A DNA stretch of 64,000 bases, from assembly GCF_006345805.1 (NCBI RefSeq), contig NC_043005.1:21328001-21392000 (forward strand), in the 5' to 3' direction. The translations under genes were made by a program, and so were the position numbers. Origin of the DNA: Octopus sinensis (Eukaryota). Below the pieces are notes generated by a model. That model made no database searches and was not told the origin of the DNA. It saw only the letters and a program-made list of their open reading frames with translations. Positions within the stretch are counted from its first letter, which is position 1. Every line of letters starts with the position of its first letter. Below, piece after piece: positions 1 to 64,000 of the stretch.

Positions 1-520
1 AATCTGAATCTAAATTTCTGACTATTCAGAGAATCAGTAAGCTTCCAGATCTTTCTTTTCCAGATTGGTTTGCTTCTTGGCATCTTTCTAGCTTGAAGTT
101 TGAAGTCACTAATGACTAACCTATGTTAAGATGTGCACTCTTCATCTCAAAAAATCTTTGCATTTATAAGCAATCATCTTTCCTACTTTGTGAGGAAAAT
201 ACAGTCAATCTGGTTTTTATGGCCCCGAAATTGATAGGTGAACAGGTAACTGACTGGTTTCCTGAAATTGGTGTTGCAGATCATAATGACATTTGCGTCA
301 GCGAACCCTAGTAGTCTACTTCCCTCTTCATTGCATCTTATCAACCCATTTCTCAGCAAGAAGTATGCCCACACCACCAACCCCATCATTACTGCCTAAC
401 CAGAGGACTTTTTTATCTGTATTCTTTGCCTGTGAGGAACCTGGCAAAAGCTTTGCTCCACCTTATCTCTTGAATGTAACACACATTTACACACCTTCAT
501 TCTAGCATCTCAACAATTTA
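1..520 (-). mobile_element. Decayed RTE-clade LINE, APE endonuclease fragment
   Basis: Minus-strand remnants GVGGVGILLAEKWVDK and FRKPVSYLFTYQFRGHKNQIDCI, with frameshifts. Confidence 0.55.
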
Positions 521-1029
521 TATGCCTTATACATACATACATGATGGTTGCAAACTCATGTTCGAGTATTGCCATCACCTGATTGAAGTCCCACACATGC
601 GAAGTCTACAACTAGCTATTTTTGTGATTGGTCTCTCATTTCTTTCAAGTGATGCCTGTGCATGAGGATTTTTTTATAATGGAGAAAGGATTTGCACAAA
701 ATCAATCCCACTCTCTGAACATGGACAACAAAAACTTGAAAAGAAGAACTAGTCTACATCATCGAATATTGTCAGTGTCACAGGTTTTCTCTCAGTTTCC
801 ATCTACTAGAGAGATGTTATGACAATAGAGGGGCCGCCCACTCCTAGTGGGCCAACCACTCACTAACTCAGATATTTCCAAATCCCCATGCATACATACA
901 TGCATACATGCATACATACACATATACACATGTTGTTGGATGGCCACACCCGCCTCACCAAGCAAGCTAACAACCCAACCATGCTACAGGTTGTTCTGGG
1001 TTACATGTTACCAGTAGCTCCTAAGTATG

Positions 1030-1120
1030 ACCTTACATACATACATACACACACACACACATACATACATACATTCATTCATTCATTCATTCATTCATTC
1101 ATTCATTCATTCATTCATCT
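1030..1120. repeat. Compound (CATA)n/(CA)n/(CATT)n microsatellite
   Basis: Read directly. A (CATA)n tract also precedes exon S14 (about 60820-60910). Confidence 0.9.
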
Positions 1121-1259
1121 ATTTATTTATCTGTGTGCATATTACTTCAATTTGTTTCACTTAATACTTTTCATTGTAACATTGTCATTTTCTCATCATT
1201 TTGACCCTCTTTCTAACATGAATCATCCCATTGATATCAATTTGTTTTCTTAACTTCAG

Positions 1260-1430
1260 TTTACACAAAAGTTAACTGTGGGCCTCCAATTGATGTTATT
1301 GGAGCATCAAAGTCCTACAAAACCACCACCTATAAATCTGAAGTGATCTACTCTTGCCCAATGGCAGAAAAACTAAAGTCAATATGTGACAAGGACAACA
1401 AATGGAGTCCAGTAGCACCTGTTTGTAAAG
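1260..1430 (+). CDS. Exon S1: compact sushi/CCP-like module
   Basis: ttcAG|..G|GTaatg, 171 nt. YTKVNCGPPIDVIGASKSYKTTTYKSEVIYSCPMAEKLKSICDKDNKWSPVAPVCK, pattern C-x25-C-x9-C-x5-W-x6-C. Confidence 0.9.
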
Positions 1431-2141
1431 GTAATGTAAAAAACTTCTCTCTTGTTGCCTCTGTCTTTGTAATTTTGTTAGATTTTTTCTTTAAATTATA
1501 TTTTATTTTCTTTGCCCATTTTTATACCTGTAAACAAACCTATTTTAATTCCTCACTTCTGCATATATCCAGATGCCTAAATTATATATCATAAAACCCC
1601 ATGTTTGAAACAGAATTGAAGAAATATTTATAAATACATAGCCCATACATTTCCATGAAACACAAGGGTTAAAATCTCTTCAAATCAAATTGCTTATGTA
1701 ACAATGAACACGAAGAGAGAGGGAGAGAGAGAGAGATACAGCAAACAAACTTTACGCCTACCAAAATCCTTTTGTGAACATCAAAGCACAAGATAAACAA
1801 GTTTCTATACTAGCAACACTGTCACATGCCTGACTAATAACCCCCACCTTCCAATCAAAATAGAAAATACCTTAAATAACAACTAGAACAAGTAAAGAAA
1901 TTTCGTTTTTGCCTGTGGTCTGCAAGATTCTTTATGTGAATTCATGTGTTGAAACATATTTTATTGTGTCTGGGGGGAGTCATTTTATTTTAGTACTTTA
2001 TTAATTTAACACACCAATTTCCGCTCATTTACTTATTTATTTTTACTACGTATATATCTGTATGTGCATGCACACTGATGTACACACATGTGCCCCACCC
2101 CCCAAAAAAGAACACAATTCTGATAATGGACAGAGTCAACA

Positions 2142-2180
2142 ACTATTGAAAAGTTTGTAAGTCACAATGAAAATTTTAGT
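2142..2180 (+). ncRNA. Minimal type-I hammerhead-ribozyme-like motif (U3-A8 variant) in the 5' repeat of PLE copy 1; degenerate
   Basis: ACTA-TTGAAAA-G-tTTGT-aagtc-ACAAt-GAAA-AT-TT-TAGT. Stem I is acta/tagt, GAAA is intact, and the closing pair of stem II is broken. Confidence 0.6.
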
Positions 2181-5100
2181 AAAAATAAGTAAATAAATGA
2201 GTGGAAATTGGGGAGTGTGTTAAATTAATAAGGCACTAAAAGAGAATGACTTTCCCCAGACACAATAAAATATGCTTCAAACACATGAATTTACATAAAG
2301 AATCTTGCAAACCACAGGCAAAATCAAAATAAGATAAGCTTTGGCCAAGCTAACAAGATGTTGAAAAACACTGTGTTCTGCTGTCTAAAAATCAAAATAG
2401 CTACCTGATAGCTCAACTTAATTAAAACATGCATCTCTACCAAGCTATACATAAAATCTGTTAATCCAGTTATCCAGTGGCTAGGACTCACAGAACATCA
2501 AGCTAGAAGACTAAAACACACAATGTTACAAAACATCAAAAAGAAAATATACACAGAAATCAACCAGTACCAGAAACGAAAGAAGGTCCTACTGCATGAA
2601 CTGAAGAACAACACAAAAGAGACAGATTCATGACAAACATCCAACAAGAATACCACTGAGTAAACCATGCCTGTATCAAACACTTCAACAACCTCAGCAT
2701 GATAAGAATCAACATAGATACCCAAACAATATCGATGGAATTGTCATGTCAGAATGTAAACTACCAGAGGACTTCAGCACCAGGACACCAAAAAACAATA
2801 CAACCAGCAACAACAACAATTACACCTCTGGAATATACGGTGCAGTACAGCTAGATACACATGAAATGCATGCTTTAGAGTTACCACTGAAATTTGCTAC
2901 ATATAAGGACAGTAAAATTGATTGTCTGCTGAGATTGATAAAACGTTCTTAAAAAACAAACAAAAAAGATGGAAGTTGGGACAATAAAACAACACATACA
3001 TATGAAACCAAAACAACAACAATAACAATGTTAATGACAACAATAGTGACGATAATAATACCAACAATGATAACCACAACATTCCCAACTCAAGCCACCA
3101 TAATAACAACAACAACACAAATGTAAGAAACATCAAAACAGCAACAATTGTAACAACAAAGATAAGGCCACCCCACACACAGACAACAATACCAACCACT
3201 ACCAGCATCGATACCACCCACAACAATAACAACAACCACAAACACTACCACCACCACAACCCCCACTAGCAACAACAATACCAAAAATTATAACAGCAGT
3301 AACCACAATGATAATAATACCCTACACTCTATCTTCTGTATCCCCAACAACAACAAATCACATGACATGACCAGGATCTACCCCACAAACTTACACTTCA
3401 ACAAGAAGGTATGTATCCCACCACAGATTGACAGTGAGAAAGAAGCAAAGATTCCCTTGGCTAGAAATAGACTCCAACACATGTTAGACCAGTACAACAA
3501 AACCACTGAAAGACATAATGATGGGGAGACCCACCAACTCAGTACATCAGTTGCCAAAGGCCTACAAAAACTGAAACAGCAAATTAGGATAGAGAATTAG
3601 TGTGCTTCCCTACGGACAAGTCTAGCAGACTGTCAATAAACAGCCCAAGAACTATGTCCAGATCATGCAACAGCACATCAGTAGCATGAGAGAAGTTGCA
3701 CTACAGGAACATGAAAGAGTGGAAAAACTCCTCAATGCACAGATGAGAATGTGGTACAACATACTCCGACCCAAGAAACGGACTGCACAAAATTTCCAAG
3801 CATCCAACACAATGCTCCTATGCTATACAGATTACATAAAGACCATAAAACCTATGCAAACTCTGTCATGAGGTCCCCAACCTCATGTGAATATTGCCAG
3901 CAATTATAGACTATCCTATTTTCTGTCACAGGTATTATGACCACTCATTGAAATGTCCCCAGATGTCTGCATGAGCATGGAGGATCTCCTCAGTAGAATC
4001 AGTAGTTGCAACCACTCCAGTGATCTCATAGGTTGTGTAGTGAGTAGTATGGATGTAATTTCATTCTACCTATCTATAGACATAAATTTTGCTATGGAAA
4101 ATTGCATTGAGATTATCAGTGAGAGTGAGGTAGAGTTCCAAGAAGTCCACACAAGGGAACTGGGCCTTCTCCTTAAACTGAGCTATGACAGTAATTATCT
4201 AGACAACTATGACCTTAATAGATTCTGCCTACCAGGTGACAGAGGGGAAAACTACCTTGGCAGTGAAGAAAAGCACCGTAGAGCACAGGAGTGGCTGGAC
4301 TACACCGACCCAAGACTCTGAGAACAACAGGCAGGTGAAAAGAATAATTGCACATGCAATAGGGGTTAGCATAAGAACCATCTTGAAGAACCACATTGTA
4401 AAGTTTAACTAGAAACCATACATGAAGGTTTAAGGTGCAGCCATTGGTGTTGGTGTGGCTGGAGATGTGGCCAGCCTCTTCATGACTTGGTGGGACAGAA
4501 AACTAAAACAATCCTTCGCAGAACAATCCACGATTGTTTTACTTTACTGTAGGTGTATTGATGACATTAACATTCTAGTTAGGACAAACTCTAGTAAAGT
4601 GCAATGTAGAAACTGAGAGGAATATAATGGAGAGCATCCAGCATGTAGCTAACTCCATCCCCCAAAGTATCAAGGTAACTATAGATTACTCCACTTGTCA
4701 TCCTAACAATAGACTCCCTGTCCTTCATACTGAACTTTGGTTAGAGGTTGTGAACAACAAGGTGAAGCTCCTCCACTCCTATTACATGAAACCTATATCT
4801 TCTAAATATGCTGTTCACAAGAACACAGCTTTGTCACACAACATGAAAATCAACATACTAATAGCATACCTAGTTAGGATAATGAGTAATGTGTCCCAAC
4901 TATGTGAACCCTATGAAACAAAGAAACATCTATAGAACTTCATACACTGCATGCAATTCTCTGGATATGATCAGAAGGATAGGGTTCGGGTATACAGGGT
5001 TGCTATAAAGAAGTTAGCATTATAAGTAATGCCCGAGATATAGATATAGAGACTGGAATAGGATACAAAGAGCTCATGACAAAGAAAACAGGGTGAACAT

Positions 5101-6176
5101 GTGGTACAAAAACCGACAAATATCAAGGAGTGATGTTTGTAGAGGCCACAGCCCATGGTGAACTAGCCCGGAGATTTAGGAAAGCTATGAAGGAGGCTAA
5201 ACTCAGCATCAAGATTGTTGAAAAGTCATGGAGCACCATCAGATCACAACAATATAGGACATACCCCTTTGAGAATATCACATGCGCCAATGATAACTGC
5301 ATGACATGTAAGATTAACCCTGGCATTTACCGTAGAACTAGAAGTGAACTTTACAGCATAAGGTGCATAGAGTGTGCTTGTAAAGACAAGAACAAAATAT
5401 ACATAGGTGAGACATCTAGGACCATTGAGGAGAAACTAAATGAACATCTGAGACAACATGACAACAAAAACAATCCTACATACTCTACCATGATGCCAAA
5501 GTCCAACAGAGTGGGTCAACTTGACATCTGCATTTTATCAAAGAACCCAAAGGACCCAACACTCAGACAAGTCCAAGAGTACATCATCATTAATGAAACA
5601 TCTCCAGTACTAAATAAGAAATATACATAGGTGTCATACCCGAATACCAAAAGCCGTTATGTAGGTGTGTGTGTGTGTGTATATGTATATATATATGTGG
5701 GTAAATGGATACATATATGGACAGGTAGATATACAGATAGATAAATATGTAATATGACCAGACAGGCACAAACACACACATACATGGCCATACACACACA
5801 CTTCACACAAGGACGCATATGGAGACATATTCATACATAACAGACACACATACATAGTCATACAAATCCATACACAGACACACACAAGGAGATAGAGGTA
5901 CACACACAAATACACACATATATACACATAATAATGAACACAAACACGAACACACAAGCACATGGATATACAGAATACATACATACATACAAATGTGCAC
6001 ACATGCATACATATATATGCATACACACACACACATACATGCATCATACATACAAATGTACACACATGCATACATATAAGCATACATACACACATGTGTA
6101 TGCGCATGCACACGGATGCACACACAAGTGTACAAAAAAGAAAATAAGAGTGCAATTCCAATAACAAGATTCAACA

Positions 6177-6215
6177 ACTATTGAAAAGGTTGCAAGTTGC
6201 AATGAAAATCTTAGT
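6177..6215 (+). ncRNA. Hammerhead-like motif in the 3' repeat of PLE copy 1; degenerate
   Basis: ACTA-TTGAAAA-G-GTTGC-aagtt-GCAAt-GAAA-AT-cT-TAGT. U16.1 is changed to C. Confidence 0.6.
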
Positions 6216-6559
6216 AAAAATAAATAAGTAAATGAGTGAAAATCAGAGAGTGTGTTGAATTAAGGCACTAAAAGAGAATGACTCTCCCCAGACACAATAA
6301 AGTAAAGAAATGAACCAATTAAAACATATCATCTACCTACATTCTTTTGTAAATCCCTAAAAACTTCCATTACAAAAAAGTTGACAGTCCCAATTAATAA
6401 GTTTTCAAATATTAGACTTTGTTCCTTTGAACTTTATGTTGTTAAAAGAAAAGATTAAATCCAATAAAACCAGAAATAACTAAAATTATTGGCAAGTCCT
6501 GTACATACCTACCAAAAAGAACACAGCTAAAATATACACATTTGTTTACGAAAGACCTA

Positions 6560-6850
6560 CATCATCATCATCATTGTTTGAAGTCTACCTTCTATGCGGG
6601 TATGAGTTGGACAGTCTGACAGGTGCTGGCTAGGCAAGAGCCTGCACCAAACTTCTGTGTCCATTTTGGCTGAATTTTTACAGCTCGATGCCCTTCATAA
6701 CACCAGCCAACCAGCAGAGTAAACTGAGTGCTTTTTACTTGGCACAAGCACAGGCAAGGTCAGTTTTGGCATGATTTTACAGCTGAATGCCTTTCCAAAC
6801 ACCAACCACTTTACAGAGTGGACTGGATGCTTTTTAAATGGCACCAGCAC
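6560..6850 (-). mobile_element. RTE LINE 3' tail / related SINE tail, two partial copies
   Basis: (CAT)n terminus plus tttctacagctggatgcccttcctaacgccaacc-type sequence, repeated. Confidence 0.65.
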
Positions 6851-7588
6851 TGGCATGGTTACCAAATAACTTGCAAGACAAAAATCCTTTGAGAGAGGAG
6901 GGGGCATTGGCGGAAGTGATCTTGTGTCAGATGATGAAATGTTATAGTGAGACAGAGAAATGGAAACATGTGTCTTGCTGTAGAGGAGGTACATGGTTAC
7001 CTGGCCAGAGAGAGAGAGAGAGTGCGTGATCAAGAATGAGGACAGAAGCAAGTGTACTGCTGTAAAGGAAATACATGGTTACCTAGCCAGATGGAAGAGC
7101 AGGAGAAGGAGAGAGAGAGCAGCAGCAGCAGCAGAGAGGTGATGGAAAAATACCAGGCATACTCACATGGGACAGTGATCAGAATATAAATTGGATGGTC
7201 AAGTAAAAAGAAGAGAGAGCTAGATGGTGGCAAGTGCCAGCGCATATTCTTGAAGTATGGAGGTCATAATATAAGAGAGAGGACAATGCCAAAGAGGCAT
7301 GAGTACAAAGTGGATGAGGGGACTGCAGTGAGTGGTGAAAACCTGGGTGTATAGACATGAATAAATCTTGAACAGTAACACAACCCCAGATTTTATCAAT
7401 AACAATTTCTCCAAATCTCAAAACGTAATTTATCACTTCACTCGAATCCACACATCCAAATAAGATTTTAACTCAAGAGAAACTGTATAAAGCCAAAATC
7501 AACTTCAATGCATTCCAATCTTCACTAGCCAAAACTTCAAAGTCACTGTGAGTAATATTCGTATTTAAGAATAATATATAATTAAATG

Positions 7589-7641
<53 letters not shown>

Positions 7642-8559
7642 TGTAAATTAAGGCTGATCACATGGAGAAAGGTGTTCACCTCCAAAATGGAGGTGAACAC
7701 CTTAACATGAAAACAATGGTAGCCTTAATTCGCAAATAAACAAATTATATCCACCAAAGCAGTGTTGGGCACTCATTTTCATCATTCAACATTTACGTGG
7801 GTATATATATATATATATATTAGCCTGCTTGCTTAGCCAGCGGGGTGGCATCAGTTGAAGGCTAAAACAGTGCAAAGTGCATTGTGACCAGCGATGTGTA
7901 GCAGCATCTGATAGCCTGGTCGGTCACGGTGATCACGGTGATATATATATAAGTAATTATTAAGGAAAATACATACATTTTACATAGTTTTAATATAATA
8001 TTTAATATATCGACCGGTTTCACTTTCACTATTTATGATATTATGGTTTACTTATTTGAATATGTATTTTCTTAGAAAGAAATTTTGTCCATGTTGTGTG
8101 TGATGATATTTACGAGTGAATGATTTCACAAATAGAAAAATAAGGGGAGGTAATTGTTTATTATTATTATTGTTATTGTTGAAGGCAAGGGAGATAACTG
8201 TTCAGCTTTCAGTAAGGGGAGGGGAAATATATGTACTGACAAAAAAAGGATTTGAAAAACTTGTCTAGTGAAGGGATTTATGTACAGTGATGTAATCGTG
8301 AATTGAAATATGTAAAAAGATAAAAGTTGCTTATGCGTGCATATTAAGACGTGTTCTGTACTTTTCAATGTAAAATGTTTTGTTATTTAAACATTCTTGT
8401 GGAGAGATTGGTTTGATGTTATCTGCATATTTTTCTATGTGTTCACTGAGAGGAATTTGCCTGTATTGCAGGAAACGGATTTTCTCTTTATGTAGAGTGG
8501 TTCTCTTTCTCAAGGTCATACTTGTTTGTCCAAATCAGTTGTGTCCACAACCTGAGCAG

Positions 8560-8900
8560 GTTATTACATAAATTAGGTTCTCAGAGAAAGGGAACTTTTG
8601 TTGCCAACAGAGATAATAGTTCTGTGAACTTTCTCCATCTTATTCTTAATCTAGCAACTATATACATTCAGAACATCTTCCTCTGTTGTTAATTAGGTCA
8701 CCCATGTAGAAGAAACTATCTACAGCCTCTAGGGAACTTGCAGGGCATTTGAGAAAATCCATTTCGTATGTGTCCTTAGTGTTTATTGTTCCTGCACATC
8801 TGTCACATACAAAGACTACTTTTTCTATTGACCTTCCTGTAATTTCATTGCATCTCTTATGTGTCCATAGCTTACACTAGGTGCCCCATATGAAATTCCA
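8560..8900 (-). mobile_element. Decayed RTE LINE, C-terminal ORF fragment
   Basis: Minus-strand remnants KLWTHKRC, KVVFVCDRCAGTINTKD and RKFTELLSLLATKVP. Confidence 0.55.
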
Positions 8901-8983
8901 GCCAAAATATTTTCTATATATCAAGCAGGATACACACACAATATACATTCACCTTTGGCATCAATTTCTGTTTTCAATTTCAG

Positions 8984-9154
8984 TTTATGCACACATTAAT
9001 TGTGGACCTCCAAAGGAAGTTGTTGGTGCATTAATGAACTACAAAACCACTACCTATAAATCTAATGTGATCTATACTTGTCCAAGGGGAGAACAGCTGA
9101 AGTCAATATGTGAATTGGGCAATAGATGGACTTTCGTAGTGCCTTCTTGTAATG
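8984..9154 (+). CDS. Exon S2: compact sushi/CCP-like module
   Basis: ttcAG|..G|GTaatg, 171 nt. YAHINCGPPKEVVGALMNYKTTTYKSNVIYTCPRGEQLKSICELGNRWTFVVPSCN. Confidence 0.9.
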
Positions 9155-10302
9155 GTAATGTACATACATTTCTTTTTCCTGCCTTGGTCTACATAATTTT
9201 GTCTTATTTTTGTTTTAAATTTATTGTCAGTGGAAACTGGTCTAAAACATGACATGTTCCACGGTGTTTGTGACTGGTTGCAGGGAGGGAGGAAGTTCCA
9301 CAGATCTCCCTAAATGTTTGCAACAGAGCAGACATCATAAAAATCTTACCAAAGAGACAGGTAATGCTATTAAATCAGATGACAGTATAAGTCTGCCTAC
9401 CAAGAGCTGGAAATGCAGAAACTTCTTGTCTCCAACTAGTTCCCACAGAGATTGCATCCACTAAGTTGCATAACAAGGCTTAGTTGGGAAGCAAATTTTT
9501 AAGCACACTAGCAGAACTTCGTCCATTACTTCATTGTTATTAACTACATGTAATACCTCTGCAGCTACACTTAATCTCATCTTAGTCAATTTTCTCTTAA
9601 TTTCTCATTTGATATTCCTCACACTTATTTTGTGTCATCCTCCAAAACTCCATGAAATTTAATGCTTGAGTTCTTCCTTAACAGAACTAAGTAATCCGCT
9701 GAAACAGACTATATATATATATATAGTGAGAATTTACAAAAAAGAAACAAAAACAAAAGACAGTTGTGTAGACAAACAGATATATTAGTTTAACACTCAG
9801 GAAGTGAGAAAGTCTTTTACGCTTTTGAGCCTACACTCTTCGACAGAAAGGAACACATAATTTATATGTATGTTTCTAGGCATATGTCACGTTTGATTTT
9901 AGTTTAAAAATTTTTAATTTTTAATTAAATTATGGCTTGCACAGCAAGTTTTGGCAAATTTTATTTGCACACCCGCATGTTTATTTGTTGGTTACATTTG
10001 TAACGGATAAAATATAAAAATATAGGAATAGTTATAGAATTATAAATAAGTCATGTTTCTGAAAAAGACTGAGTGTCTCGGGAACGTTAAACACACCCCA
10101 TGAAACACATGTAGAAGAGAAATTTGGAACTGAAATAGTAAGTATTAGAATAAAATTCTATGACATGATGTGATGTATATTAGGATTTGATGAGTTGCAT
10201 GGGGACTTCCATCTCTAAATAACATATATTTTCTTATCGAGAATAATTCAATTTATTTGAATCCCTGTGATGCTGCAATTTTTATTCCCTAATTAATATA
10301 TA

Positions 10303-10339
<37 letters not shown>

Positions 10340-10340
<1 letters not shown>

Positions 10341-10700
10341 ACATTCCCATCAAATGGTACTTTTCAATTTCGTAATCGGAGGAGCCAGGTTGAAAACTGT
10401 TTTGCACATCGGTCTCCATGTAATGAAGCTCACATATTAGTATTGATGGAGAATTTCATTACTTTATTCCATAGGTGTGAAGACTTAATGCATGCTTTTA
10501 TTTTATCAGATCTTCTTCATCTCAGAATGACTGGCAATGTCTGTCTAAAGTCTCCTGATGAAACTAATGTAACTCCTCCCATAAATTTATTGTTTCCTTT
10601 GATGTCCTGTAATGTCTTACAAAGAACTTCCATTGCACCTGTATGTGACATGGTACATTCATTCAAATGATAAGGTGGTAATGGTGCAACACTTCTGCTG
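10340..10700 (-). mobile_element. Helitron Pif1-type helicase fragment
   Basis: ORF 10517-10762(-) contains NECTMSHTGAMEVLCKTLQDIKGNNKFMGGVTLVSSGDFRQTLPVI, matching the Pif1 DE and GDFRQ-LPV motifs. Confidence 0.8.
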
Positions 10701-10924
10701 AACCGGAATCTTAGGGTTAGGGTTATATACACACACACATATGCATGCACATTCATATACATATGTGTGTGTGAATGCGTGCATATGTTTGTTTATATTT
10801 TTCAGATTGAAAATTTCAGTAAAATATGTTATCCTTTACTTGGAAAAGGAAATAAGGGCTTGTATCAGAAAGGGCAAGCATGATAAAATGGACAAAAACA
10901 AAACAAAAATGTGAAAGTATATGT

Positions 10925-11210
10925 CATCATCATCATCATTTAACATTAGCATGGGTCGCACGGTTTGACTTAGGGCTGGCAAGCCAGAATGTTGCACCAT
11001 GCTCCAATTTGATCTAGCAAGGTTTCTACAGCTGGATGTCCTTCGTAATACCAACCACTCTGAGAGTGAAGAGGGGGTTTTTACATGCCACCAGCATGGA
11101 GGCCAGTGAGGCAGCATCGGCATCAACTATGCTTGAATGGTGCTTTTTATGTGCCACCAGCACAGAAGCCAGTCAGGTGGCACTGGCATCGACCACACTC
11201 GAATGATCAT
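10925..11210 (-). mobile_element. RTE 3' tail copy
   Basis: catcatcatcatttaacattagcatgggt...tttctacagctggatgtccttcgtaataccaaccactc. Confidence 0.75.
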
Positions 11211-11577
11211 TCACATAACATATCTATGCTATGTGAAAAATATTTTGAAAACAAAAGTGTTTAATGTTTAATTTCATATATATATATATTTGTGTGTGTG
11301 TGTGTGTGTGTGTGTGAAATTGATAGACTAAATACAATTTATGATAAAAATTTGCAGTTTTATTTTGATTAAAGTACCAGCATCTTCAGAGCAATAGATT
11401 TAAATGCTGTTCACCAGCTCTAGTCTCTCTGATTGTCACCTACTCCTACTCCATTTGTTGTTTTACTCTTCTTTTGCTAGTGTGACTAATTAGACACACA
11501 TTACATTTTATTATATGTAAGATTGTTGCTGGTGTTGTAGTTACTTTTCAATTGTCTCAATCTTACTTTAATTCCAG

Positions 11578-11817
11578 TTACTCACATCTATTTTGTGCAA
11601 GTAAAAGGTGCAGTTCTGAATGTAGGTGGGAAAATTATGGTCGACTTGGAAAATGTAACAGCTGAAGCCTGTGCAGCAAAATGTTTGTCTGACAAAGCTT
11701 GTTTATCATTTGAAATAAATAAAGAAAGTGAAAAATGTTACTTATTAAAGGAAAGTGCAACTTCCTCCCAGAAAATAACAGCAACCACAAGCGTAGATTA
11801 CTACCAGCGAGTAAACC
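11578..11817 (+). CDS. Exon A3: PAN/apple-like module, class A
   Basis: tccAG|..C|GTaatt, 240 nt. THIYFVQVKGAVLNVGGKIMVDLENVTAEACAAKCLSDKACLSFEINKESEKCYLLKESATSSQKITATTSVDYYQRVN, pattern C-x3-C-x5-C-x-SF-x8-C with a terminal DYY. Confidence 0.9.
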
Positions 11818-13929
11818 GTAATTATTCTTTGTATTTCAAGACTAGAATTTCTCTTATTTTTCTGAAATTTATTATTCTATTTGTACTTCATAATATATAG
11901 ACAACCATGTCTGGAAAGACATTGACAAATTTACCTATAAGGATAGATAAAGACAAAGTCCTGAAAAAGAAAAGTAATATTAAGAATTGTAAACAGTTAG
12001 GGCATTCTCATACAGCATTTGTTCACAGTGAACACTATTATGCGTGTTTTGAATAGTGTTTTTTAAGTAAAATGGGAAACTTTTGTTGTTTTTATTAAAC
12101 TTCAGCAGCAGCAGTAGTAGTAGTAGCAGCAGCAACAGCAATAGGGGGGGGGTAGTGGTGGTCATAGTGGTAGTGGGTGCTGGTGGTACTGATGGAGGTA
12201 GTAGTAGTAGCTGTTGCAGATGCAGTAGAAATAACTACAGGTTTCTCTTCATTTGTTTGTGTTAGCATCACATAGACAGTGTGTTACAGCACAGTGTCTC
12301 ACTACTAGTTGTTGTTCTTCATACTCCAATATACAGGATAAAAGAAAAAGTAATGCCAATGTATGTAGTTGTGTATTTTCTATGTTTTGCCATGGTTATT
12401 ATAGCAAGAGACCCTTCTTATCACCAGTCATACTGCATGGTGAGAGTACATTTCCCTGTGCTATCAGAATTTGAGAAGTTGTCTGCTGGGACTAAAGAGT
12501 CTTTTCTGCTTAAAACAAATTTCTCTTCAGAATAATTTTATGGTATTAAGAACCAACTAGTCAGCAGATTCACTCAATGTGAACTTAAAGATTTTGTCTA
12601 TTCCTAATGAAATCCTTCCTTCCTGAAACCATGGACATCAGGGGAAATTTACTTAGTTTAGTGATCTTGATATTTGAACACTCATGAATGCTAGGATGTC
12701 ATTATTGATGAATATTTCGGGGTCAAAAAGAAAGCTGAGCCATTTCACTGTATATGTGAGGAAATTTACTGAGCTACAAATATAACTATATTTAACTAAG
12801 TAGACATTACTTTAGAAATGAGGTTTGGTATCAGACTAGTAATACTCTTACAGAAAGCCTAACAAGGAGAACAGACACCTTTCCGGAAATTTCAACTCTT
12901 ATTCTCAAGTTATAATAAGAAACATAGTAGCCAGCATTACTAAAAGAGTATCCAATTTATCAACAATTGGAGACATTTGTGACCATAGCTTTTGCAATAC
13001 AGGGTGTTACCTAGGATTGGTTTTAGCGTGAAGTTAGTATAAACAGAGTATCTTCCACCTCCACATCTGAAAAAGAATTAGAAAGAGGATAACTTGATTC
13101 ACTCTATCTCTCAGTCTAAATGTCTCCCTGAACATAGCTGGGGAATTATAATCCTCCATTTAAAATTATTTCTCTGGTACATTTAAGTATTAAAAACTTA
13201 TGACTGTGCATAGTTTTAAGGTTTGTTATTCCTTTGAAGATTACATGACTTCCAACATTGTATGTGGATAAGAAAGTGTGATTCACTTACCTCTCTGGTT
13301 TTCTCATAGCACCGATCCTTTCCAACCAGGTTATATCTGTAGCTGCCTTACCCGCCTGACCTCTGGCCAGAACCTAATAGCAAATTCCCTCTTCTCCACA
13401 CAGTTACTACATCCACCCCATATGACTGCTCCATTCAAAAAGAGGGCCACATTGATCCTGCTTCCTCTCATGTGATGTCCCTCACTCCTCTCTTTCTGAC
13501 AAGGCTATTTAGCTGACGCTATACTCATATCTCATCATATTTCATCCCCACATGCCCCTCTGATCTCAAAGATTACCCCATCACCTCACTCCATGTCAAA
13601 ATCTGCCATCCACCTGGGTGGATGTCTTACCTGCTGTGACTTCTGCAGGGATGGAGTACTGCTCACATTCTCTCCTCTTCCTCCTCCTCCTCCATCATCT
13701 GACATATTGACAGACCTACAGACATCCAAGACATAATGTGGAATTCCATCAACAGACATTATTTTGAGAATTAACAGTCATTACTATTCCTTTTCTCTAT
13801 TGAGATGTGCAGTGCACATTTGGGGGCACAACTCAAACTTCATCTCCTGACTACATAAAGGTAGGCCCTCTCTTTTCTACAGGTCATTGAGATATCATAC
13901 ACAGATGTTGCCATTCATATCTCAGTATT

Positions 13930-14560
13930 GCTCTGTTCTAACCTGCTTATGGCTGCTTATATGCAGACTAACCTGCTTATGTGCAGACATGCACTTAGGC
14001 TGATACATCTCCAGCACTTCTTTGACAATAAGCAAGTGTTGTCACCATTTGTCAGACAAGATTTTTCTACAGCTCGTCTCTTTGACCAATGTATAGACCA
14101 ATGCAGGATATCTGATACCTTGAGTGTTGTCAAGCACTAACTGTCCTCTGTCAGTTGGGCAGTGCAGTTGGTGGAAGTTCAACAATAGTGTTCTATTGAG
14201 GGTTAGTGGCAGGCAAGTGCAACAACATTCTTGGAGAGATTCTGGGTGTTGATGAGAATCAACTTGCTGGTTTGTTCTTTTGGGCTAGTACCTATGGGTA
14301 ATTTCTAGAAATCCTTTGCCTGGCATTGCCAGTTAAGGATAAACTCTACAAGCATGGAAATGCTGTCAACTGGGCTTACCTGAGTTGAGCACAAAGTGAC
14401 AAAACTGTTCTGCATGCTCTCCTCCAACACCTAAGCATTCCTAACTTGTGAGCCTATGTTGAGTATCTGCTGTCACATGAAGGATGGATCCAGCTATTGG
14501 CTGAGACCATTGAGAAGATCATCCCATCACTGGGGGTTTGTACTGTTTGTCAAGTCAGAA
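13930..14560 (+). mobile_element. Decayed L1/Tx1-clade LINE, ORF2 C-terminal (zf-RVT-like) fragment
   Basis: + strand ALPVKDKLYKHGNAV...QSDKTVLHALLQHLSIPNL*AYVEYLL. Confidence 0.6.
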
Positions 14561-14759
14561 CAAGGAGATCAGACAGACAGTACTTTAGGCAATATGCATG
14601 CAGTTCCAAGTAATGTTGATTTTTGCAATACACCTTGATTGTAAGGTATTTCTAAAGTTTCCAGCTGTTGCTTCAGGTTGAGTGGTATTGAACCCAATGC
14701 CCTAATGACAACAGGGACAACCTTTACGTTCAACTCCTGTAGCTGCTACATTATTCATT

Positions 14760-15470
14760 TCTGCTCTAGGCACAAGACCTGAAATTTATTTTGGGGGAGG
14801 GAGCCAGTCAATTACATCAACCCCAGTATGCAACTGGTACTTAATTTATTGACCCCGAAAGGATGAAAGGTAAAGTCGACCTTGGTGGAATTTGTACTCA
14901 GAAAATAAAGACAGATGAAATACCGCTAAGAATTTCGCCTGGCATGCTAACATTCTACCAGCTCACCGCCTGTAGCTGCCACATTATTATCATTATTAAG
15001 GTAGTGAGCTAGCAGGGTTATTAGTAAGCCAAGGTAAATTATTTAGCAGCATTTCATCTTTCTTTAACTTCTGAGTTGAAATACTGCTAAGTTGACTTTT
15101 CCTTTCATCCTTTCTGAGTCAATGAAATAAGCACCAGTGGAGCACTGGAGTCCAAGTAATCAAATACCTACCATTTCCCAATACTTTTGGCCTTGCACCT
15201 ACACCGATAGGGATTATTATTATTATTGTCATCATCATCATCGTTTTAAGGCAGCAAGCTGGCAGAATCATTAGCACGCTGAATGAAATGCTTAGCAATA
15301 TTTTGCCCATAGCTACATTCTGAGCCCAAATTCCACTGAGGTCAACTTTGGTTTTCATCGTTTCAGGGTTGTTAAATTAAGCACCAATGAAACACTGGGG
15401 TTGATGTAATTGACTTATCTCCTCCAAAATTTCAGGCCTTGTGCCTTTAGTAGAAATGATTATTATTATT
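14760..15470. mobile_element. Cluster of three short SINE copies (one minus, two plus)
   Basis: Shared core gtcgactttgcctttcatcctttcggggtcgataaattaagtaccag-like and heads ggcggtgagctggcagaat-like. The same family recurs at about 47530, 50900 and 59640. Confidence 0.7.
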
Positions 15471-15479
15471 ATAGCAATA

Positions 15480-17893
15480 GCAACAATCATCCACACCACT
15501 ACCAACAACACCACCACCACATCAACACCAACAGTGACACCAACCATCACACCACCACCAATAATAGCAACAACATTATCATCATCAACACCAACAGCAA
15601 CACTACCCACAGCAATAACAGCAACAACAATGGGCAAAACACAAGCACTACCATTACCACAACCACCAATAGCAACAACAAAGTTAGCAACTATAACAAC
15701 AACTGCAACGATAATAACACTCTACACTCTGTCTTCTGTAACCCTAACAACAAATCTTATGACATGACAAGGATCTGTCCCACAGACTTACCCTTCAACA
15801 AAAAGGTATGTATCCCACCCCAAATTCACAGTGTAACAGAAGCAAAGATCTCATTGGCTAGAAATAGACTCTGATACATCTTAGACAGTACAACAAATCC
15901 ACTAAAAAACATAATGAAGAGGGGACCCACCAACTAAGTTCATCTGTTGCCAAAGGCCTACAAAAACTGAAACAGCTAATTAGGAATAGGGAATTAGTGA
16001 AGTAGAGTTCCATGAAGTCAACACGAGGGAACTGGGCCTCCTCCTTTGACTAAGGTACAACCATGACCTCAGTAGATTCTGCCCCACCAGGTGACAGAGG
16101 GGAAGACCACCCACCATCACCTCAGCAGTGAAGAAAAGCATCACAGAGTACTGGAGTGGCTGGAGTGTACTCACCCAAGACCCTGAGAACAACAGTCAGG
16201 GGAAAGGAATGATTGCACATGTAATAGGGGCTAGCGTAAGAACCACTTTGAAGAACCACATAGTAAAGTTTAACAAAACACTATACATGCAGATTCAAGG
16301 TGCTGGCATTGGTGTCAGTTTAGCTGGAGATGTGGCCAGCCTCTTCATGACCTGGTGGGACAGAAAACTTAAGCAATCCTTAGCAGAACAGTCCATAATT
16401 CTTCTACTTTACAGTAGGTATGTAAACAGCATTAATATCCTAGTTAAGACCAACTCTATTAATGGTAATGTAGAAACTGAGAGGAACATAATGGAGAGCA
16501 TCCAGCAAGGAGCCAACTCCATCCACCAAAGTATCAACGTAACTATAGATTACCCCATTAGGCACCCTAACAATAGACTCCCCATCCTTCATACTGAACT
16601 TTAGTTAGAGACAGTGAACAACAGAGTGCAGCTCCTCCACTTCTATTACATGAAACCCATTGCTTCTAAATATGTTGTTCACAAGAACTCAGCTTTTTCA
16701 CAAGGCAGGAAAATTAACATACTGATAGCAGACTTAGGCTAATGAACGTGTCCCCATTATGCAAACCCTATGAAATGAAGAAATATGTACAGAACTTCAT
16801 GCATCACATGCAGTTCTCTGGATATGATCAGAAAGATAGGGTTCGGGTATACAGGGGTGCTAGAAAGAAGTTATATAACATTATATGTAATGAAACCAGT
16901 GGTACCTGCCCTAGATATAGAAGCAAAGACGGGAATAGGATACAAAGAACTCATGAAAAAGTAAACATGGTATAAAACTGACAAATATCAAGGAGTGATT
17001 TTTGTAGAGGCCACAGCCCATGGAGAACTAGCCCGTAGATTTAGAAAAACTCTGAAGGCAACCAACCTCAACATTAAGATTGTTTAAAAGCCAGGGAACT
17101 CCATCAGATCACAACAATGTAGGACGTACCCCTTTGAGAATGCCATATACACCAATGATAACTGCATGGTACGTAGGATTAGCCCTGGCATTAACTGTAG
17201 AAGTAGAAATGTAGTCTACAGCATAAGATGCATAGCAGGTGCTTGTAAAGACATGAACATGACATATATAGGTAAGACATGTAGGATTATTGTGGAAAGA
17301 CTAAAGGAACATTTGATACAATATGACGCCAGAAAAACAGTCCTCCATACTCTACCAACATGGAGGCAACCTGGATCAACTTGACATTCACATTTTATCC
17401 AAGCATCCAAAGGACCCAAACCCTCAGGCAAATACAGGAGAACCTACTCATAAATGAAAATCCCCAGTACTAAATAGGAAATATACATAGTAGATAATCA
17501 TACCCCAACACCCATAGTATATATTTATATACAGGTAGAATAATTAGTGGGTTGTTATGTAGATGTATGTATATATGTGTGTGTGTGTGTGTATGTATAT
17601 GCACATGTATGTAGGCAAATGGATATAAAAGTAAGCAGATAGATATACAGATGGATAGGTAATGTGAACAGACACATACACACACATGCAAAACACTTAC
17701 ACAAAAACACACAAACCTGAACACAAAAACATATGAATATGCAGAATCCAGGGTCAACAGTTATTGAAAAGGTTGTGAGACGCAACAAAAATTTTAGTTA
17801 AAAAATGTAATTATGTAAAGAAGTGGAAATTTTACCAGTGAGTGTGTTAAATTATAGGGCACTAAAAGAGAATGACTCTCCCCAAACACAATA
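15480..17893 (+). mobile_element. Penelope-like retroelement (PLE copy 2): 5'-truncated, with an internal deletion
   Basis: Colinear with copy 1: MTRICPTDLPFNKKVCIPPQI, YMQIQGAGIGVSLAGDVASLFMTWWD, SRYVNSINIL, YSIRCIAGACKDMNMTYIGKTCR. About 540 bp equivalent to copy 1 3590-4130 is missing. Ends in the same terminal repeat (..gactctccccaaacacaata). Confidence 0.87.
17760..17798 (+). ncRNA. Hammerhead-like motif in the 3' repeat of PLE copy 2; degenerate
   Basis: gTTA-TTGAAAA-G-GTTGT-gagac-GCAAC-aAAA-AT-TT-TAGT. G12 is changed to A. Confidence 0.6.
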
Positions 17894-18508
17894 GAATATC
17901 ACTTTGTAGCTATTTGTAAAATAAAAGAACTATGCAAAAATACCAGCATTTGAAATTTTGATTAAAATAGCAGAAAATTAACCAATGGATTGTTTTAAAA
18001 ATGGCCTATGTACAACTAAAACCCAAATTCATCCACAAAATAGTTTGTTAGCATAAGACACTTCTCTTGAAATTAATGTGAATTCTGCTACATCATGGGA
18101 TACACATGGAACTTCACCTCAATGTTTAGGTTGTAGGTAATCCTTTTGTATATCCCTCTACCAATGGTGTGCATGGCTGTAATAACACTTGACACAGGCT
18201 GACCACATTTTTAAGTATGTAATAGCTCTATAAAAGCATACCATTAGAGAAGAGACATACAAATGCATTGTCTTGAGCCTAAGTAGTAAGACAAGGTTTC
18301 CATTAAGTTTGAAGAAATTGTACAACTCACATGAATTTTGATGAGGATGTCATTTCATGGATCAATTATTTGTTTACAATAAATTAAACATTTACAAAAT
18401 TTTGTACCACATAGTTTACAATATTTGATATGTGTGGTGTGTGTGTTTGGTTGGGTGGACATGTATAAAATGTATTTCTTGTTTTCTATGTTTTCTTTTT
18501 TTATCCAG

Positions 18509-18742
18509 CCGATGGAGCGCCTCTTGTGCTTAAAAATACTAGCATAGCAAGCAAACATACATTTGAACGTCTTGAGAATTTAACCCTAGCTGACTGTCAG
18601 GAAGGTTGTTATCTATATACAGACTGTTCATCATATTCATTCAATACCAAAGCTGAGATCTGTGAACTGAGTCGTGCGAATGAGTTGAGTCATATAATTC
18701 ACCATGACAGTGAAAGTTTGGAGGTACATGTTCTTAACCAAG
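18509..18742 (+). CDS. Exon B4: PAN/apple-like module, class B
   Basis: tccAG|..G|GTcagt, 234 nt. DGAPLVLKNTSIASKHTFERLENLTLADCQEGCYLYTDCSSYSFNTKAEICELSRANELSHIIHHDSESLEVHVLNQ. Confidence 0.88.
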
Positions 18743-18906
18743 GTCAGTGAATTCTTCCTTTATTATTTATTGTGTGCATACCTGTGTGTATTTACATAGA
18801 TACATGTGTGTGTATTTACCTATCTATCTATCTTTCTATGTATCTATCTAGCTTTCTATCTATTTATCTATCTATGTATCTCTCTCTTCTCTCTCTCTCT
18901 CTCTCC

Positions 18907-18944
<38 letters not shown>

Positions 18945-20488
18945 TGTCAGTAAATCATAAATCCAAAAGAGAAGCACACTCTAGAGCTAGAATATTTAGA
19001 TAAAGATAGTTATGGCTGGTTTATAGGGTTACCCAGAGTGTCACATCCATAAAGCACTTTGCTTTATGTCTCATCAGACTGTAATGGTTGACCATAACTA
19101 TCTTTATCTAAACATATATGTATGTGTGTGTGTGTGTTAAAGTTTGGAAAATGGAGAGTTGGTAAAGATGTAAATTAATTTAACATAGTTCTAAGGTAAA
19201 AACTGAATACAAATAAATTTAAAAAAAGAAAACTATGTACATTTCGATTCCAGCCCACAGATAAATGCAAAATTTCAAGAACTGCATTAAATCCAATGAT
19301 GAGAATTATCATTTTGAAAAATATAGGGTAGAATCTCTTCAGAGATTTTTTTTTTTTTTAAGCTGATGTTTACATGCTTATGAAAGGGATTAAGTTAATA
19401 TACTAGGGAAGAAAGGAAATATCTATCTTCATATAGAGTGTAGGTATATGTTAAGAATATCATACAAATAAACAAAAAATATAAAAGTATAAAAATAATT
19501 AAAAATAAAAATATTAAAAAATAATACATAAAAAGTATTAGCAAATAGAAATAAAGACGTATTATAATCACAAAGATAAAATAAAAACAAATAGTAATAA
19601 ATATGTAATACAAATAAAAATAAAACCATCATCTATTTAAATTACTATTAGTTTACATAGTCAATGTAAACTCTTGACCAAAGTGTCAGTAGCCATAAAA
19701 TCCTATCGAATCAAATTTATTTATTTATATATAATAGTGTGTAGTCAAGTTTGAACTGTATAGTTGTTAAGAAATGCATCATTTCATATTTATATATATA
19801 CTCATATAGACTGTTAGTGTATGTATGTGTGTTTGTTTATATTACAGTTATATGTACTTATGTAGGAGTGTGTTTGCCTTTATATAAATGTGAAAATATT
19901 CTTATATACTTATATATATATGTCGAGGATATTTTCCTACTTTTCTTAACATGAATCCAATGGTAACCTTAATTTACAAATAAAGAAATTATATATCAAC
20001 CAATGTAGTGTTAAGCACTCATTTCATCATTCAATATTTATGTATATATTATGTAGAATATGAGGATTTTAGACCACCGCTTAGATTCCTCTAATATATA
20101 TGTATCTATATATATATGTGTGTGTATATATATCAAAAGAATGTGCTTATAATACTATTCCACAGCCACACTAACAATCCAATAATACTGTTGCACATAT
20201 ACAAAAACAGCCATACCAACAATCCTAAATACCTCCATCATCAGCTGTCCTACAGATACCATTATAGTTTCAATACCTGAGCAGTACCATTCAATCCAGT
20301 GGTGTCAACAGCACTAAAATAAGTGTTGTCTGAAAACAAACCAAGGAAACCACAGCTTTCAAACACATTTACCTTATGTAAATAAATTCAATAAGTAAAT
20401 TACAACCAACTCCTAAATAGGTAACTAAACAGCAACAGATCTATTAAGTCATACAAAAATTATAATCCCTACCATCTTCCATAACACC

Positions 20489-20522
<34 letters not shown>

Positions 20523-20525
<3 letters not shown>

Positions 20526-21150
20526 TATCAAAAGATTCCTGGACTAGCTATGTTTAATAAAAAATAATTAATTTACCTAAGTTTTAACATCTTTAAAATA
20601 GTCACCTTGTACAGCAATACACTGGTCCCAGTGTCTCAGCCATTTTTGGAATCCAGCCTGGAAGTCATTTTCTGTAAGTGAGCCAAAGACCTTCTGCGAT
20701 TCACTCTGGATCTCTTCAGCAGTGTTCAAGCAGCAATCATTGAGTTGCATTTTCATCCTGGGGAAGAGATGGAAGCCCACAGGTGGAATAGGGTGGGTGC
20801 CAAAGCAATGCCATGTTGGTTTTGGTGAGGAACTCATGAGTGAGGAGATCTCAGTGAAGAATCCAATTCTTTGTGCTTCACAGATCCAGCCACTTTCACC
20901 AACTTGCCTCCCTCAAATGCTTCAAAACATCGCAGCTGGACTCACAATTGACAGTCTGGCCTTGGGGTACAAATTCTCAATGCACAATATCACATTTCCA
21001 GGAGATGCTTGTGGCTGGTCTTCCAGATTGCTCATTGTCTTCCAGGGACATTCTTCTGCTTTTGAAGCACCCATGCCACTCGAAGCATTGTGTATGTCCC
21101 ATTGCCATAAGCTTGCCAAAGTATAATAGTAAACAACCGACTATATAGGA
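20523..21150 (-). mobile_element. Mariner transposon fragment (transposase C-terminus and TIR), internally deleted
   Basis: FHLFPRMKMQL..IQSESQKVFGSLTENDFQAGFQKWLRHWDQCIAVQGDYF. TIR-like ggtatcaaaaagattcctggact. Confidence 0.8.
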
Positions 21151-21349
21151 AATAGAGTGGATGATGATAATCTACTGAGAGATCTGAACTTACTAATATC
21201 AGTGGTACATCAAACTATACCCACAAGTAACACTATCTACCTATCTGTCTATCTATCCATCTGCATGTCTGTCCAGCCATCAATTCATCTATTTCTCTTT
21301 CTCTGTGTGTATGCATGCATGTTGACTTCAGTTTCTTTTACTATTTCAG

Positions 21350-21520
21350 CTCACAAAAAAATTGACTGTGGTCCACCAAAAGACATTGCTGGTGCAAAGA
21401 TGTCCTACAGTGCCACCACCTATAGAGCTGAAGTGATCTATACTTGTCCAGGAGGAGAAACAGTGGAATCAGTATGTAAAGAGGATGATAGATGGACTCC
21501 AGTTGCATCTGATTGTGGAG
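21350..21520 (+). CDS. Exon S5: compact sushi/CCP-like module
   Basis: ttcAG|..G|GTaatg, 171 nt. HKKIDCGPPKDIAGAKMSYSATTYRAEVIYTCPGGETVESVCKEDDRWTPVASDCG. Confidence 0.9.
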
Positions 21521-22499
21521 GTAATGTAAACAGGTTCTCTCTTGTCTCTGAATTGGAAAATTTGTTGTTTTATGTAAAATATCTTTATCAAAAGAAGAAC
21601 AACTAACTCCATGACAATTTCCATGGTGTCTGTGGCTGGTGGGAGGAAGACAGGAAGCTATCCTCATACCAGAGACCTCCCAATATTCTTGCAACAGAGT
21701 GGACTTCATTAACCTTTTGATACCAACCTGAATGAGACTGCCTCTGGCTCTGTAGTACAAATGTCTTGTTTTCAAAAGTTCTAAATTAAAATCTTCCATC
21801 AAACCTTACTCACAATTTATATTCCTAACACTAGCTTAATGATAACTAAGTTATTTTACTAAATTCTTTGTCATATTTAAAATTAACTGAAAGAAACATA
21901 AAGCGTCTCAACAGAAATATGATAACAAAAGGGTTAACTCTATCCAAGGTTGTGGTAATGCTATTAGTTTGTGTGATGGATTAAGTCTGCCAAACAAGAA
22001 CAGCAAGTGTGGAATTTTGTTCTCTCCAGTAGGCTTCCACATAGTTTCCATCCACCAAATTTCATCTGCAAGGCTTAGTTGTGAAGAGAATTTTTAACTG
22101 CATAATACCACATTGTTATGAAATGAACCTTTTGTTTCCACTGCTATATCTCAGCTCATCTAGGTATTTTTTCTCTTAACTTCTAACTTGACCTTCCTCA
22201 TGCATACATCATGTCATCATCTGAATCTGTACTGTACATTGCACTAAGTTCTACTTTACTAACATTCAAAATCATCTGAAATTTCTGATGTTTTAGTGAT
22301 AGTCCATTCCACCATCTTAAAATATAATGATATGAATAATAATAGTGGTTTCTGATTTAGAAAAAGAAGGTCACTTTCTACTCCAAGGACAATTGTCCTT
22401 TCCAATTATTGTTCTTTGACCTACAGGTTTATGCACTGTGGGACCCATCACTTCTCACATCACTTTCAGTAATTCCCTTTGAGTACAGTATCTGCCCTT

Positions 22500-23310
22500 C
22501 CATCCTCACCTCCTTTACCAGCAAAACTTTACAAATGCAATTGAGGGATTGACCAAAGAGGAAAGTCCACATTGCCAGGCCTTTCAACCTCATCCAAAGC
22601 ACCACTTCTTTGCTATAGCTACCAGGCAAAAGAAAACTCCCTTCTTTGTTCAGAAGAATAGTGGGACAATCATCATGATGGAATTGACTGACAGCCAGAT
22701 TTGAACTACACTCAACAGCTACTGTCTGACATATATCTACAAGTCAATAATGCTTGGATATTGAATGAGTTCATGTAAAATGATTTTGTTGCTCAGTGTA
22801 CATCTCAGACAACACTGTCTGATGGCAATAGATTTTATTTTGGACCAGTAGAGCCCTTTGGTAGCACTGCCAAGGACTCCAGGAAGTTGTCCATAGTCTT
22901 CGGAGACCAAAAATATCTTTGAAACAAATTTGTATCATTCTCATAGATGCCTAGAGTGTTCCTAATAATGTCCATGCATTTCCCTTCCTCTAATCCTCTT
23001 TAGATTGCTAGAGAGTAACATCCACTAATTTCTTTGACCAGGTCAGGTTTGATCCAGTATACTTAGAATTACATTAGATAATCTGGCCCTCCCTTTTTAA
23101 AATAGTGTAACATGACTGAGAAAGAGTTTGTTAATATATCTAACATGTTTTGCATTCACATAGAGGATTTCCACAGTGACTGGTCCATGGTGAATATTGA
23201 ACTTAATATTGCAAGCTAACTGATCTGACACAGTTGTTTCATTCAACACCACCACCTGGCCCTTCATGTAGTCATGGTGACAGTGGTGGTGAACAATACT
23301 TGATCTAATG
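22500..23310 (-). mobile_element. Ancient L1/Tx1 LINE 3' relic shared between cassettes (intron S5-A6)
   Basis: Minus-strand remnants KTMDNFLESLA, LLVQNKIYCH, KIILHELIQYPSIIDL and FFCLVAIAKK. Landmark gattacattagataatctggcc is also at about 36590 and 50745. Confidence 0.6.
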
Positions 23311-23374
23311 TTATTATATCTGTGTTCAAAAAGTATCTTTGGGCATATAAAAAGCAATTTTGTACTTTTCACAG

Positions 23375-24605
23375 GTTTTATTAATCTTCTTCAAAATACT
23401 TTCCTTGGGAATTAACACTTCTCCCAGCAGTTGTGCCATATATAATAACACCTCTGGAACACCATCTCTGGAATGATATGAAGCTCTGCCATCACTTTTA
23501 TTGCAATTTCTTCTCACATCTCAAATTGCTCTCCTTTCAATTTAGGAAAGAAATAGATGTCACTCAGTGCCATATCAGGAGAGTAGGGAGCCTGTTGAAC
23601 AAGTGGTGTGTTGTTCTTGACCAAGAAAACTTGGATTGTGAGGGCAAATGAACAGGAGTATTGTTGTGATGGAGTTGTCAATTCTTTGCTTTGTGCATGT
23701 CTGACTACTTTCAATCATCAATATCATGAAAGTGATGTATAACTGCCAAATAGTATTCCTTATTGATTTTCTGGTCTTGTGGTGCATATTCATGATGCAC
23801 AATCCACAGCATTCAGAGAAACAGGTCAACATTACCTTCAAATTGCTGCAAACCTGTCATGATTTTTGGGCCTTGATGATGACATATGCTTCAACAAAGG
23901 GGACTGGAACTTAGTAACCAAGTCGTGACCATAAACCCATGTCTTATCACCAGTGATGATAGTCTTCATGAAGTCTGGATTGTAGTTAGCACAGTTCAGC
24001 ATGTCCTGAGCGATTTCCATGCAGAGTTGCTTCTGCTACTCTACCAACACATTGACAATGAATTTCACTGACACTCTCTGCATACACAGATTGAAAGCAC
24101 TGATCCTGTGTTTATTCCCACTTCATGAATAAGTTTCTTGGTTATTACACAATAGTCTTTCCTGACTATTTACCAAACCTTCTCAATCAGCTCTTTGTTT
24201 CAGCTTGTGAATTGCCTGCCTGAGCATGCCTCACTCTCCACTGAGATGCAGCCATGTTTTAAGTGGTTGTACTACTCCTTGATTTGAGTTTTTTTCCCAT
24301 GGCATCATTGCTAAAGGCCTGCTTAAGCTTCTGGATGGTTTGAACTTGAATATCACCAAGCTTTTAGCAAAACTTGAAGCAAAATCTCTGCTTGATTCAT
24401 TCAGTGTAATGAAAATCAAACAAGTTTGCACTACACATCTGTAATCAAGGTGTAACACCCAGGAATTGATACAGCCAACTGACACGAAAATTTTTAATTA
24501 TACACAGGAAGGGTAGTGTCACCTTCCACCCAAGGATTTTGCCCTTGTGGCATTAGTTTTAGTGGGGAAGAAAATAAAGTTCGATACTTTTTTGGTGCAT
24601 CTCAT
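23375..24605 (-). mobile_element. Mariner transposon, near full length, decayed
   Basis: Remnants DFMKTIITGDKTWVYG and QQAPYSPDMALSDIYFFPKLK, with many frameshifts. Confidence 0.82.
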
Positions 24606-25746
24606 GTTTATTAAAGTAGAAAACATTCACATTGACCAACAGTTACTTAGGCAAGACATGGATCATATGAACCTTACAAGTGTAGGAAGGAGGTTTGCCT
24701 GAGAATTTCATGACATAGCTGTTTCTTTCATGACTAGGTAATCAATTATGTATCCATTGTTTAGGCACAAGGCCAAATATAATTAAAGAAAGCAATGAGA
24801 TTGTGTGTTATTCACATCTTTCTCAAGGGCATTAATTGTCTAAGTAAAATGAACTGACTTAGACTAAAAATGAAACCCAGATCGTTGACTCACATCATTC
24901 AATCCATATTTATACTGAAAGAACAACTAGGGAAAAGTACGGCCATTTCCTGCATGGAAAAGAAATAGGAAAATGGCTAGCTATTGAACCAAGTCATTAT
25001 CACTAATTAAAATTATAGCCTCAATGGCTAGTAAAGTCATTAAGTTAATGACTTGTTGTCATGAAATTCAAAAGAGGCAACTTCATAAAGATATTCACTT
25101 TTCTTTTTTCATCTCGCTAAAATCATAATTTTCAGGAATTAAAATTTCTTAGCTTGCTAACATTGAGATTTGCATATCCACCTTTACTACTTATTTTATA
25201 TTTATTCACTAGATGATAATACAAATGCTCTTTTAGTTTTTGAGGGCAAAGCATTACAAAATCACTAAAGTGATGGGTTTTGCCATCACTAGTTATATTT
25301 AGTTACATCCTTTTACATTCTGGGTTCAAATCCCACCTGGATGTATTTCACCTTTCTTACTTCTGGAGATGATAAAATAAGTATTATTCAAGTACAGAAT
25401 TTCAACTGTTTTCATGTATCCTCCCTGCAAAACTTGTAGCTTGTGTTTAAGTTAGAAATATTAAATATTGTTAAGTTCAACAGTAATTATAATTGTTCTT
25501 GTTATTAAGGTGATGGATCAACAGATTTATTAGATTATCAAAGAATGTTGTGATATTTGTTCTAGCTCTTTAATTTCTGACCTCATATCCTGCTGACGTA
25601 AGCTTTGTCTTTCCTGGACCAAGAAAACACTATACCAATCAAGTATATTGGGCAATTTAAATTACCAATTCTGACCTCAGATTTTTTGTGCGAAGTTATT
25701 ATTATGGTTCTTATTTATATTTGTATAAATTTTCCTTTAATTCTAG

Positions 25747-25983
25747 ATACTCAGATGCATTTTGTGAAAGTAAGTGGTGCAATTCTACATGTACCTGGGA
25801 AAATATTGTGGAATGAAAATGTAACAGCAGAAGACTGTGCAAATGAATGCTTATCTGACGATACTTGTTTATCATTTGAAATAAGTAGAGGAAGTGGAAA
25901 ATGTTACATATCAAAGGAAAGTGCAGCTTCTTCCAACAGATTAAAACCAACCAATAAAAGAGATTACTATCAACGAATAAAAC
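25747..25983 (+). CDS. Exon A6: PAN/apple-like module, class A (one codon shorter)
   Basis: tctAG|..C|GTaatt, 237 nt. TQMHFVKVSGAILHVPGKILWNENVTAEDCANECLSDDTCLSFEISRGSGKCYISKESAASSNRLKPTNKRDYYQRIK. Confidence 0.9.
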
Positions 25984-26329
25984 GTAATTATTCTTTGTAT
26001 TTTATTATGTGATTTACTTTTCAGCATTCTCTGATACCTGATTCCCTTTGTACTTCATATTATATACACAACCATTTTTGTCCAGACACTGCCGGGTTTA
26101 TCTATTAGAAGAGACATAAACATTCCAGAAATTAGCAATATTAAGAACTATAAAAACTGTTAGGGCATTTTCATTCAGCATTCTTTTGCCTTGAACACTT
26201 TTATGCATATTTTTAGTTGCTGATTTTTTTTGTGTGTAAGAAATGAAACTTGTGTTCTTTTTTAAAATCTGAGAAATAGTAGTAGCAACAGCAGTGGCAG
26301 TGGTGATGGTGGTAAGAATGATTTCAAAT

Positions 26330-26540
26330 TTCAGCACAAGGTCATCAGTTTTTGAAGGGCAAGTGTTAGTTTATACCACCAACTCCAGTTCTTGACTGCT
26401 GTTATATTGTATCCACATCAGAAGGATGAAAAGGAGTGTTTCCTGACACAGTTTGAACTTGGAATGTAATGAGATGGAAGACATACAGCAAGGTAGTATG
26501 ACTTTTGCATGGTATTTCACCATTTGTTGCTCTGATACAC
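26330..26540 (-). mobile_element. Old SINE copy at an orthologous site in cassettes 2 and 4
   Basis: cacaagg..cagtttt..aactccagtt..ccagaaggatgaaa..gtttgaactt..gaagacatacagcaaggta, matched at 53945-54130 with the same flanks. Confidence 0.65.
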
Positions 26541-27392
26541 AAAGTAATCAAAAAAAGATAATGCCAATCTGTTTAGTTGTATATCTCCCATATGGTTATT
26601 TTGGCTGGATGCCCTTTCTATCACCTACCATTATACCCACATGAAAATAATACATTTCCCATGCTACTTAGAGAAATTTTCTGCTGGGACAAACAAGTTT
26701 TTTTCAACATAAAATAAGAACAATTCCATCATATTAAGAAGAAAACAGCAAATTCACTTATTGATCTCAAGGATTTTATCTTTCCTATTCAAAACCCCAC
26801 ATTCATGATACTTCAAGGAAAATTTACTATATTTTGTGACCTCAATCACAGAAGTGTGCATTACTTTAGACTTGAAGTCAGGTATCAGACAAGTAATACC
26901 TCTAAACAGCTTAATGAAGAGAACAGACACCTTCGTGGGAATTTCAACTCCTACTTTCAAGCTATAATGTGAAACATAGTAGCTAGAGTTAAAAAAAGAA
27001 TATCCAATTTATCCACAGGCAGGAATATATTTGATTTCATTTTTCCTTGTACAATGTGTTTTGTTGGATGAGCTTTTGAGAGAATTTAGTATAAATAAAG
27101 CATCATCAACCTCTACAACTTAAAAAAATTAGAAAAAGAGCAGCTTGGTTCAATACCCTACTCTACCTAAATGTCTCCTTGAACATGGTCAGGAACTTCT
27201 ATCCTGCATTAGACATTTTTCAGGCACATGTTAGTATTACAAGCTTATGAATGTGCATAGTGCTAAAGTTTGTTACTCCTGTTGTGGTACTATTAGTTCC
27301 AGCATGGTATGTTATAGCACAGTGGTTCCTAACCACTTTTTAAATGAGTTTTCCCATGGACCCCTTTTAATATGCTTATCCATATGTGTGTG

Positions 27393-27432
<40 letters not shown>

Positions 27433-28480
27433 ATCATCATCATCGTCATCATTGTTTAACATCCGTTTTCCATACTGGCATGGGTTTGACTGTTTGACTG
27501 AGGTCTGCAGAGCCAGCAGCTGTACCAGGCTCCATTCTGATCTCACAATGTTTCTACAGCTGGATGCCCTTCCTAATGCCAACCACTCCAATGGTGTAGT
27601 GGGTGCTTTTTATGTGCTACCAGTACAGGATTCAGTCAGGCAGGCCTGGCATCAATCACATTTGAATAATGTTTTTTATGCACCACCAGCATGGGGGCCA
27701 GTCAGTGGGTACTGGCATCGGCTACATTCAGATGATGCTTTTTACATGCCACTGGCATGGGAGCCAGTCAGGGGACACTAGCCACTGCTACGATATTGGT
27801 TTTACTTAACTCAACATGTCTTCTCAAGCATATCATATCATTAGGGGTACTTTTTACTGGGCTGGACATGCATGGTTGTTATCTCACTTTAGTTGAGTTT
27901 TCTTAATCACAGTATATCTCCAAAGGTCTCGGTCTCCTGTCATTTCCTTTGTGAGGCCCAATGTACGAAGGTCATGCTTCACCTCCTTATCTCATGTCTT
28001 CCTGAGTCAACCTCTTCTACAGGTTCCTTCCACAGTTAGAGTGGCACTTCCTCACGCAGCTGTTTTCATCCATATGTAACACATGACCATACCAGCACAG
28101 TCGTCTCTCTTGCACACCACATTTGATGCTTCTTATGCCCAACCTTTCTCTCAAGGCACTTACACTCTGTCTTGTATGCACACTGACATTACACATCCAG
28201 CAGATCATACTAGCTTCATTTCTTTCAAGCCTATGCATGTCCTCAACAGTCATGGCCCATGTTTCACTGCTGTGTAGTATGGCAGTTTGCACACATGCAT
28301 CATTCAGTCTACCTTTCATTCTGAGTGAGAAGCCCTTAGTTGCCAGCAGAGGTAGGAGCTCCCTGAACTTTGCCCAGGCTATTCTCATTCTAGCCACTAC
28401 ACTCTCAGAGTAACCAGCCCCACTACAAACTTGGTTGCCTAGGTAGCAGAAGCTATTAACTACTCCTAATTTCTTCCCCG
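27433..28480 (-). mobile_element. RTE LINE 3' part (C-terminal ORF and 3' tail)
   Basis: ORF 28017-28397(-): ARMRIAWAKFRELLPLLATKGFSLRMKGRLNDACVQTAILHSSETW...RRLCWYGHVLHM. (CAT)n tail at about 27435. Confidence 0.85.
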
Positions 28481-28639
28481 GGCATGTGATGGAATTTGTT
28501 TTCTGTACATATTCAGTAGTTCATGGACCCCCAGTACTACCTTCGTGAACTCCAGGGTGGGAACCACTGTTATAACAGGAAAAGCATACACTTATCTAGC
28601 CTTTACACAGATTCCCACCAGTAACAGTCAAAATCAATC

Positions 28640-30300
28640 TACCTTTCCACCGAGAATTCTGCCTAAGATAGTGCTATACTGAGCACCTTTTCATTCCATG
28701 TGATATTGTCTGAAGAACTACATAGAACTTACAACCAGTAGCTTCAGGAAAATGTCATTTAGCAGATATATGCTTTCAAGTTCATGTCCAGAGAAAAGTC
28801 CACCTCACTGTTCAATTTTATCTGGAGGTTCTAGAAACAGGAAAATGATCTCTCCAGCATAAGCTCATGTTCCACTCCTTTGCCAGAGCATATAACTGCA
28901 GCCTTTATTTTTCTGACCAAGCCACAGGAAAACAAAACACATATATACATATACAAGTAGGGTATCTGAATAGGTGAAGCTTTTGTTGCAGAAAATGATG
29001 AGTTTGAGGTTTATCCTACTTGAACTGGGTTACAGGAGAGCCATGTTGGTTAATATAGAAAGTATCACTGACATAGTACAGGATTTTTGAATATAGATTG
29101 AGACAATATTGAAAGAGTATGAAGTATATACAAGATCACACAAAAACTGATGCAAATTGGTGCTCTTAAGCCAAGGCACATGGAGAGATATAAGCCCATA
29201 CTGGCCAGTACTGACTTCTGTCACTACACTGAGAGCTAAATGAAAGTGCTCAAAATCTGGCTTTGAATAGACCTTCAAGTTGATAGGAACTGGGAAGATG
29301 TTAAAACCAAGGCTATTAATTTCACTTAGAAATGGTTTGAGAGGAAGATGCTCTTCAGTAGTTTGATAGAAGTTGTGAACGTACATTTTGATTTGGAGGT
29401 GAACTACTGTCTGACCATTAAACCATGTCTCAATGTACATCAGACCAGACTGAAGAGGATGCTTTCCTAATTATTTTGAAAGAAACACGCTCCACTGGTC
29501 AGAAAATCCATCTGCTGCCACCAACCACTCCATGTCATGTAGCATCCCTGGTGATGCACAGGGATGCTTAGAGGCTGTCACATCTGCAGAAATATCTGGA
29601 TACTGTAACGGTGAGGACAACAGAAAATGCAAGTAAACTGTTGTGCATATCTTTCCGCAACTGAACTGTTGGGCCATGTTACAATTATGAGTCAAGAATT
29701 AACTAGGATTTGGCATTTGGTATCAAGAATGTTGCAAGTGTTTAAAGCACTATACCAGTAGGTCAAAGCCATTAGCAAGAAAACAACTATTGATTTCTAT
29801 GAAAATTGAGTGTGCTAGTAATGATTGATCCTAGGCATCAGCGAGATGAGTCTAAACAGTGTTATCTGAAGGAATTTGGGGTTGGGGACTATGGATAACT
29901 TCAAAAAGTCCTTGGCATTACAATGTTATGTGAGTGGTAGAGGGCATTACTTATTTGAGGCAAGTTCAATAGGCATTGAATTGCCAACAGTTGAGCCTGT
30001 CTAATATACAAACAGGGAAATTAAACTGTTTTGTAAGTCACTGTTCAATGTCCACACAGTAGTGACTTTTGGAGTTTTTTTTATTAGAGAGTTGCTTTTG
30101 AGTGTAGGATGTATCTATACTACTGATCAACACACCACTTTACTTTGAGAGGGGTGGGAGATAATCTTTCTCTGGTTGCTGTGACAAATAGAGTTTGAGT
30201 GGGTGAACTTGTCTAAAAGGTTTCAAGACTAGCATTTTCCTATCTGGCCAAGCTTCCAACAATTTCTTCAAATATATGAAGAGGAAAGTTTGAGTAGAGA
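28640..30300 (+). mobile_element. Decayed L1/Tx1 LINE, ORF2 3' half
   Basis: + strand remnants MKVLKIWL, LQVDRNWEDVKTKAIN, PLVRKSICCHHPL and GTMDNFKKSLALQCY. The 29800-30500 part is matched at 54890-55560. Confidence 0.6.
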
Positions 30301-30959
30301 TATATGTGTGGCCTACTACCATGAGAGTGGCAAGACTGTTGAGTCTGAATGGATCTATGCTAAATATAATTTCCTAAGTAAGAAGAAACCAAAATTGGGT
30401 ACTTTTGATGCCTTTGGAGATGACAGAGTAATTTGGAGTTTGTGTGGGGTTCATACCATAAGACCTTAGGTAAACAACCCTCCTATTGGGGAATTTTCTT
30501 CTTGAAATTTTCATTGACCTTTATTTTTATATCATTGTCTTACATGGCTAATAAAAGAAATTATTAGAAATTTTGTTATTGTTGTCATCATCATCATCGT
30601 TTAACCAGATTGTTAATCCAATAATACAGGAAAGTATACAGCAGAAGCATTATACAGCAGAAGCATTATACAGCAGAAGCATTATAAACAGCAACAAAAG
30701 CAAAAGGGATTCATTAGAGGAAATTATAGAGGCATCAAATCATTGATGCTAGCTATGAGGGCAAGAAAGTGAATCATTGCATTGTTGATCCAAACGAAAG
30801 TAAACTTAGATGCAATGCAACTAAGTTGTAAGTAATAAAAAAGAAGACAAGGCTTGGGTGTCTTCAGAGAAGTGTTTTGTTGGATATACAGAAAAGTAGA
30901 AAGGATAAACTTGATACATTGTATTCAGTATGGCATGTGGCAGAGACATACTATGAATG

Positions 30960-31270
30960 CTTTAGAAAGATTTTCCAAAAGGCATAGATGGCTCGCTTAG
31001 AAGTAGTCAATAACTTCTGTTACCTGGCAGATACAATAAAAAGAGAAGGTGGTTGCTCAGAAAGAATGGTAGCCAGGATAAGAATATGCTGCAAAATGTT
31101 TGGGAAACTATTACCATCTCTGGCCACAAAAGTCTTTGTGTTCAGACTGAAGGGCAGATTGTATGACACTCATGCTAGAACTGCATTATTACATGATAGT
31201 GACACATAGATGTTGAATGCAGTAGACTTGCAAGGACTAGGAAGAAATGAATGCATGTTCTGATAGATTT
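30960..31270 (+). mobile_element. RTE LINE fragment (shared with the cassette 4 copy at about 56480-56700)
   Basis: ORF 30988-31209: LEVVNNFCYLADTIKREGGCSERMVARIRIC..KGRLYD. Confidence 0.75.
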
Positions 31271-31711
31271 GCACGATTTTTATTCCTCAATGTAATGTTT
31301 GTGCCCTTCAATACAAAGCACTAAGGCTACATTGTCAGAACTGAGATGCTTGGGTCCAGTTGTCTAGCTCAAGTGGCTGAGGCACTAACCCATAATTTGG
31401 TCTTTGGTTGACTGAGGAATTCTAAGTTGTTATTTTGTAGATCAATTTATAATAAATTGTCCATTTAAAATAAATCATGCACCCTGCAGAGTGGTTTGTG
31501 TTAGGAAGGTCATCCAGCTGTAAAATCCATGCCAAAACAGACACAGTAGCCTAGGGCTGTTTTTCTACCTGGCTGGCTCCTGTCAACTGTCCTACTCATG
31601 CATGCATGAAAGAAGGACACTAAACAATGATGATGATGATGCTATATATTTGATATGTTTGCTTGAATATAAAATGTCTTTCTCATTTTCTTTTGTTTCT
31701 TTTTTATCTAG

Positions 31712-31945
31712 CCGATGATGAACTTTATATAATTAAAAGAACTTCCATACCAGGGAAGGATACGTTTGGACTGCTGAAAAATGTGAACTTGGAGGAGTGT
31801 CGTCAAGCCTGTCATCAGACTCCAGAATGTAACTCTTTTGACTACAATGAAAGAGCTCAGGTCTGTGATCGAAGTAATGCAACTCACTTGACTTATAACC
31901 TTCAACCCAGCAAATGGGGCTGGGATACTTACATTTTAAACCCAG
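31712..31945 (+). CDS. Exon B7: PAN/apple-like module, class B
   Basis: tctAG|..G|GTcagt, 234 nt. DDELYIIKRTSIPGKDTFGLLKNVNLEECRQACHQTPECNSFDYNERAQVCDRSNATHLTYNLQPSKWGWDTYILNP. Confidence 0.9.
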
Positions 31946-32037
31946 GTCAGTAGAACGTTTTCATTTTAGTTTTTATGTGTGCATGTGTTTTTGTGTTTAT
32001 GTTTATTTAAATAGAGGTTCATGCATGTGTGCAATAT

Positions 32038-33330
32038 ACAGGGTGAATGAATAAACTGTCCTCTAAATTACGCAAAAATAAAAATAACACTGACATCTCA
32101 TTTTGGCAGATATATTAACCAAAATTACATAAAAATATCTTGAAATACTAAAGAGTAAATTTATTCAATAAATTCACTATTGGCTTCAACCACAGCCTCC
32201 AGACGACTTCAGAATTTCCTACAACTCTTCTGGACGGTCTCATTGTTTAAGTTGGTGAATGCTTTCATAATCCTTTCCTTCAGTTCATCTTTGGAGTTAC
32301 AAGGAGTTTTGTTGGTCTCTTACTCAAATGCACCCCACACATAATAATGAAGGGGATTGCAGTCTAGGGAGTTAGATGGCCAGATGTTAGGGGTGGTGTG
32401 GTCACTGAAATTGTCTGACAGCCATGACTGGGTTCCCCTGTTTGTGTAGTGTGGTGCAGAGTCCTGTTGCCAGACACAGGGTCTTTCAGCAGCCACCCTC
32501 TTGACCCAGGGGAGCACTACCTTCTCTAAGCACTTGATGTAGGCCTCTGTGTTAAGTCTGAGGCTGTGTGGGAAGATTAATGGAGGCACAACGTCACCAT
32601 CGCTAGTAATCATTCCAAACACCATGATATTGATTGAATGTTTGTTTTATCACTTTCAGTACTTGTTTTGGGGACACAGCAATCAAACAGTTGTTCACCA
32701 TCTAATCCTGGCAAAAAGTTTTCTCATCTGAGGAAAACCAAAGCATGTTCTGTTGGAGGGGATGATTGAGTTTGTTCAAAAGCTTTGTAGTGTGGTCTTT
32801 CTTTTTGTCCTTGATTATTTGGGATAAAAATTAGCTCTTCCTCATCTTGTATGAGGAATACCAAATGTCTTCATGCACTACCTGCCTGATAAGAAACTCA
32901 GACACTCCCACGTTCCTGGTGATGAACCTGATTGACTTGGAAGGATTGTTGTCAACCATGGCCTGGAAATCACAAACAAATTCAGGAACTTTTTTTCTTA
33001 TTGGAGTGAGTTTTACAAACTACCATACCTTCATAATCACCATTAGATTCATCCAATTCTTTCTTAACCCTCTATATTGTCCTAAGATTGACACCCAAAC
33101 ACTCTGAGATATTCGTACTGGAGTTTCCAGCTTGAATGTCAAGCAGTACAGCATGTTGTTTCCAAATTTCTGGCAGAGTGAATTGTGTCATGCTGCTGTT
33201 TTTCTCACAGACAGTGCCCAAATGACCCTACTATACTGTATAGTCAACAAAATCAAAAACAAACAATGCACATGTGCATAATTAAGAATATAAAATAGCT
33301 ACAATTTACCCATCACACCTTGAGACTAGT
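32038..33330 (-). mobile_element. Tc1/mariner-superfamily transposon, maT-like (DD37D spacing), decayed
   Basis: ORF 32320-32625(-): MVFGMITSDG..WQQDSAPH..IWPSNSLDCNPLHYYVWG. There are 37 residues between the second D and the third catalytic position (now H). TIR-like tacagggtga at 32038. Confidence 0.75.
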
Positions 33331-33434
33331 ATAATTTCTTTTTGTCCCTATATCTAAAAGAATTTACATAAACTGACATGAATTTACATAAACTGACAAG
33401 GCAAGTTAAGTTTAGTCCTCAGTAATTGAGTAAG

Positions 33435-33482
33435 GGTCACTGATGAGGATTAATTAAATCCAAAATCATCGATGATCTGTCT
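33435..33482 (+). ncRNA. Isolated minimal type-I hammerhead relic with a palindromic stem III
   Basis: GGTCA-CTGATGA-GGATT-aatta-AATCC-aAAA-TCATCGATGA-TC-TGTCT. Canonical core with G12 changed to A. Confidence 0.65.
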
Positions 33483-33577
33483 ATCTCACTTGCTGTAGGG
33501 AGCTTGTCTCCTCTTCATTCTCATCCTCCTCCTAACATACAAATATTCTTGATACCAATTTCTATTATCAATTCCAG

Positions 33578-33748
33578 CTCATGCAAATATTAACTGTGGA
33601 GCTCCAAAGGAAGTTGTTAGTGCAGTGAAGACCTACAAAACCGCCACCTATAAATCTGAAGTGACCTATACTTGTCCAAAGGGAGAACAACTAAAGTCCT
33701 TATGTGAAAAGAACAATAAATGGTCTCCAATGGTAAAAACCTGTAAAG
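33578..33748 (+). CDS. Exon S8: compact sushi/CCP-like module
   Basis: tccAG|..G|GTaatg, 171 nt. HANINCGAPKEVVSAVKTYKTATYKSEVTYTCPKGEQLKSLCEKNNKWSPMVKTCK. Confidence 0.9.
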
Positions 33749-34677
33749 GTAATGTAAATAGCTCATCTTCTGTTATCTCTATCTATGTAATTTTGTTTTA
33801 TTTTCAAGTGTCTTTGTCAGAGAAAGGCTGTATGTATGACAGTTTTTCATGGTGTTTATGACTGCTGGTAGAGAGAAAGGGAGTTATTCTCAGACTGTAG
33901 ACCTCTCCAAATGTTTGCTGCTGAGTGAACTCTAGTAATGCTACCCAAAATCCAGGTAATGTTTTTAAATCAGATGATGGATTAAATTAGTCAACCAAGA
34001 GCTGGAAATGTTGAAACTTGTTCTCTCCAGCAGCCATCTACATTGTTTGCATCCACCAAATTTTTTTCCTCAAGGCTTAACTCCCAAGCAAATTTTTAAC
34101 CACAGACAAAACTCCACCCAATACTACATTGTTGTTAAGTAAACTTATTACCCAAACAGCTATAACTCAGCTCATCATGATAGTTTTCCTCTTCATTTCT
34201 CACTTGACCTTTTCTACCTACACTTGTGTCAGCATTTAAAATTCTGTATAATATAATGCTGCAAGTACTCTATTAAAACTGAGAAATCCTGTGAAACAGA
34301 CTTCTGATGCCTTTGTTTTCTCACAGTTCACTACCCTTGACTATAATAATACTAGTAATAATAAAGGTTCCAGATTTGCACAAACTCAACAGTTTTTGGT
34401 CAGAGGTGTTTAGCCAATACTTTCAATCCTACTATTTGATTGATGCCATACTTTATTAGCCTCCACAAGAATGAAAGGCAAGGTTGATCTTCACTTGATT
34501 TGAACTGATAACCAAAAGAGCCTGAATACATATCATATAGCATTTCTTCCAGTTCTCTAATTAGAATACAAGATATTGTTATACATGGGGATAATAATCT
34601 TTTACCACTTAAATACACACACTATTTATTTGATCTTCATTTTAGTTTTTATCATAATATTTTTAGTGTATTTGTAT

Positions 34678-34720
34678 GTCAAAGGTTTTTCATCACATAT
34701 TCTGAGACTTCTTCAGTGAC
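34678..34720 (-). ncRNA. Hammerhead-like motif, canonical core, in the PLE copy 3 repeat
   Basis: Reverse complement: GTCA-CTGAAGA-a-GTCTC-agaatat-GTGAt-GAAA-aacc-TT-TGAC. Confidence 0.6.
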
Positions 34721-34807
34721 TCTGTCCCATGTGTCTCCTCTTATCCTGTCAATTCCATTTTGTTTTTCTGTGGTATGAATCTATATCTGTGCATGTGTTT
34801 ATGTCTA

Positions 34808-34846
<39 letters not shown>

Positions 34847-35666
34847 ATGTCAGTATGTATGTGTGTGTCTCAGAGTTTAGTGTGTGTCCCATGTTCATGT
34901 ATATGGGTTTGTATGTTACACTGTTTATACCTGTCTTTATTTCATCTCTTGCTCATTCTGTCTTAAGTATGTGTATGTGTACCTTGTGTGCATATATAAT
35001 GGGTTTGTATATTATACTGTTTGTACCTGTGTCATCTATTTATTTTCCTCATTCTGTCTTTAGTCACCAGGCTGCACAGTGTGGTGAAAAAGGAGTATTA
35101 TAATTCCACTAGCATTTTCTGTTGTGCCTCGGCCTATCTTCTATTACATGTGTAGTCTCTATAATCTGTCTGAGTGTCATGTTTGTTCTATCATTTAAGC
35201 TGTCAACCAAGCTTCCATATTCTTATTGATCATGTTGGTAGAACACTGACAAATTTGACTCCTGCTTGAGCTCATGCAAGTGTTTACTTATCCACTCACC
35301 TATACTACATGCTGTCTCTCCAATGTACATCATTGACATATTTCAGTACCAGAATGAGGAAAATCAAATAAATGACACAGGTATCAATAGTGTAATATAC
35401 AAACCCTTATATGCACATACATACACATACTAAAAGCAGTATGAGAAACAGAAGCAAAATAACCTAATAAATAAATAAACAACACAAGTAGAAACAGTGT
35501 GGCACACAAACCCATAAGCACACAAATAGACACACACACACACACACATGTGTGTGCCTCATGTAAACACACAAATACTGACATAAATGCATGCACAGAT
35601 AGAGATACAAATCACAGAATGATAAAATGGGATAGGCAGGACATGTGGAGACATATGAGACAGAAA

Positions 35667-35706
35667 ATCACTGATGAGGTCACACACGTGATGAAAAAAC
35701 TTTGAC
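35667..35706 (+). ncRNA. Hammerhead-like motif, canonical core, in the inverted repeat of PLE copy 3
   Basis: aTCA-CTGATGA-g-GTCAC-acac-GTGAt-GAAA-aaac-TT-TGAc. Confidence 0.6.
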
Positions 35707-35949
35707 AAGTGAAGATGAAATAAATAGTGTGTGTATTTAACTGGTAAAAGATGACCATCCCCAAGTATAACAACATACATGTAGTCATTGATAACAAAGA
35801 TAAGGATGATGATACAATCCTATTGAATGTTGAAGTGTCTCTATCTTGAACCAGTTAAAGAATCGTTTCTTTGAAGATCACCCTGAACTTCAAGGATAAA
35901 TGTCCTCTCCAATTATTATACCCTAACTAACAGTTTTATGTGCTCTGGT

Positions 35950-36950
35950 ACCCATCCATTCTTGCCATGTTTTGCCAATTTTACCTCGTTTCCAATAATT
36001 TTCTTGAGGACAGTATCTTCCATGCCATCCTCATTTTCCAAAGTGAAAGTCAGAGTCATTTGATCAACCCCATCCAAGATGCGACCTATTTTGCTGTAGC
36101 TACCAGACAGAGGAAAATTACTTTCTCAGTCTGATTAAAGGGAAGTGTGGGGCATTGACCATGATGCATTTGGTTGAAAGCTACATTCAACCTCCACCTT
36201 ACAAAAGTATTTGACATAATTTCACAAGTTAGCAATGCCTACACAATCAACAAGTGCATGCAAAATGATTTTATTTCATTGCATACATCTTGGAAGAGCT
36301 TGTCTGAGGGTGCTTTCATGACTGTAGATTTTATCTTGGACCAGTAAAGCCCTTTAATAGCTCTGACAAGCCAAGAACTTTAGAAAGTTGACCAAAGTAT
36401 TCCCAGAGGTAAAAGTCTTCCAAAGCAAACTTATTAGTGCATTTTCCATCAATACCCACTAAAACCTTAAGAATGTCAGTTCTATCCCTCCACTAACCCT
36501 AAATAGACAAGCCTAATTAGATTGGAATATCCAACAATTGCGCAGCCAGGTTTGATCCTATATAGTATGTCTTTTGAAGTCCTTAGGATTACATTAGATA
36601 ATCTGGCCTACCCTTTTTAAGAGGTCTGGATGTGATTGAGAGAGATTTTGTTGAGATTTCTAACACATTGGCTGTCCAGACAGGGCCTTTTGCAATGGCT
36701 GGTCTTCAGTAAATTTTGAACTTAATATTGCAAGCTAACTGATCTATAAATCTTTTCCTTTGGTATAATCTGTAGTTTCTCTCAGCACCACCACCTGGTC
36801 ATTCAAGTATTCATGAAAAACGTGGTTAGCAACACTTGATTCAATGTGGTATTTATTTCAATAGCAAACACATACATTTGGCCAGGCTAGATACAGACCA
36901 CATTAATCTCACAAATGTAGAACAGAGGGTAACCTGAAAATTTCATGACA
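35950..36950 (-). mobile_element. Ancient L1/Tx1 relic shared between cassettes (intron S8-A9)
   Basis: Minus strand LLVQDKIYSHESTLRQALPRCMQ*NKIILHALVDCVGIANL. Colinear with 22500-23310 and 50270-51340. Confidence 0.6.
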
Positions 36951-36982
36951 GTTGTTTCTGACATGACTAGCTTTTTGAAATA

Positions 36983-37610
36983 TCATCATCATCATCATCA
37001 TCATCATTTAACGTCTGCTTTCCGTGCTAGCATGGGTTGGACGATTTTGACTGAGGGCTGGCAAACTAGATGGCTGCAACAGGCCCCAATCTTGATTTGG
37101 CAGAGTTTCTACAGCTGGATGCCCTTCCTAACACCAACCACTTTGACGAGAGTGTAGTGGGTGCTTTTTACATGCCACCGGCACGGGGGCTAGTCAGGCG
37201 TTACTGGCAATGATCTCGCTTGAATCTTTTTATATATGCCACCAGCACAGGTGCCAGTAAGGCAACGTTGGTAACGATCACGCTCGAATGGTGCACTTTT
37301 ACGTGCCACTGGCATGGAAGCAAGTTGGCTGCTCTGGCAAGGATCACACTCGGATGGTGCTCTTGGTACCCTACTAGCACGGGCACAAGTGCCAAAAAGG
37401 CGACGCTGGTAACGATCACACTCGAATGGTGCCTTTTATGTGCCACTTTTATGTGCACGGAAGCTGGTTAGCCACTCTGTCAATGATCACGCTTGTATGG
37501 TGCTCTTTGCACCCTGCTAGTATGGATGCCAGTCATCGAATGTGATTTTGATTTTGATTTCACTTGCCTCAACAGGTCTTCGCAAGCAGAGTTTAGTGTC
37601 CAAGGAAGGA
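36983..37610 (-). mobile_element. RTE 3' UTR/tail with internal imperfect tandem units of about 50-100 bp
   Basis: (CAT)n end, catgggttggacgattttgactgaggg, and repeated gtaacgatcacactcgaatggtgc units. Confidence 0.8.
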
Positions 37611-37659
37611 AAAGGTACACATAAGCAGGCTGGTTATGCTCCTGGCATGGGCCAACTCA

Positions 37660-38510
37660 TAATCAGTTATTTAATCATTGTTCATGACCCTAGCGGCTCA
37701 TTAGAGGTAGTAGATAATTTCTGCTAGCTAGGTGACCAAATTAGTAAAGGGGGAGGATGCATGGAGTGTCTGATAGCTGGCTACAAAGGGTTTATCTCAC
37801 AGACTGAAAAGAAGATTGTATGATGCATCTATACAGACAACAATTCTACATGGTAGTGAGACATAGGCCTTGAATTCAGAGGACATGTGAAGGTTAGAAA
37901 GGAATGAGGCTGTTATGCTCCACTGAATGTGTAATGTAAGAGTACATGTTTGACAGGGTGCTAGTGTTTTGAGAGAGAAGTTAGGCATAAGAGGAATTAG
38001 TTGCTGCATGCAAGGGAGAAGACTGCACTGGTTTGATCATGTGATATGGATGGTTGCTGACAGCTCCATAAAGAAGAGCTGATCTCTCATTGTAGATGGA
38101 ACACATGGATGTGAGAGACCTAGGAAGATATGAGACAAAGTACTGAAGAAAAACCCCAGAACACTGAACCTTTCAGGCAAGATGACTAAGGACCGAGATA
38201 CCTGGCACCTTGCTCAACACAAGAAGACCAATACTCTGCAGCAGAAGTGTCAAGACTGGTCCCTCTGGTGGTGTAAAGCACTCCTAGCAGTGCTACATAA
38301 AAGTACTTGTGCAGTGCTATGTAAAATTGCCTGTGCGGTGCCACATAAAAGCACCCAGCACACTCTGTAAAGTGGTTGGCATTAGGAAGGGCATCCAGAC
38401 ATAGAAATCGCACCAAATCAGACTGGAATCAGGTGCAATTCCCCAACTTGCCTGCTCTGGTTAAACCATCCAACCTATGCCTTCATGGACAATGGATGTT
38501 AAATGATGAG
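37660..38510 (+). mobile_element. RTE LINE 3' end (C-terminal ORF remnant and tail)
   Basis: + strand remnants KGLSHRLKRRLYDASIQTTILHGSET and LREKLGIRGI, followed by the tail gtggttggcattaggaagggcatccag..gttaaatgatga. Confidence 0.75.
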
Positions 38511-39484
38511 GATTTACAGTCATAGTGAAATATCATGAGAGAAGGTAACAATATTGCGTAATAACTATGTCTTTCTCAAGAGCATTAAATGTTTACATAA
38601 AATGAACTGACTTAGGCTGAGAATCAAACCCAGATCATTGACTCACTCCACTCAATCTATATTTATACTAAAAGATCAACTAAGGAAAAGAGTCACTTCT
38701 TGAATGGAAAACAAATAGTAAGGTGGCTACTTGTTGAATGAAGATATTCTGATTAATAAAATTTTCACTCTCATTGAATGTTAAAATTAGCTTCCTTCTG
38801 TTCATGAAGTTCAAAAGCAACAACCTTGTAAAGATAATCTTCATCTTACTAAAAGTGTAATTTTGATGAATTAAAATCTCTTAGTTTGTTGCATTAAATT
38901 GTGAGTGCCCATATGTATACTATTTATTTATATTTATTTACTACAAATGTTAAAAGTGAAATTATTTTTGTTTACAAGAGCAAAAGATTGGGAAATGAAT
39001 AAAGTCATGGGTCTCAATGTGACAAGCCATACTTAGTCTCATCCTTTTAGATGTACTTCACCTTTCATATTCTGAGGTTGATAAAACAAGCTCTATTCAA
39101 GTACTGCAATTGATTTATCTTCCTGTATCCTCATTGCAGAACATGTGGCCTCGTGTTTATGTTAGGAACTGTTATCAATAATACTGATAACATCAACATT
39201 ATTTATAAATATTTTTGTTGTTAAAGGTGGTGTACTGACAGAATCATTTGAACATCAGATAAAAAATATGCTGTGGTATTTTTTCTGGCTTTGAATTTAA
39301 ATCCTGCTGATATTAACTTTGCCATTCCTGGGCTAATAAAATAAAAAAAAAAAAAAAACAGTCAAGTGTAGAGAGGCATTTTAATTGTCCAGTTCTGATC
39401 TCAGATATTTTACCTACTTTCTATATTAGAAATTGTTGTTGTTATTGATATAGTTCATCGGTCTAAATTTTACTTTAACTCTAG

Positions 39485-39724
39485 ATCCTCAGATCCATTT
39501 TGCGAAAGTAAGTGGTGCAGCTCTGGATGTACCTGGGAAAATATTGTGGTATAAGAAAAATGTAACAGCAGAAGCCTGTGCAGAAAAGTGTTTGTCTGAA
39601 GAAACTTGTTCATCATTTGAAATAACTAAAGAAGGTGGGAAATGTTACTTATCAAAGGGAAGTGCAGCTGCCTCTACGAAAATAAAATCAGCCAAAGACA
39701 GAGATTACTACCAACAAGTAAAAC
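39485..39724 (+). CDS. Exon A9: PAN/apple-like module, class A
   Basis: tctAG|..C|GTaatt, 240 nt. PQIHFAKVSGAALDVPGKILWYKKNVTAEACAEKCLSEETCSSFEITKEGGKCYLSKGSAAASTKIKSAKDRDYYQQVK. Confidence 0.9.
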
Positions 39725-42700
39725 GTAATTATTTTTTGTGTTTTATTATTGGATTTACTTTCCAGCATTCACTAATATCCAATTTCATTTATAGTTCATA
39801 GTATATGCACAATGACTTCTGTAAAGACGGACATAAATATCTTCCTGAAAAACAAAATTTATATCAAGAATAGTAAATACTTTAGGACATTCTTATACAG
39901 AATTTGTTTAACTTAAACATTCTTATGCATGCTTTTAATCATATTTTTATGTAAAAACACAATGTTTTTCTTAAACCTGAGTGGTGGTGGTGGTGGTGGT
40001 GGTGGCAGTGCTGTCAGCAGTAGTGGTAGCAGCAGCAGCAGCAGTAGTAGTAGTGACAGCAACAACAGCTTTTTCTTCATTTTTCTATATTAGCATAGCT
40101 TAGGCAGTGCTGTTACAGCACACTATCACACCACTATTGCTCTCCTACATAATCCAACATGCAAAAGAACAGTAAAAGTAATGCCGATCTATGTAGCCAT
40201 GTAAGATACCCTTCAAAACACCAAATGTCTGATGGAGTGTACATTTTCCCATGAAACTAGAATTATAGAAATTGTCTACTGGGACTAACAATTCCTCTCT
40301 ACCTAAAGTAAGTTCCTCTTCAGAATAGTTCCAGAGTATCAAGAACTAAACAGCCAGCAAATTCACTCATATTTATTTCAAGATTTTATCTTTTTCTGTT
40401 GAAATCCTTCCTTCTTGAAATCTTAAACTAGGTTTAGTGATCTCAGTATTAGAATACTCATGAATGTGAGAATATAATTGCTATCATGATGAATCTTTCT
40501 GACTCAAAGAGAAAGGTGAGCCATTTCTCAGTATATCTACAACAAAATTTAATTGGGATAAAGTTGTAGACTTCACTGCATTGCTTATCTTGGACACCCC
40601 AAGAAGTTTAATTATATTCATATATCAAATTTATACAGAGAAAATAGCCTAGCAATTTCAATAATATGAATTGCCATGCCATGAATAGATTTAGGAAGTA
40701 ATTTACATGAATTTTCTAGTTGAGATTTAAATATAACAATCACCATCAATCTAACTACATGATTTGTATATAATGAGTTTTCCTTTTTACAAAATTAAAC
40801 ATCACATGCTTTACAATATCATTCAACTATGGTAGTAGTTGAATAATATTCTTAAGGCCACAATTTATTTACATGCAGCATCTTCAGAGCTTTGTCTCTA
40901 ATTTAGTTCTTAACCAAATTGAAAACTGTTAACATTTTTGAAGCTACATGTTGGCATAAAAAAATTGAGATGTGGTCTAGTAAAAAAAATCTTGCATCAA
41001 AATTTGTAGCAACATTATAGGAGAGTAAGTACCACCTCCAATCAAGTTTAGATCTAAATACCTTTTTTTTATTTTAAAAGCACAATATATTTATCAATAT
41101 ATTCAATGATAGAAGAAAGCAAGAAGAATAGTTTTGTTCCAATGCAACAAAAATTTGTATCAAAAAAGTTGTGAAGTAAAATATCATGAAAAAAATTATA
41201 AGTAAGGTGAAAAATTGGATTTAAGTATAATTAACCTCTTTTAATTTTAAAAACAAACTATATTTTAACTAAGCTTAAATGATAGAGCTCAATTTGAGAA
41301 ATTTCATGGTATCAATCTCATGCAAGGAAGTACAATCTACATGAGTAGATTGTTTCCAAAATATTTAGAGAAATTTTTTTTGTTGAGAAAAGATGTATAA
41401 ATGTAAACATTCGTATGAGATGTTGGCCCATTTAATGTCAGAATAATTTTTTACAGAATGCTGGATGGTATAATACTTACTTTTTCTGTATAAATTTACC
41501 AAAACCATAAAATGGTTAACTACTTTTTGAAGTTTCATGTTCATACTGGTAATCATGGTCCAGGCCATATTGCTTGAAGTTTCTACCTATCGCAATGGGG
41601 CCCAGCAGTTTCCTTAAATAGATCAGTTTTTCTGCTTAAGAAATCTAGCTTGTGTTTGCTTCCAGGATACTATTGCTCACTCTCTCTGTGTTAGGACAAT
41701 GAAATTCATGACTGCCAACATCGCCGAAGACAACATCATAATTCATCCTTGCAAATGTGAACTCACTAAGTGTATATTATTTATTGTTCCTACAGAAACC
41801 TTCATTTACCTTATACGATGTTTAATATCATTTCACATTCATGTTGAATTATGCAGCAATCTTATGTTCTCTTCATAGAACATTGAATGTATGTATTACC
41901 AGTTCTTTTGGTATAGTAGATTTATGCTATTCTTGTCTATGTCTCCTCACAGACATGTATATTCTAACAAGTCACTTCTTAAATTTCACACCTTTCTTGT
42001 TCAATAAACACTGAGTTAAACTTACAAGGTTACTTATCTTCTTCTTTCAATTTTTTAATGTTTATTTTAGTGGGTTACCAAACTATCAGTTTGGTTTCCC
42101 AGCTAAAACAGTAATGACAAATTTTTAAGTGTGAAAGGGATTAAAATTTTAATACTCTGTATCAAATGTTCCAACAAGAATAGACAGATAATCAGAGTTT
42201 GAGACAAGAAGACACTTACAACCAAGCAGAATTCTGTTTACATAATCAGTTTGATCAGTTGCCTTCCACTGTCGGTTGAGTGAAGTGTCATCCATGCTGA
42301 TGTACTTAAACTTGGTACTTAAACTTATTCTGCAATGCTTGTGTGTATTTATCAGCTTTGTTTGTATTGATATGAATTATCAAAAACTTTTCCTGTGATC
42401 GTGATTTGAGAAGACATACAGAAGTGTGCAAAAGATCAGGCATAATCTCTTGTGGGCAAGAAATGTAAAGTAAAGTTTATTATAAACAACATAAACATTT
42501 TGTGATTTAATAGCTTTCAATTTGATACCTGTTAAACAGAAATTATTTTTATTTAATGAACATTCAATAAAATCTAATCACATGTGAGTGAAATTATGTT
42601 AAATACAACTAAATTGAAAACCTTTTTTCCCTGGCTAGATCGGCAATTCTGAAAACTTTTGGGTGCAAATTTTGCACAAGTAGAAGCTTTTTTTAACAAT

Positions 42701-42960
42701 TTTTATCCTGAAAATCACCTGCACAAATTACATGGGTATTTATGGTAATAATTAAAAAAAATAATATTTTTAAAGAGCAAAAATATTTTAATTTAGTTAT
42801 TATTAATTTTCAATAGAAGTAACAAGTAATAACAAATAGAATAACTTGTAATAAATTTTTTAGTTTTAATAAGCTAATATTTTCTAAATCTAAATATTTT
42901 ATTTGAAATTTTATCCTTAGCTGCAATACTTTAAGAAAAAATTTCTTGTTCTGTACTAGA

Positions 42961-43076
42961 TGTAATTACTTGTCCTGAACTTTTCCAAGTGTAATAATTT
43001 GTCCTGAACTTTTCCAAGTGTAATAATTTGTACTGAACTTTTCCAAGTGTAATAACTTGTCCTGTACTTTTCCAGG
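42961..43076. repeat. 4 x 29-bp minisatellite
   Basis: Unit tgtaataatttgtcctgaacttttccaag, starting at 42961, 42990, 43019 and 43048. Confidence 0.95.
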
Positions 43077-43211
43077 TTGATAGTCTTAAGAATATTATTT
43101 CTCTTGCTCGCATTTTTCCATGTAATTTAACATGGTACATATGATGTGTGTTTGTGATTGGATGGTTGGTTGAATATAACATATGCTTCTTGTTTTTTAC
43201 TTCTTTTCCAG

Positions 43212-43445
43212 CCTATGTTAAGCCTGTGATGCTGAAAAAAGTTAGTCTACCAGAAGAGGATACTGTAAAACAGTTTACAAATATGGATTTAAATGAGTGT
43301 AATAAGGCTTGTTCTCGATATGCAGGATGTAATTCTTACCAGTACAATCAGAAAGATAAAATTTGTGGGCTCAATAAAGTGACTCAGTTGACTGAGAAAC
43401 TTAAACCCAACAAAGGAAATAAGGATGCTTACTTCCTTACTCCAG
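43212..43445 (+). CDS. Exon B10: PAN/apple-like module, class B
   Basis: tccAG|..G|GTcagt, 234 nt. YVKPVMLKKVSLPEEDTVKQFTNMDLNECNKACSRYAGCNSYQYNQKDKICGLNKVTQLTEKLKPNKGNKDAYFLTP. Confidence 0.88.
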
Positions 43446-43599
43446 GTCAGTAAAGTGTTTCCATCTTATTATATGCATTTATACATACAAACATTCATGC
43501 AAATTCTGCACATTTATACATACAAACATACACATATACTATATAATTGCAAGTGTATGTGGTTATATATATGCGTTTAGTCCACAGACAATGTCATTC

Positions 43600-43646
<47 letters not shown>

Positions 43647-44208
43647 GGTGTAATTTTCTGTGAGAAATAACTCAACTTTTAGGTCAACAACTTACCCACT
43701 CTATATATAACCATCCAATTATCTTTCTCTCTATATTTACCATACTCTTTGACACTCATTCTCTTGTGTATGTATTAACTCTTACACATAACTTACATTT
43801 TGTTTAAAACCTCTTCTAATGCTTACTTCCATTTTATCGCAGCTATCCTGTACAAAACTCCTTTCTGATTGGGTAAAAATTATCAAAATTCCACCTATTC
43901 CTGACTAACTTGATATTTTTCCAGCCTTATCATTTAAGGTCTAAGGGGGATAGCTCTTTCATCTTTTTACTTTTTATTTTTTACTCTTTAGTTTTAAGTG
44001 TTTTTGTTTTCCATTTTTTTTACTCCCTGCGTTTTCTATATGCTGCTTTCTCAGTTTTTAGTTTTTGGCTTTCTATTATTCAATGATTTTTAGTTCATTA
44101 TGATATGTGGTTTGAACCTGCAGAATATGTTTGAGTATTTTTCAACCAGATGAAGTACTTTTTTTGCTGAATTCTCTATCATGGAACAGAACGTTGTATA
44201 TATATATA

Positions 44209-44621
44209 TACTCTTTTACTCTTTTACTTGTTTCAGTCATTTGACTGTGGCCATGCTGGAGCACCGCCTTTAGTCGAGCAAATCGACCCCGGAACTTATT
44301 CTTTGTAAGCCCAGTACTTATTCTATCGGTCTCTTTTGCCGAACCGCTAAGTGACGGGGACGTAAACACACCAGCATCGGTTGTCAAGCAATGCTAGGGG
44401 GACAAACACAGACACACAAACATATACACACACACTTATATATATATATACATATATACGACAGGCTTCTTTCAGTTTCCGTCTACCAAATCCACTCACA
44501 AGGCATTGGTCGGCCCGGGGCTATAGCAGAAGACACTTGCCCAAGATGCCACGCAGTGGGACTGAACCCAGAACCATGTGGTTGGTTAGCAAGCTACTTA
44601 CCACACAGCCACTCCTGCGCC
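44209..44621 (-). mobile_element. Young tRNA-derived octopus-type SINE, full length
   Basis: Head ggcgcaggagtggctgtgtgg (A box) ..ggttcagtccc (B box); internal (TA)/(TG) tract; tail ..gactgaaacaagtaaaagagtaaaagagta; CpGs largely intact. Confidence 0.85.
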
Positions 44622-44638
44622 TATATACATATATATAC

Positions 44639-44708
<70 letters not shown>

Positions 44709-44872
44709 CACACATGCATATATGAGAGGTATTGACATCTAGAAGACCCAAAGAATGGCAGGTAATGCTTAGTAAGTGCTATGGACCGGCTGTAGTTAAA
44801 CTCTTGGTTTGATAATGATACGAGTGAGGAGTCTAATGTAGATCTTTATTAGCATGCATGTATATATATATA

Positions 44873-45682
44873 TAATCAAACCAAATCAAAATAGATGAAC
44901 ATCAATGTAATTTGTATCTTTGTGGTACCAGTGCCGGTGGCACATAAGAAAACCATCCGAACGTGGCCGTAGCCAGTACTGCATCGACTGGCCTCCGTGC
45001 TGTGGGCATGTAACAAACACCATCCGATCATGGCCGTTCACCAGCCTCGTCTGGCACCTGTGTCGGTGGCACATAAAATCACCCACTACACTCTCGGAGT
45101 GGTTGGCATTAGGAAGGGCATCCAGCTGTAGAAACACTGCCAGATCTGACTGGCCTGGTGCAGCCTTCGGGCTCCCCGGACCCCAGTTGAACCGTCCAAC
45201 CCATGCTAGCATGGAAAGCGGACGTTAAACGATGATGATGATGATATGTGTGTGTGTATGTATATATATATAATCAAACCAAATCAAAATAGATGAACAT
45301 CAATGTAATTTGTATCTTTGTGGTACCAGTGCCGGTGGCACATAAGAAAACCATCCGAACGTGGCCGTAGCCAGTACTGCATCGACTGGCCTCCGTGCTG
45401 TGGGCATGTAACAAACACCATCCGATCATGGCCGTTCACCAGCCTCGTCTGGCACCTGTCGGTGGCACATAAAATCACCCACTACACTCTCGGAGTGGTT
45501 GGCATTAGGAAGGGCATCCAGCTGTAGAAACACTGCCAGATCTGACTGGCCTGGTGCAGCCTTCGGGCTCCCCGGACCCCAGTTGAACCGTCCAACCCAT
45601 GCTAGCATGGAAAGCGGACGTTAAACGATGATGATGATGATGATGATGATGATATGTGTGTGTGTATGTATATATATATATA
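44873..45682 (+). repeat. Near-identical tandem duplication (period 398 bp) of an RTE 3' tail and its flank
   Basis: Copies start at 44873 and 45271 and differ by a 2-bp indel (cctgtgtcgg/cctgtcgg) and in (GAT)n length. Confidence 0.93.
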
Positions 45683-45690
45683 AAATATCA

Positions 45691-46125
45691 TGTACATTAA
45701 AACACATTAAGAGGCATCCATCATAGGAAAGCCTTGCGCTAGAAAGAGCAGTAAACAACTCAAACAACTATATATACATACATACATATATATATATTTG
45801 AGTAGTTGAATGAATTATCTTATTAAGGATAATTCGAAAGATAACCGATACCTGGGTAGCAAATTCACATCAGATTATCGCCATGGGCTCCTTGAGAGCG
45901 GTCAGCTAAAAGTTTTTGTGCATTTTGATGTCAACATAAGTTCCTTGATTTTCCTGATGAGAAATCTGCATAATGTACTCCTTATTCCTTCGGTAATAGG
46001 AATATGCAGCCTTCGAAACATATGTCGAGAATAAAGGATATTTGTTAACTAGTCGTTCAACTCCATTCTTTCATATACTTATAATTTTAAAATATACATA
46101 TATATGATGATGATGATGATGATGA

Positions 46126-46177
<52 letters not shown>

Positions 46178-46189
46178 ATATAATATATG

Positions 46190-46223
<34 letters not shown>

Positions 46224-46238
46224 GATATATATATATAT

Positions 46239-46281
<43 letters not shown>

Positions 46282-46670
46282 TTATATAATATATGTATAT
46301 ATATATATATATATATGCATATAACGTATTTATGCGTCTGTGCGTGTACATGCGTATGTAAATCTGTATGTTTATGTGTGTGTACATAATGTGTGTTGGT
46401 GCATATGAGCAAAAGTGAGCCTAGGAAAATAACTCTCAATGTTGACCAAAGAGAAATACTGTTACAGCAAATACATAAATGCTCTATTTATTACAGTTAC
46501 CACCATGTCTAGATGTGGCATAATTACAAACTGGAAATTAACATCAACTCCAAATGAGATATTCAGATCAGCCGGAAAAATAGAAATGAACCTAGAACGT
46601 TATGAAACGTTACTCTTTCTAGCGCAAGGCTTTCCTATGATGGATGCCTCTTAATGTGTTTTAATGTACA
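45691..46670. mobile_element. Non-autonomous DNA transposon / MITE-like element with a perfect 58-bp inverted repeat
   Basis: 45691-45748 (tgtacattaaaacacattaagaggcatccatcataggaaagccttgcgctagaaagag) is the exact reverse complement of 46613-46670. Confidence 0.75.
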
Positions 46671-46777
46671 CAGTATTTTATATGAATAATATATAGTCTA
46701 TTGACTAATTTTTTTGTGCTAGGCCACTGGTAATAAAAAATTCCTATAATTCTTATTACCCTAATATTACTTATGTA

Positions 46778-46827
<50 letters not shown>

Positions 46828-46879
46828 TATTAGATAGAATGGAATAACAAAGCCATTTGTCTAATATATATATATACAA

Positions 46880-47210
46880 ACATCACTCTGATTGTCCATC
46901 TGTTGTCCTTCAGTTGTGCGATATGAACAATCTAGCTTTATTTGTTCTCCTTCGGCAATGAATGACCATAGGATTGCACCTAGAAAGTTATCCACCAAGG
47001 CACAAGTCTGGGCAAAGTTGTTTATGGAACATCAGCAGTCACCCATGTGTACCAGCCTCCCCTCTCCACACCACTGATGTCATCCAAGAGAAAAGCAAAG
47101 GTCAATACACTAGTGATGTCACAATTCTTTTTCACAGCTGAGTCAACTGGAGTAATATGAAGTAAAGTGTCTTATTTAAGACAGTTCAGGAATCAAACTC
47201 ATTACCTCAT
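46880..47210 (-). mobile_element. SINE copy of another family, degenerate
   Basis: caatgaatgaccataggattgcacctagaaag..ccctctccacaccactgatgt..cagctgagtcaactggag..gaagtaaagtgtctt; overall SINE-like layout. Confidence 0.5.
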
Positions 47211-47237
47211 GATTGTATGTATATGGCAAGTGGGGGT

Positions 47238-47450
47238 GGGGTGCTGAAAAGTTCCTGGCTTTAGGTAGAAGAAATTACAGAAGGATCAATTAATTATGAT
47301 TTTATTGAGCATATTCCCCTCTCAGAGTCACACACTTATTGCAGTGGTCCTTTAGTTTTTCTAAGCTTCTGTAAAACAAATCAGAAGGTTGGGCCTCCAG
47401 CCAGGCCTTTCATGATATCCTTAAAGCCAGGAATTTTTCAACTCCTCCTA
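47238..47450. mobile_element. Mariner-derived MITE
   Basis: Imperfect TIRs ggggtgctgaaaagttcctggcttta and taaagccaggaatttttcaactcctcc around about 160 bp. Confidence 0.75.
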
Positions 47451-47451
47451 G

Positions 47452-47485
<34 letters not shown>

Positions 47486-47486
47486 A

Positions 47487-47527
<41 letters not shown>

Positions 47528-47668
47528 GAAATGGCAGCAAGCTGGCAGAAACATTAGCACACTGCTCAGCGGTATTTCGTCGGCCTTTATGTTCTGATTT
47601 CAATTTCCACTGAGGTTGACTTAGCCTTTCATCCTTTCAGGGTTGATTAAATTAGTACCAATTATGCA

Positions 47669-48092
47669 GGTGCAGGAGTGGCTGTGTGGTAAGTAGCTTG
47701 CTTACCAAACACATGGTTCCGGGTTCAGTCCCACTGTGTGGAACCTTGGGCAAGTGTCTTCTAATATAGCCTCGGGCCGACCAAAGCCTTGTGAGTGGAT
47801 TTGGTAGACGGAAACTGAAAGAAGCCCATCGTATATATGTATATATATATATATATAAATGTGTGTGTGCGTGTATGTTTGTGTGTCTGTGTTTGTCCCC
47901 CTAGCATTGCTTGACAACCGATGCTGGTGTGTTTATGTCCCCATCACTTAGCGGTTTGGCAAAAAGAGACCAATAGAATAAGTACTGGGCTTACAAAGAA
48001 TAAGTCCCGGGGTCGAGTTGCTCGATTAAAGGCGATGCTCCAGCATAGCCACAGTCAAATGACTGAAACAAGTAAAAGAGAGAGTAAAAGAG
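47669..48092 (+). mobile_element. Young tRNA-derived octopus-type SINE, full length (same family as 44209-44621, opposite orientation)
   Basis: ggtgcaggagtggctgtgtggtaagtagcttgcttacc..ggttcagtccc..gactgaaacaagtaaaagagagagtaaaagagta. Confidence 0.85.
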
Positions 48093-48299
48093 TATGCACT
48101 GAGGTTGATGTAATCAACTTAATCCCTTTGTCTGTCCTTGTTTGTCCCCTTTGTATTTAGCCCTGTGGGCAATAAAGAAATATATGTATTTGTGTGTGTG
48201 TATGTATATGTATGTGTGTGTATACATATGTGTGTGTGTGTATGTATCTGTACGTATGTATATGCGTGTATATATATGTGTGTGTGTGTGTGTATATAT

Positions 48300-48589
48300 A
48301 TTGTTTGTTGTTTGTTCCTTCTCAAGCCATGCCTGGCTCATAGGGCCGGTTTCCCAGTTTCCTTGGCGTATAGGTTCCCCACCTGGACTGGATGCCGGTC
48401 CATCATGGGTGAGCTGCAAGATACAGGAGGAAGGAGTGAGAGAAAGCTGTGGCGAAAGAGTCAGCAGAAGTTTGCCATTACCTTCTGCCGGAGTAGCGTA
48501 GAGCTTAGGTGTTTCGCTCATAAACACACACATCACCCAGTCTGAGATTCGAACCCACAATCCCTCTAACCACCAGGCCATGTGCCTCC
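48300..48589 (-). mobile_element. tRNA-derived SINE with a V-domain-like core
   Basis: Reverse complement: head ggaggcacatggcctggtggttag..ggttcgaatc; core gatggaccggcatccagtccaggtggg; tail ggaaaccggccctatgagcc..(aac)n. The domain assignment is from memory of SINE cores. Confidence 0.6.
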
Positions 48590-48594
48590 ACATG

Positions 48595-48618
48595 TGTATG
48601 TATATATGTTTGTGTATG

Positions 48619-48685
<67 letters not shown>

Positions 48686-48733
48686 TATGTATGTATATAT
48701 ATATATGTATGTATGTATATATATATATATATG

Positions 48734-48818
<85 letters not shown>

Positions 48819-48840
48819 ACATTTATATACATATATATAT
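48595..48840. repeat. Long compound (TA)n/(TATG)n microsatellite
   Basis: Read directly. Similar tracts at 7583-7638, 44620-44710, 46100-46330 and 46780-46820. Confidence 0.95.
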
Positions 48841-49052
48841 TTAGATATGATATAATTACATATTATATTTTATACTTTATATTTTATATTTCTATTTCCT
48901 TGTCTATTTATATTTACTATATATTTTGTATAATGCCTTTACTGATATGTAATGGTGTAATAAAGTATTGATTGGGTATCATCTGTTAGTTGATGTTTTA
49001 TTGATTTAAGTATGTGTCTCCATTTTCTAATTTTGTAGTATTATATTTATAT

Positions 49053-49437
49053 ACTAGCAGTATCGCCCGGCGTTGCTCGGGTTTGTAAGGGAAATAACTA
49101 TAAAGCATTTTTAGAGAGTTATAGCCAAAAAATAGAAAAAAAATGGAAAAAAAATTATGGTAAATTTTTTTGAGAGTTAAAAAGGTCGAGTTGCGTCCCC
49201 TAGACAGTCTGTGGTTTGTGTTTCTGATTCTCGACCCCATGTCGAATTTATCGATTTTTTTCAGAACTGGGGGAACTTTTGAAAATTTTGTCTGCGTTAG
49301 TTTTGAATTATGACATTGGGCTATGTGTGTGTCAAGTTTCATCAGATTCGGTTGCAGGCCGTGGTCAGGGTGAGGGTACAACCTGACAGACACACAGACA
49401 CGCACACAGACAAACTGCCGTTTATATATAGAGAGAT
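49053..49437 (+). mobile_element. Young non-autonomous Helitron-like element
   Basis: Starts actagcagtatcgcccggcgttgctcggg, has an internal (gaca/caca) tract and ends ctgccgtttatatatagagagat. CpG-rich against the background. Confidence 0.65.
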
Positions 49438-49996
49438 ATATATTTTTTACATTCTAACCATTTTAGTGTTGTCTATTTTATTTTTTTCTGTCATTCTCTC
49501 TTCATTACAATCCTGTCTTCTCTCCTTTTATTTTCATTCCATCACTATTTCAATGGTTTTTCCTTTTTCTAATTTCTCTCTGCTATTTGCTCTCTGTCCA
49601 CTTCACTTTCAACATACTTATAAAATGTCTTACCATCTATAAACTTCAGCCATTTGATCTCCACAGCATCCTCTACATTTGCTCTCTGCTCCTATATCAT
49701 TACATTTATTACTATGAAGAATGCTAGTAATCAGTTATATTGAAGTAGACTAGATGATGATAACCTATGTTTAGCTCTAAACTCAACAGTAGCAGTCGTA
49801 CATTTAAGTATACATGCAGGATATATTGTGTGTGTGTGTGTGTGGTGTGTGTGTGTGTGTGTGTGTATACATGTGTGCAAATGTCTTCAATTTGTTTCAG
49901 TCAACATCTTTTATTTTGAATGTGATTATCTCCTCATTCTCAATTTCCTCTTGTTGTGTACTCAAAATTAATATAAATTCTTCTTTACACTTTCAG

Positions 49997-50167
49997 CTTT
50001 TAAAAATATTAACTGTGGACGACCAAAAAGAATTGCTAATGCATTAAAAGCCTTCAAAACCACCACCTATAATTCGGAAGTGACCTACACTTGCCCAGGG
50101 GGAAAGGAACTTAAGGCAACATGTAAAGAAGACAATCAATGGGTTCCAACAGTGTCTTCCTGTAAAG
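49997..50167 (+). CDS. Exon S11: compact sushi/CCP-like module (absent from the supplied ORF track)
   Basis: ttcAG|..G|GTaata, 171 nt. Translated by hand: FKNINCGRPKRIANALKAFKTTTYNSEVTYTCPGGKELKATCKEDNQWVPTVSSCK. Confidence 0.9.
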
Positions 50168-50269
50168 GTAATATAAATAGATTCTCTCTTTTTTTACTCT
50201 CTGCCTAGGTAATTTTGTTTTATTTTTAGGGATTGATCAAAGAGACAAGACCCAATTGTCAGACATTTC

Positions 50270-51700
50270 AACTTCTTCCATCACATGACCTCTTTTGCTA
50301 TAGCTATCAGAGAGAGGAATCGGAACTTCTCTGCTCAGTTAAAGGAGGATGTGAGGCAGTCATAATAATGATAGCTAGATCTGTCTCATACACAGCAGCA
50401 GCAGTTTGACATAAATCTTACAAGTCAATAATGCCTGGGCACTAAAGAAGTACATGTAAAATTAATTTGTTCCACTGTGGACATCTTGAACAGCACTGTC
50501 TGACTTGATTTTATTTTTGGTTTCATAGAACCATTTAGTAGCACTACCAAGGATTTTATGAAGTTGCCCCTAGTATTCCAAGAGTTAAAAAATCTTTGAA
50601 AAAATTGCCACTGCATTCATATCAAAGCCCAGAGCATCCCTGATAATATCAGTGCTCTTTCCCCCTCAATAAATTTTCTATAGATTGTGTAATGCTCACC
50701 AATTACATTGCCCACATCAAGTGTGATCCAGTATAACTAGGATTACATTAGATAATCTGGCCTTCCTTTTTTAAGCTAGTGATGTGTGATTGAGAGAGAT
50801 TTTGTTAATATATCTAACATGTTGTACATCCACATAGCAGGTTTCCAAAGTGGCTGGTCCACAGTAAATGTTGAACATATTATTGATTTCAAATTTCAGC
50901 CATTTTGGGGGAGGGGATAAGTTGATTACATTGACCCCAGTGGTCAACTGGTACTTACTTTATCAACTCTGAAATGATGAAAGGTGAAGTTGAATCCAAT
51001 AGCATTTGAACTCAGAACATAAATTCAGAAGAAATGCTGCTAAGCATTTTTCCATAATGATTCAATCAGCTCACTGTCTTATAGTTGAACATAATATTGC
51101 AAGCTAAGTGATCAGATACAGTTTATCCTCTGGTATACTTTGCCTATTTCAACACCTCCACCCGGCTCTTCAGGTGGTCATTGTGATGATGGTGTTGGAC
51201 AACACTTGGTGCAATGTCATTTCATTTAATACGATAACAAACACTTGCATTGACCCACAGTTGCTCAGGCTTGGCATGGACCACATTAATCTCAGAATTA
51301 TTGAAGGGTGGGTGTTCTGAAAATGTCATGATATTGCTATTTCTGACATAGCTATCTTAATAAAAAATAAAAATACCACCTTATTGCAATCAGTTATTTG
51401 TTAAGGGATTAGCCAAAGAGGAAAGCCCCTATTGTTAGACTTTTAAACTTCTTCTGCTATAGCTAGCAGATAGAGGAAAAGGAACTTCTTTGCTCAGTTA
51501 AAGGAGAGAATAGGGCAATAATCATGACAAACTTGAATGATAGCCAAATCTGTACTGCACACAATATTTGATGCATGATATAATCTATAAGTTAATTATG
51601 CCTGGAAACTGAACTAGTGCATGTAAAATTAATATGTTCCACTGTGAACATCTTGAACAACACTATCTGATACTACTTCTATAACTAGATTTTATCTTGG
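50270..51700 (-). mobile_element. Ancient L1/Tx1 relic shared between cassettes (intron S11-A12), with a SINE inserted and a partial local duplication
   Basis: Colinear with 22500-23310 and 35950-36950. SINE at about 50900-51060. 51400-51700 repeats the 50270-50520 part. Confidence 0.6.
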
Positions 51701-51954
51701 TTTAGGCATGTGACCAAACATTAATAGAAAAAGCAATGAAAGCACAGTAACTTTCTATGTAAATGAGACTGACTTGAATTGAGAACCAAACTCTGATCAC
51801 TGACTCACTGCACTCTGTCTATATTTGCATTCAAAGAAACTGAGGGAAAAATACTCAGGGTTACTTCCTGCATCTAAAATGAATAGGACATTGGCTACTT
51901 ATTGAACCAAGCTATGATGCCTTATTAAAATTACACTCTCTATGCCTGTCCATA

Positions 51955-52630
51955 GTGACAAGTCTTCTTTCAGGGCAGAGAAATCTCCCATTTCTGAATA
52001 ATATCATTACAGGTGATGAAAAATGGGTCAACACAGAAAGCAGTGAATTGTCAAGGATAAATTTTCACAACTTACCTCAAAGGCTGAGCACCATGGAAGG
52101 AAGGTTATGTTGTGTGTATGGTAGGGTTGCTGCTGTATTATTCATTGAGTTTTTAAATCAAACACTAAATTCTGACTTACACTCTCAACAGCTGCAACAT
52201 GTGCATGAAGCTCTTTTAAGAAAATGCTGTGCATTCATCAATTGGAGAAACATTGATGATAATGCAAAAATACATTCAGCAAGAATCATGCAGGATGAAA
52301 TACTGGATTTGGGCTGGCATGTTCTACCCCTTCCACCATATTTGCCAGACCTTGCACCAACTGATCTATCTTTTTCGCTCTCTACAAAATGCTCTGATGA
52401 CGAAAAAATGTTCTCATGAACATCAAAAGAAGACATACATTGAAAGCTTCTTCATGCTGAAGCCAGCTGAATTTTATTCAAGAGGAATCAAAAAGCTTTC
52501 TGATAAATTGTAAGAGGTCATTCAAAATAATAACAACTATACTGATAAATGAAAATTATTTGTAAAGTTTTTACATGATGAGAAAAGGTGTTTCACAAAT
52601 TTGGAAATTATTCATGAGTCAACCCATTAG
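51955..52630 (+). mobile_element. Mariner transposase fragment
   Basis: ORF 51955-52419: PFLNNIITGDEKWV..DDNAKIHSA..LPLPPYLPDLAPTDL. Confidence 0.82.
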
Positions 52631-53061
52631 TTACATTCTAGGTTCAAGACCCACCTGGATGTGCTTCACCTTTCATACATGCAAGTTGATAAAGCAAACA
52701 TTAGTCAAGTATTGAGTTTCAATTATTTTCATCTATCCTCACTTGTGTTTAAGTTAGAAATATCAAATATTATTAACTTCAACAATTGTTTTCGTTATAT
52801 AGGTGATGGATTGACAGAATAATTAGAGCAGCAGACAAACTGTGTTGTGATATTTATCCTGGCTCCTTAACTCCTAATTTCAAATTCATCTCATGTCAAC
52901 TTTGCCTTTCCAGAGCCAATGAAATTCAATGCCAGTCAAATGTATAGGCCAATTTAATTGACCAATTCTGACCTCATATTTTTGTCCTGCTTTCTATGTT
53001 AGAAATTATTATTGTTGCTGCCAGTGTTTTTATGTTTAACTAAATTTTAATTTAATTACAG

Positions 53062-53301
53062 TTGCTCAGAACCATTTTATAAGAGTAAAAGATGCAATTC
53101 TGGAGGTATCTGGGAAAATATTATGGAAAAAGGAAAAGGTAACGGCAGACATGTGTGCAGAAAAATGTTTGTCTGACATTACTTGTTTATCATTTGAAAT
53201 AACTAAAGAAAATGGAAAATGTTACTTATCAAAAGAAGGTGCAGCTAACTCTAAGAAAATAGATACAGCCAAAAGTAGAGATTACTACCAACAAATACAA
53301 C
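53062..53301 (+). CDS. Exon A12: PAN/apple-like module, class A
   Basis: tacAG|..C|GTaatt, 240 nt. AQNHFIRVKDAILEVSGKILWKKEKVTADMCAEKCLSDITCLSFEITKENGKCYLSKEGAANSKKIDTAKSRDYYQQIQ. Confidence 0.9.
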
Positions 53302-53944
53302 GTAATTACTCTCTGTATTTTATTATTGAATTTTCTTTTCCTCTTTTACTGAAAGGTTTTATTCCATTTGTATTTCATAATATAAATAACCATTTCTGTA
53401 AAGACATTGACATTTATAAGGAGAGACAAAGATATAGTTCTGAAAAACCAAAGCAGTATTAACTCATAAAGTGCTGGGATTTGCACTAACACAGATGGAC
53501 TGCTGAGCACATTTCATGAAAATGAGACTACCATGCATCCATGAAAAACAAAAAAATAGTTAAAATATCTTAGTATATGATGGTGGCTAGTTTTATATCA
53601 TCTGAAAAGTCATTAGTTGAACTATTAGTCCTCTTGCATTCTGGACATTTGAGTAACATCAGACCCTAACAAAAGTCCATAAATTAAATGCATCTATCTG
53701 GGCCAGAATCGTGGCCTGTCAACATGTGCCTGGCAACCACAATCATGGCCTGTTGCACTTTATGTGATAAGAAATGTAAATACTGTTAGGGTGTTCTCAA
53801 TCGAATTTGTTCACATTGGATACCTTCTTTTTTTTCTCTGTGTGTGTGTGTAAGAAAGGAAACATGTTATTTTTCTTAAACCTGAATTGTAATAGTAGCA
53901 GTAGTAGCTGTAGTAGCAGCAATAGTAGTAGTTGTAATTTCAAA

Positions 53945-54130
53945 TTTTGGCACAAGGCCAGCAGTTTTGAGAGGACATTGTTAATCAACTCCAGTTTTTT
54001 ACTGCGTTATATTCTATCTACACCAGAAGGATGAAAGTTAGATTTCCTCAGCAGAGTTTGAACTTGAATGTAATGAGTTGAAGACATACAGCAAGGTATT
54101 TCACCAGTTGCTACTCTCCTCCATTATCTG
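53945..54130 (-). mobile_element. Old SINE copy orthologous to 26330-26540
   Basis: Same sequence and same flanks as in cassette 2. Confidence 0.65.
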
Positions 54131-54817
54131 ATACACAAAATAACAGGAAAAAAAACAATGCCAGTCTGTTTAGTTATGTATCACCTATATTTTGGCACAG
54201 TTTCTCAGCTCGATGCCCTTCTTGTCACCAGTCATTTTGCTGCATATAATGAGTATATTTTCCCATGCTGCTGAATTAGAAAAGCTGTCTGCTAGGTCTA
54301 AAAAGTTCTCACAACATAAATAAGAAAACTTCCTTAGTTTTAAAAAGCAAACAGCCAGCAAATTCACTTGCATTGATCTCAAGAATTTTATACTTTCCTA
54401 TCAAAATCCCTCCTTCTTGAAACCCTGGGTTCAAGGAATATTCACTAGATTTAGTGACCACAGTGTTAGAATACTCAGGAATGCTAGGATGTCATTTCTA
54501 TCATGATAATTTTTCTGGGTCAAAAAGGAATGTGAGTAATTTTTTTTAATCTGTGAAGAACTTTTTTTTTTTGCTCACCCTCAAAACATTCAACCACATT
54601 CACAGCTCAGGTTTATACAGAGACAGTGGCTTGATAATACATGAGCATCTGTTGTGAGCATCTTTTGTGTAACATGTCTTTATGCAGCTTATCCCCATGA
54701 ATCATGTTGCAGTTATGAGACACATGGGCCAAGGTTAGAAATTCGGCATCTAGAATGCTGCCAGTACTCACAGCTCTGTACCAGTAGAACAAAACCATCA
54801 CCAAGAAAATAACTATA

Positions 54818-54881
54818 GATTAATCAAATGTATAAATTTGATTAATCAAATGTATAAATTTGATTAATCAAATGTATAAAT
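54818..54881. repeat. About 3 x 22-bp tandem repeat
   Basis: Unit gattaatcaaatgtataaattt at 54818, 54840 and 54862. Confidence 0.9.
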
Positions 54882-54889
54882 GACGACTG

Positions 54890-55400
54890 ATTGTGGACAC
54901 CAATAAGAAGAGTCTGAGCAGTATTTTCTGAAAGAATTTAAGGTTGGGAACTATTGGATAACTTCAAAAAGTTGTTGGCATAGTAGTGCTATGACAATGG
55001 GGTAGGGCATTATCTGTTTGAAGCAAGCCCTATAGGGAATAGAAGCACCAATAGCTGAAACTATTCATGGAGGGTATCAAAATTGTCCTGTAAGCCATTG
55101 TTCAATATCCATACTTTAGTGTCATGTGGGCTTGAATCAGACAGTTGCTCTCGAGTACAGGATAAGTTTGGCTATCTGCTGTGACTATAGTACTAATCAA
55201 CACATCACCTTACTTTAGCAGTGAAGGGAGATAAGTCTTTCTTTGGCTGTGAGCAAAGAAACTGTGTGCTGGACTTGTCTAGACAAGCATTTTTCTATCT
55301 TGCCAAGTCCAGAACAATTTCTTCAAATGTTATTTAAATAGGAAGGTTAGAGTACAGACAGAGGTGCTGCTTTCTACCATGTTCATAGATAGGTGGACGA
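54890..55400 (+). mobile_element. L1/Tx1 relic orthologous to 29800-30300
   Basis: ggataacttcaaaaagt..gggcatta..cattgttcaat..tactaatcaacacatcac..caatttcttcaaat shared in order. Confidence 0.6.
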
Positions 55401-56699
55401 AAGTGGCAAGACTGTTGAGTTTGAATGGACCAATGCTAATATTCTTTCCTAAGTAAGAGGAATAGAGTACTTATGATGCCTTTGGAGATGGTAGAGTAAT
55501 TCAGACCTTTTTTGTGTGGAGTTTTCCCCATAATATCCTGGATGGACTTTTCTGCTTTTAAGGAATTTTCTTCTTGAATTTTTTGTTTAAATTTATTTTT
55601 TTTGTTTTTGTTATATCCTTATTATCATTGATATCCTTTGGTCAATATAAACCCCACATATTGTGTTGTATTTTCTTCTTTTATGTTGCCCTCAAGGTCT
55701 TTGGACATGTGGCCAATAACAATAATTATAGCTATTATGATTGTTGTTACTGTTTGTTATTGTTGTCATTATCAACATCATCATCATCATCATAATTTAT
55801 CTAGATTGTTGATCAAGTAATGCTGGAAAGTATCCTATTCAATCACTGATGTAGCAGTATCATTGTAAGCAGTTACAAAGCAAATGAGAAACAATAGAGT
55901 GAGAAAATTACAGAGGCATCAAATTACTGGATCAAGCTATGTGGGTTAGAAAGTGAATCATAGCAAAATTCACCCAAAACAAAGTATAACTAGATGAAAT
56001 GCAATTTGGTTTCATCCCCTCTGTGAAGCTATGGTTGCAATATTCCTAGTGAGCCAACAGCAGGAAACATACTTGCCTAAGTGTAAACTATTGTTCTTGG
56101 CTCTGTACTCAGCCTGTTTTCTATTCATCATAGTCCTTCAGGCTACCACAAAGGAGTGAATAACCAGCTACTCATGGGAACTCCTATATGCTCATGATCT
56201 AGTTCTCATAGCTAAATGAATTGTGGAATGATAGAGGAAATTGCAGACATGAAAAGTAAACCTAGAATCAAACAACCTCAAAGTAAACTTTGCAAAGACT
56301 TTTTTAGTATGTAGGAAGGAAGACAGGGCTCTGACATCTTCATAGAAGTGTTTTGAAGGATATAGGGAAGTGTAGTAGTTATATAAACTCCATAAACTGT
56401 ATTTAGTATAAGCTATGAACACACAAGAGTTTTAGTGGAACCACAGGCAGGCTAACAGAGAAGGTAAGCTTTATTTGTATGTAGCAGATGCACATACTAT
56501 GAGTGAAGTGGAAAAAAGATGCTCTTAAATGGATGGATGTTTCACTAGAAGTAGTTGATTACTCCTGTTACCTAGAAGATATAATAAGCAGGAAGGCTAT
56601 TGCTCACAAAGTATGGTAGCCAGGATAAGTATAAGTTGCATATGTTCGGAGGTCATTTTACTCAGAGTGAAGGGAAGAATATATGACATGATGTTAAGA

Positions 56700-56990
56700 C
56701 TGCAATATTACATGGGTGAAGTCCTACACTGGAGGCTGTTTGTGGTGGTTTGCCATACTTCCCCCATGATCATTGTTACAGATGTTCCGTTCTTTATCCC
56801 CTGTCACCATTTTCTTCAAAAAAGGATTATTTTCTTCCCATTTCTGCAGCAAATTATAGATGGAAATCTGTTGGGTGTAGTTAGCCTCATTCAGTTGATA
56901 CGGAACCCAAACATCAAGCCTGTTGATGTAAGCAAGTTGGTGTAGATGGTTTTCAACACCCAACTTGGATATTTGGGGAATATAAATGAT
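56700..56990 (-). mobile_element. Mariner transposase fragment
   Basis: ORF 56724-57020(-): VENHLHQLAYINRLDVWVPYQL..NPFLKKMVTGDKE. Confidence 0.75.
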
Positions 56991-57359
56991 CATCCTAGTC
57001 ATATAATGGTAGTTGGGCAACAGCCATATGCCAAGTGAATCTCAGTATCTGTAGTAATGTATCTTATCTATATAAGATACGTGATGTGACACAGTCTGAA
57101 TTAACAGATACAACTCAACTAGATGTACTATATCCCATCCATAAGGGACAGATGCAATATGAGTGTGCTGAATAAAGATTCTTGATCAATCCATTGAACA
57201 CTGCAGAGTTCCTGATGTAGATCCAGTGACAATTATATCATAACTGGGAATGACATCAAGTAGCCTAAATGGTGAAAGTGCTCTAATCAACATTCTACCC
57301 CAAATCCAAATAATTACCTATAGAAACATAGATATATATATATATAAATCAAAATCACA

Positions 57360-57757
57360 TCAATGACTGGCATCCGTACTAGAGGAGTGCAAAGAGCACC
57401 ATATGAGTGTAATTGTTGACAGAGTGGCTAACCGGCCTCCATGCCAGTGGCACATAAAAGGCACCATTCAAGTGTGATCGTTACCAACGTCGCCTTACTG
57501 GCACCTGTGCTGGGGGCATGTGTAAAAAGATTCGAGCGAGGTCATTGCCAGTACCACCTGACTGGCTCCCGTGCCGGTGGCACATAAAAAGCACCCACTA
57601 CACTCTCGGAGTGGTTGGCGTTAGGAAGGGCATCCAGCTGTAGAAACTCTGCCAAATCAAGATTGGAGCCTGGTGCAGCCATCTGGTTCACCAGCCCTCA
57701 GTCAAAATCGTCCAACCCATGCTAGCATGGAAAGCGGACGTTAAACGATGATGATGA
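57360..57757 (+). mobile_element. Young RTE 3' tail copy
   Basis: ..cactacactctcggagtggttggcgttaggaagggcatccagctgtag..catggaaagcggacgttaaacgatgatgatg. Confidence 0.85.
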
Positions 57758-58652
57758 TATATATATGCATCTCAGATCAAAAAATTTCCCAATTGGAATT
57801 GTGAAAACCACTTCTGGTACTGTACACATCACATATCTTACTGCAGGTTTCTGCTGCTTTCTTACCTGTTTAAAATTTTTAAAAAGCATGAGGCATCGAT
57901 AATGATGCCAAACTCACAAAATGCAACTGGTCTTGTTGCAATGCAAATTTGTGTTGAACTACAAGGAAGTGTCAAGTATCTAATGAGCACACATGTGCAA
58001 GACATTGACTGAAGTTAGCTACTTATCGAAGTAATTGAAATTTAGTGTTGACAAAAACTGAATGGACTTTCTAGCCAATCCAATAGAAACTATGTTATTA
58101 AAAATTTAGATAATTATGTAGAAGTACCATATAACTGAAATTTTGAATAAAATATTTGAAAGCCATTTGCTTCTTTATTTTTTTAATGGACAATATATTA
58201 TAAAAGATTATTCCATCCACAAAATTTTTTTATGCATGAATTCACTTCCATCTTGAAACATGCTAAGAACCTCACCACATTGTTTAGGCTGTAGATAATC
58301 TGTCTATCTCTCTTATAATGGTGTGTTTTTGTTTAAGACTGAATGGCAATAACAAGAATTTGACATGCTGGCTGGCCATCTTTTGAACAGCATTTAGACC
58401 TTACAAAAGCATGATATTAGTAAAAAGGATGTACAAATGGATCATATGCAACTTAAATTTTGAAACAAAGTTTCAAATAAGTCTGAAGAATTTCTTCATT
58501 CACGTGAATTCTAAGTTGTATTTTGTGGATCAGTTATTTATTTGTAATATATTGTCCATTCAAAACAAATTATGCACCAGATGCTATATAAATTTTAAAT
58601 ATATGTGTGTGTGAGTATAAGATATATTTTTTGTTTCCTTTTTCTTTTCTAG

Positions 58653-58886
58653 CCAACGATGAGTTTGTTGCATTTAAAAAAGCTTTCATACCAGGGTATG
58701 ACACATTTCCACAGCTGACAACTATGAGCTTAATGCAGTGTTATCAAGCCTGTCATAAAACCCTAAGATGTAACTCCTTTGAGTATCATGAAAGAAGAAA
58801 GCTCTGTAATCGAAGTAATGTGACTCATTTGACTCACAACCTTATACCCAACAAAGAGGGTTGGGATATTTACCTCATTAACCCAG
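58653..58886 (+). CDS. Exon B13: PAN/apple-like module, class B
   Basis: tctAG|..G|GTcagt, 234 nt. NDEFVAFKKAFIPGYDTFPQLTTMSLMQCYQACHKTLRCNSFEYHERRKLCNRSNVTHLTHNLIPNKEGWDIYLINP. Confidence 0.9.
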
Positions 58887-59598
58887 GTCAGTAGAGCATT
58901 TTCATTTAATTTTTTGTGTGTGCTTGTGTATGTTTGTGTTCATTTGTATTTACATATATGTGCATTTATGATACATACACACACACTCTCATACACATAT
59001 ATGCACATCAGTTCTAGGGACCCTGTAGCTTCGTCAACAGCTTGTTAGCATCTATCATACATATGGCTTGTATAGAACAATAAAAAAACAATAAATAAAT
59101 AAATAAATTGATCTATAAAATTTTTTAATCAACATATCAGATTCACTTCATGTATAAAAATTAATGAAGTAATTTTGATGATAAATACTGCACAACACCT
59201 GATTCAATTACCCTTTACATTGTACCATATGTGATAAATAAACACATGAATAATAAAAATGGATAAATGCATTTAAATACAAAACATTATTCTGAACCAG
59301 AAAAATTCACAATATATGTGTTATTATGTCATATACTGTTATGATCTGCTTCATCTTCAGGGACATTACTGCTTACTATCAAATCAAATTCCATGTTGAA
59401 TATTGATGTGGAATTGAAGCATATCATGACATAATTGCACTTTTAATTTGAATCTTTCTGCTTTGAAAATATATTGTACTTAACTGCATTTGCCCATTAT
59501 TATCATTGATATGGCAGTTCAGCCAAAGGAAGACTGATAAAGTATCAAGCTTGAAAAAGGGTATTTGGTCAGTTTGTTATATATTTTACGTGTGTATG

Positions 59599-59636
<38 letters not shown>

Positions 59637-59879
59637 TACCCACAGGGGGGCTAAACATAGAGGAGATAAACAAGGACAGGCAAAGGGATTAAGTCAATTA
59701 CATCGACTCCAGTGTGTAACTGGTACTTACTTAATCGAACCTGAAAGGATGAAAGTCAAAGTCAACCTCGGCAGAATTTGAACTCAGAACATAACAGCAG
59801 ACGAAATACAACTAAACATTTCGCCCAGTGTACTAACAATTCTGCCAGCTCACCACACTAATGTATATATATTGGTCAG

Positions 59880-60580
59880 TAAATGTAAATGGCACCTGTG
59901 AGTCATAGTCATTGCTGGTGTCATGCAAATGGCATCCATGAATCATAGTCGCGGTTGCTGCTAGTGCCATGTAAATGGCACCCACATGTGAATCATAGTC
60001 ATGGTCATTGTAGGTGCCATATAAATAGCACCCACCCTTCGATTGTAGTTGTGGTTGTTGCCAGTGTTATGTAAAAGGTAGATAAAAGCATCCATTATAC
60101 TTCTGGAGTGGTTGGCATTAGGAAGGGCATTCAGCCATAGAAACCATGCCACATCAGACTGGAACCTGGTATAGTTCTCCAGTTAATTAGTTCCAGTCAA
60201 ACTGTCTAACTCATGCTAGCAGGAAGAACAGATGTTAAATGATGATGATGAGGAGGAGGAGGAGGAGAATATATATATATACATATCCGTTGTCTATGCT
60301 GGCATGGTTTGACCAGTGTTGGCAAGCTGGAAGGTTGCACCAGACTCCAATATGACTTGGCATGGTTTCTATGGCTGGATGCTTTTCCTAACGCCAACCA
60401 CTCCAGGTGTGTAACAGGTGCTTTTGTGTACCAGCAGCACAGGTGCCATTTGCAAGACACTGGTACCAACTACAACTATGACCCATGGTTGGGTGCTATT
60501 TATATGGCACTGACAATGACCATGACTATGATTCATGGGTGTTCTTTGCATGACACCAGCAATAACTAGGACACACAGGT
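59880..60580. mobile_element. Two RTE 3' UTR/tail copies of one subfamily, tail-to-tail inverted
   Basis: 59880-60250(+) and 60290-60580(-) share tcattgctggtgtcatgcaaa, tgaatcatagtcatggtcattgt and gccatataaatagcaccca. Confidence 0.8.
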
Positions 60581-60608
60581 GGCATTTACATTCACTGACC
60601 AACACACG

Positions 60609-60640
<32 letters not shown>

Positions 60641-61034
60641 CACACAGGCACAGGAGTAGTTGTGTGATAAGTAGCTTGCTTACCAACCACATTGTTGAAC
60701 TTGGGATCTTGGGGAGAGAATGCAAATCCTTAATTCATATGTTAGAAATGATCACAATATCTGGAACTATAGAAATTTGCAAGACCTTAAGATTTAAAGG
60801 CTGATAGTGAAAATAGATACATACATGCATGCTTACATGCATACATGCATGCATACATACATACATACATCATACATACATACATACATACATACATACA
60901 TACATACATGTGGGCAAATTTTTTTAAAGTTTGGTTCATTCAATAACTTTCATTGCAGCATTGTCATTATCTCCTTATTCTCACCCATCTAATATACACT
61001 CACCATTGATATCAATTTCTCTTATCAATTTTAG

Positions 61035-61205
61035 ATTTCCAAAAAATTGATTGTGGACCTCCAAAAGACGTTGCTGGTGCTGTGAAAGTCTACAGATCCA
61101 CCACCTTTAAATCTTTAGTGACATATAATTGTCCAAGTGGAGGAGTATTTAAGTCAATGTGTGAAAAGGACAAAATATGGACTCCAGTACCTCCTACATG
61201 TGAAG
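61035..61205 (+). CDS. Exon S14: compact sushi/CCP-like module
   Basis: tttAG|..G|GTaatg, 171 nt. FQKIDCGPPKDVAGAVKVYRSTTFKSLVTYNCPSGGVFKSMCEKDKIWTPVPPTCE. Confidence 0.9.
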
Positions 61206-62544
61206 GTAATGTAAATAGCTTCCCTTTTGTTGTCACTGTCCAGGCAATATTTTTAATGTATGTGTTAAGTATCTTTGTCAGAGGAAGTCTGGCTGATATC
61301 ATGACAATTTCCTCAATGTTTATGACTGGTGAAAGGGAGACGAATCTAGCTTCATACCACAGTCCTCCCCAAATGCTTGGACATCATTAAGGGCTAGGTA
61401 TTAAATTGGGTGAAGGATTAAATCTGTCAACCAATTAGGGGAAATATGGATGCTTTTTCTAGAATGGTACTGTATTTTACCAATCTCTGAATGGTTAAAA
61501 GGCAATGTTGACCTTTGCTGGATTTGAATTCAGAACAAAGATTCTGAATACATAATGCAAAGGATTTCTTCCAAAATTCTAATGATTCTCTAAGTCAACA
61601 ATCCTTAATTATAAAAATAAAAATAAATCATTTCTTATATTTGCCACCAGAGCAGCAGATAATGTTGATGATACATAGGCAGACATATTTTGTGGTAGAT
61701 TACAATCAGATGAATAAAAAGAAAAGTATAAGAGAACATGGTACATCTTTAAAAATGATGCTGCCAATGACAATGCAGTCCTGCTTGTATAGGAATATTT
61801 CTATATTGGTCCTACCAAAAGACTCTATGATCCACAATCACAGAGAACTCTGAATGGATATGTCCTCACTAATTGTCATTCTCTGACCTACAGATTTGTA
61901 CCATCAAATCTTGCAAATTTTGCCACTTTCACCTAACTTTCCATGAATTCACCCAAGGACAGTACCTCCCTCTCCACCCTCACTTCCATTTACAAGTGGA
62001 GCTTGACAAAACAAAGAGTTGTCAACCAAACATGAACTTTTTAATCTTTGTACCTTCCAGTTTTATCCACCTCAAACTTATTCTGTTATGGCTTCAAGAA
62101 TATAACATCCTTAATACAAGTATTATGATATAATGTACACATATAGTTTTTAAGGTGGTTGATAAATGAGCAGTGAGATCACAGTGTTGAGAGGATACTT
62201 TATTGTCCAGAATATGATAACAATCTGTGTAATGCTGGTGCCATGAAGAAATACACCTTGGACACTCTGTAAAGTAGTTGGTGTTAGGAAGGGTATCCAG
62301 ACAAGAAACCATGCCAAATAAAACATACAGGTGAGAAGTGGTCTCCAACTCTGTCTCTGGTTTGAAGGGCATAACTTTACAATGCTTGGAGTTTCTACCA
62401 ATCGCAGTAGAGCACCATTGACATGCATAATGATATGGATATTCCCGGCTGGAAAAAATGTAATGATATGGATAATCTTGAATGTATGTTTTTATTTTTG
62501 TCTGTTTATTACTAGGCACAGTTTTAACTTTGTCATACTGTTTA

Positions 62545-63800
62545 CACCAATATCATGGAATGTTACCAAATGAGGTTTATTTTTCAACATAGACCCCCTT
62601 GCAGTCTACACACATCTTCAATCAGTGTTGCAGTGCTTGGATTCTATTGCTGAAGAAGCTTTCATCCTGTTGGTCAAAAATGTCATCAACAGCAGATGTG
62701 GCATTATCATCACTGTGATATTGGTTCCCAGCCAAGTGTTTTTTCATGTTGGGGAACAAATGGGGGGGGGGGGGAATCAGGAGAATAGGGAAGGTGATCA
62801 AACTGTTCAAAGTTACAGTCACATACAGCAGCCATTGAAAGCAAGGAGTTGTGTGCAGGAGTATTGTTGTGATAAAACAAGATGCTGTTCACCAGTTTTT
62901 CCATTTGTTTGATCTTGATGGATTCTTGTAACTTTTTCAGTAAGTTGACATAGTACTTGCCAAGATGGTGTGGTCCTTTTGAAAATAATCAATAAACACA
63001 ATGCTATTTGCATCCCAAAGAACTGAAGCTGTTACATTCCATGCATATGAAATGTCTTTGGCCTTCTTTGGAGCAGGTGAGAAGGGATGTTTCCATTGCA
63101 TAGATTGTCCCTCTGTTTCTGGTTCAGAGTGATAAAGCCAACACTCATCCTGAATTAGAAAACATTCAGAGAGACAATTGGATCTGCTTCAAACAATGTC
63201 AGATTTTTCCATGATGTGATTACTCTGGTATACTTTTAATCAGGCGTCAGAAGACATGATACCCATCAAGCAGAAACCTTCATCACACCATGTTCATTGC
63301 ATAGAGTAAACTCAACTCTCTTCTGTGATATACTAATAACATTGGCTATTTGATTTATAGTCAGTCTCCTATCATCCATAAGCATGTGGTGAACACAATC
63401 AATGTTTTCTTTGATAGTCAGAGTTGCTGAACATCCAGACTTTGGGTTGTCTTCAAGACTCTCTTACCCCTCCCAAATTCAGCTGCCCATTTTGCACTGT
63501 TGATAAAGCTGGAGTGTCATCCCTTAATGTAGCAAACATGTCAGTATGAATGTCTTTGTGGGCTAAACCCTTTTTATGCAGGTACTTAATAATAGCATGA
63601 TGCCAAATTTTATTAATTTTGAACAGAAGTTGCTACTTGCTACTTTTGAAGTCTACTTTGAACAGTCAGATATAAGTTTACCTGGAAGGAAACACTGCAG
63701 TTATTAATAAGGAGAGTTGAAATTAGTTGAAATTTCACAGCTGTAGCATCAATTCTTCATAGTCAGCGCATGAACTTTTCAACCCACCCTTGTTTGTTTG
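62545..63800 (-). mobile_element. Mariner transposon, near full length, decayed
   Basis: Remnants HNNTPAHNS..DHLPYSPD and HLFPNMKKHLAG..FFSNRIQALQH. TIR-like gaacttttcaacccaccct near 63775. Confidence 0.8.
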
Positions 63801-64000
63801 TTTGTATGTATGTAGGTAGGTAGGCTATGGTGCACAAGTACCTGTTACATTAGACTGGACACCTTATTAGATGAAGGCTAGCAGGATCCCTAAACAGATG
63901 CTATATAGGGAACTGTGATTTAAAGACTGTGTCAAGTCCTCATTAAAGGTTTGTGATATGCAGGAGACTGACTGGGAGAGCAATGCCTGTCATCACCACA

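Follow-up and report, generated by a model that had tools for sequence, protein, structure and literature searches.

The 64,000-nucleotide stretch of Octopus sinensis DNA analyzed here (the window) contains one complete 13-exon super-repeat plus one more sushi exon. With moderate confidence, we interpret the window as lying in the interior of one very large O. sinensis gene, whose product would be a secreted, glycosylated, lysine-rich binding scaffold descended from a founder with the arrangement signal peptide–PAN-A–PAN-B–sushi–GON. The single transcript, the secretion, the type of ligand and the tissue discussed below are those that we infer for it. The gene is already present in databases as fragmentary models labeled 'uncharacterized' or 'SVEP1-like', and the literature that was searched makes no mention of these loci.

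Exons and module folds

The window has 14 exons on the plus strand, each encoding one domain, in the order S-S-A-B-(S-A-B)x3-S, where S is a sushi (CCP) module and A and B are two types of PAN module; all lie within the span given in the preliminary description. S1 (1260–1430) is the 'extra' S at the end of the super-repeat before the one described here. It is a phase 1-1 exon with the motif CGPP...YSCP...C...W...C, bordered by an acceptor ending in ttcag and a donor starting with gtaatg. Cassette 1 is opened by S2 (8984–9154) and continues with A1 (11578–11817), which has four cysteines and an NVT sequon ahead of the first of them, and B1 (18509–18742), a subtype I module that has diverged more than any other copy and includes NTS and NLT sequons. 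Cassette 2 is made up of S3 (21350–21520), A2 (25747–25983), again with an NVT sequon, and B2 (31712–31945), a subtype II module with the signature IPGxDTF...WGWDTYI and an NAT sequon past its fourth cysteine. S4 (33578–33748), A3 (39485–39724; NVT sequon) and B3 (43212–43445; subtype I) form cassette 3. Cassette 4 consists of S5 (49997–50167), A4 (53062–53301), in which the sequon is lost (EKVT), and B4 (58653–58886), a subtype II module in which the sequons are NRS and NVT. The current super-repeat is closed by another 'extra' S, S6 (61035–61205), and the following exon, outside the window in the RefSeq model LOC118764742, is yet another S. All sequons described previously were thus found, and an additional NVT sequon is formed across the S2/A1 junction.

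All 14 exons are of phase 1-1 with a length divisible by three, and each is preceded by a pyrimidine tract with an AG acceptor and followed by a GT donor, such that canonical splice sites are present at 28 of 28 positions. Joined, the exons amount to 2919 nt, or 973 open codons without a stop, and the cysteines described as invariant are all kept (56 of 56, four per domain). A six-frame tblastn search detected no further or decayed S, A or B exons in the window.

The sushi and PAN assignments proved correct by Pfam HMMs and by comparison of predicted structures. The joined window protein matched PAN_1 (PF00024) in eight stretches (E = 1.8e-65) and Sushi (PF00084) with E = 5.2e-12. Single exons were also matched, A1 and B2 by PAN_1 (E = 2.7e-12 and 6.4e-09, respectively) and S3 by Sushi at a score exceeding the Pfam gathering score (E = 3.1e-05). 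Across 28 cassettes, C6, C32, C42, W48 and C55 of the sushi module are invariant, as are the four cysteines of A and likewise those of B. The structure of an S-A-B unit, whose prediction had been proposed earlier, was modeled with AlphaFold as a B-S-A-B fragment (mean pLDDT 82.6, and >90 across the A-B pair). Foldseek matched this model to the apple domains of factor XI and kallikrein, the HGF N domain (rmsd ~3 Å across ~85 residues), plasminogen PAp, apicomplexan MIC4 and the Sarcocystis lectin SML-2. Sequence matches in the PDB were DAF, CR2 and MCP for S, and MIC4 and SML-2 for B. A strict apple domain of the factor XI/prekallikrein type has six cysteines, including a third, N-to-C disulfide; the A and B exons have just four cysteines. 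A and B belong with the PAN modules of plasminogen and HGF and not with six-cysteine apples.

Several known protein types were rejected on domain content. No VWA, EGF, HYR or pentraxin domain, as would be expected of SVEP1, was identified by Pfam in the window protein or seven homologues, which contained just PAN and Sushi and, in one, GON. A ZP matrix protein of the NompA/NOAH type was also rejected, as no fragment gave a ZP or transmembrane match. Decapodiform cephalotoxins (SE-CTX type) combine LDLa, TSP1 and EGF with Sushi, and PAN is not among their listed domains (10.64898/2026.04.09.716377); LDLa, TSP1 and EGF were all missing from the Pfam scans.

Super-repeat and continuity of the array

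The preliminary description proposed a strict (S-A-B)n array. The cassette stands, but the strictness does not, as the larger repeating unit is a 13-exon super-repeat composed of (S-A-B)x4 plus one S. In a 3155-amino acid extension, (SAB)4S is read three times. B modules switch alternately between subtypes I and II, and identity is higher at even than at odd lags for both B (46.6 versus 39.5, p~0.0015) and S (61.3 versus 54.8, p~0.001). S2, S4, S7, S9, S12 and S14 form one positional class, with 62–73% identity within it. A3 has 95% nucleotide identity to one A exon in the upstream model LOC118764741, with flanks that are far less similar, and such an exon-sized patch between distant cassettes suggests ongoing exchange.

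The last six exons of the window, A3 to S6, are 100% identical to XP_036361601.1 of O. sinensis, an 'uncharacterized protein' encoded by LOC118764742 (2643 amino acids spread over 152.7 kb). The first eight, S1 to S4, are missing from both neighboring models and were found in no model. LOC118764742 begins instead with an exon at 38182–38272 on the plus strand (MTKDRDTWHL...) that is spliced to A3, the earliest true exon that window and model have in common. This first exon is probably an annotation artefact and not part of the gene: it is an ORF adjoining a LINE-like repeat remnant, it has no signal peptide, and the sequence next to it recurs in other array introns at 76% identity.

The predicted start exon at 38182 would, if real, favor a tandem cluster of separate genes of ~700–4500 amino acids, with the window holding the end of one and the start of another. 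So would the RefSeq and ENA annotations, which divide the O. sinensis array between LOC118764741 and LOC118764742, that of O. vulgaris among five models and that of O. bimaculoides among four to six. We consider this arrangement unlikely. The S, A and B exons hold their order and strand across all flanks and 'intergenic' gaps at six loci, the super-repeat phase persists across every border examined, and in three Octopus species an unbroken single-strand exon series spans the gaps between annotated 'genes'. The models also have features unexpected of separate genes. Both neighboring models omit eight perfect exons of the window; one model border splits an A exon from its B, and the next model begins within that B exon. 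Among the array-model sequences read, none had a signal peptide at its start; several begin mid-domain at an internal methionine and others in repeat-derived ORFs, and model ends extend into introns. Annotation pipelines split the region, for which patchy or absent RNA support could be the reason.

Just one terminus was found. A GON domain (PF08685, E = 6.3e-33) and a stop were found in a single model, the last of the O. bimaculoides array, which is followed by an unrelated CACHD1-like gene. This GON terminus, known from O. bimaculoides alone, leaves the ZP-matrix analogy and the ZP-, transmembrane- or GPI-type terminus of the preliminary description unsupported. The earlier statement that 64 kb contain no termini was borne out: neither the window nor LOC118764742 has a GON domain, and no signal-peptide exon akin to that of the small paralogues described below occurs in the window or in the six array loci. 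The O. bimaculoides array covers at least 88.248–88.816 Mb, i.e., at least 568 kb, and that of O. vulgaris is larger, with five consecutive models of 2247, 4470 (416 kb), 861, 857 and 3597 amino acids. The total size of the array is extrapolated, since the loci read cover parts of it.

Sequence constraint and the question of isoforms

At the divergence observed, substitutions placed at random would be expected to introduce ~28 stops and to retain ~60% of the cysteines. By contrast, the exons have no stops and all of their cysteines, and none of 5000 simulations was free of stops. Exons are clearly better conserved than introns, and orthologous exons are retained in three species with an overall dN lower than dS. 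Between orthologues, dN/dS is 0.57 and dS is 0.117, the latter about equal to intron divergence. Such a dN/dS is high, and relaxed constraint could account for part of it. This value, along with the fragmentary annotation and one truncated A exon lying upstream in one array locus, is what a dead or dying array of duplicated, non-functional exons resembling a gene might display. We judge such decay extremely unlikely in view of the intact reading frames, cysteines and splice sites and the conservation of exons over introns.

Most differences between paralogous cassettes fall at non-structural positions, and dN/dS is near 1 (range 0.5–1.6), while their cysteines and tryptophan are fixed. Low dS in the A exons raises this ratio. 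Conserved intron sequence adjoins the A exons and could be involved in the control of splicing.

Because the array probably has hundreds of exons that are all symmetric and of phase 1-1, cassettes could be freely skipped or chosen. A diversity generator might on this basis produce many isoforms for immunity, self/non-self recognition or gamete recognition, and the phase of 14 of 14 exons, the variation at non-structural positions around fixed cysteines and tryptophan, the 95% identical exon-sized patch between distant cassettes and the possible splicing signals beside A exons are all consistent with it. Nonetheless, we find this idea very unlikely. Phase symmetry is the plain outcome of duplicating sushi-type module exons, the exon types are interleaved instead of clustered as in Dscam, and a high dN/dS, inflated in the A exons by their low dS, may reflect relaxed constraint. 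The most far-reaching form, in which the whole array is one transcription unit that may reach or exceed 1 Mb, with probably 150–300 symmetric exons and a combinatorial, Dscam-like or immune-like isoform repertoire, is equally hard to credit. In a weaker form, the array would encode a single protein, made constitutively, with more than 10,000–20,000 residues; if true, this protein would rank with the largest known from animals.

Founder, product and relation to known systems

The reading that we prefer, a single very large gene, includes an origin from a small one. An exhaustive HMMER search over 1.84 billion representatives supports the earlier proposal of a giant modular extracellular protein that is lineage-specific and has no named orthologue. 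The best 150 matches were examined, and three species, Octopus bimaculoides, O. sinensis and O. vulgaris, were the only ones among them with interleaved S-A-B arrays. The lineage restriction suggested previously is thus upheld, but in narrower form, with the array seen in Octopus only and not across cephalopods; cuttlefish, Argonauta and gastropods have just small proteins composed of identical module types. HMMs built from the S, A and B exons of the window match cephalopod and mollusc PAN-sushi-GON proteins. These small GON proteins include GON-Abd-1 of Abdopus aculeatus (UniProt R4G2C1), LOC115215708 of O. sinensis, LOC106874924 of O. bimaculoides and GON-Sep-2 of Acanthosepion pharaonis. 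GON-Abd-1, inspected by eye, has a signal peptide followed by A-B-S-GON; its O. bimaculoides orthologue, according to its exon map, has the same arrangement, with one domain per exon.

The founder of the array is likely to have been a small paralogue of this GON-Abd-1 type. Array and paralogue share sequence signatures in all three module types: A ends in DYYQRVKP, B contains SNVTHLT and WGWDIYI.NP, and S has CGxPKD...YxCP. The GON domain of the paralogue is divided among four exons, with breaks that coincide with those at the O. bimaculoides array end, and the GON-Abd-1-type gene lies on the same chromosome as the array, ~120 kb upstream. They differ in that the GON-Abd-1 type has one cassette (465 amino acids), whereas the array probably has hundreds of modules; in the shared B-GON part, the two are ~46% identical. 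The array ends in ...A-B-GON, without the S that precedes GON in the GON-Abd-1 type. From such a neighboring gene, the array probably grew as exon cassettes were duplicated in tandem time after time, any copy of which would stay in frame because all exons are of phase 1-1.

Secretion of the product is most likely, judging from sequence: the modules are all of extracellular types, sequons at three positions are conserved (in 18, 12 and 21 of 28 cassettes) and the small relatives carry signal peptides. The protein has a pI of ~8.9 and 13% lysine, and its A modules have a mean net charge of +7.2. We envision an N-glycosylated rod, rich in disulfides and lysine, that consists of hundreds of small modules and has a GON end; its sushi modules would act as spacers. 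The strongly basic A-type modules, along with the B-type modules, might offer many weak sites for glycans, polyanions or proteins, forming a multivalent extracellular binding scaffold whose surface residues would change fast while fold-determining residues stay fixed. Ligand binding is suggested by distant fold relatives (14–24% identity) and by charge, and the scaffold may serve in recognition, adhesion or a matrix.

The nearest named relatives, GON-Abd-1, GON-Abd-2 and GON-Sep-2, reportedly owe their names to a survey of the transcriptomes of posterior venom glands in coleoids. The product could accordingly be a secretion of the posterior salivary ('venom') gland, acting on the tissues of prey or in the handling of food and not in a body matrix, and its fast evolution is common among secreted feeding proteins. 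This strikes us as improbable, as the paralogues are only 46% identical in the shared part and a protein of more than 10,000 amino acids would be an unusual product of a secretory gland. The decapodiform cephalotoxins also differ, as the domains listed for them are LDLa, TSP1, EGF and Sushi and do not include PAN (10.64898/2026.04.09.716377).

SVEP1, CSMD and the complement receptor CR1 resemble the octopus array in being large extracellular proteins with tandem sushi modules encoded by phase 1-1 exons. However, two of every three modules in the octopus array are PAN, and VWA, EGF, pentraxin, HYR and CUB domains are absent from all fragments; these proteins match the query across the sushi stretch only, at ~30% identity. 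SVEP1 is the name given by annotators to some array fragments. PAN and apple proteins share the fold (Foldseek probability 1.0; rmsd 2–3 Å to the N domains of HGF and plasminogen) and the same four core cysteines, and the A modules resemble the heparin-binding HGF N domain in being basic. Unlike these proteins, the octopus modules lack the third, N-to-C disulfide of factor XI and occur without a protease, kringle or microneme context, and identity is 14–24%. Similarly, ADAMTS9, ADAMTS20 and C. elegans GON-1 have a C-terminal GON domain, as at the O. bimaculoides array end, but the octopus proteins lack the metalloprotease, disintegrin and thrombospondin repeats. The 'ADAMTS9-like' labels on small mollusc PAN-GON proteins are owed to the GON domain alone. 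Titin, with its Ig/Fn super-repeats, and the abalone VERL array are architectural analogues only, being unrelated to the octopus array in domain types, cellular location and lineage. Like the octopus array, with its hierarchy of 3, then 6, then 13 exons and copies with signs of exchange, they consist of hierarchically duplicated exon-per-domain units with signs of exchange between copies.

Exons and modules of the window

The plus strand of the window holds 14 cysteine-patterned segments, found as stop-to-stop reading frames, whose exact borders were then read from the DNA. Six are sushi (S) exons (S1, 1260–1430; S2, 8984–9154; S3, 21350–21520; S4, 33578–33748; S5, 49997–50167; S6, 61035–61205), and the remainder are PAN exons of two types, A (A1, 11578–11817; A2, 25747–25983; A3, 39485–39724; A4, 53062–53301) and B (B1, 18509–18742; B2, 31712–31945; B3, 43212–43445; B4, 58653–58886). 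All 14 are preceded by a pyrimidine tract and AG and followed by GT, have lengths divisible by three, and are in phase 1 at both ends. Donor motifs differ by exon type, being gtaatta after A exons, gtcagt after B exons, and gtaatgta after all S exons but S5, which has gtaatata. Joined, the exons amount to 2919 nt, or 973 codons free of stops, as the preliminary description had counted, and every N-glycosylation sequon it listed is present in them. No extra or decayed S, A, or B copies emerged when the window was searched in six frames with all 14 peptides by sensitive tblastn, nor are there hidden A or B exons in the S1–S2 interval or beyond S6. No RNA families were detected in the window with Rfam.

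The introns range from 1.6 to 7.6 kb. They contain transposon remnants on the plus strand (5130–5630, ~17090–17384, and 51955–52419) and on the minus strand (32320–32625, 20577–20837, and 62622–63013). Two remnant copies carry a GIY-YIG endonuclease ORF and are Penelope-like (Pfam E = 3.8e-07), and several are fragments of mariner/Tc1-type DDE transposases (DDE_3, E = 2e-06). A SINE-like element of ~320 bp occurs as a tandem pair (44935–45276 and 45333–45655), with further copies at 27412–27621, 36980–37186, 57345–57766, and 60206–60470; these copies are 80–92% identical to copies in the array loci of all three Octopus species. The many TG/CA- and TA-rich microsatellites give rise to spurious Cys/Tyr/Ile-rich ORFs.

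Pfam assigns PAN_1 to the joined window protein in eight stretches (E = 1.8e-65) along with Sushi (E = 5.2e-12), and A, B, and S exons taken singly also exceed the gathering scores. Twelve cysteines, four per module, are invariant in an alignment of 28 S-A-B cassettes, as is the sushi tryptophan. An AlphaFold model of a homologous B-S-A-B fragment, built on an eight-sequence alignment, has a mean pLDDT of 82.6, rising above 90 across the A-B pair. Foldseek matched this model to the apple domains of factor XI and kallikrein, Toxoplasma gondii MIC4, and the Sarcocystis lectin SML-2, and to the N domains of HGF and plasminogen (rmsd 2–3 Å over ~85 residues). By sequence, the S part matched DAF, CR2, and MCP, and the B part MIC4 and SML-2. 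The domain calls first made from the sequence alone are thus right by HMM E-values, predicted structure, and sequence matches. Having four cysteines each rather than six, the A and B modules belong with the PAN modules of plasminogen and HGF and are not strict apple domains.

Annotated models, repeat order, and extent of the array

A word-index protein search with the full query returned seven relatives, all from Octopus, at 43–57% identity; two matches were obtained for the 28-cassette profile and one for the B module plus GON domain. This search is insensitive, and absence from it means little because it overlooked the 100%-identical LOC118764742. We also searched 1.84 billion representatives exhaustively with HMMER, using the O. 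bimaculoides homologue P0002 as the query. Scores broke sharply, with about ten Octopus proteins or single-exon fragments (45–79% identity) above the break, and pure sushi arrays (~30% identity) and small GON-domain proteins below it. The best match was XP_036361601.1, "uncharacterized protein LOC118764742," of O. sinensis. After a 30-residue start, this protein is 100% identical to A3-B3-S5-A4-B4-S6 and then continues for ~2180 residues, which places the window on chromosome CM016867.1 of this species. Its first exon (38182–38272, GT donor at 38273) is an ORF beside a LINE-like remnant, lacks a signal peptide, and is spliced directly to A3, omitting S1 through S4, eight good exons for which the database searches returned no annotated model. 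The upstream model, LOC118764741, ends in a truncated A exon, and its 3' flank has a further A and B, exactly what the repeat pattern would predict before S1. The SVEP1 and ADAMTS9 labels were rejected on Pfam domain content.

The window protein and the rest of LOC118764742 together comprise 3155 residues and 44 modules, in the order S, (SAB)4 S, (SAB)4 S, (SAB)4 S, SAB S. Thirteen exons thus make up one period; the window contains a complete one and one additional S. A strict three-exon cassette had been proposed at the outset; S-A-B cassettes are indeed present, but the true repeat is this 13-exon super-repeat. Two subtypes of B alternate, with 46.6% identity at even lags versus 39.5% at odd ones (permutation p ~0.0015). 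Positional classes exist among the S modules as well (61.3% versus 54.8% identity, p ~0.001; best lag, 4), and A modules are more uniform. Given the period of 13 and the positional classes of B and S, the array grew in steps of 3, 6, and 13 exons.

Six loci with annotated models and their surroundings, from O. sinensis, O. vulgaris, and O. bimaculoides, were mapped for S, A, and B exons. Exon order and strand were maintained through the 10-kb flanks and inter-model gaps at all six. At one border in O. vulgaris, an A exon ends an 857-aa model, and its B exon contains the start of a 3597-aa model. Several array models begin at an internal methionine of a B module, and model ends run into introns; no signal peptide was found at the start of any array model sequence read. 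The O. bimaculoides models lie on CM046610.1 at 88.258, 88.292, ~88.42 (1865 aa), 88.429, 88.457 (4083 aa), and 88.794 Mb, with array exons already at 88.248 Mb. P0002, the last of these, has a C-terminal GON domain (PF08685, E = 6.3e-33) followed by a stop, and a CACHD1-like gene comes next. A ZP, transmembrane, or GPI terminus had been raised as a possibility; none of these was found in the array proteins, and the C-terminus in O. bimaculoides is instead GON. Consecutive O. vulgaris models of 2247, 4470 (spanning 416 kb), 861, 857, and 3597 aa sum to 12,032 residues. From this continuity we infer a single gene, which would span at least ~0.57 Mb in O. bimaculoides and be larger in the other two species. 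It would have ~150–300 exons, as extrapolated from the density in the fetched loci across the unread stretches between them.

Array introns are greatly expanded in the vulgaris/sinensis lineage, exons being spaced ~4.5 kb apart in O. sinensis and O. vulgaris versus ~1.6–2 kb in O. bimaculoides. One orthologous stretch measures 25.7 kb in O. vulgaris (locus L002, 1478–27160) and 10.2 kb in O. bimaculoides (locus L005, 31271–41425), a difference of ~2.5-fold.

Coding constraint and evolutionary rate

Random substitution at the 10–26% divergence of the exons from their type consensus would yield ~28 stops and keep ~60% of cysteine codons. The window has no stops and 56 of 56 cysteines, and none of 5000 simulations was stop-free. 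The copies resemble one another more in their exons than in their introns, with similarity fading ~60 nt from S and B exons and ~200 nt from A exons. Between O. vulgaris and O. bimaculoides, six orthologous exons (~390 codons) gave dN 0.067, dS 0.117, and dN/dS 0.57; intron identity of ~90% is consistent with this dS. Among paralogous window exons, dN/dS was 0.5–0.9 for B, 0.6–1.1 for S, and 1.0–1.6 for A. The values above 1 for A exons were not accepted as proof of positive selection, because dS is unusually low and the flanks are conserved.

A3 (39485–39724) and an A exon of LOC118764741 (~25967–26200 of its locus, L003) are 95% identical in nucleotides and 94% in amino acids, and identity drops to 40–80% in their intron flanks, which suggests exon-sized gene conversion between distant cassettes. 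Overall, a scaffold that stays fixed (cysteines, tryptophan, a few aromatics, and three sequon positions) is combined with surfaces that change fast.

About 200 nt of intron 3' of the A exons (~11818–12020, 25984–26180, 39725–39980, and 53302–53500) is conserved among the four copies (56–67% column identity versus a background of ~30%), and this sequence also occurs in single-exon Octopus contigs from other assemblies. It may reflect splicing control or recent homogenization. The conserved in-frame read-through past the A exons could suggest an alternative, hydrophobic tail, but a coding role was rejected: A2 meets a stop 9 codons on, and what is conserved is the DNA sequence. Separately, a truncated A exon of ~52 codons (L003, 53564–53719) lies just before the intact A at the 3' end of LOC118764741 and is possibly a decayed copy inside the array.

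Relatives, proposed function, and comparison with known proteins

The B+GON end of P0002 matches GON-Abd-1 (465 aa, 46% identity), a protein of the octopus Abdopus aculeatus with the architecture signal peptide-A-B-S-GON. Orthologues occur on the array's chromosome in O. bimaculoides (LOC106874924), O. sinensis (LOC115215708), and O. vulgaris (one model). LOC106874924 (signal peptide-A-B-S-GON) is located at 88.124–88.135 Mb of CM046610.1 (fetched as 88.114–88.145 Mb), ~120 kb upstream of the array, with an NDUFV1-like gene between. It has one domain per exon, except that GON occupies four exons, split at the same points as at the array end. The A-B pair is also found fused to VWD/TIL/VWA ("zonadhesin-like") in Argonauta hians and to WSC domains in Octopus, and it is on account of these fusions a mobile two-module unit.

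Only extracellular module types occur in the window, the small relatives carry signal peptides, and three sequon positions are conserved (in 18, 12, and 21 of 28 cassettes). The product would be a secreted, glycosylated, beaded rod, with sushi modules as spacers between PAN modules and the GON domain as a tail. The window protein has a pI of ~8.9 and 13% lysine, and its A modules, whose net charge averages +7.2, bear the basic stretch SKKIKxxKxR ahead of DYYQ. By analogy with the heparin-binding N domain of HGF and the galactose-binding SML-2 and MIC4, the many PAN modules may each bind glycans, polyanions, or proteins weakly, making the protein multivalent. A salivary role is a live alternative, as the GON-Abd and GON-Sep names presumably derive from posterior salivary gland transcriptomes. 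A putative recognition, adhesion, or matrix protein, the array product may serve octopus-specific biology, with immunity, egg coats, saliva, and the secretions of skin or suckers as candidate settings.

If one gene, the array is among the largest genes and proteins of any animal, and a clean, recent case of a small secreted protein inflated by hierarchical duplication of exon cassettes, from 3 to 6 to 13 exons. Three public Octopus annotations break up the locus arbitrarily and label the pieces "uncharacterized" or "SVEP1-like"; the first exon of at least one array model derives from a repeat, and eight sound exons of the window are unannotated. The gene is thus probably overlooked or misassigned in expression and proteomic studies.

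Among the best 150 of 685 HMMER matches, the interleaved S-A-B array occurs in Octopus only. The array evolves fast and appears restricted to Octopus; others could be masked by the clustering of representatives at 50% identity or lie in unannotated genomes. The lineage-specific protein first proposed for cephalopods is thus restricted as suggested, but more narrowly. No paper on the gene or its loci was found in the literature searched, in keeping with the earlier failure to recognize a named gene, although it is already in databases as fragmentary models. The initial observation of the exon array is confirmed, and with these refinements (super-repeat, narrower lineage, GON C-terminus, and database fragments), the initial interpretation is supported.

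Pfam scans distinguish the array gene from SVEP1, CSMD, ADAMTS9, and ZP-matrix proteins, and a relation to cephalotoxin was rejected on its differing domain set. Small proteins of the same modules occur in the cuttlefish Acanthosepion pharaonis (B-S-S-GON and S-GON, the latter GON-Sep-2), Argonauta has a small A-B-A-B protein with a signal peptide, and Lottia, Patella, Haliotis, and Gigantopelta have PAN-GON and PAN-S-GON proteins. The array gene is a relative of the small, uncharacterized mollusc PAN-sushi-GON proteins. The modules and the small family are already known; the novelty lies in a hierarchically amplified form of megabase scale, restricted to Octopus and broken up by annotations.
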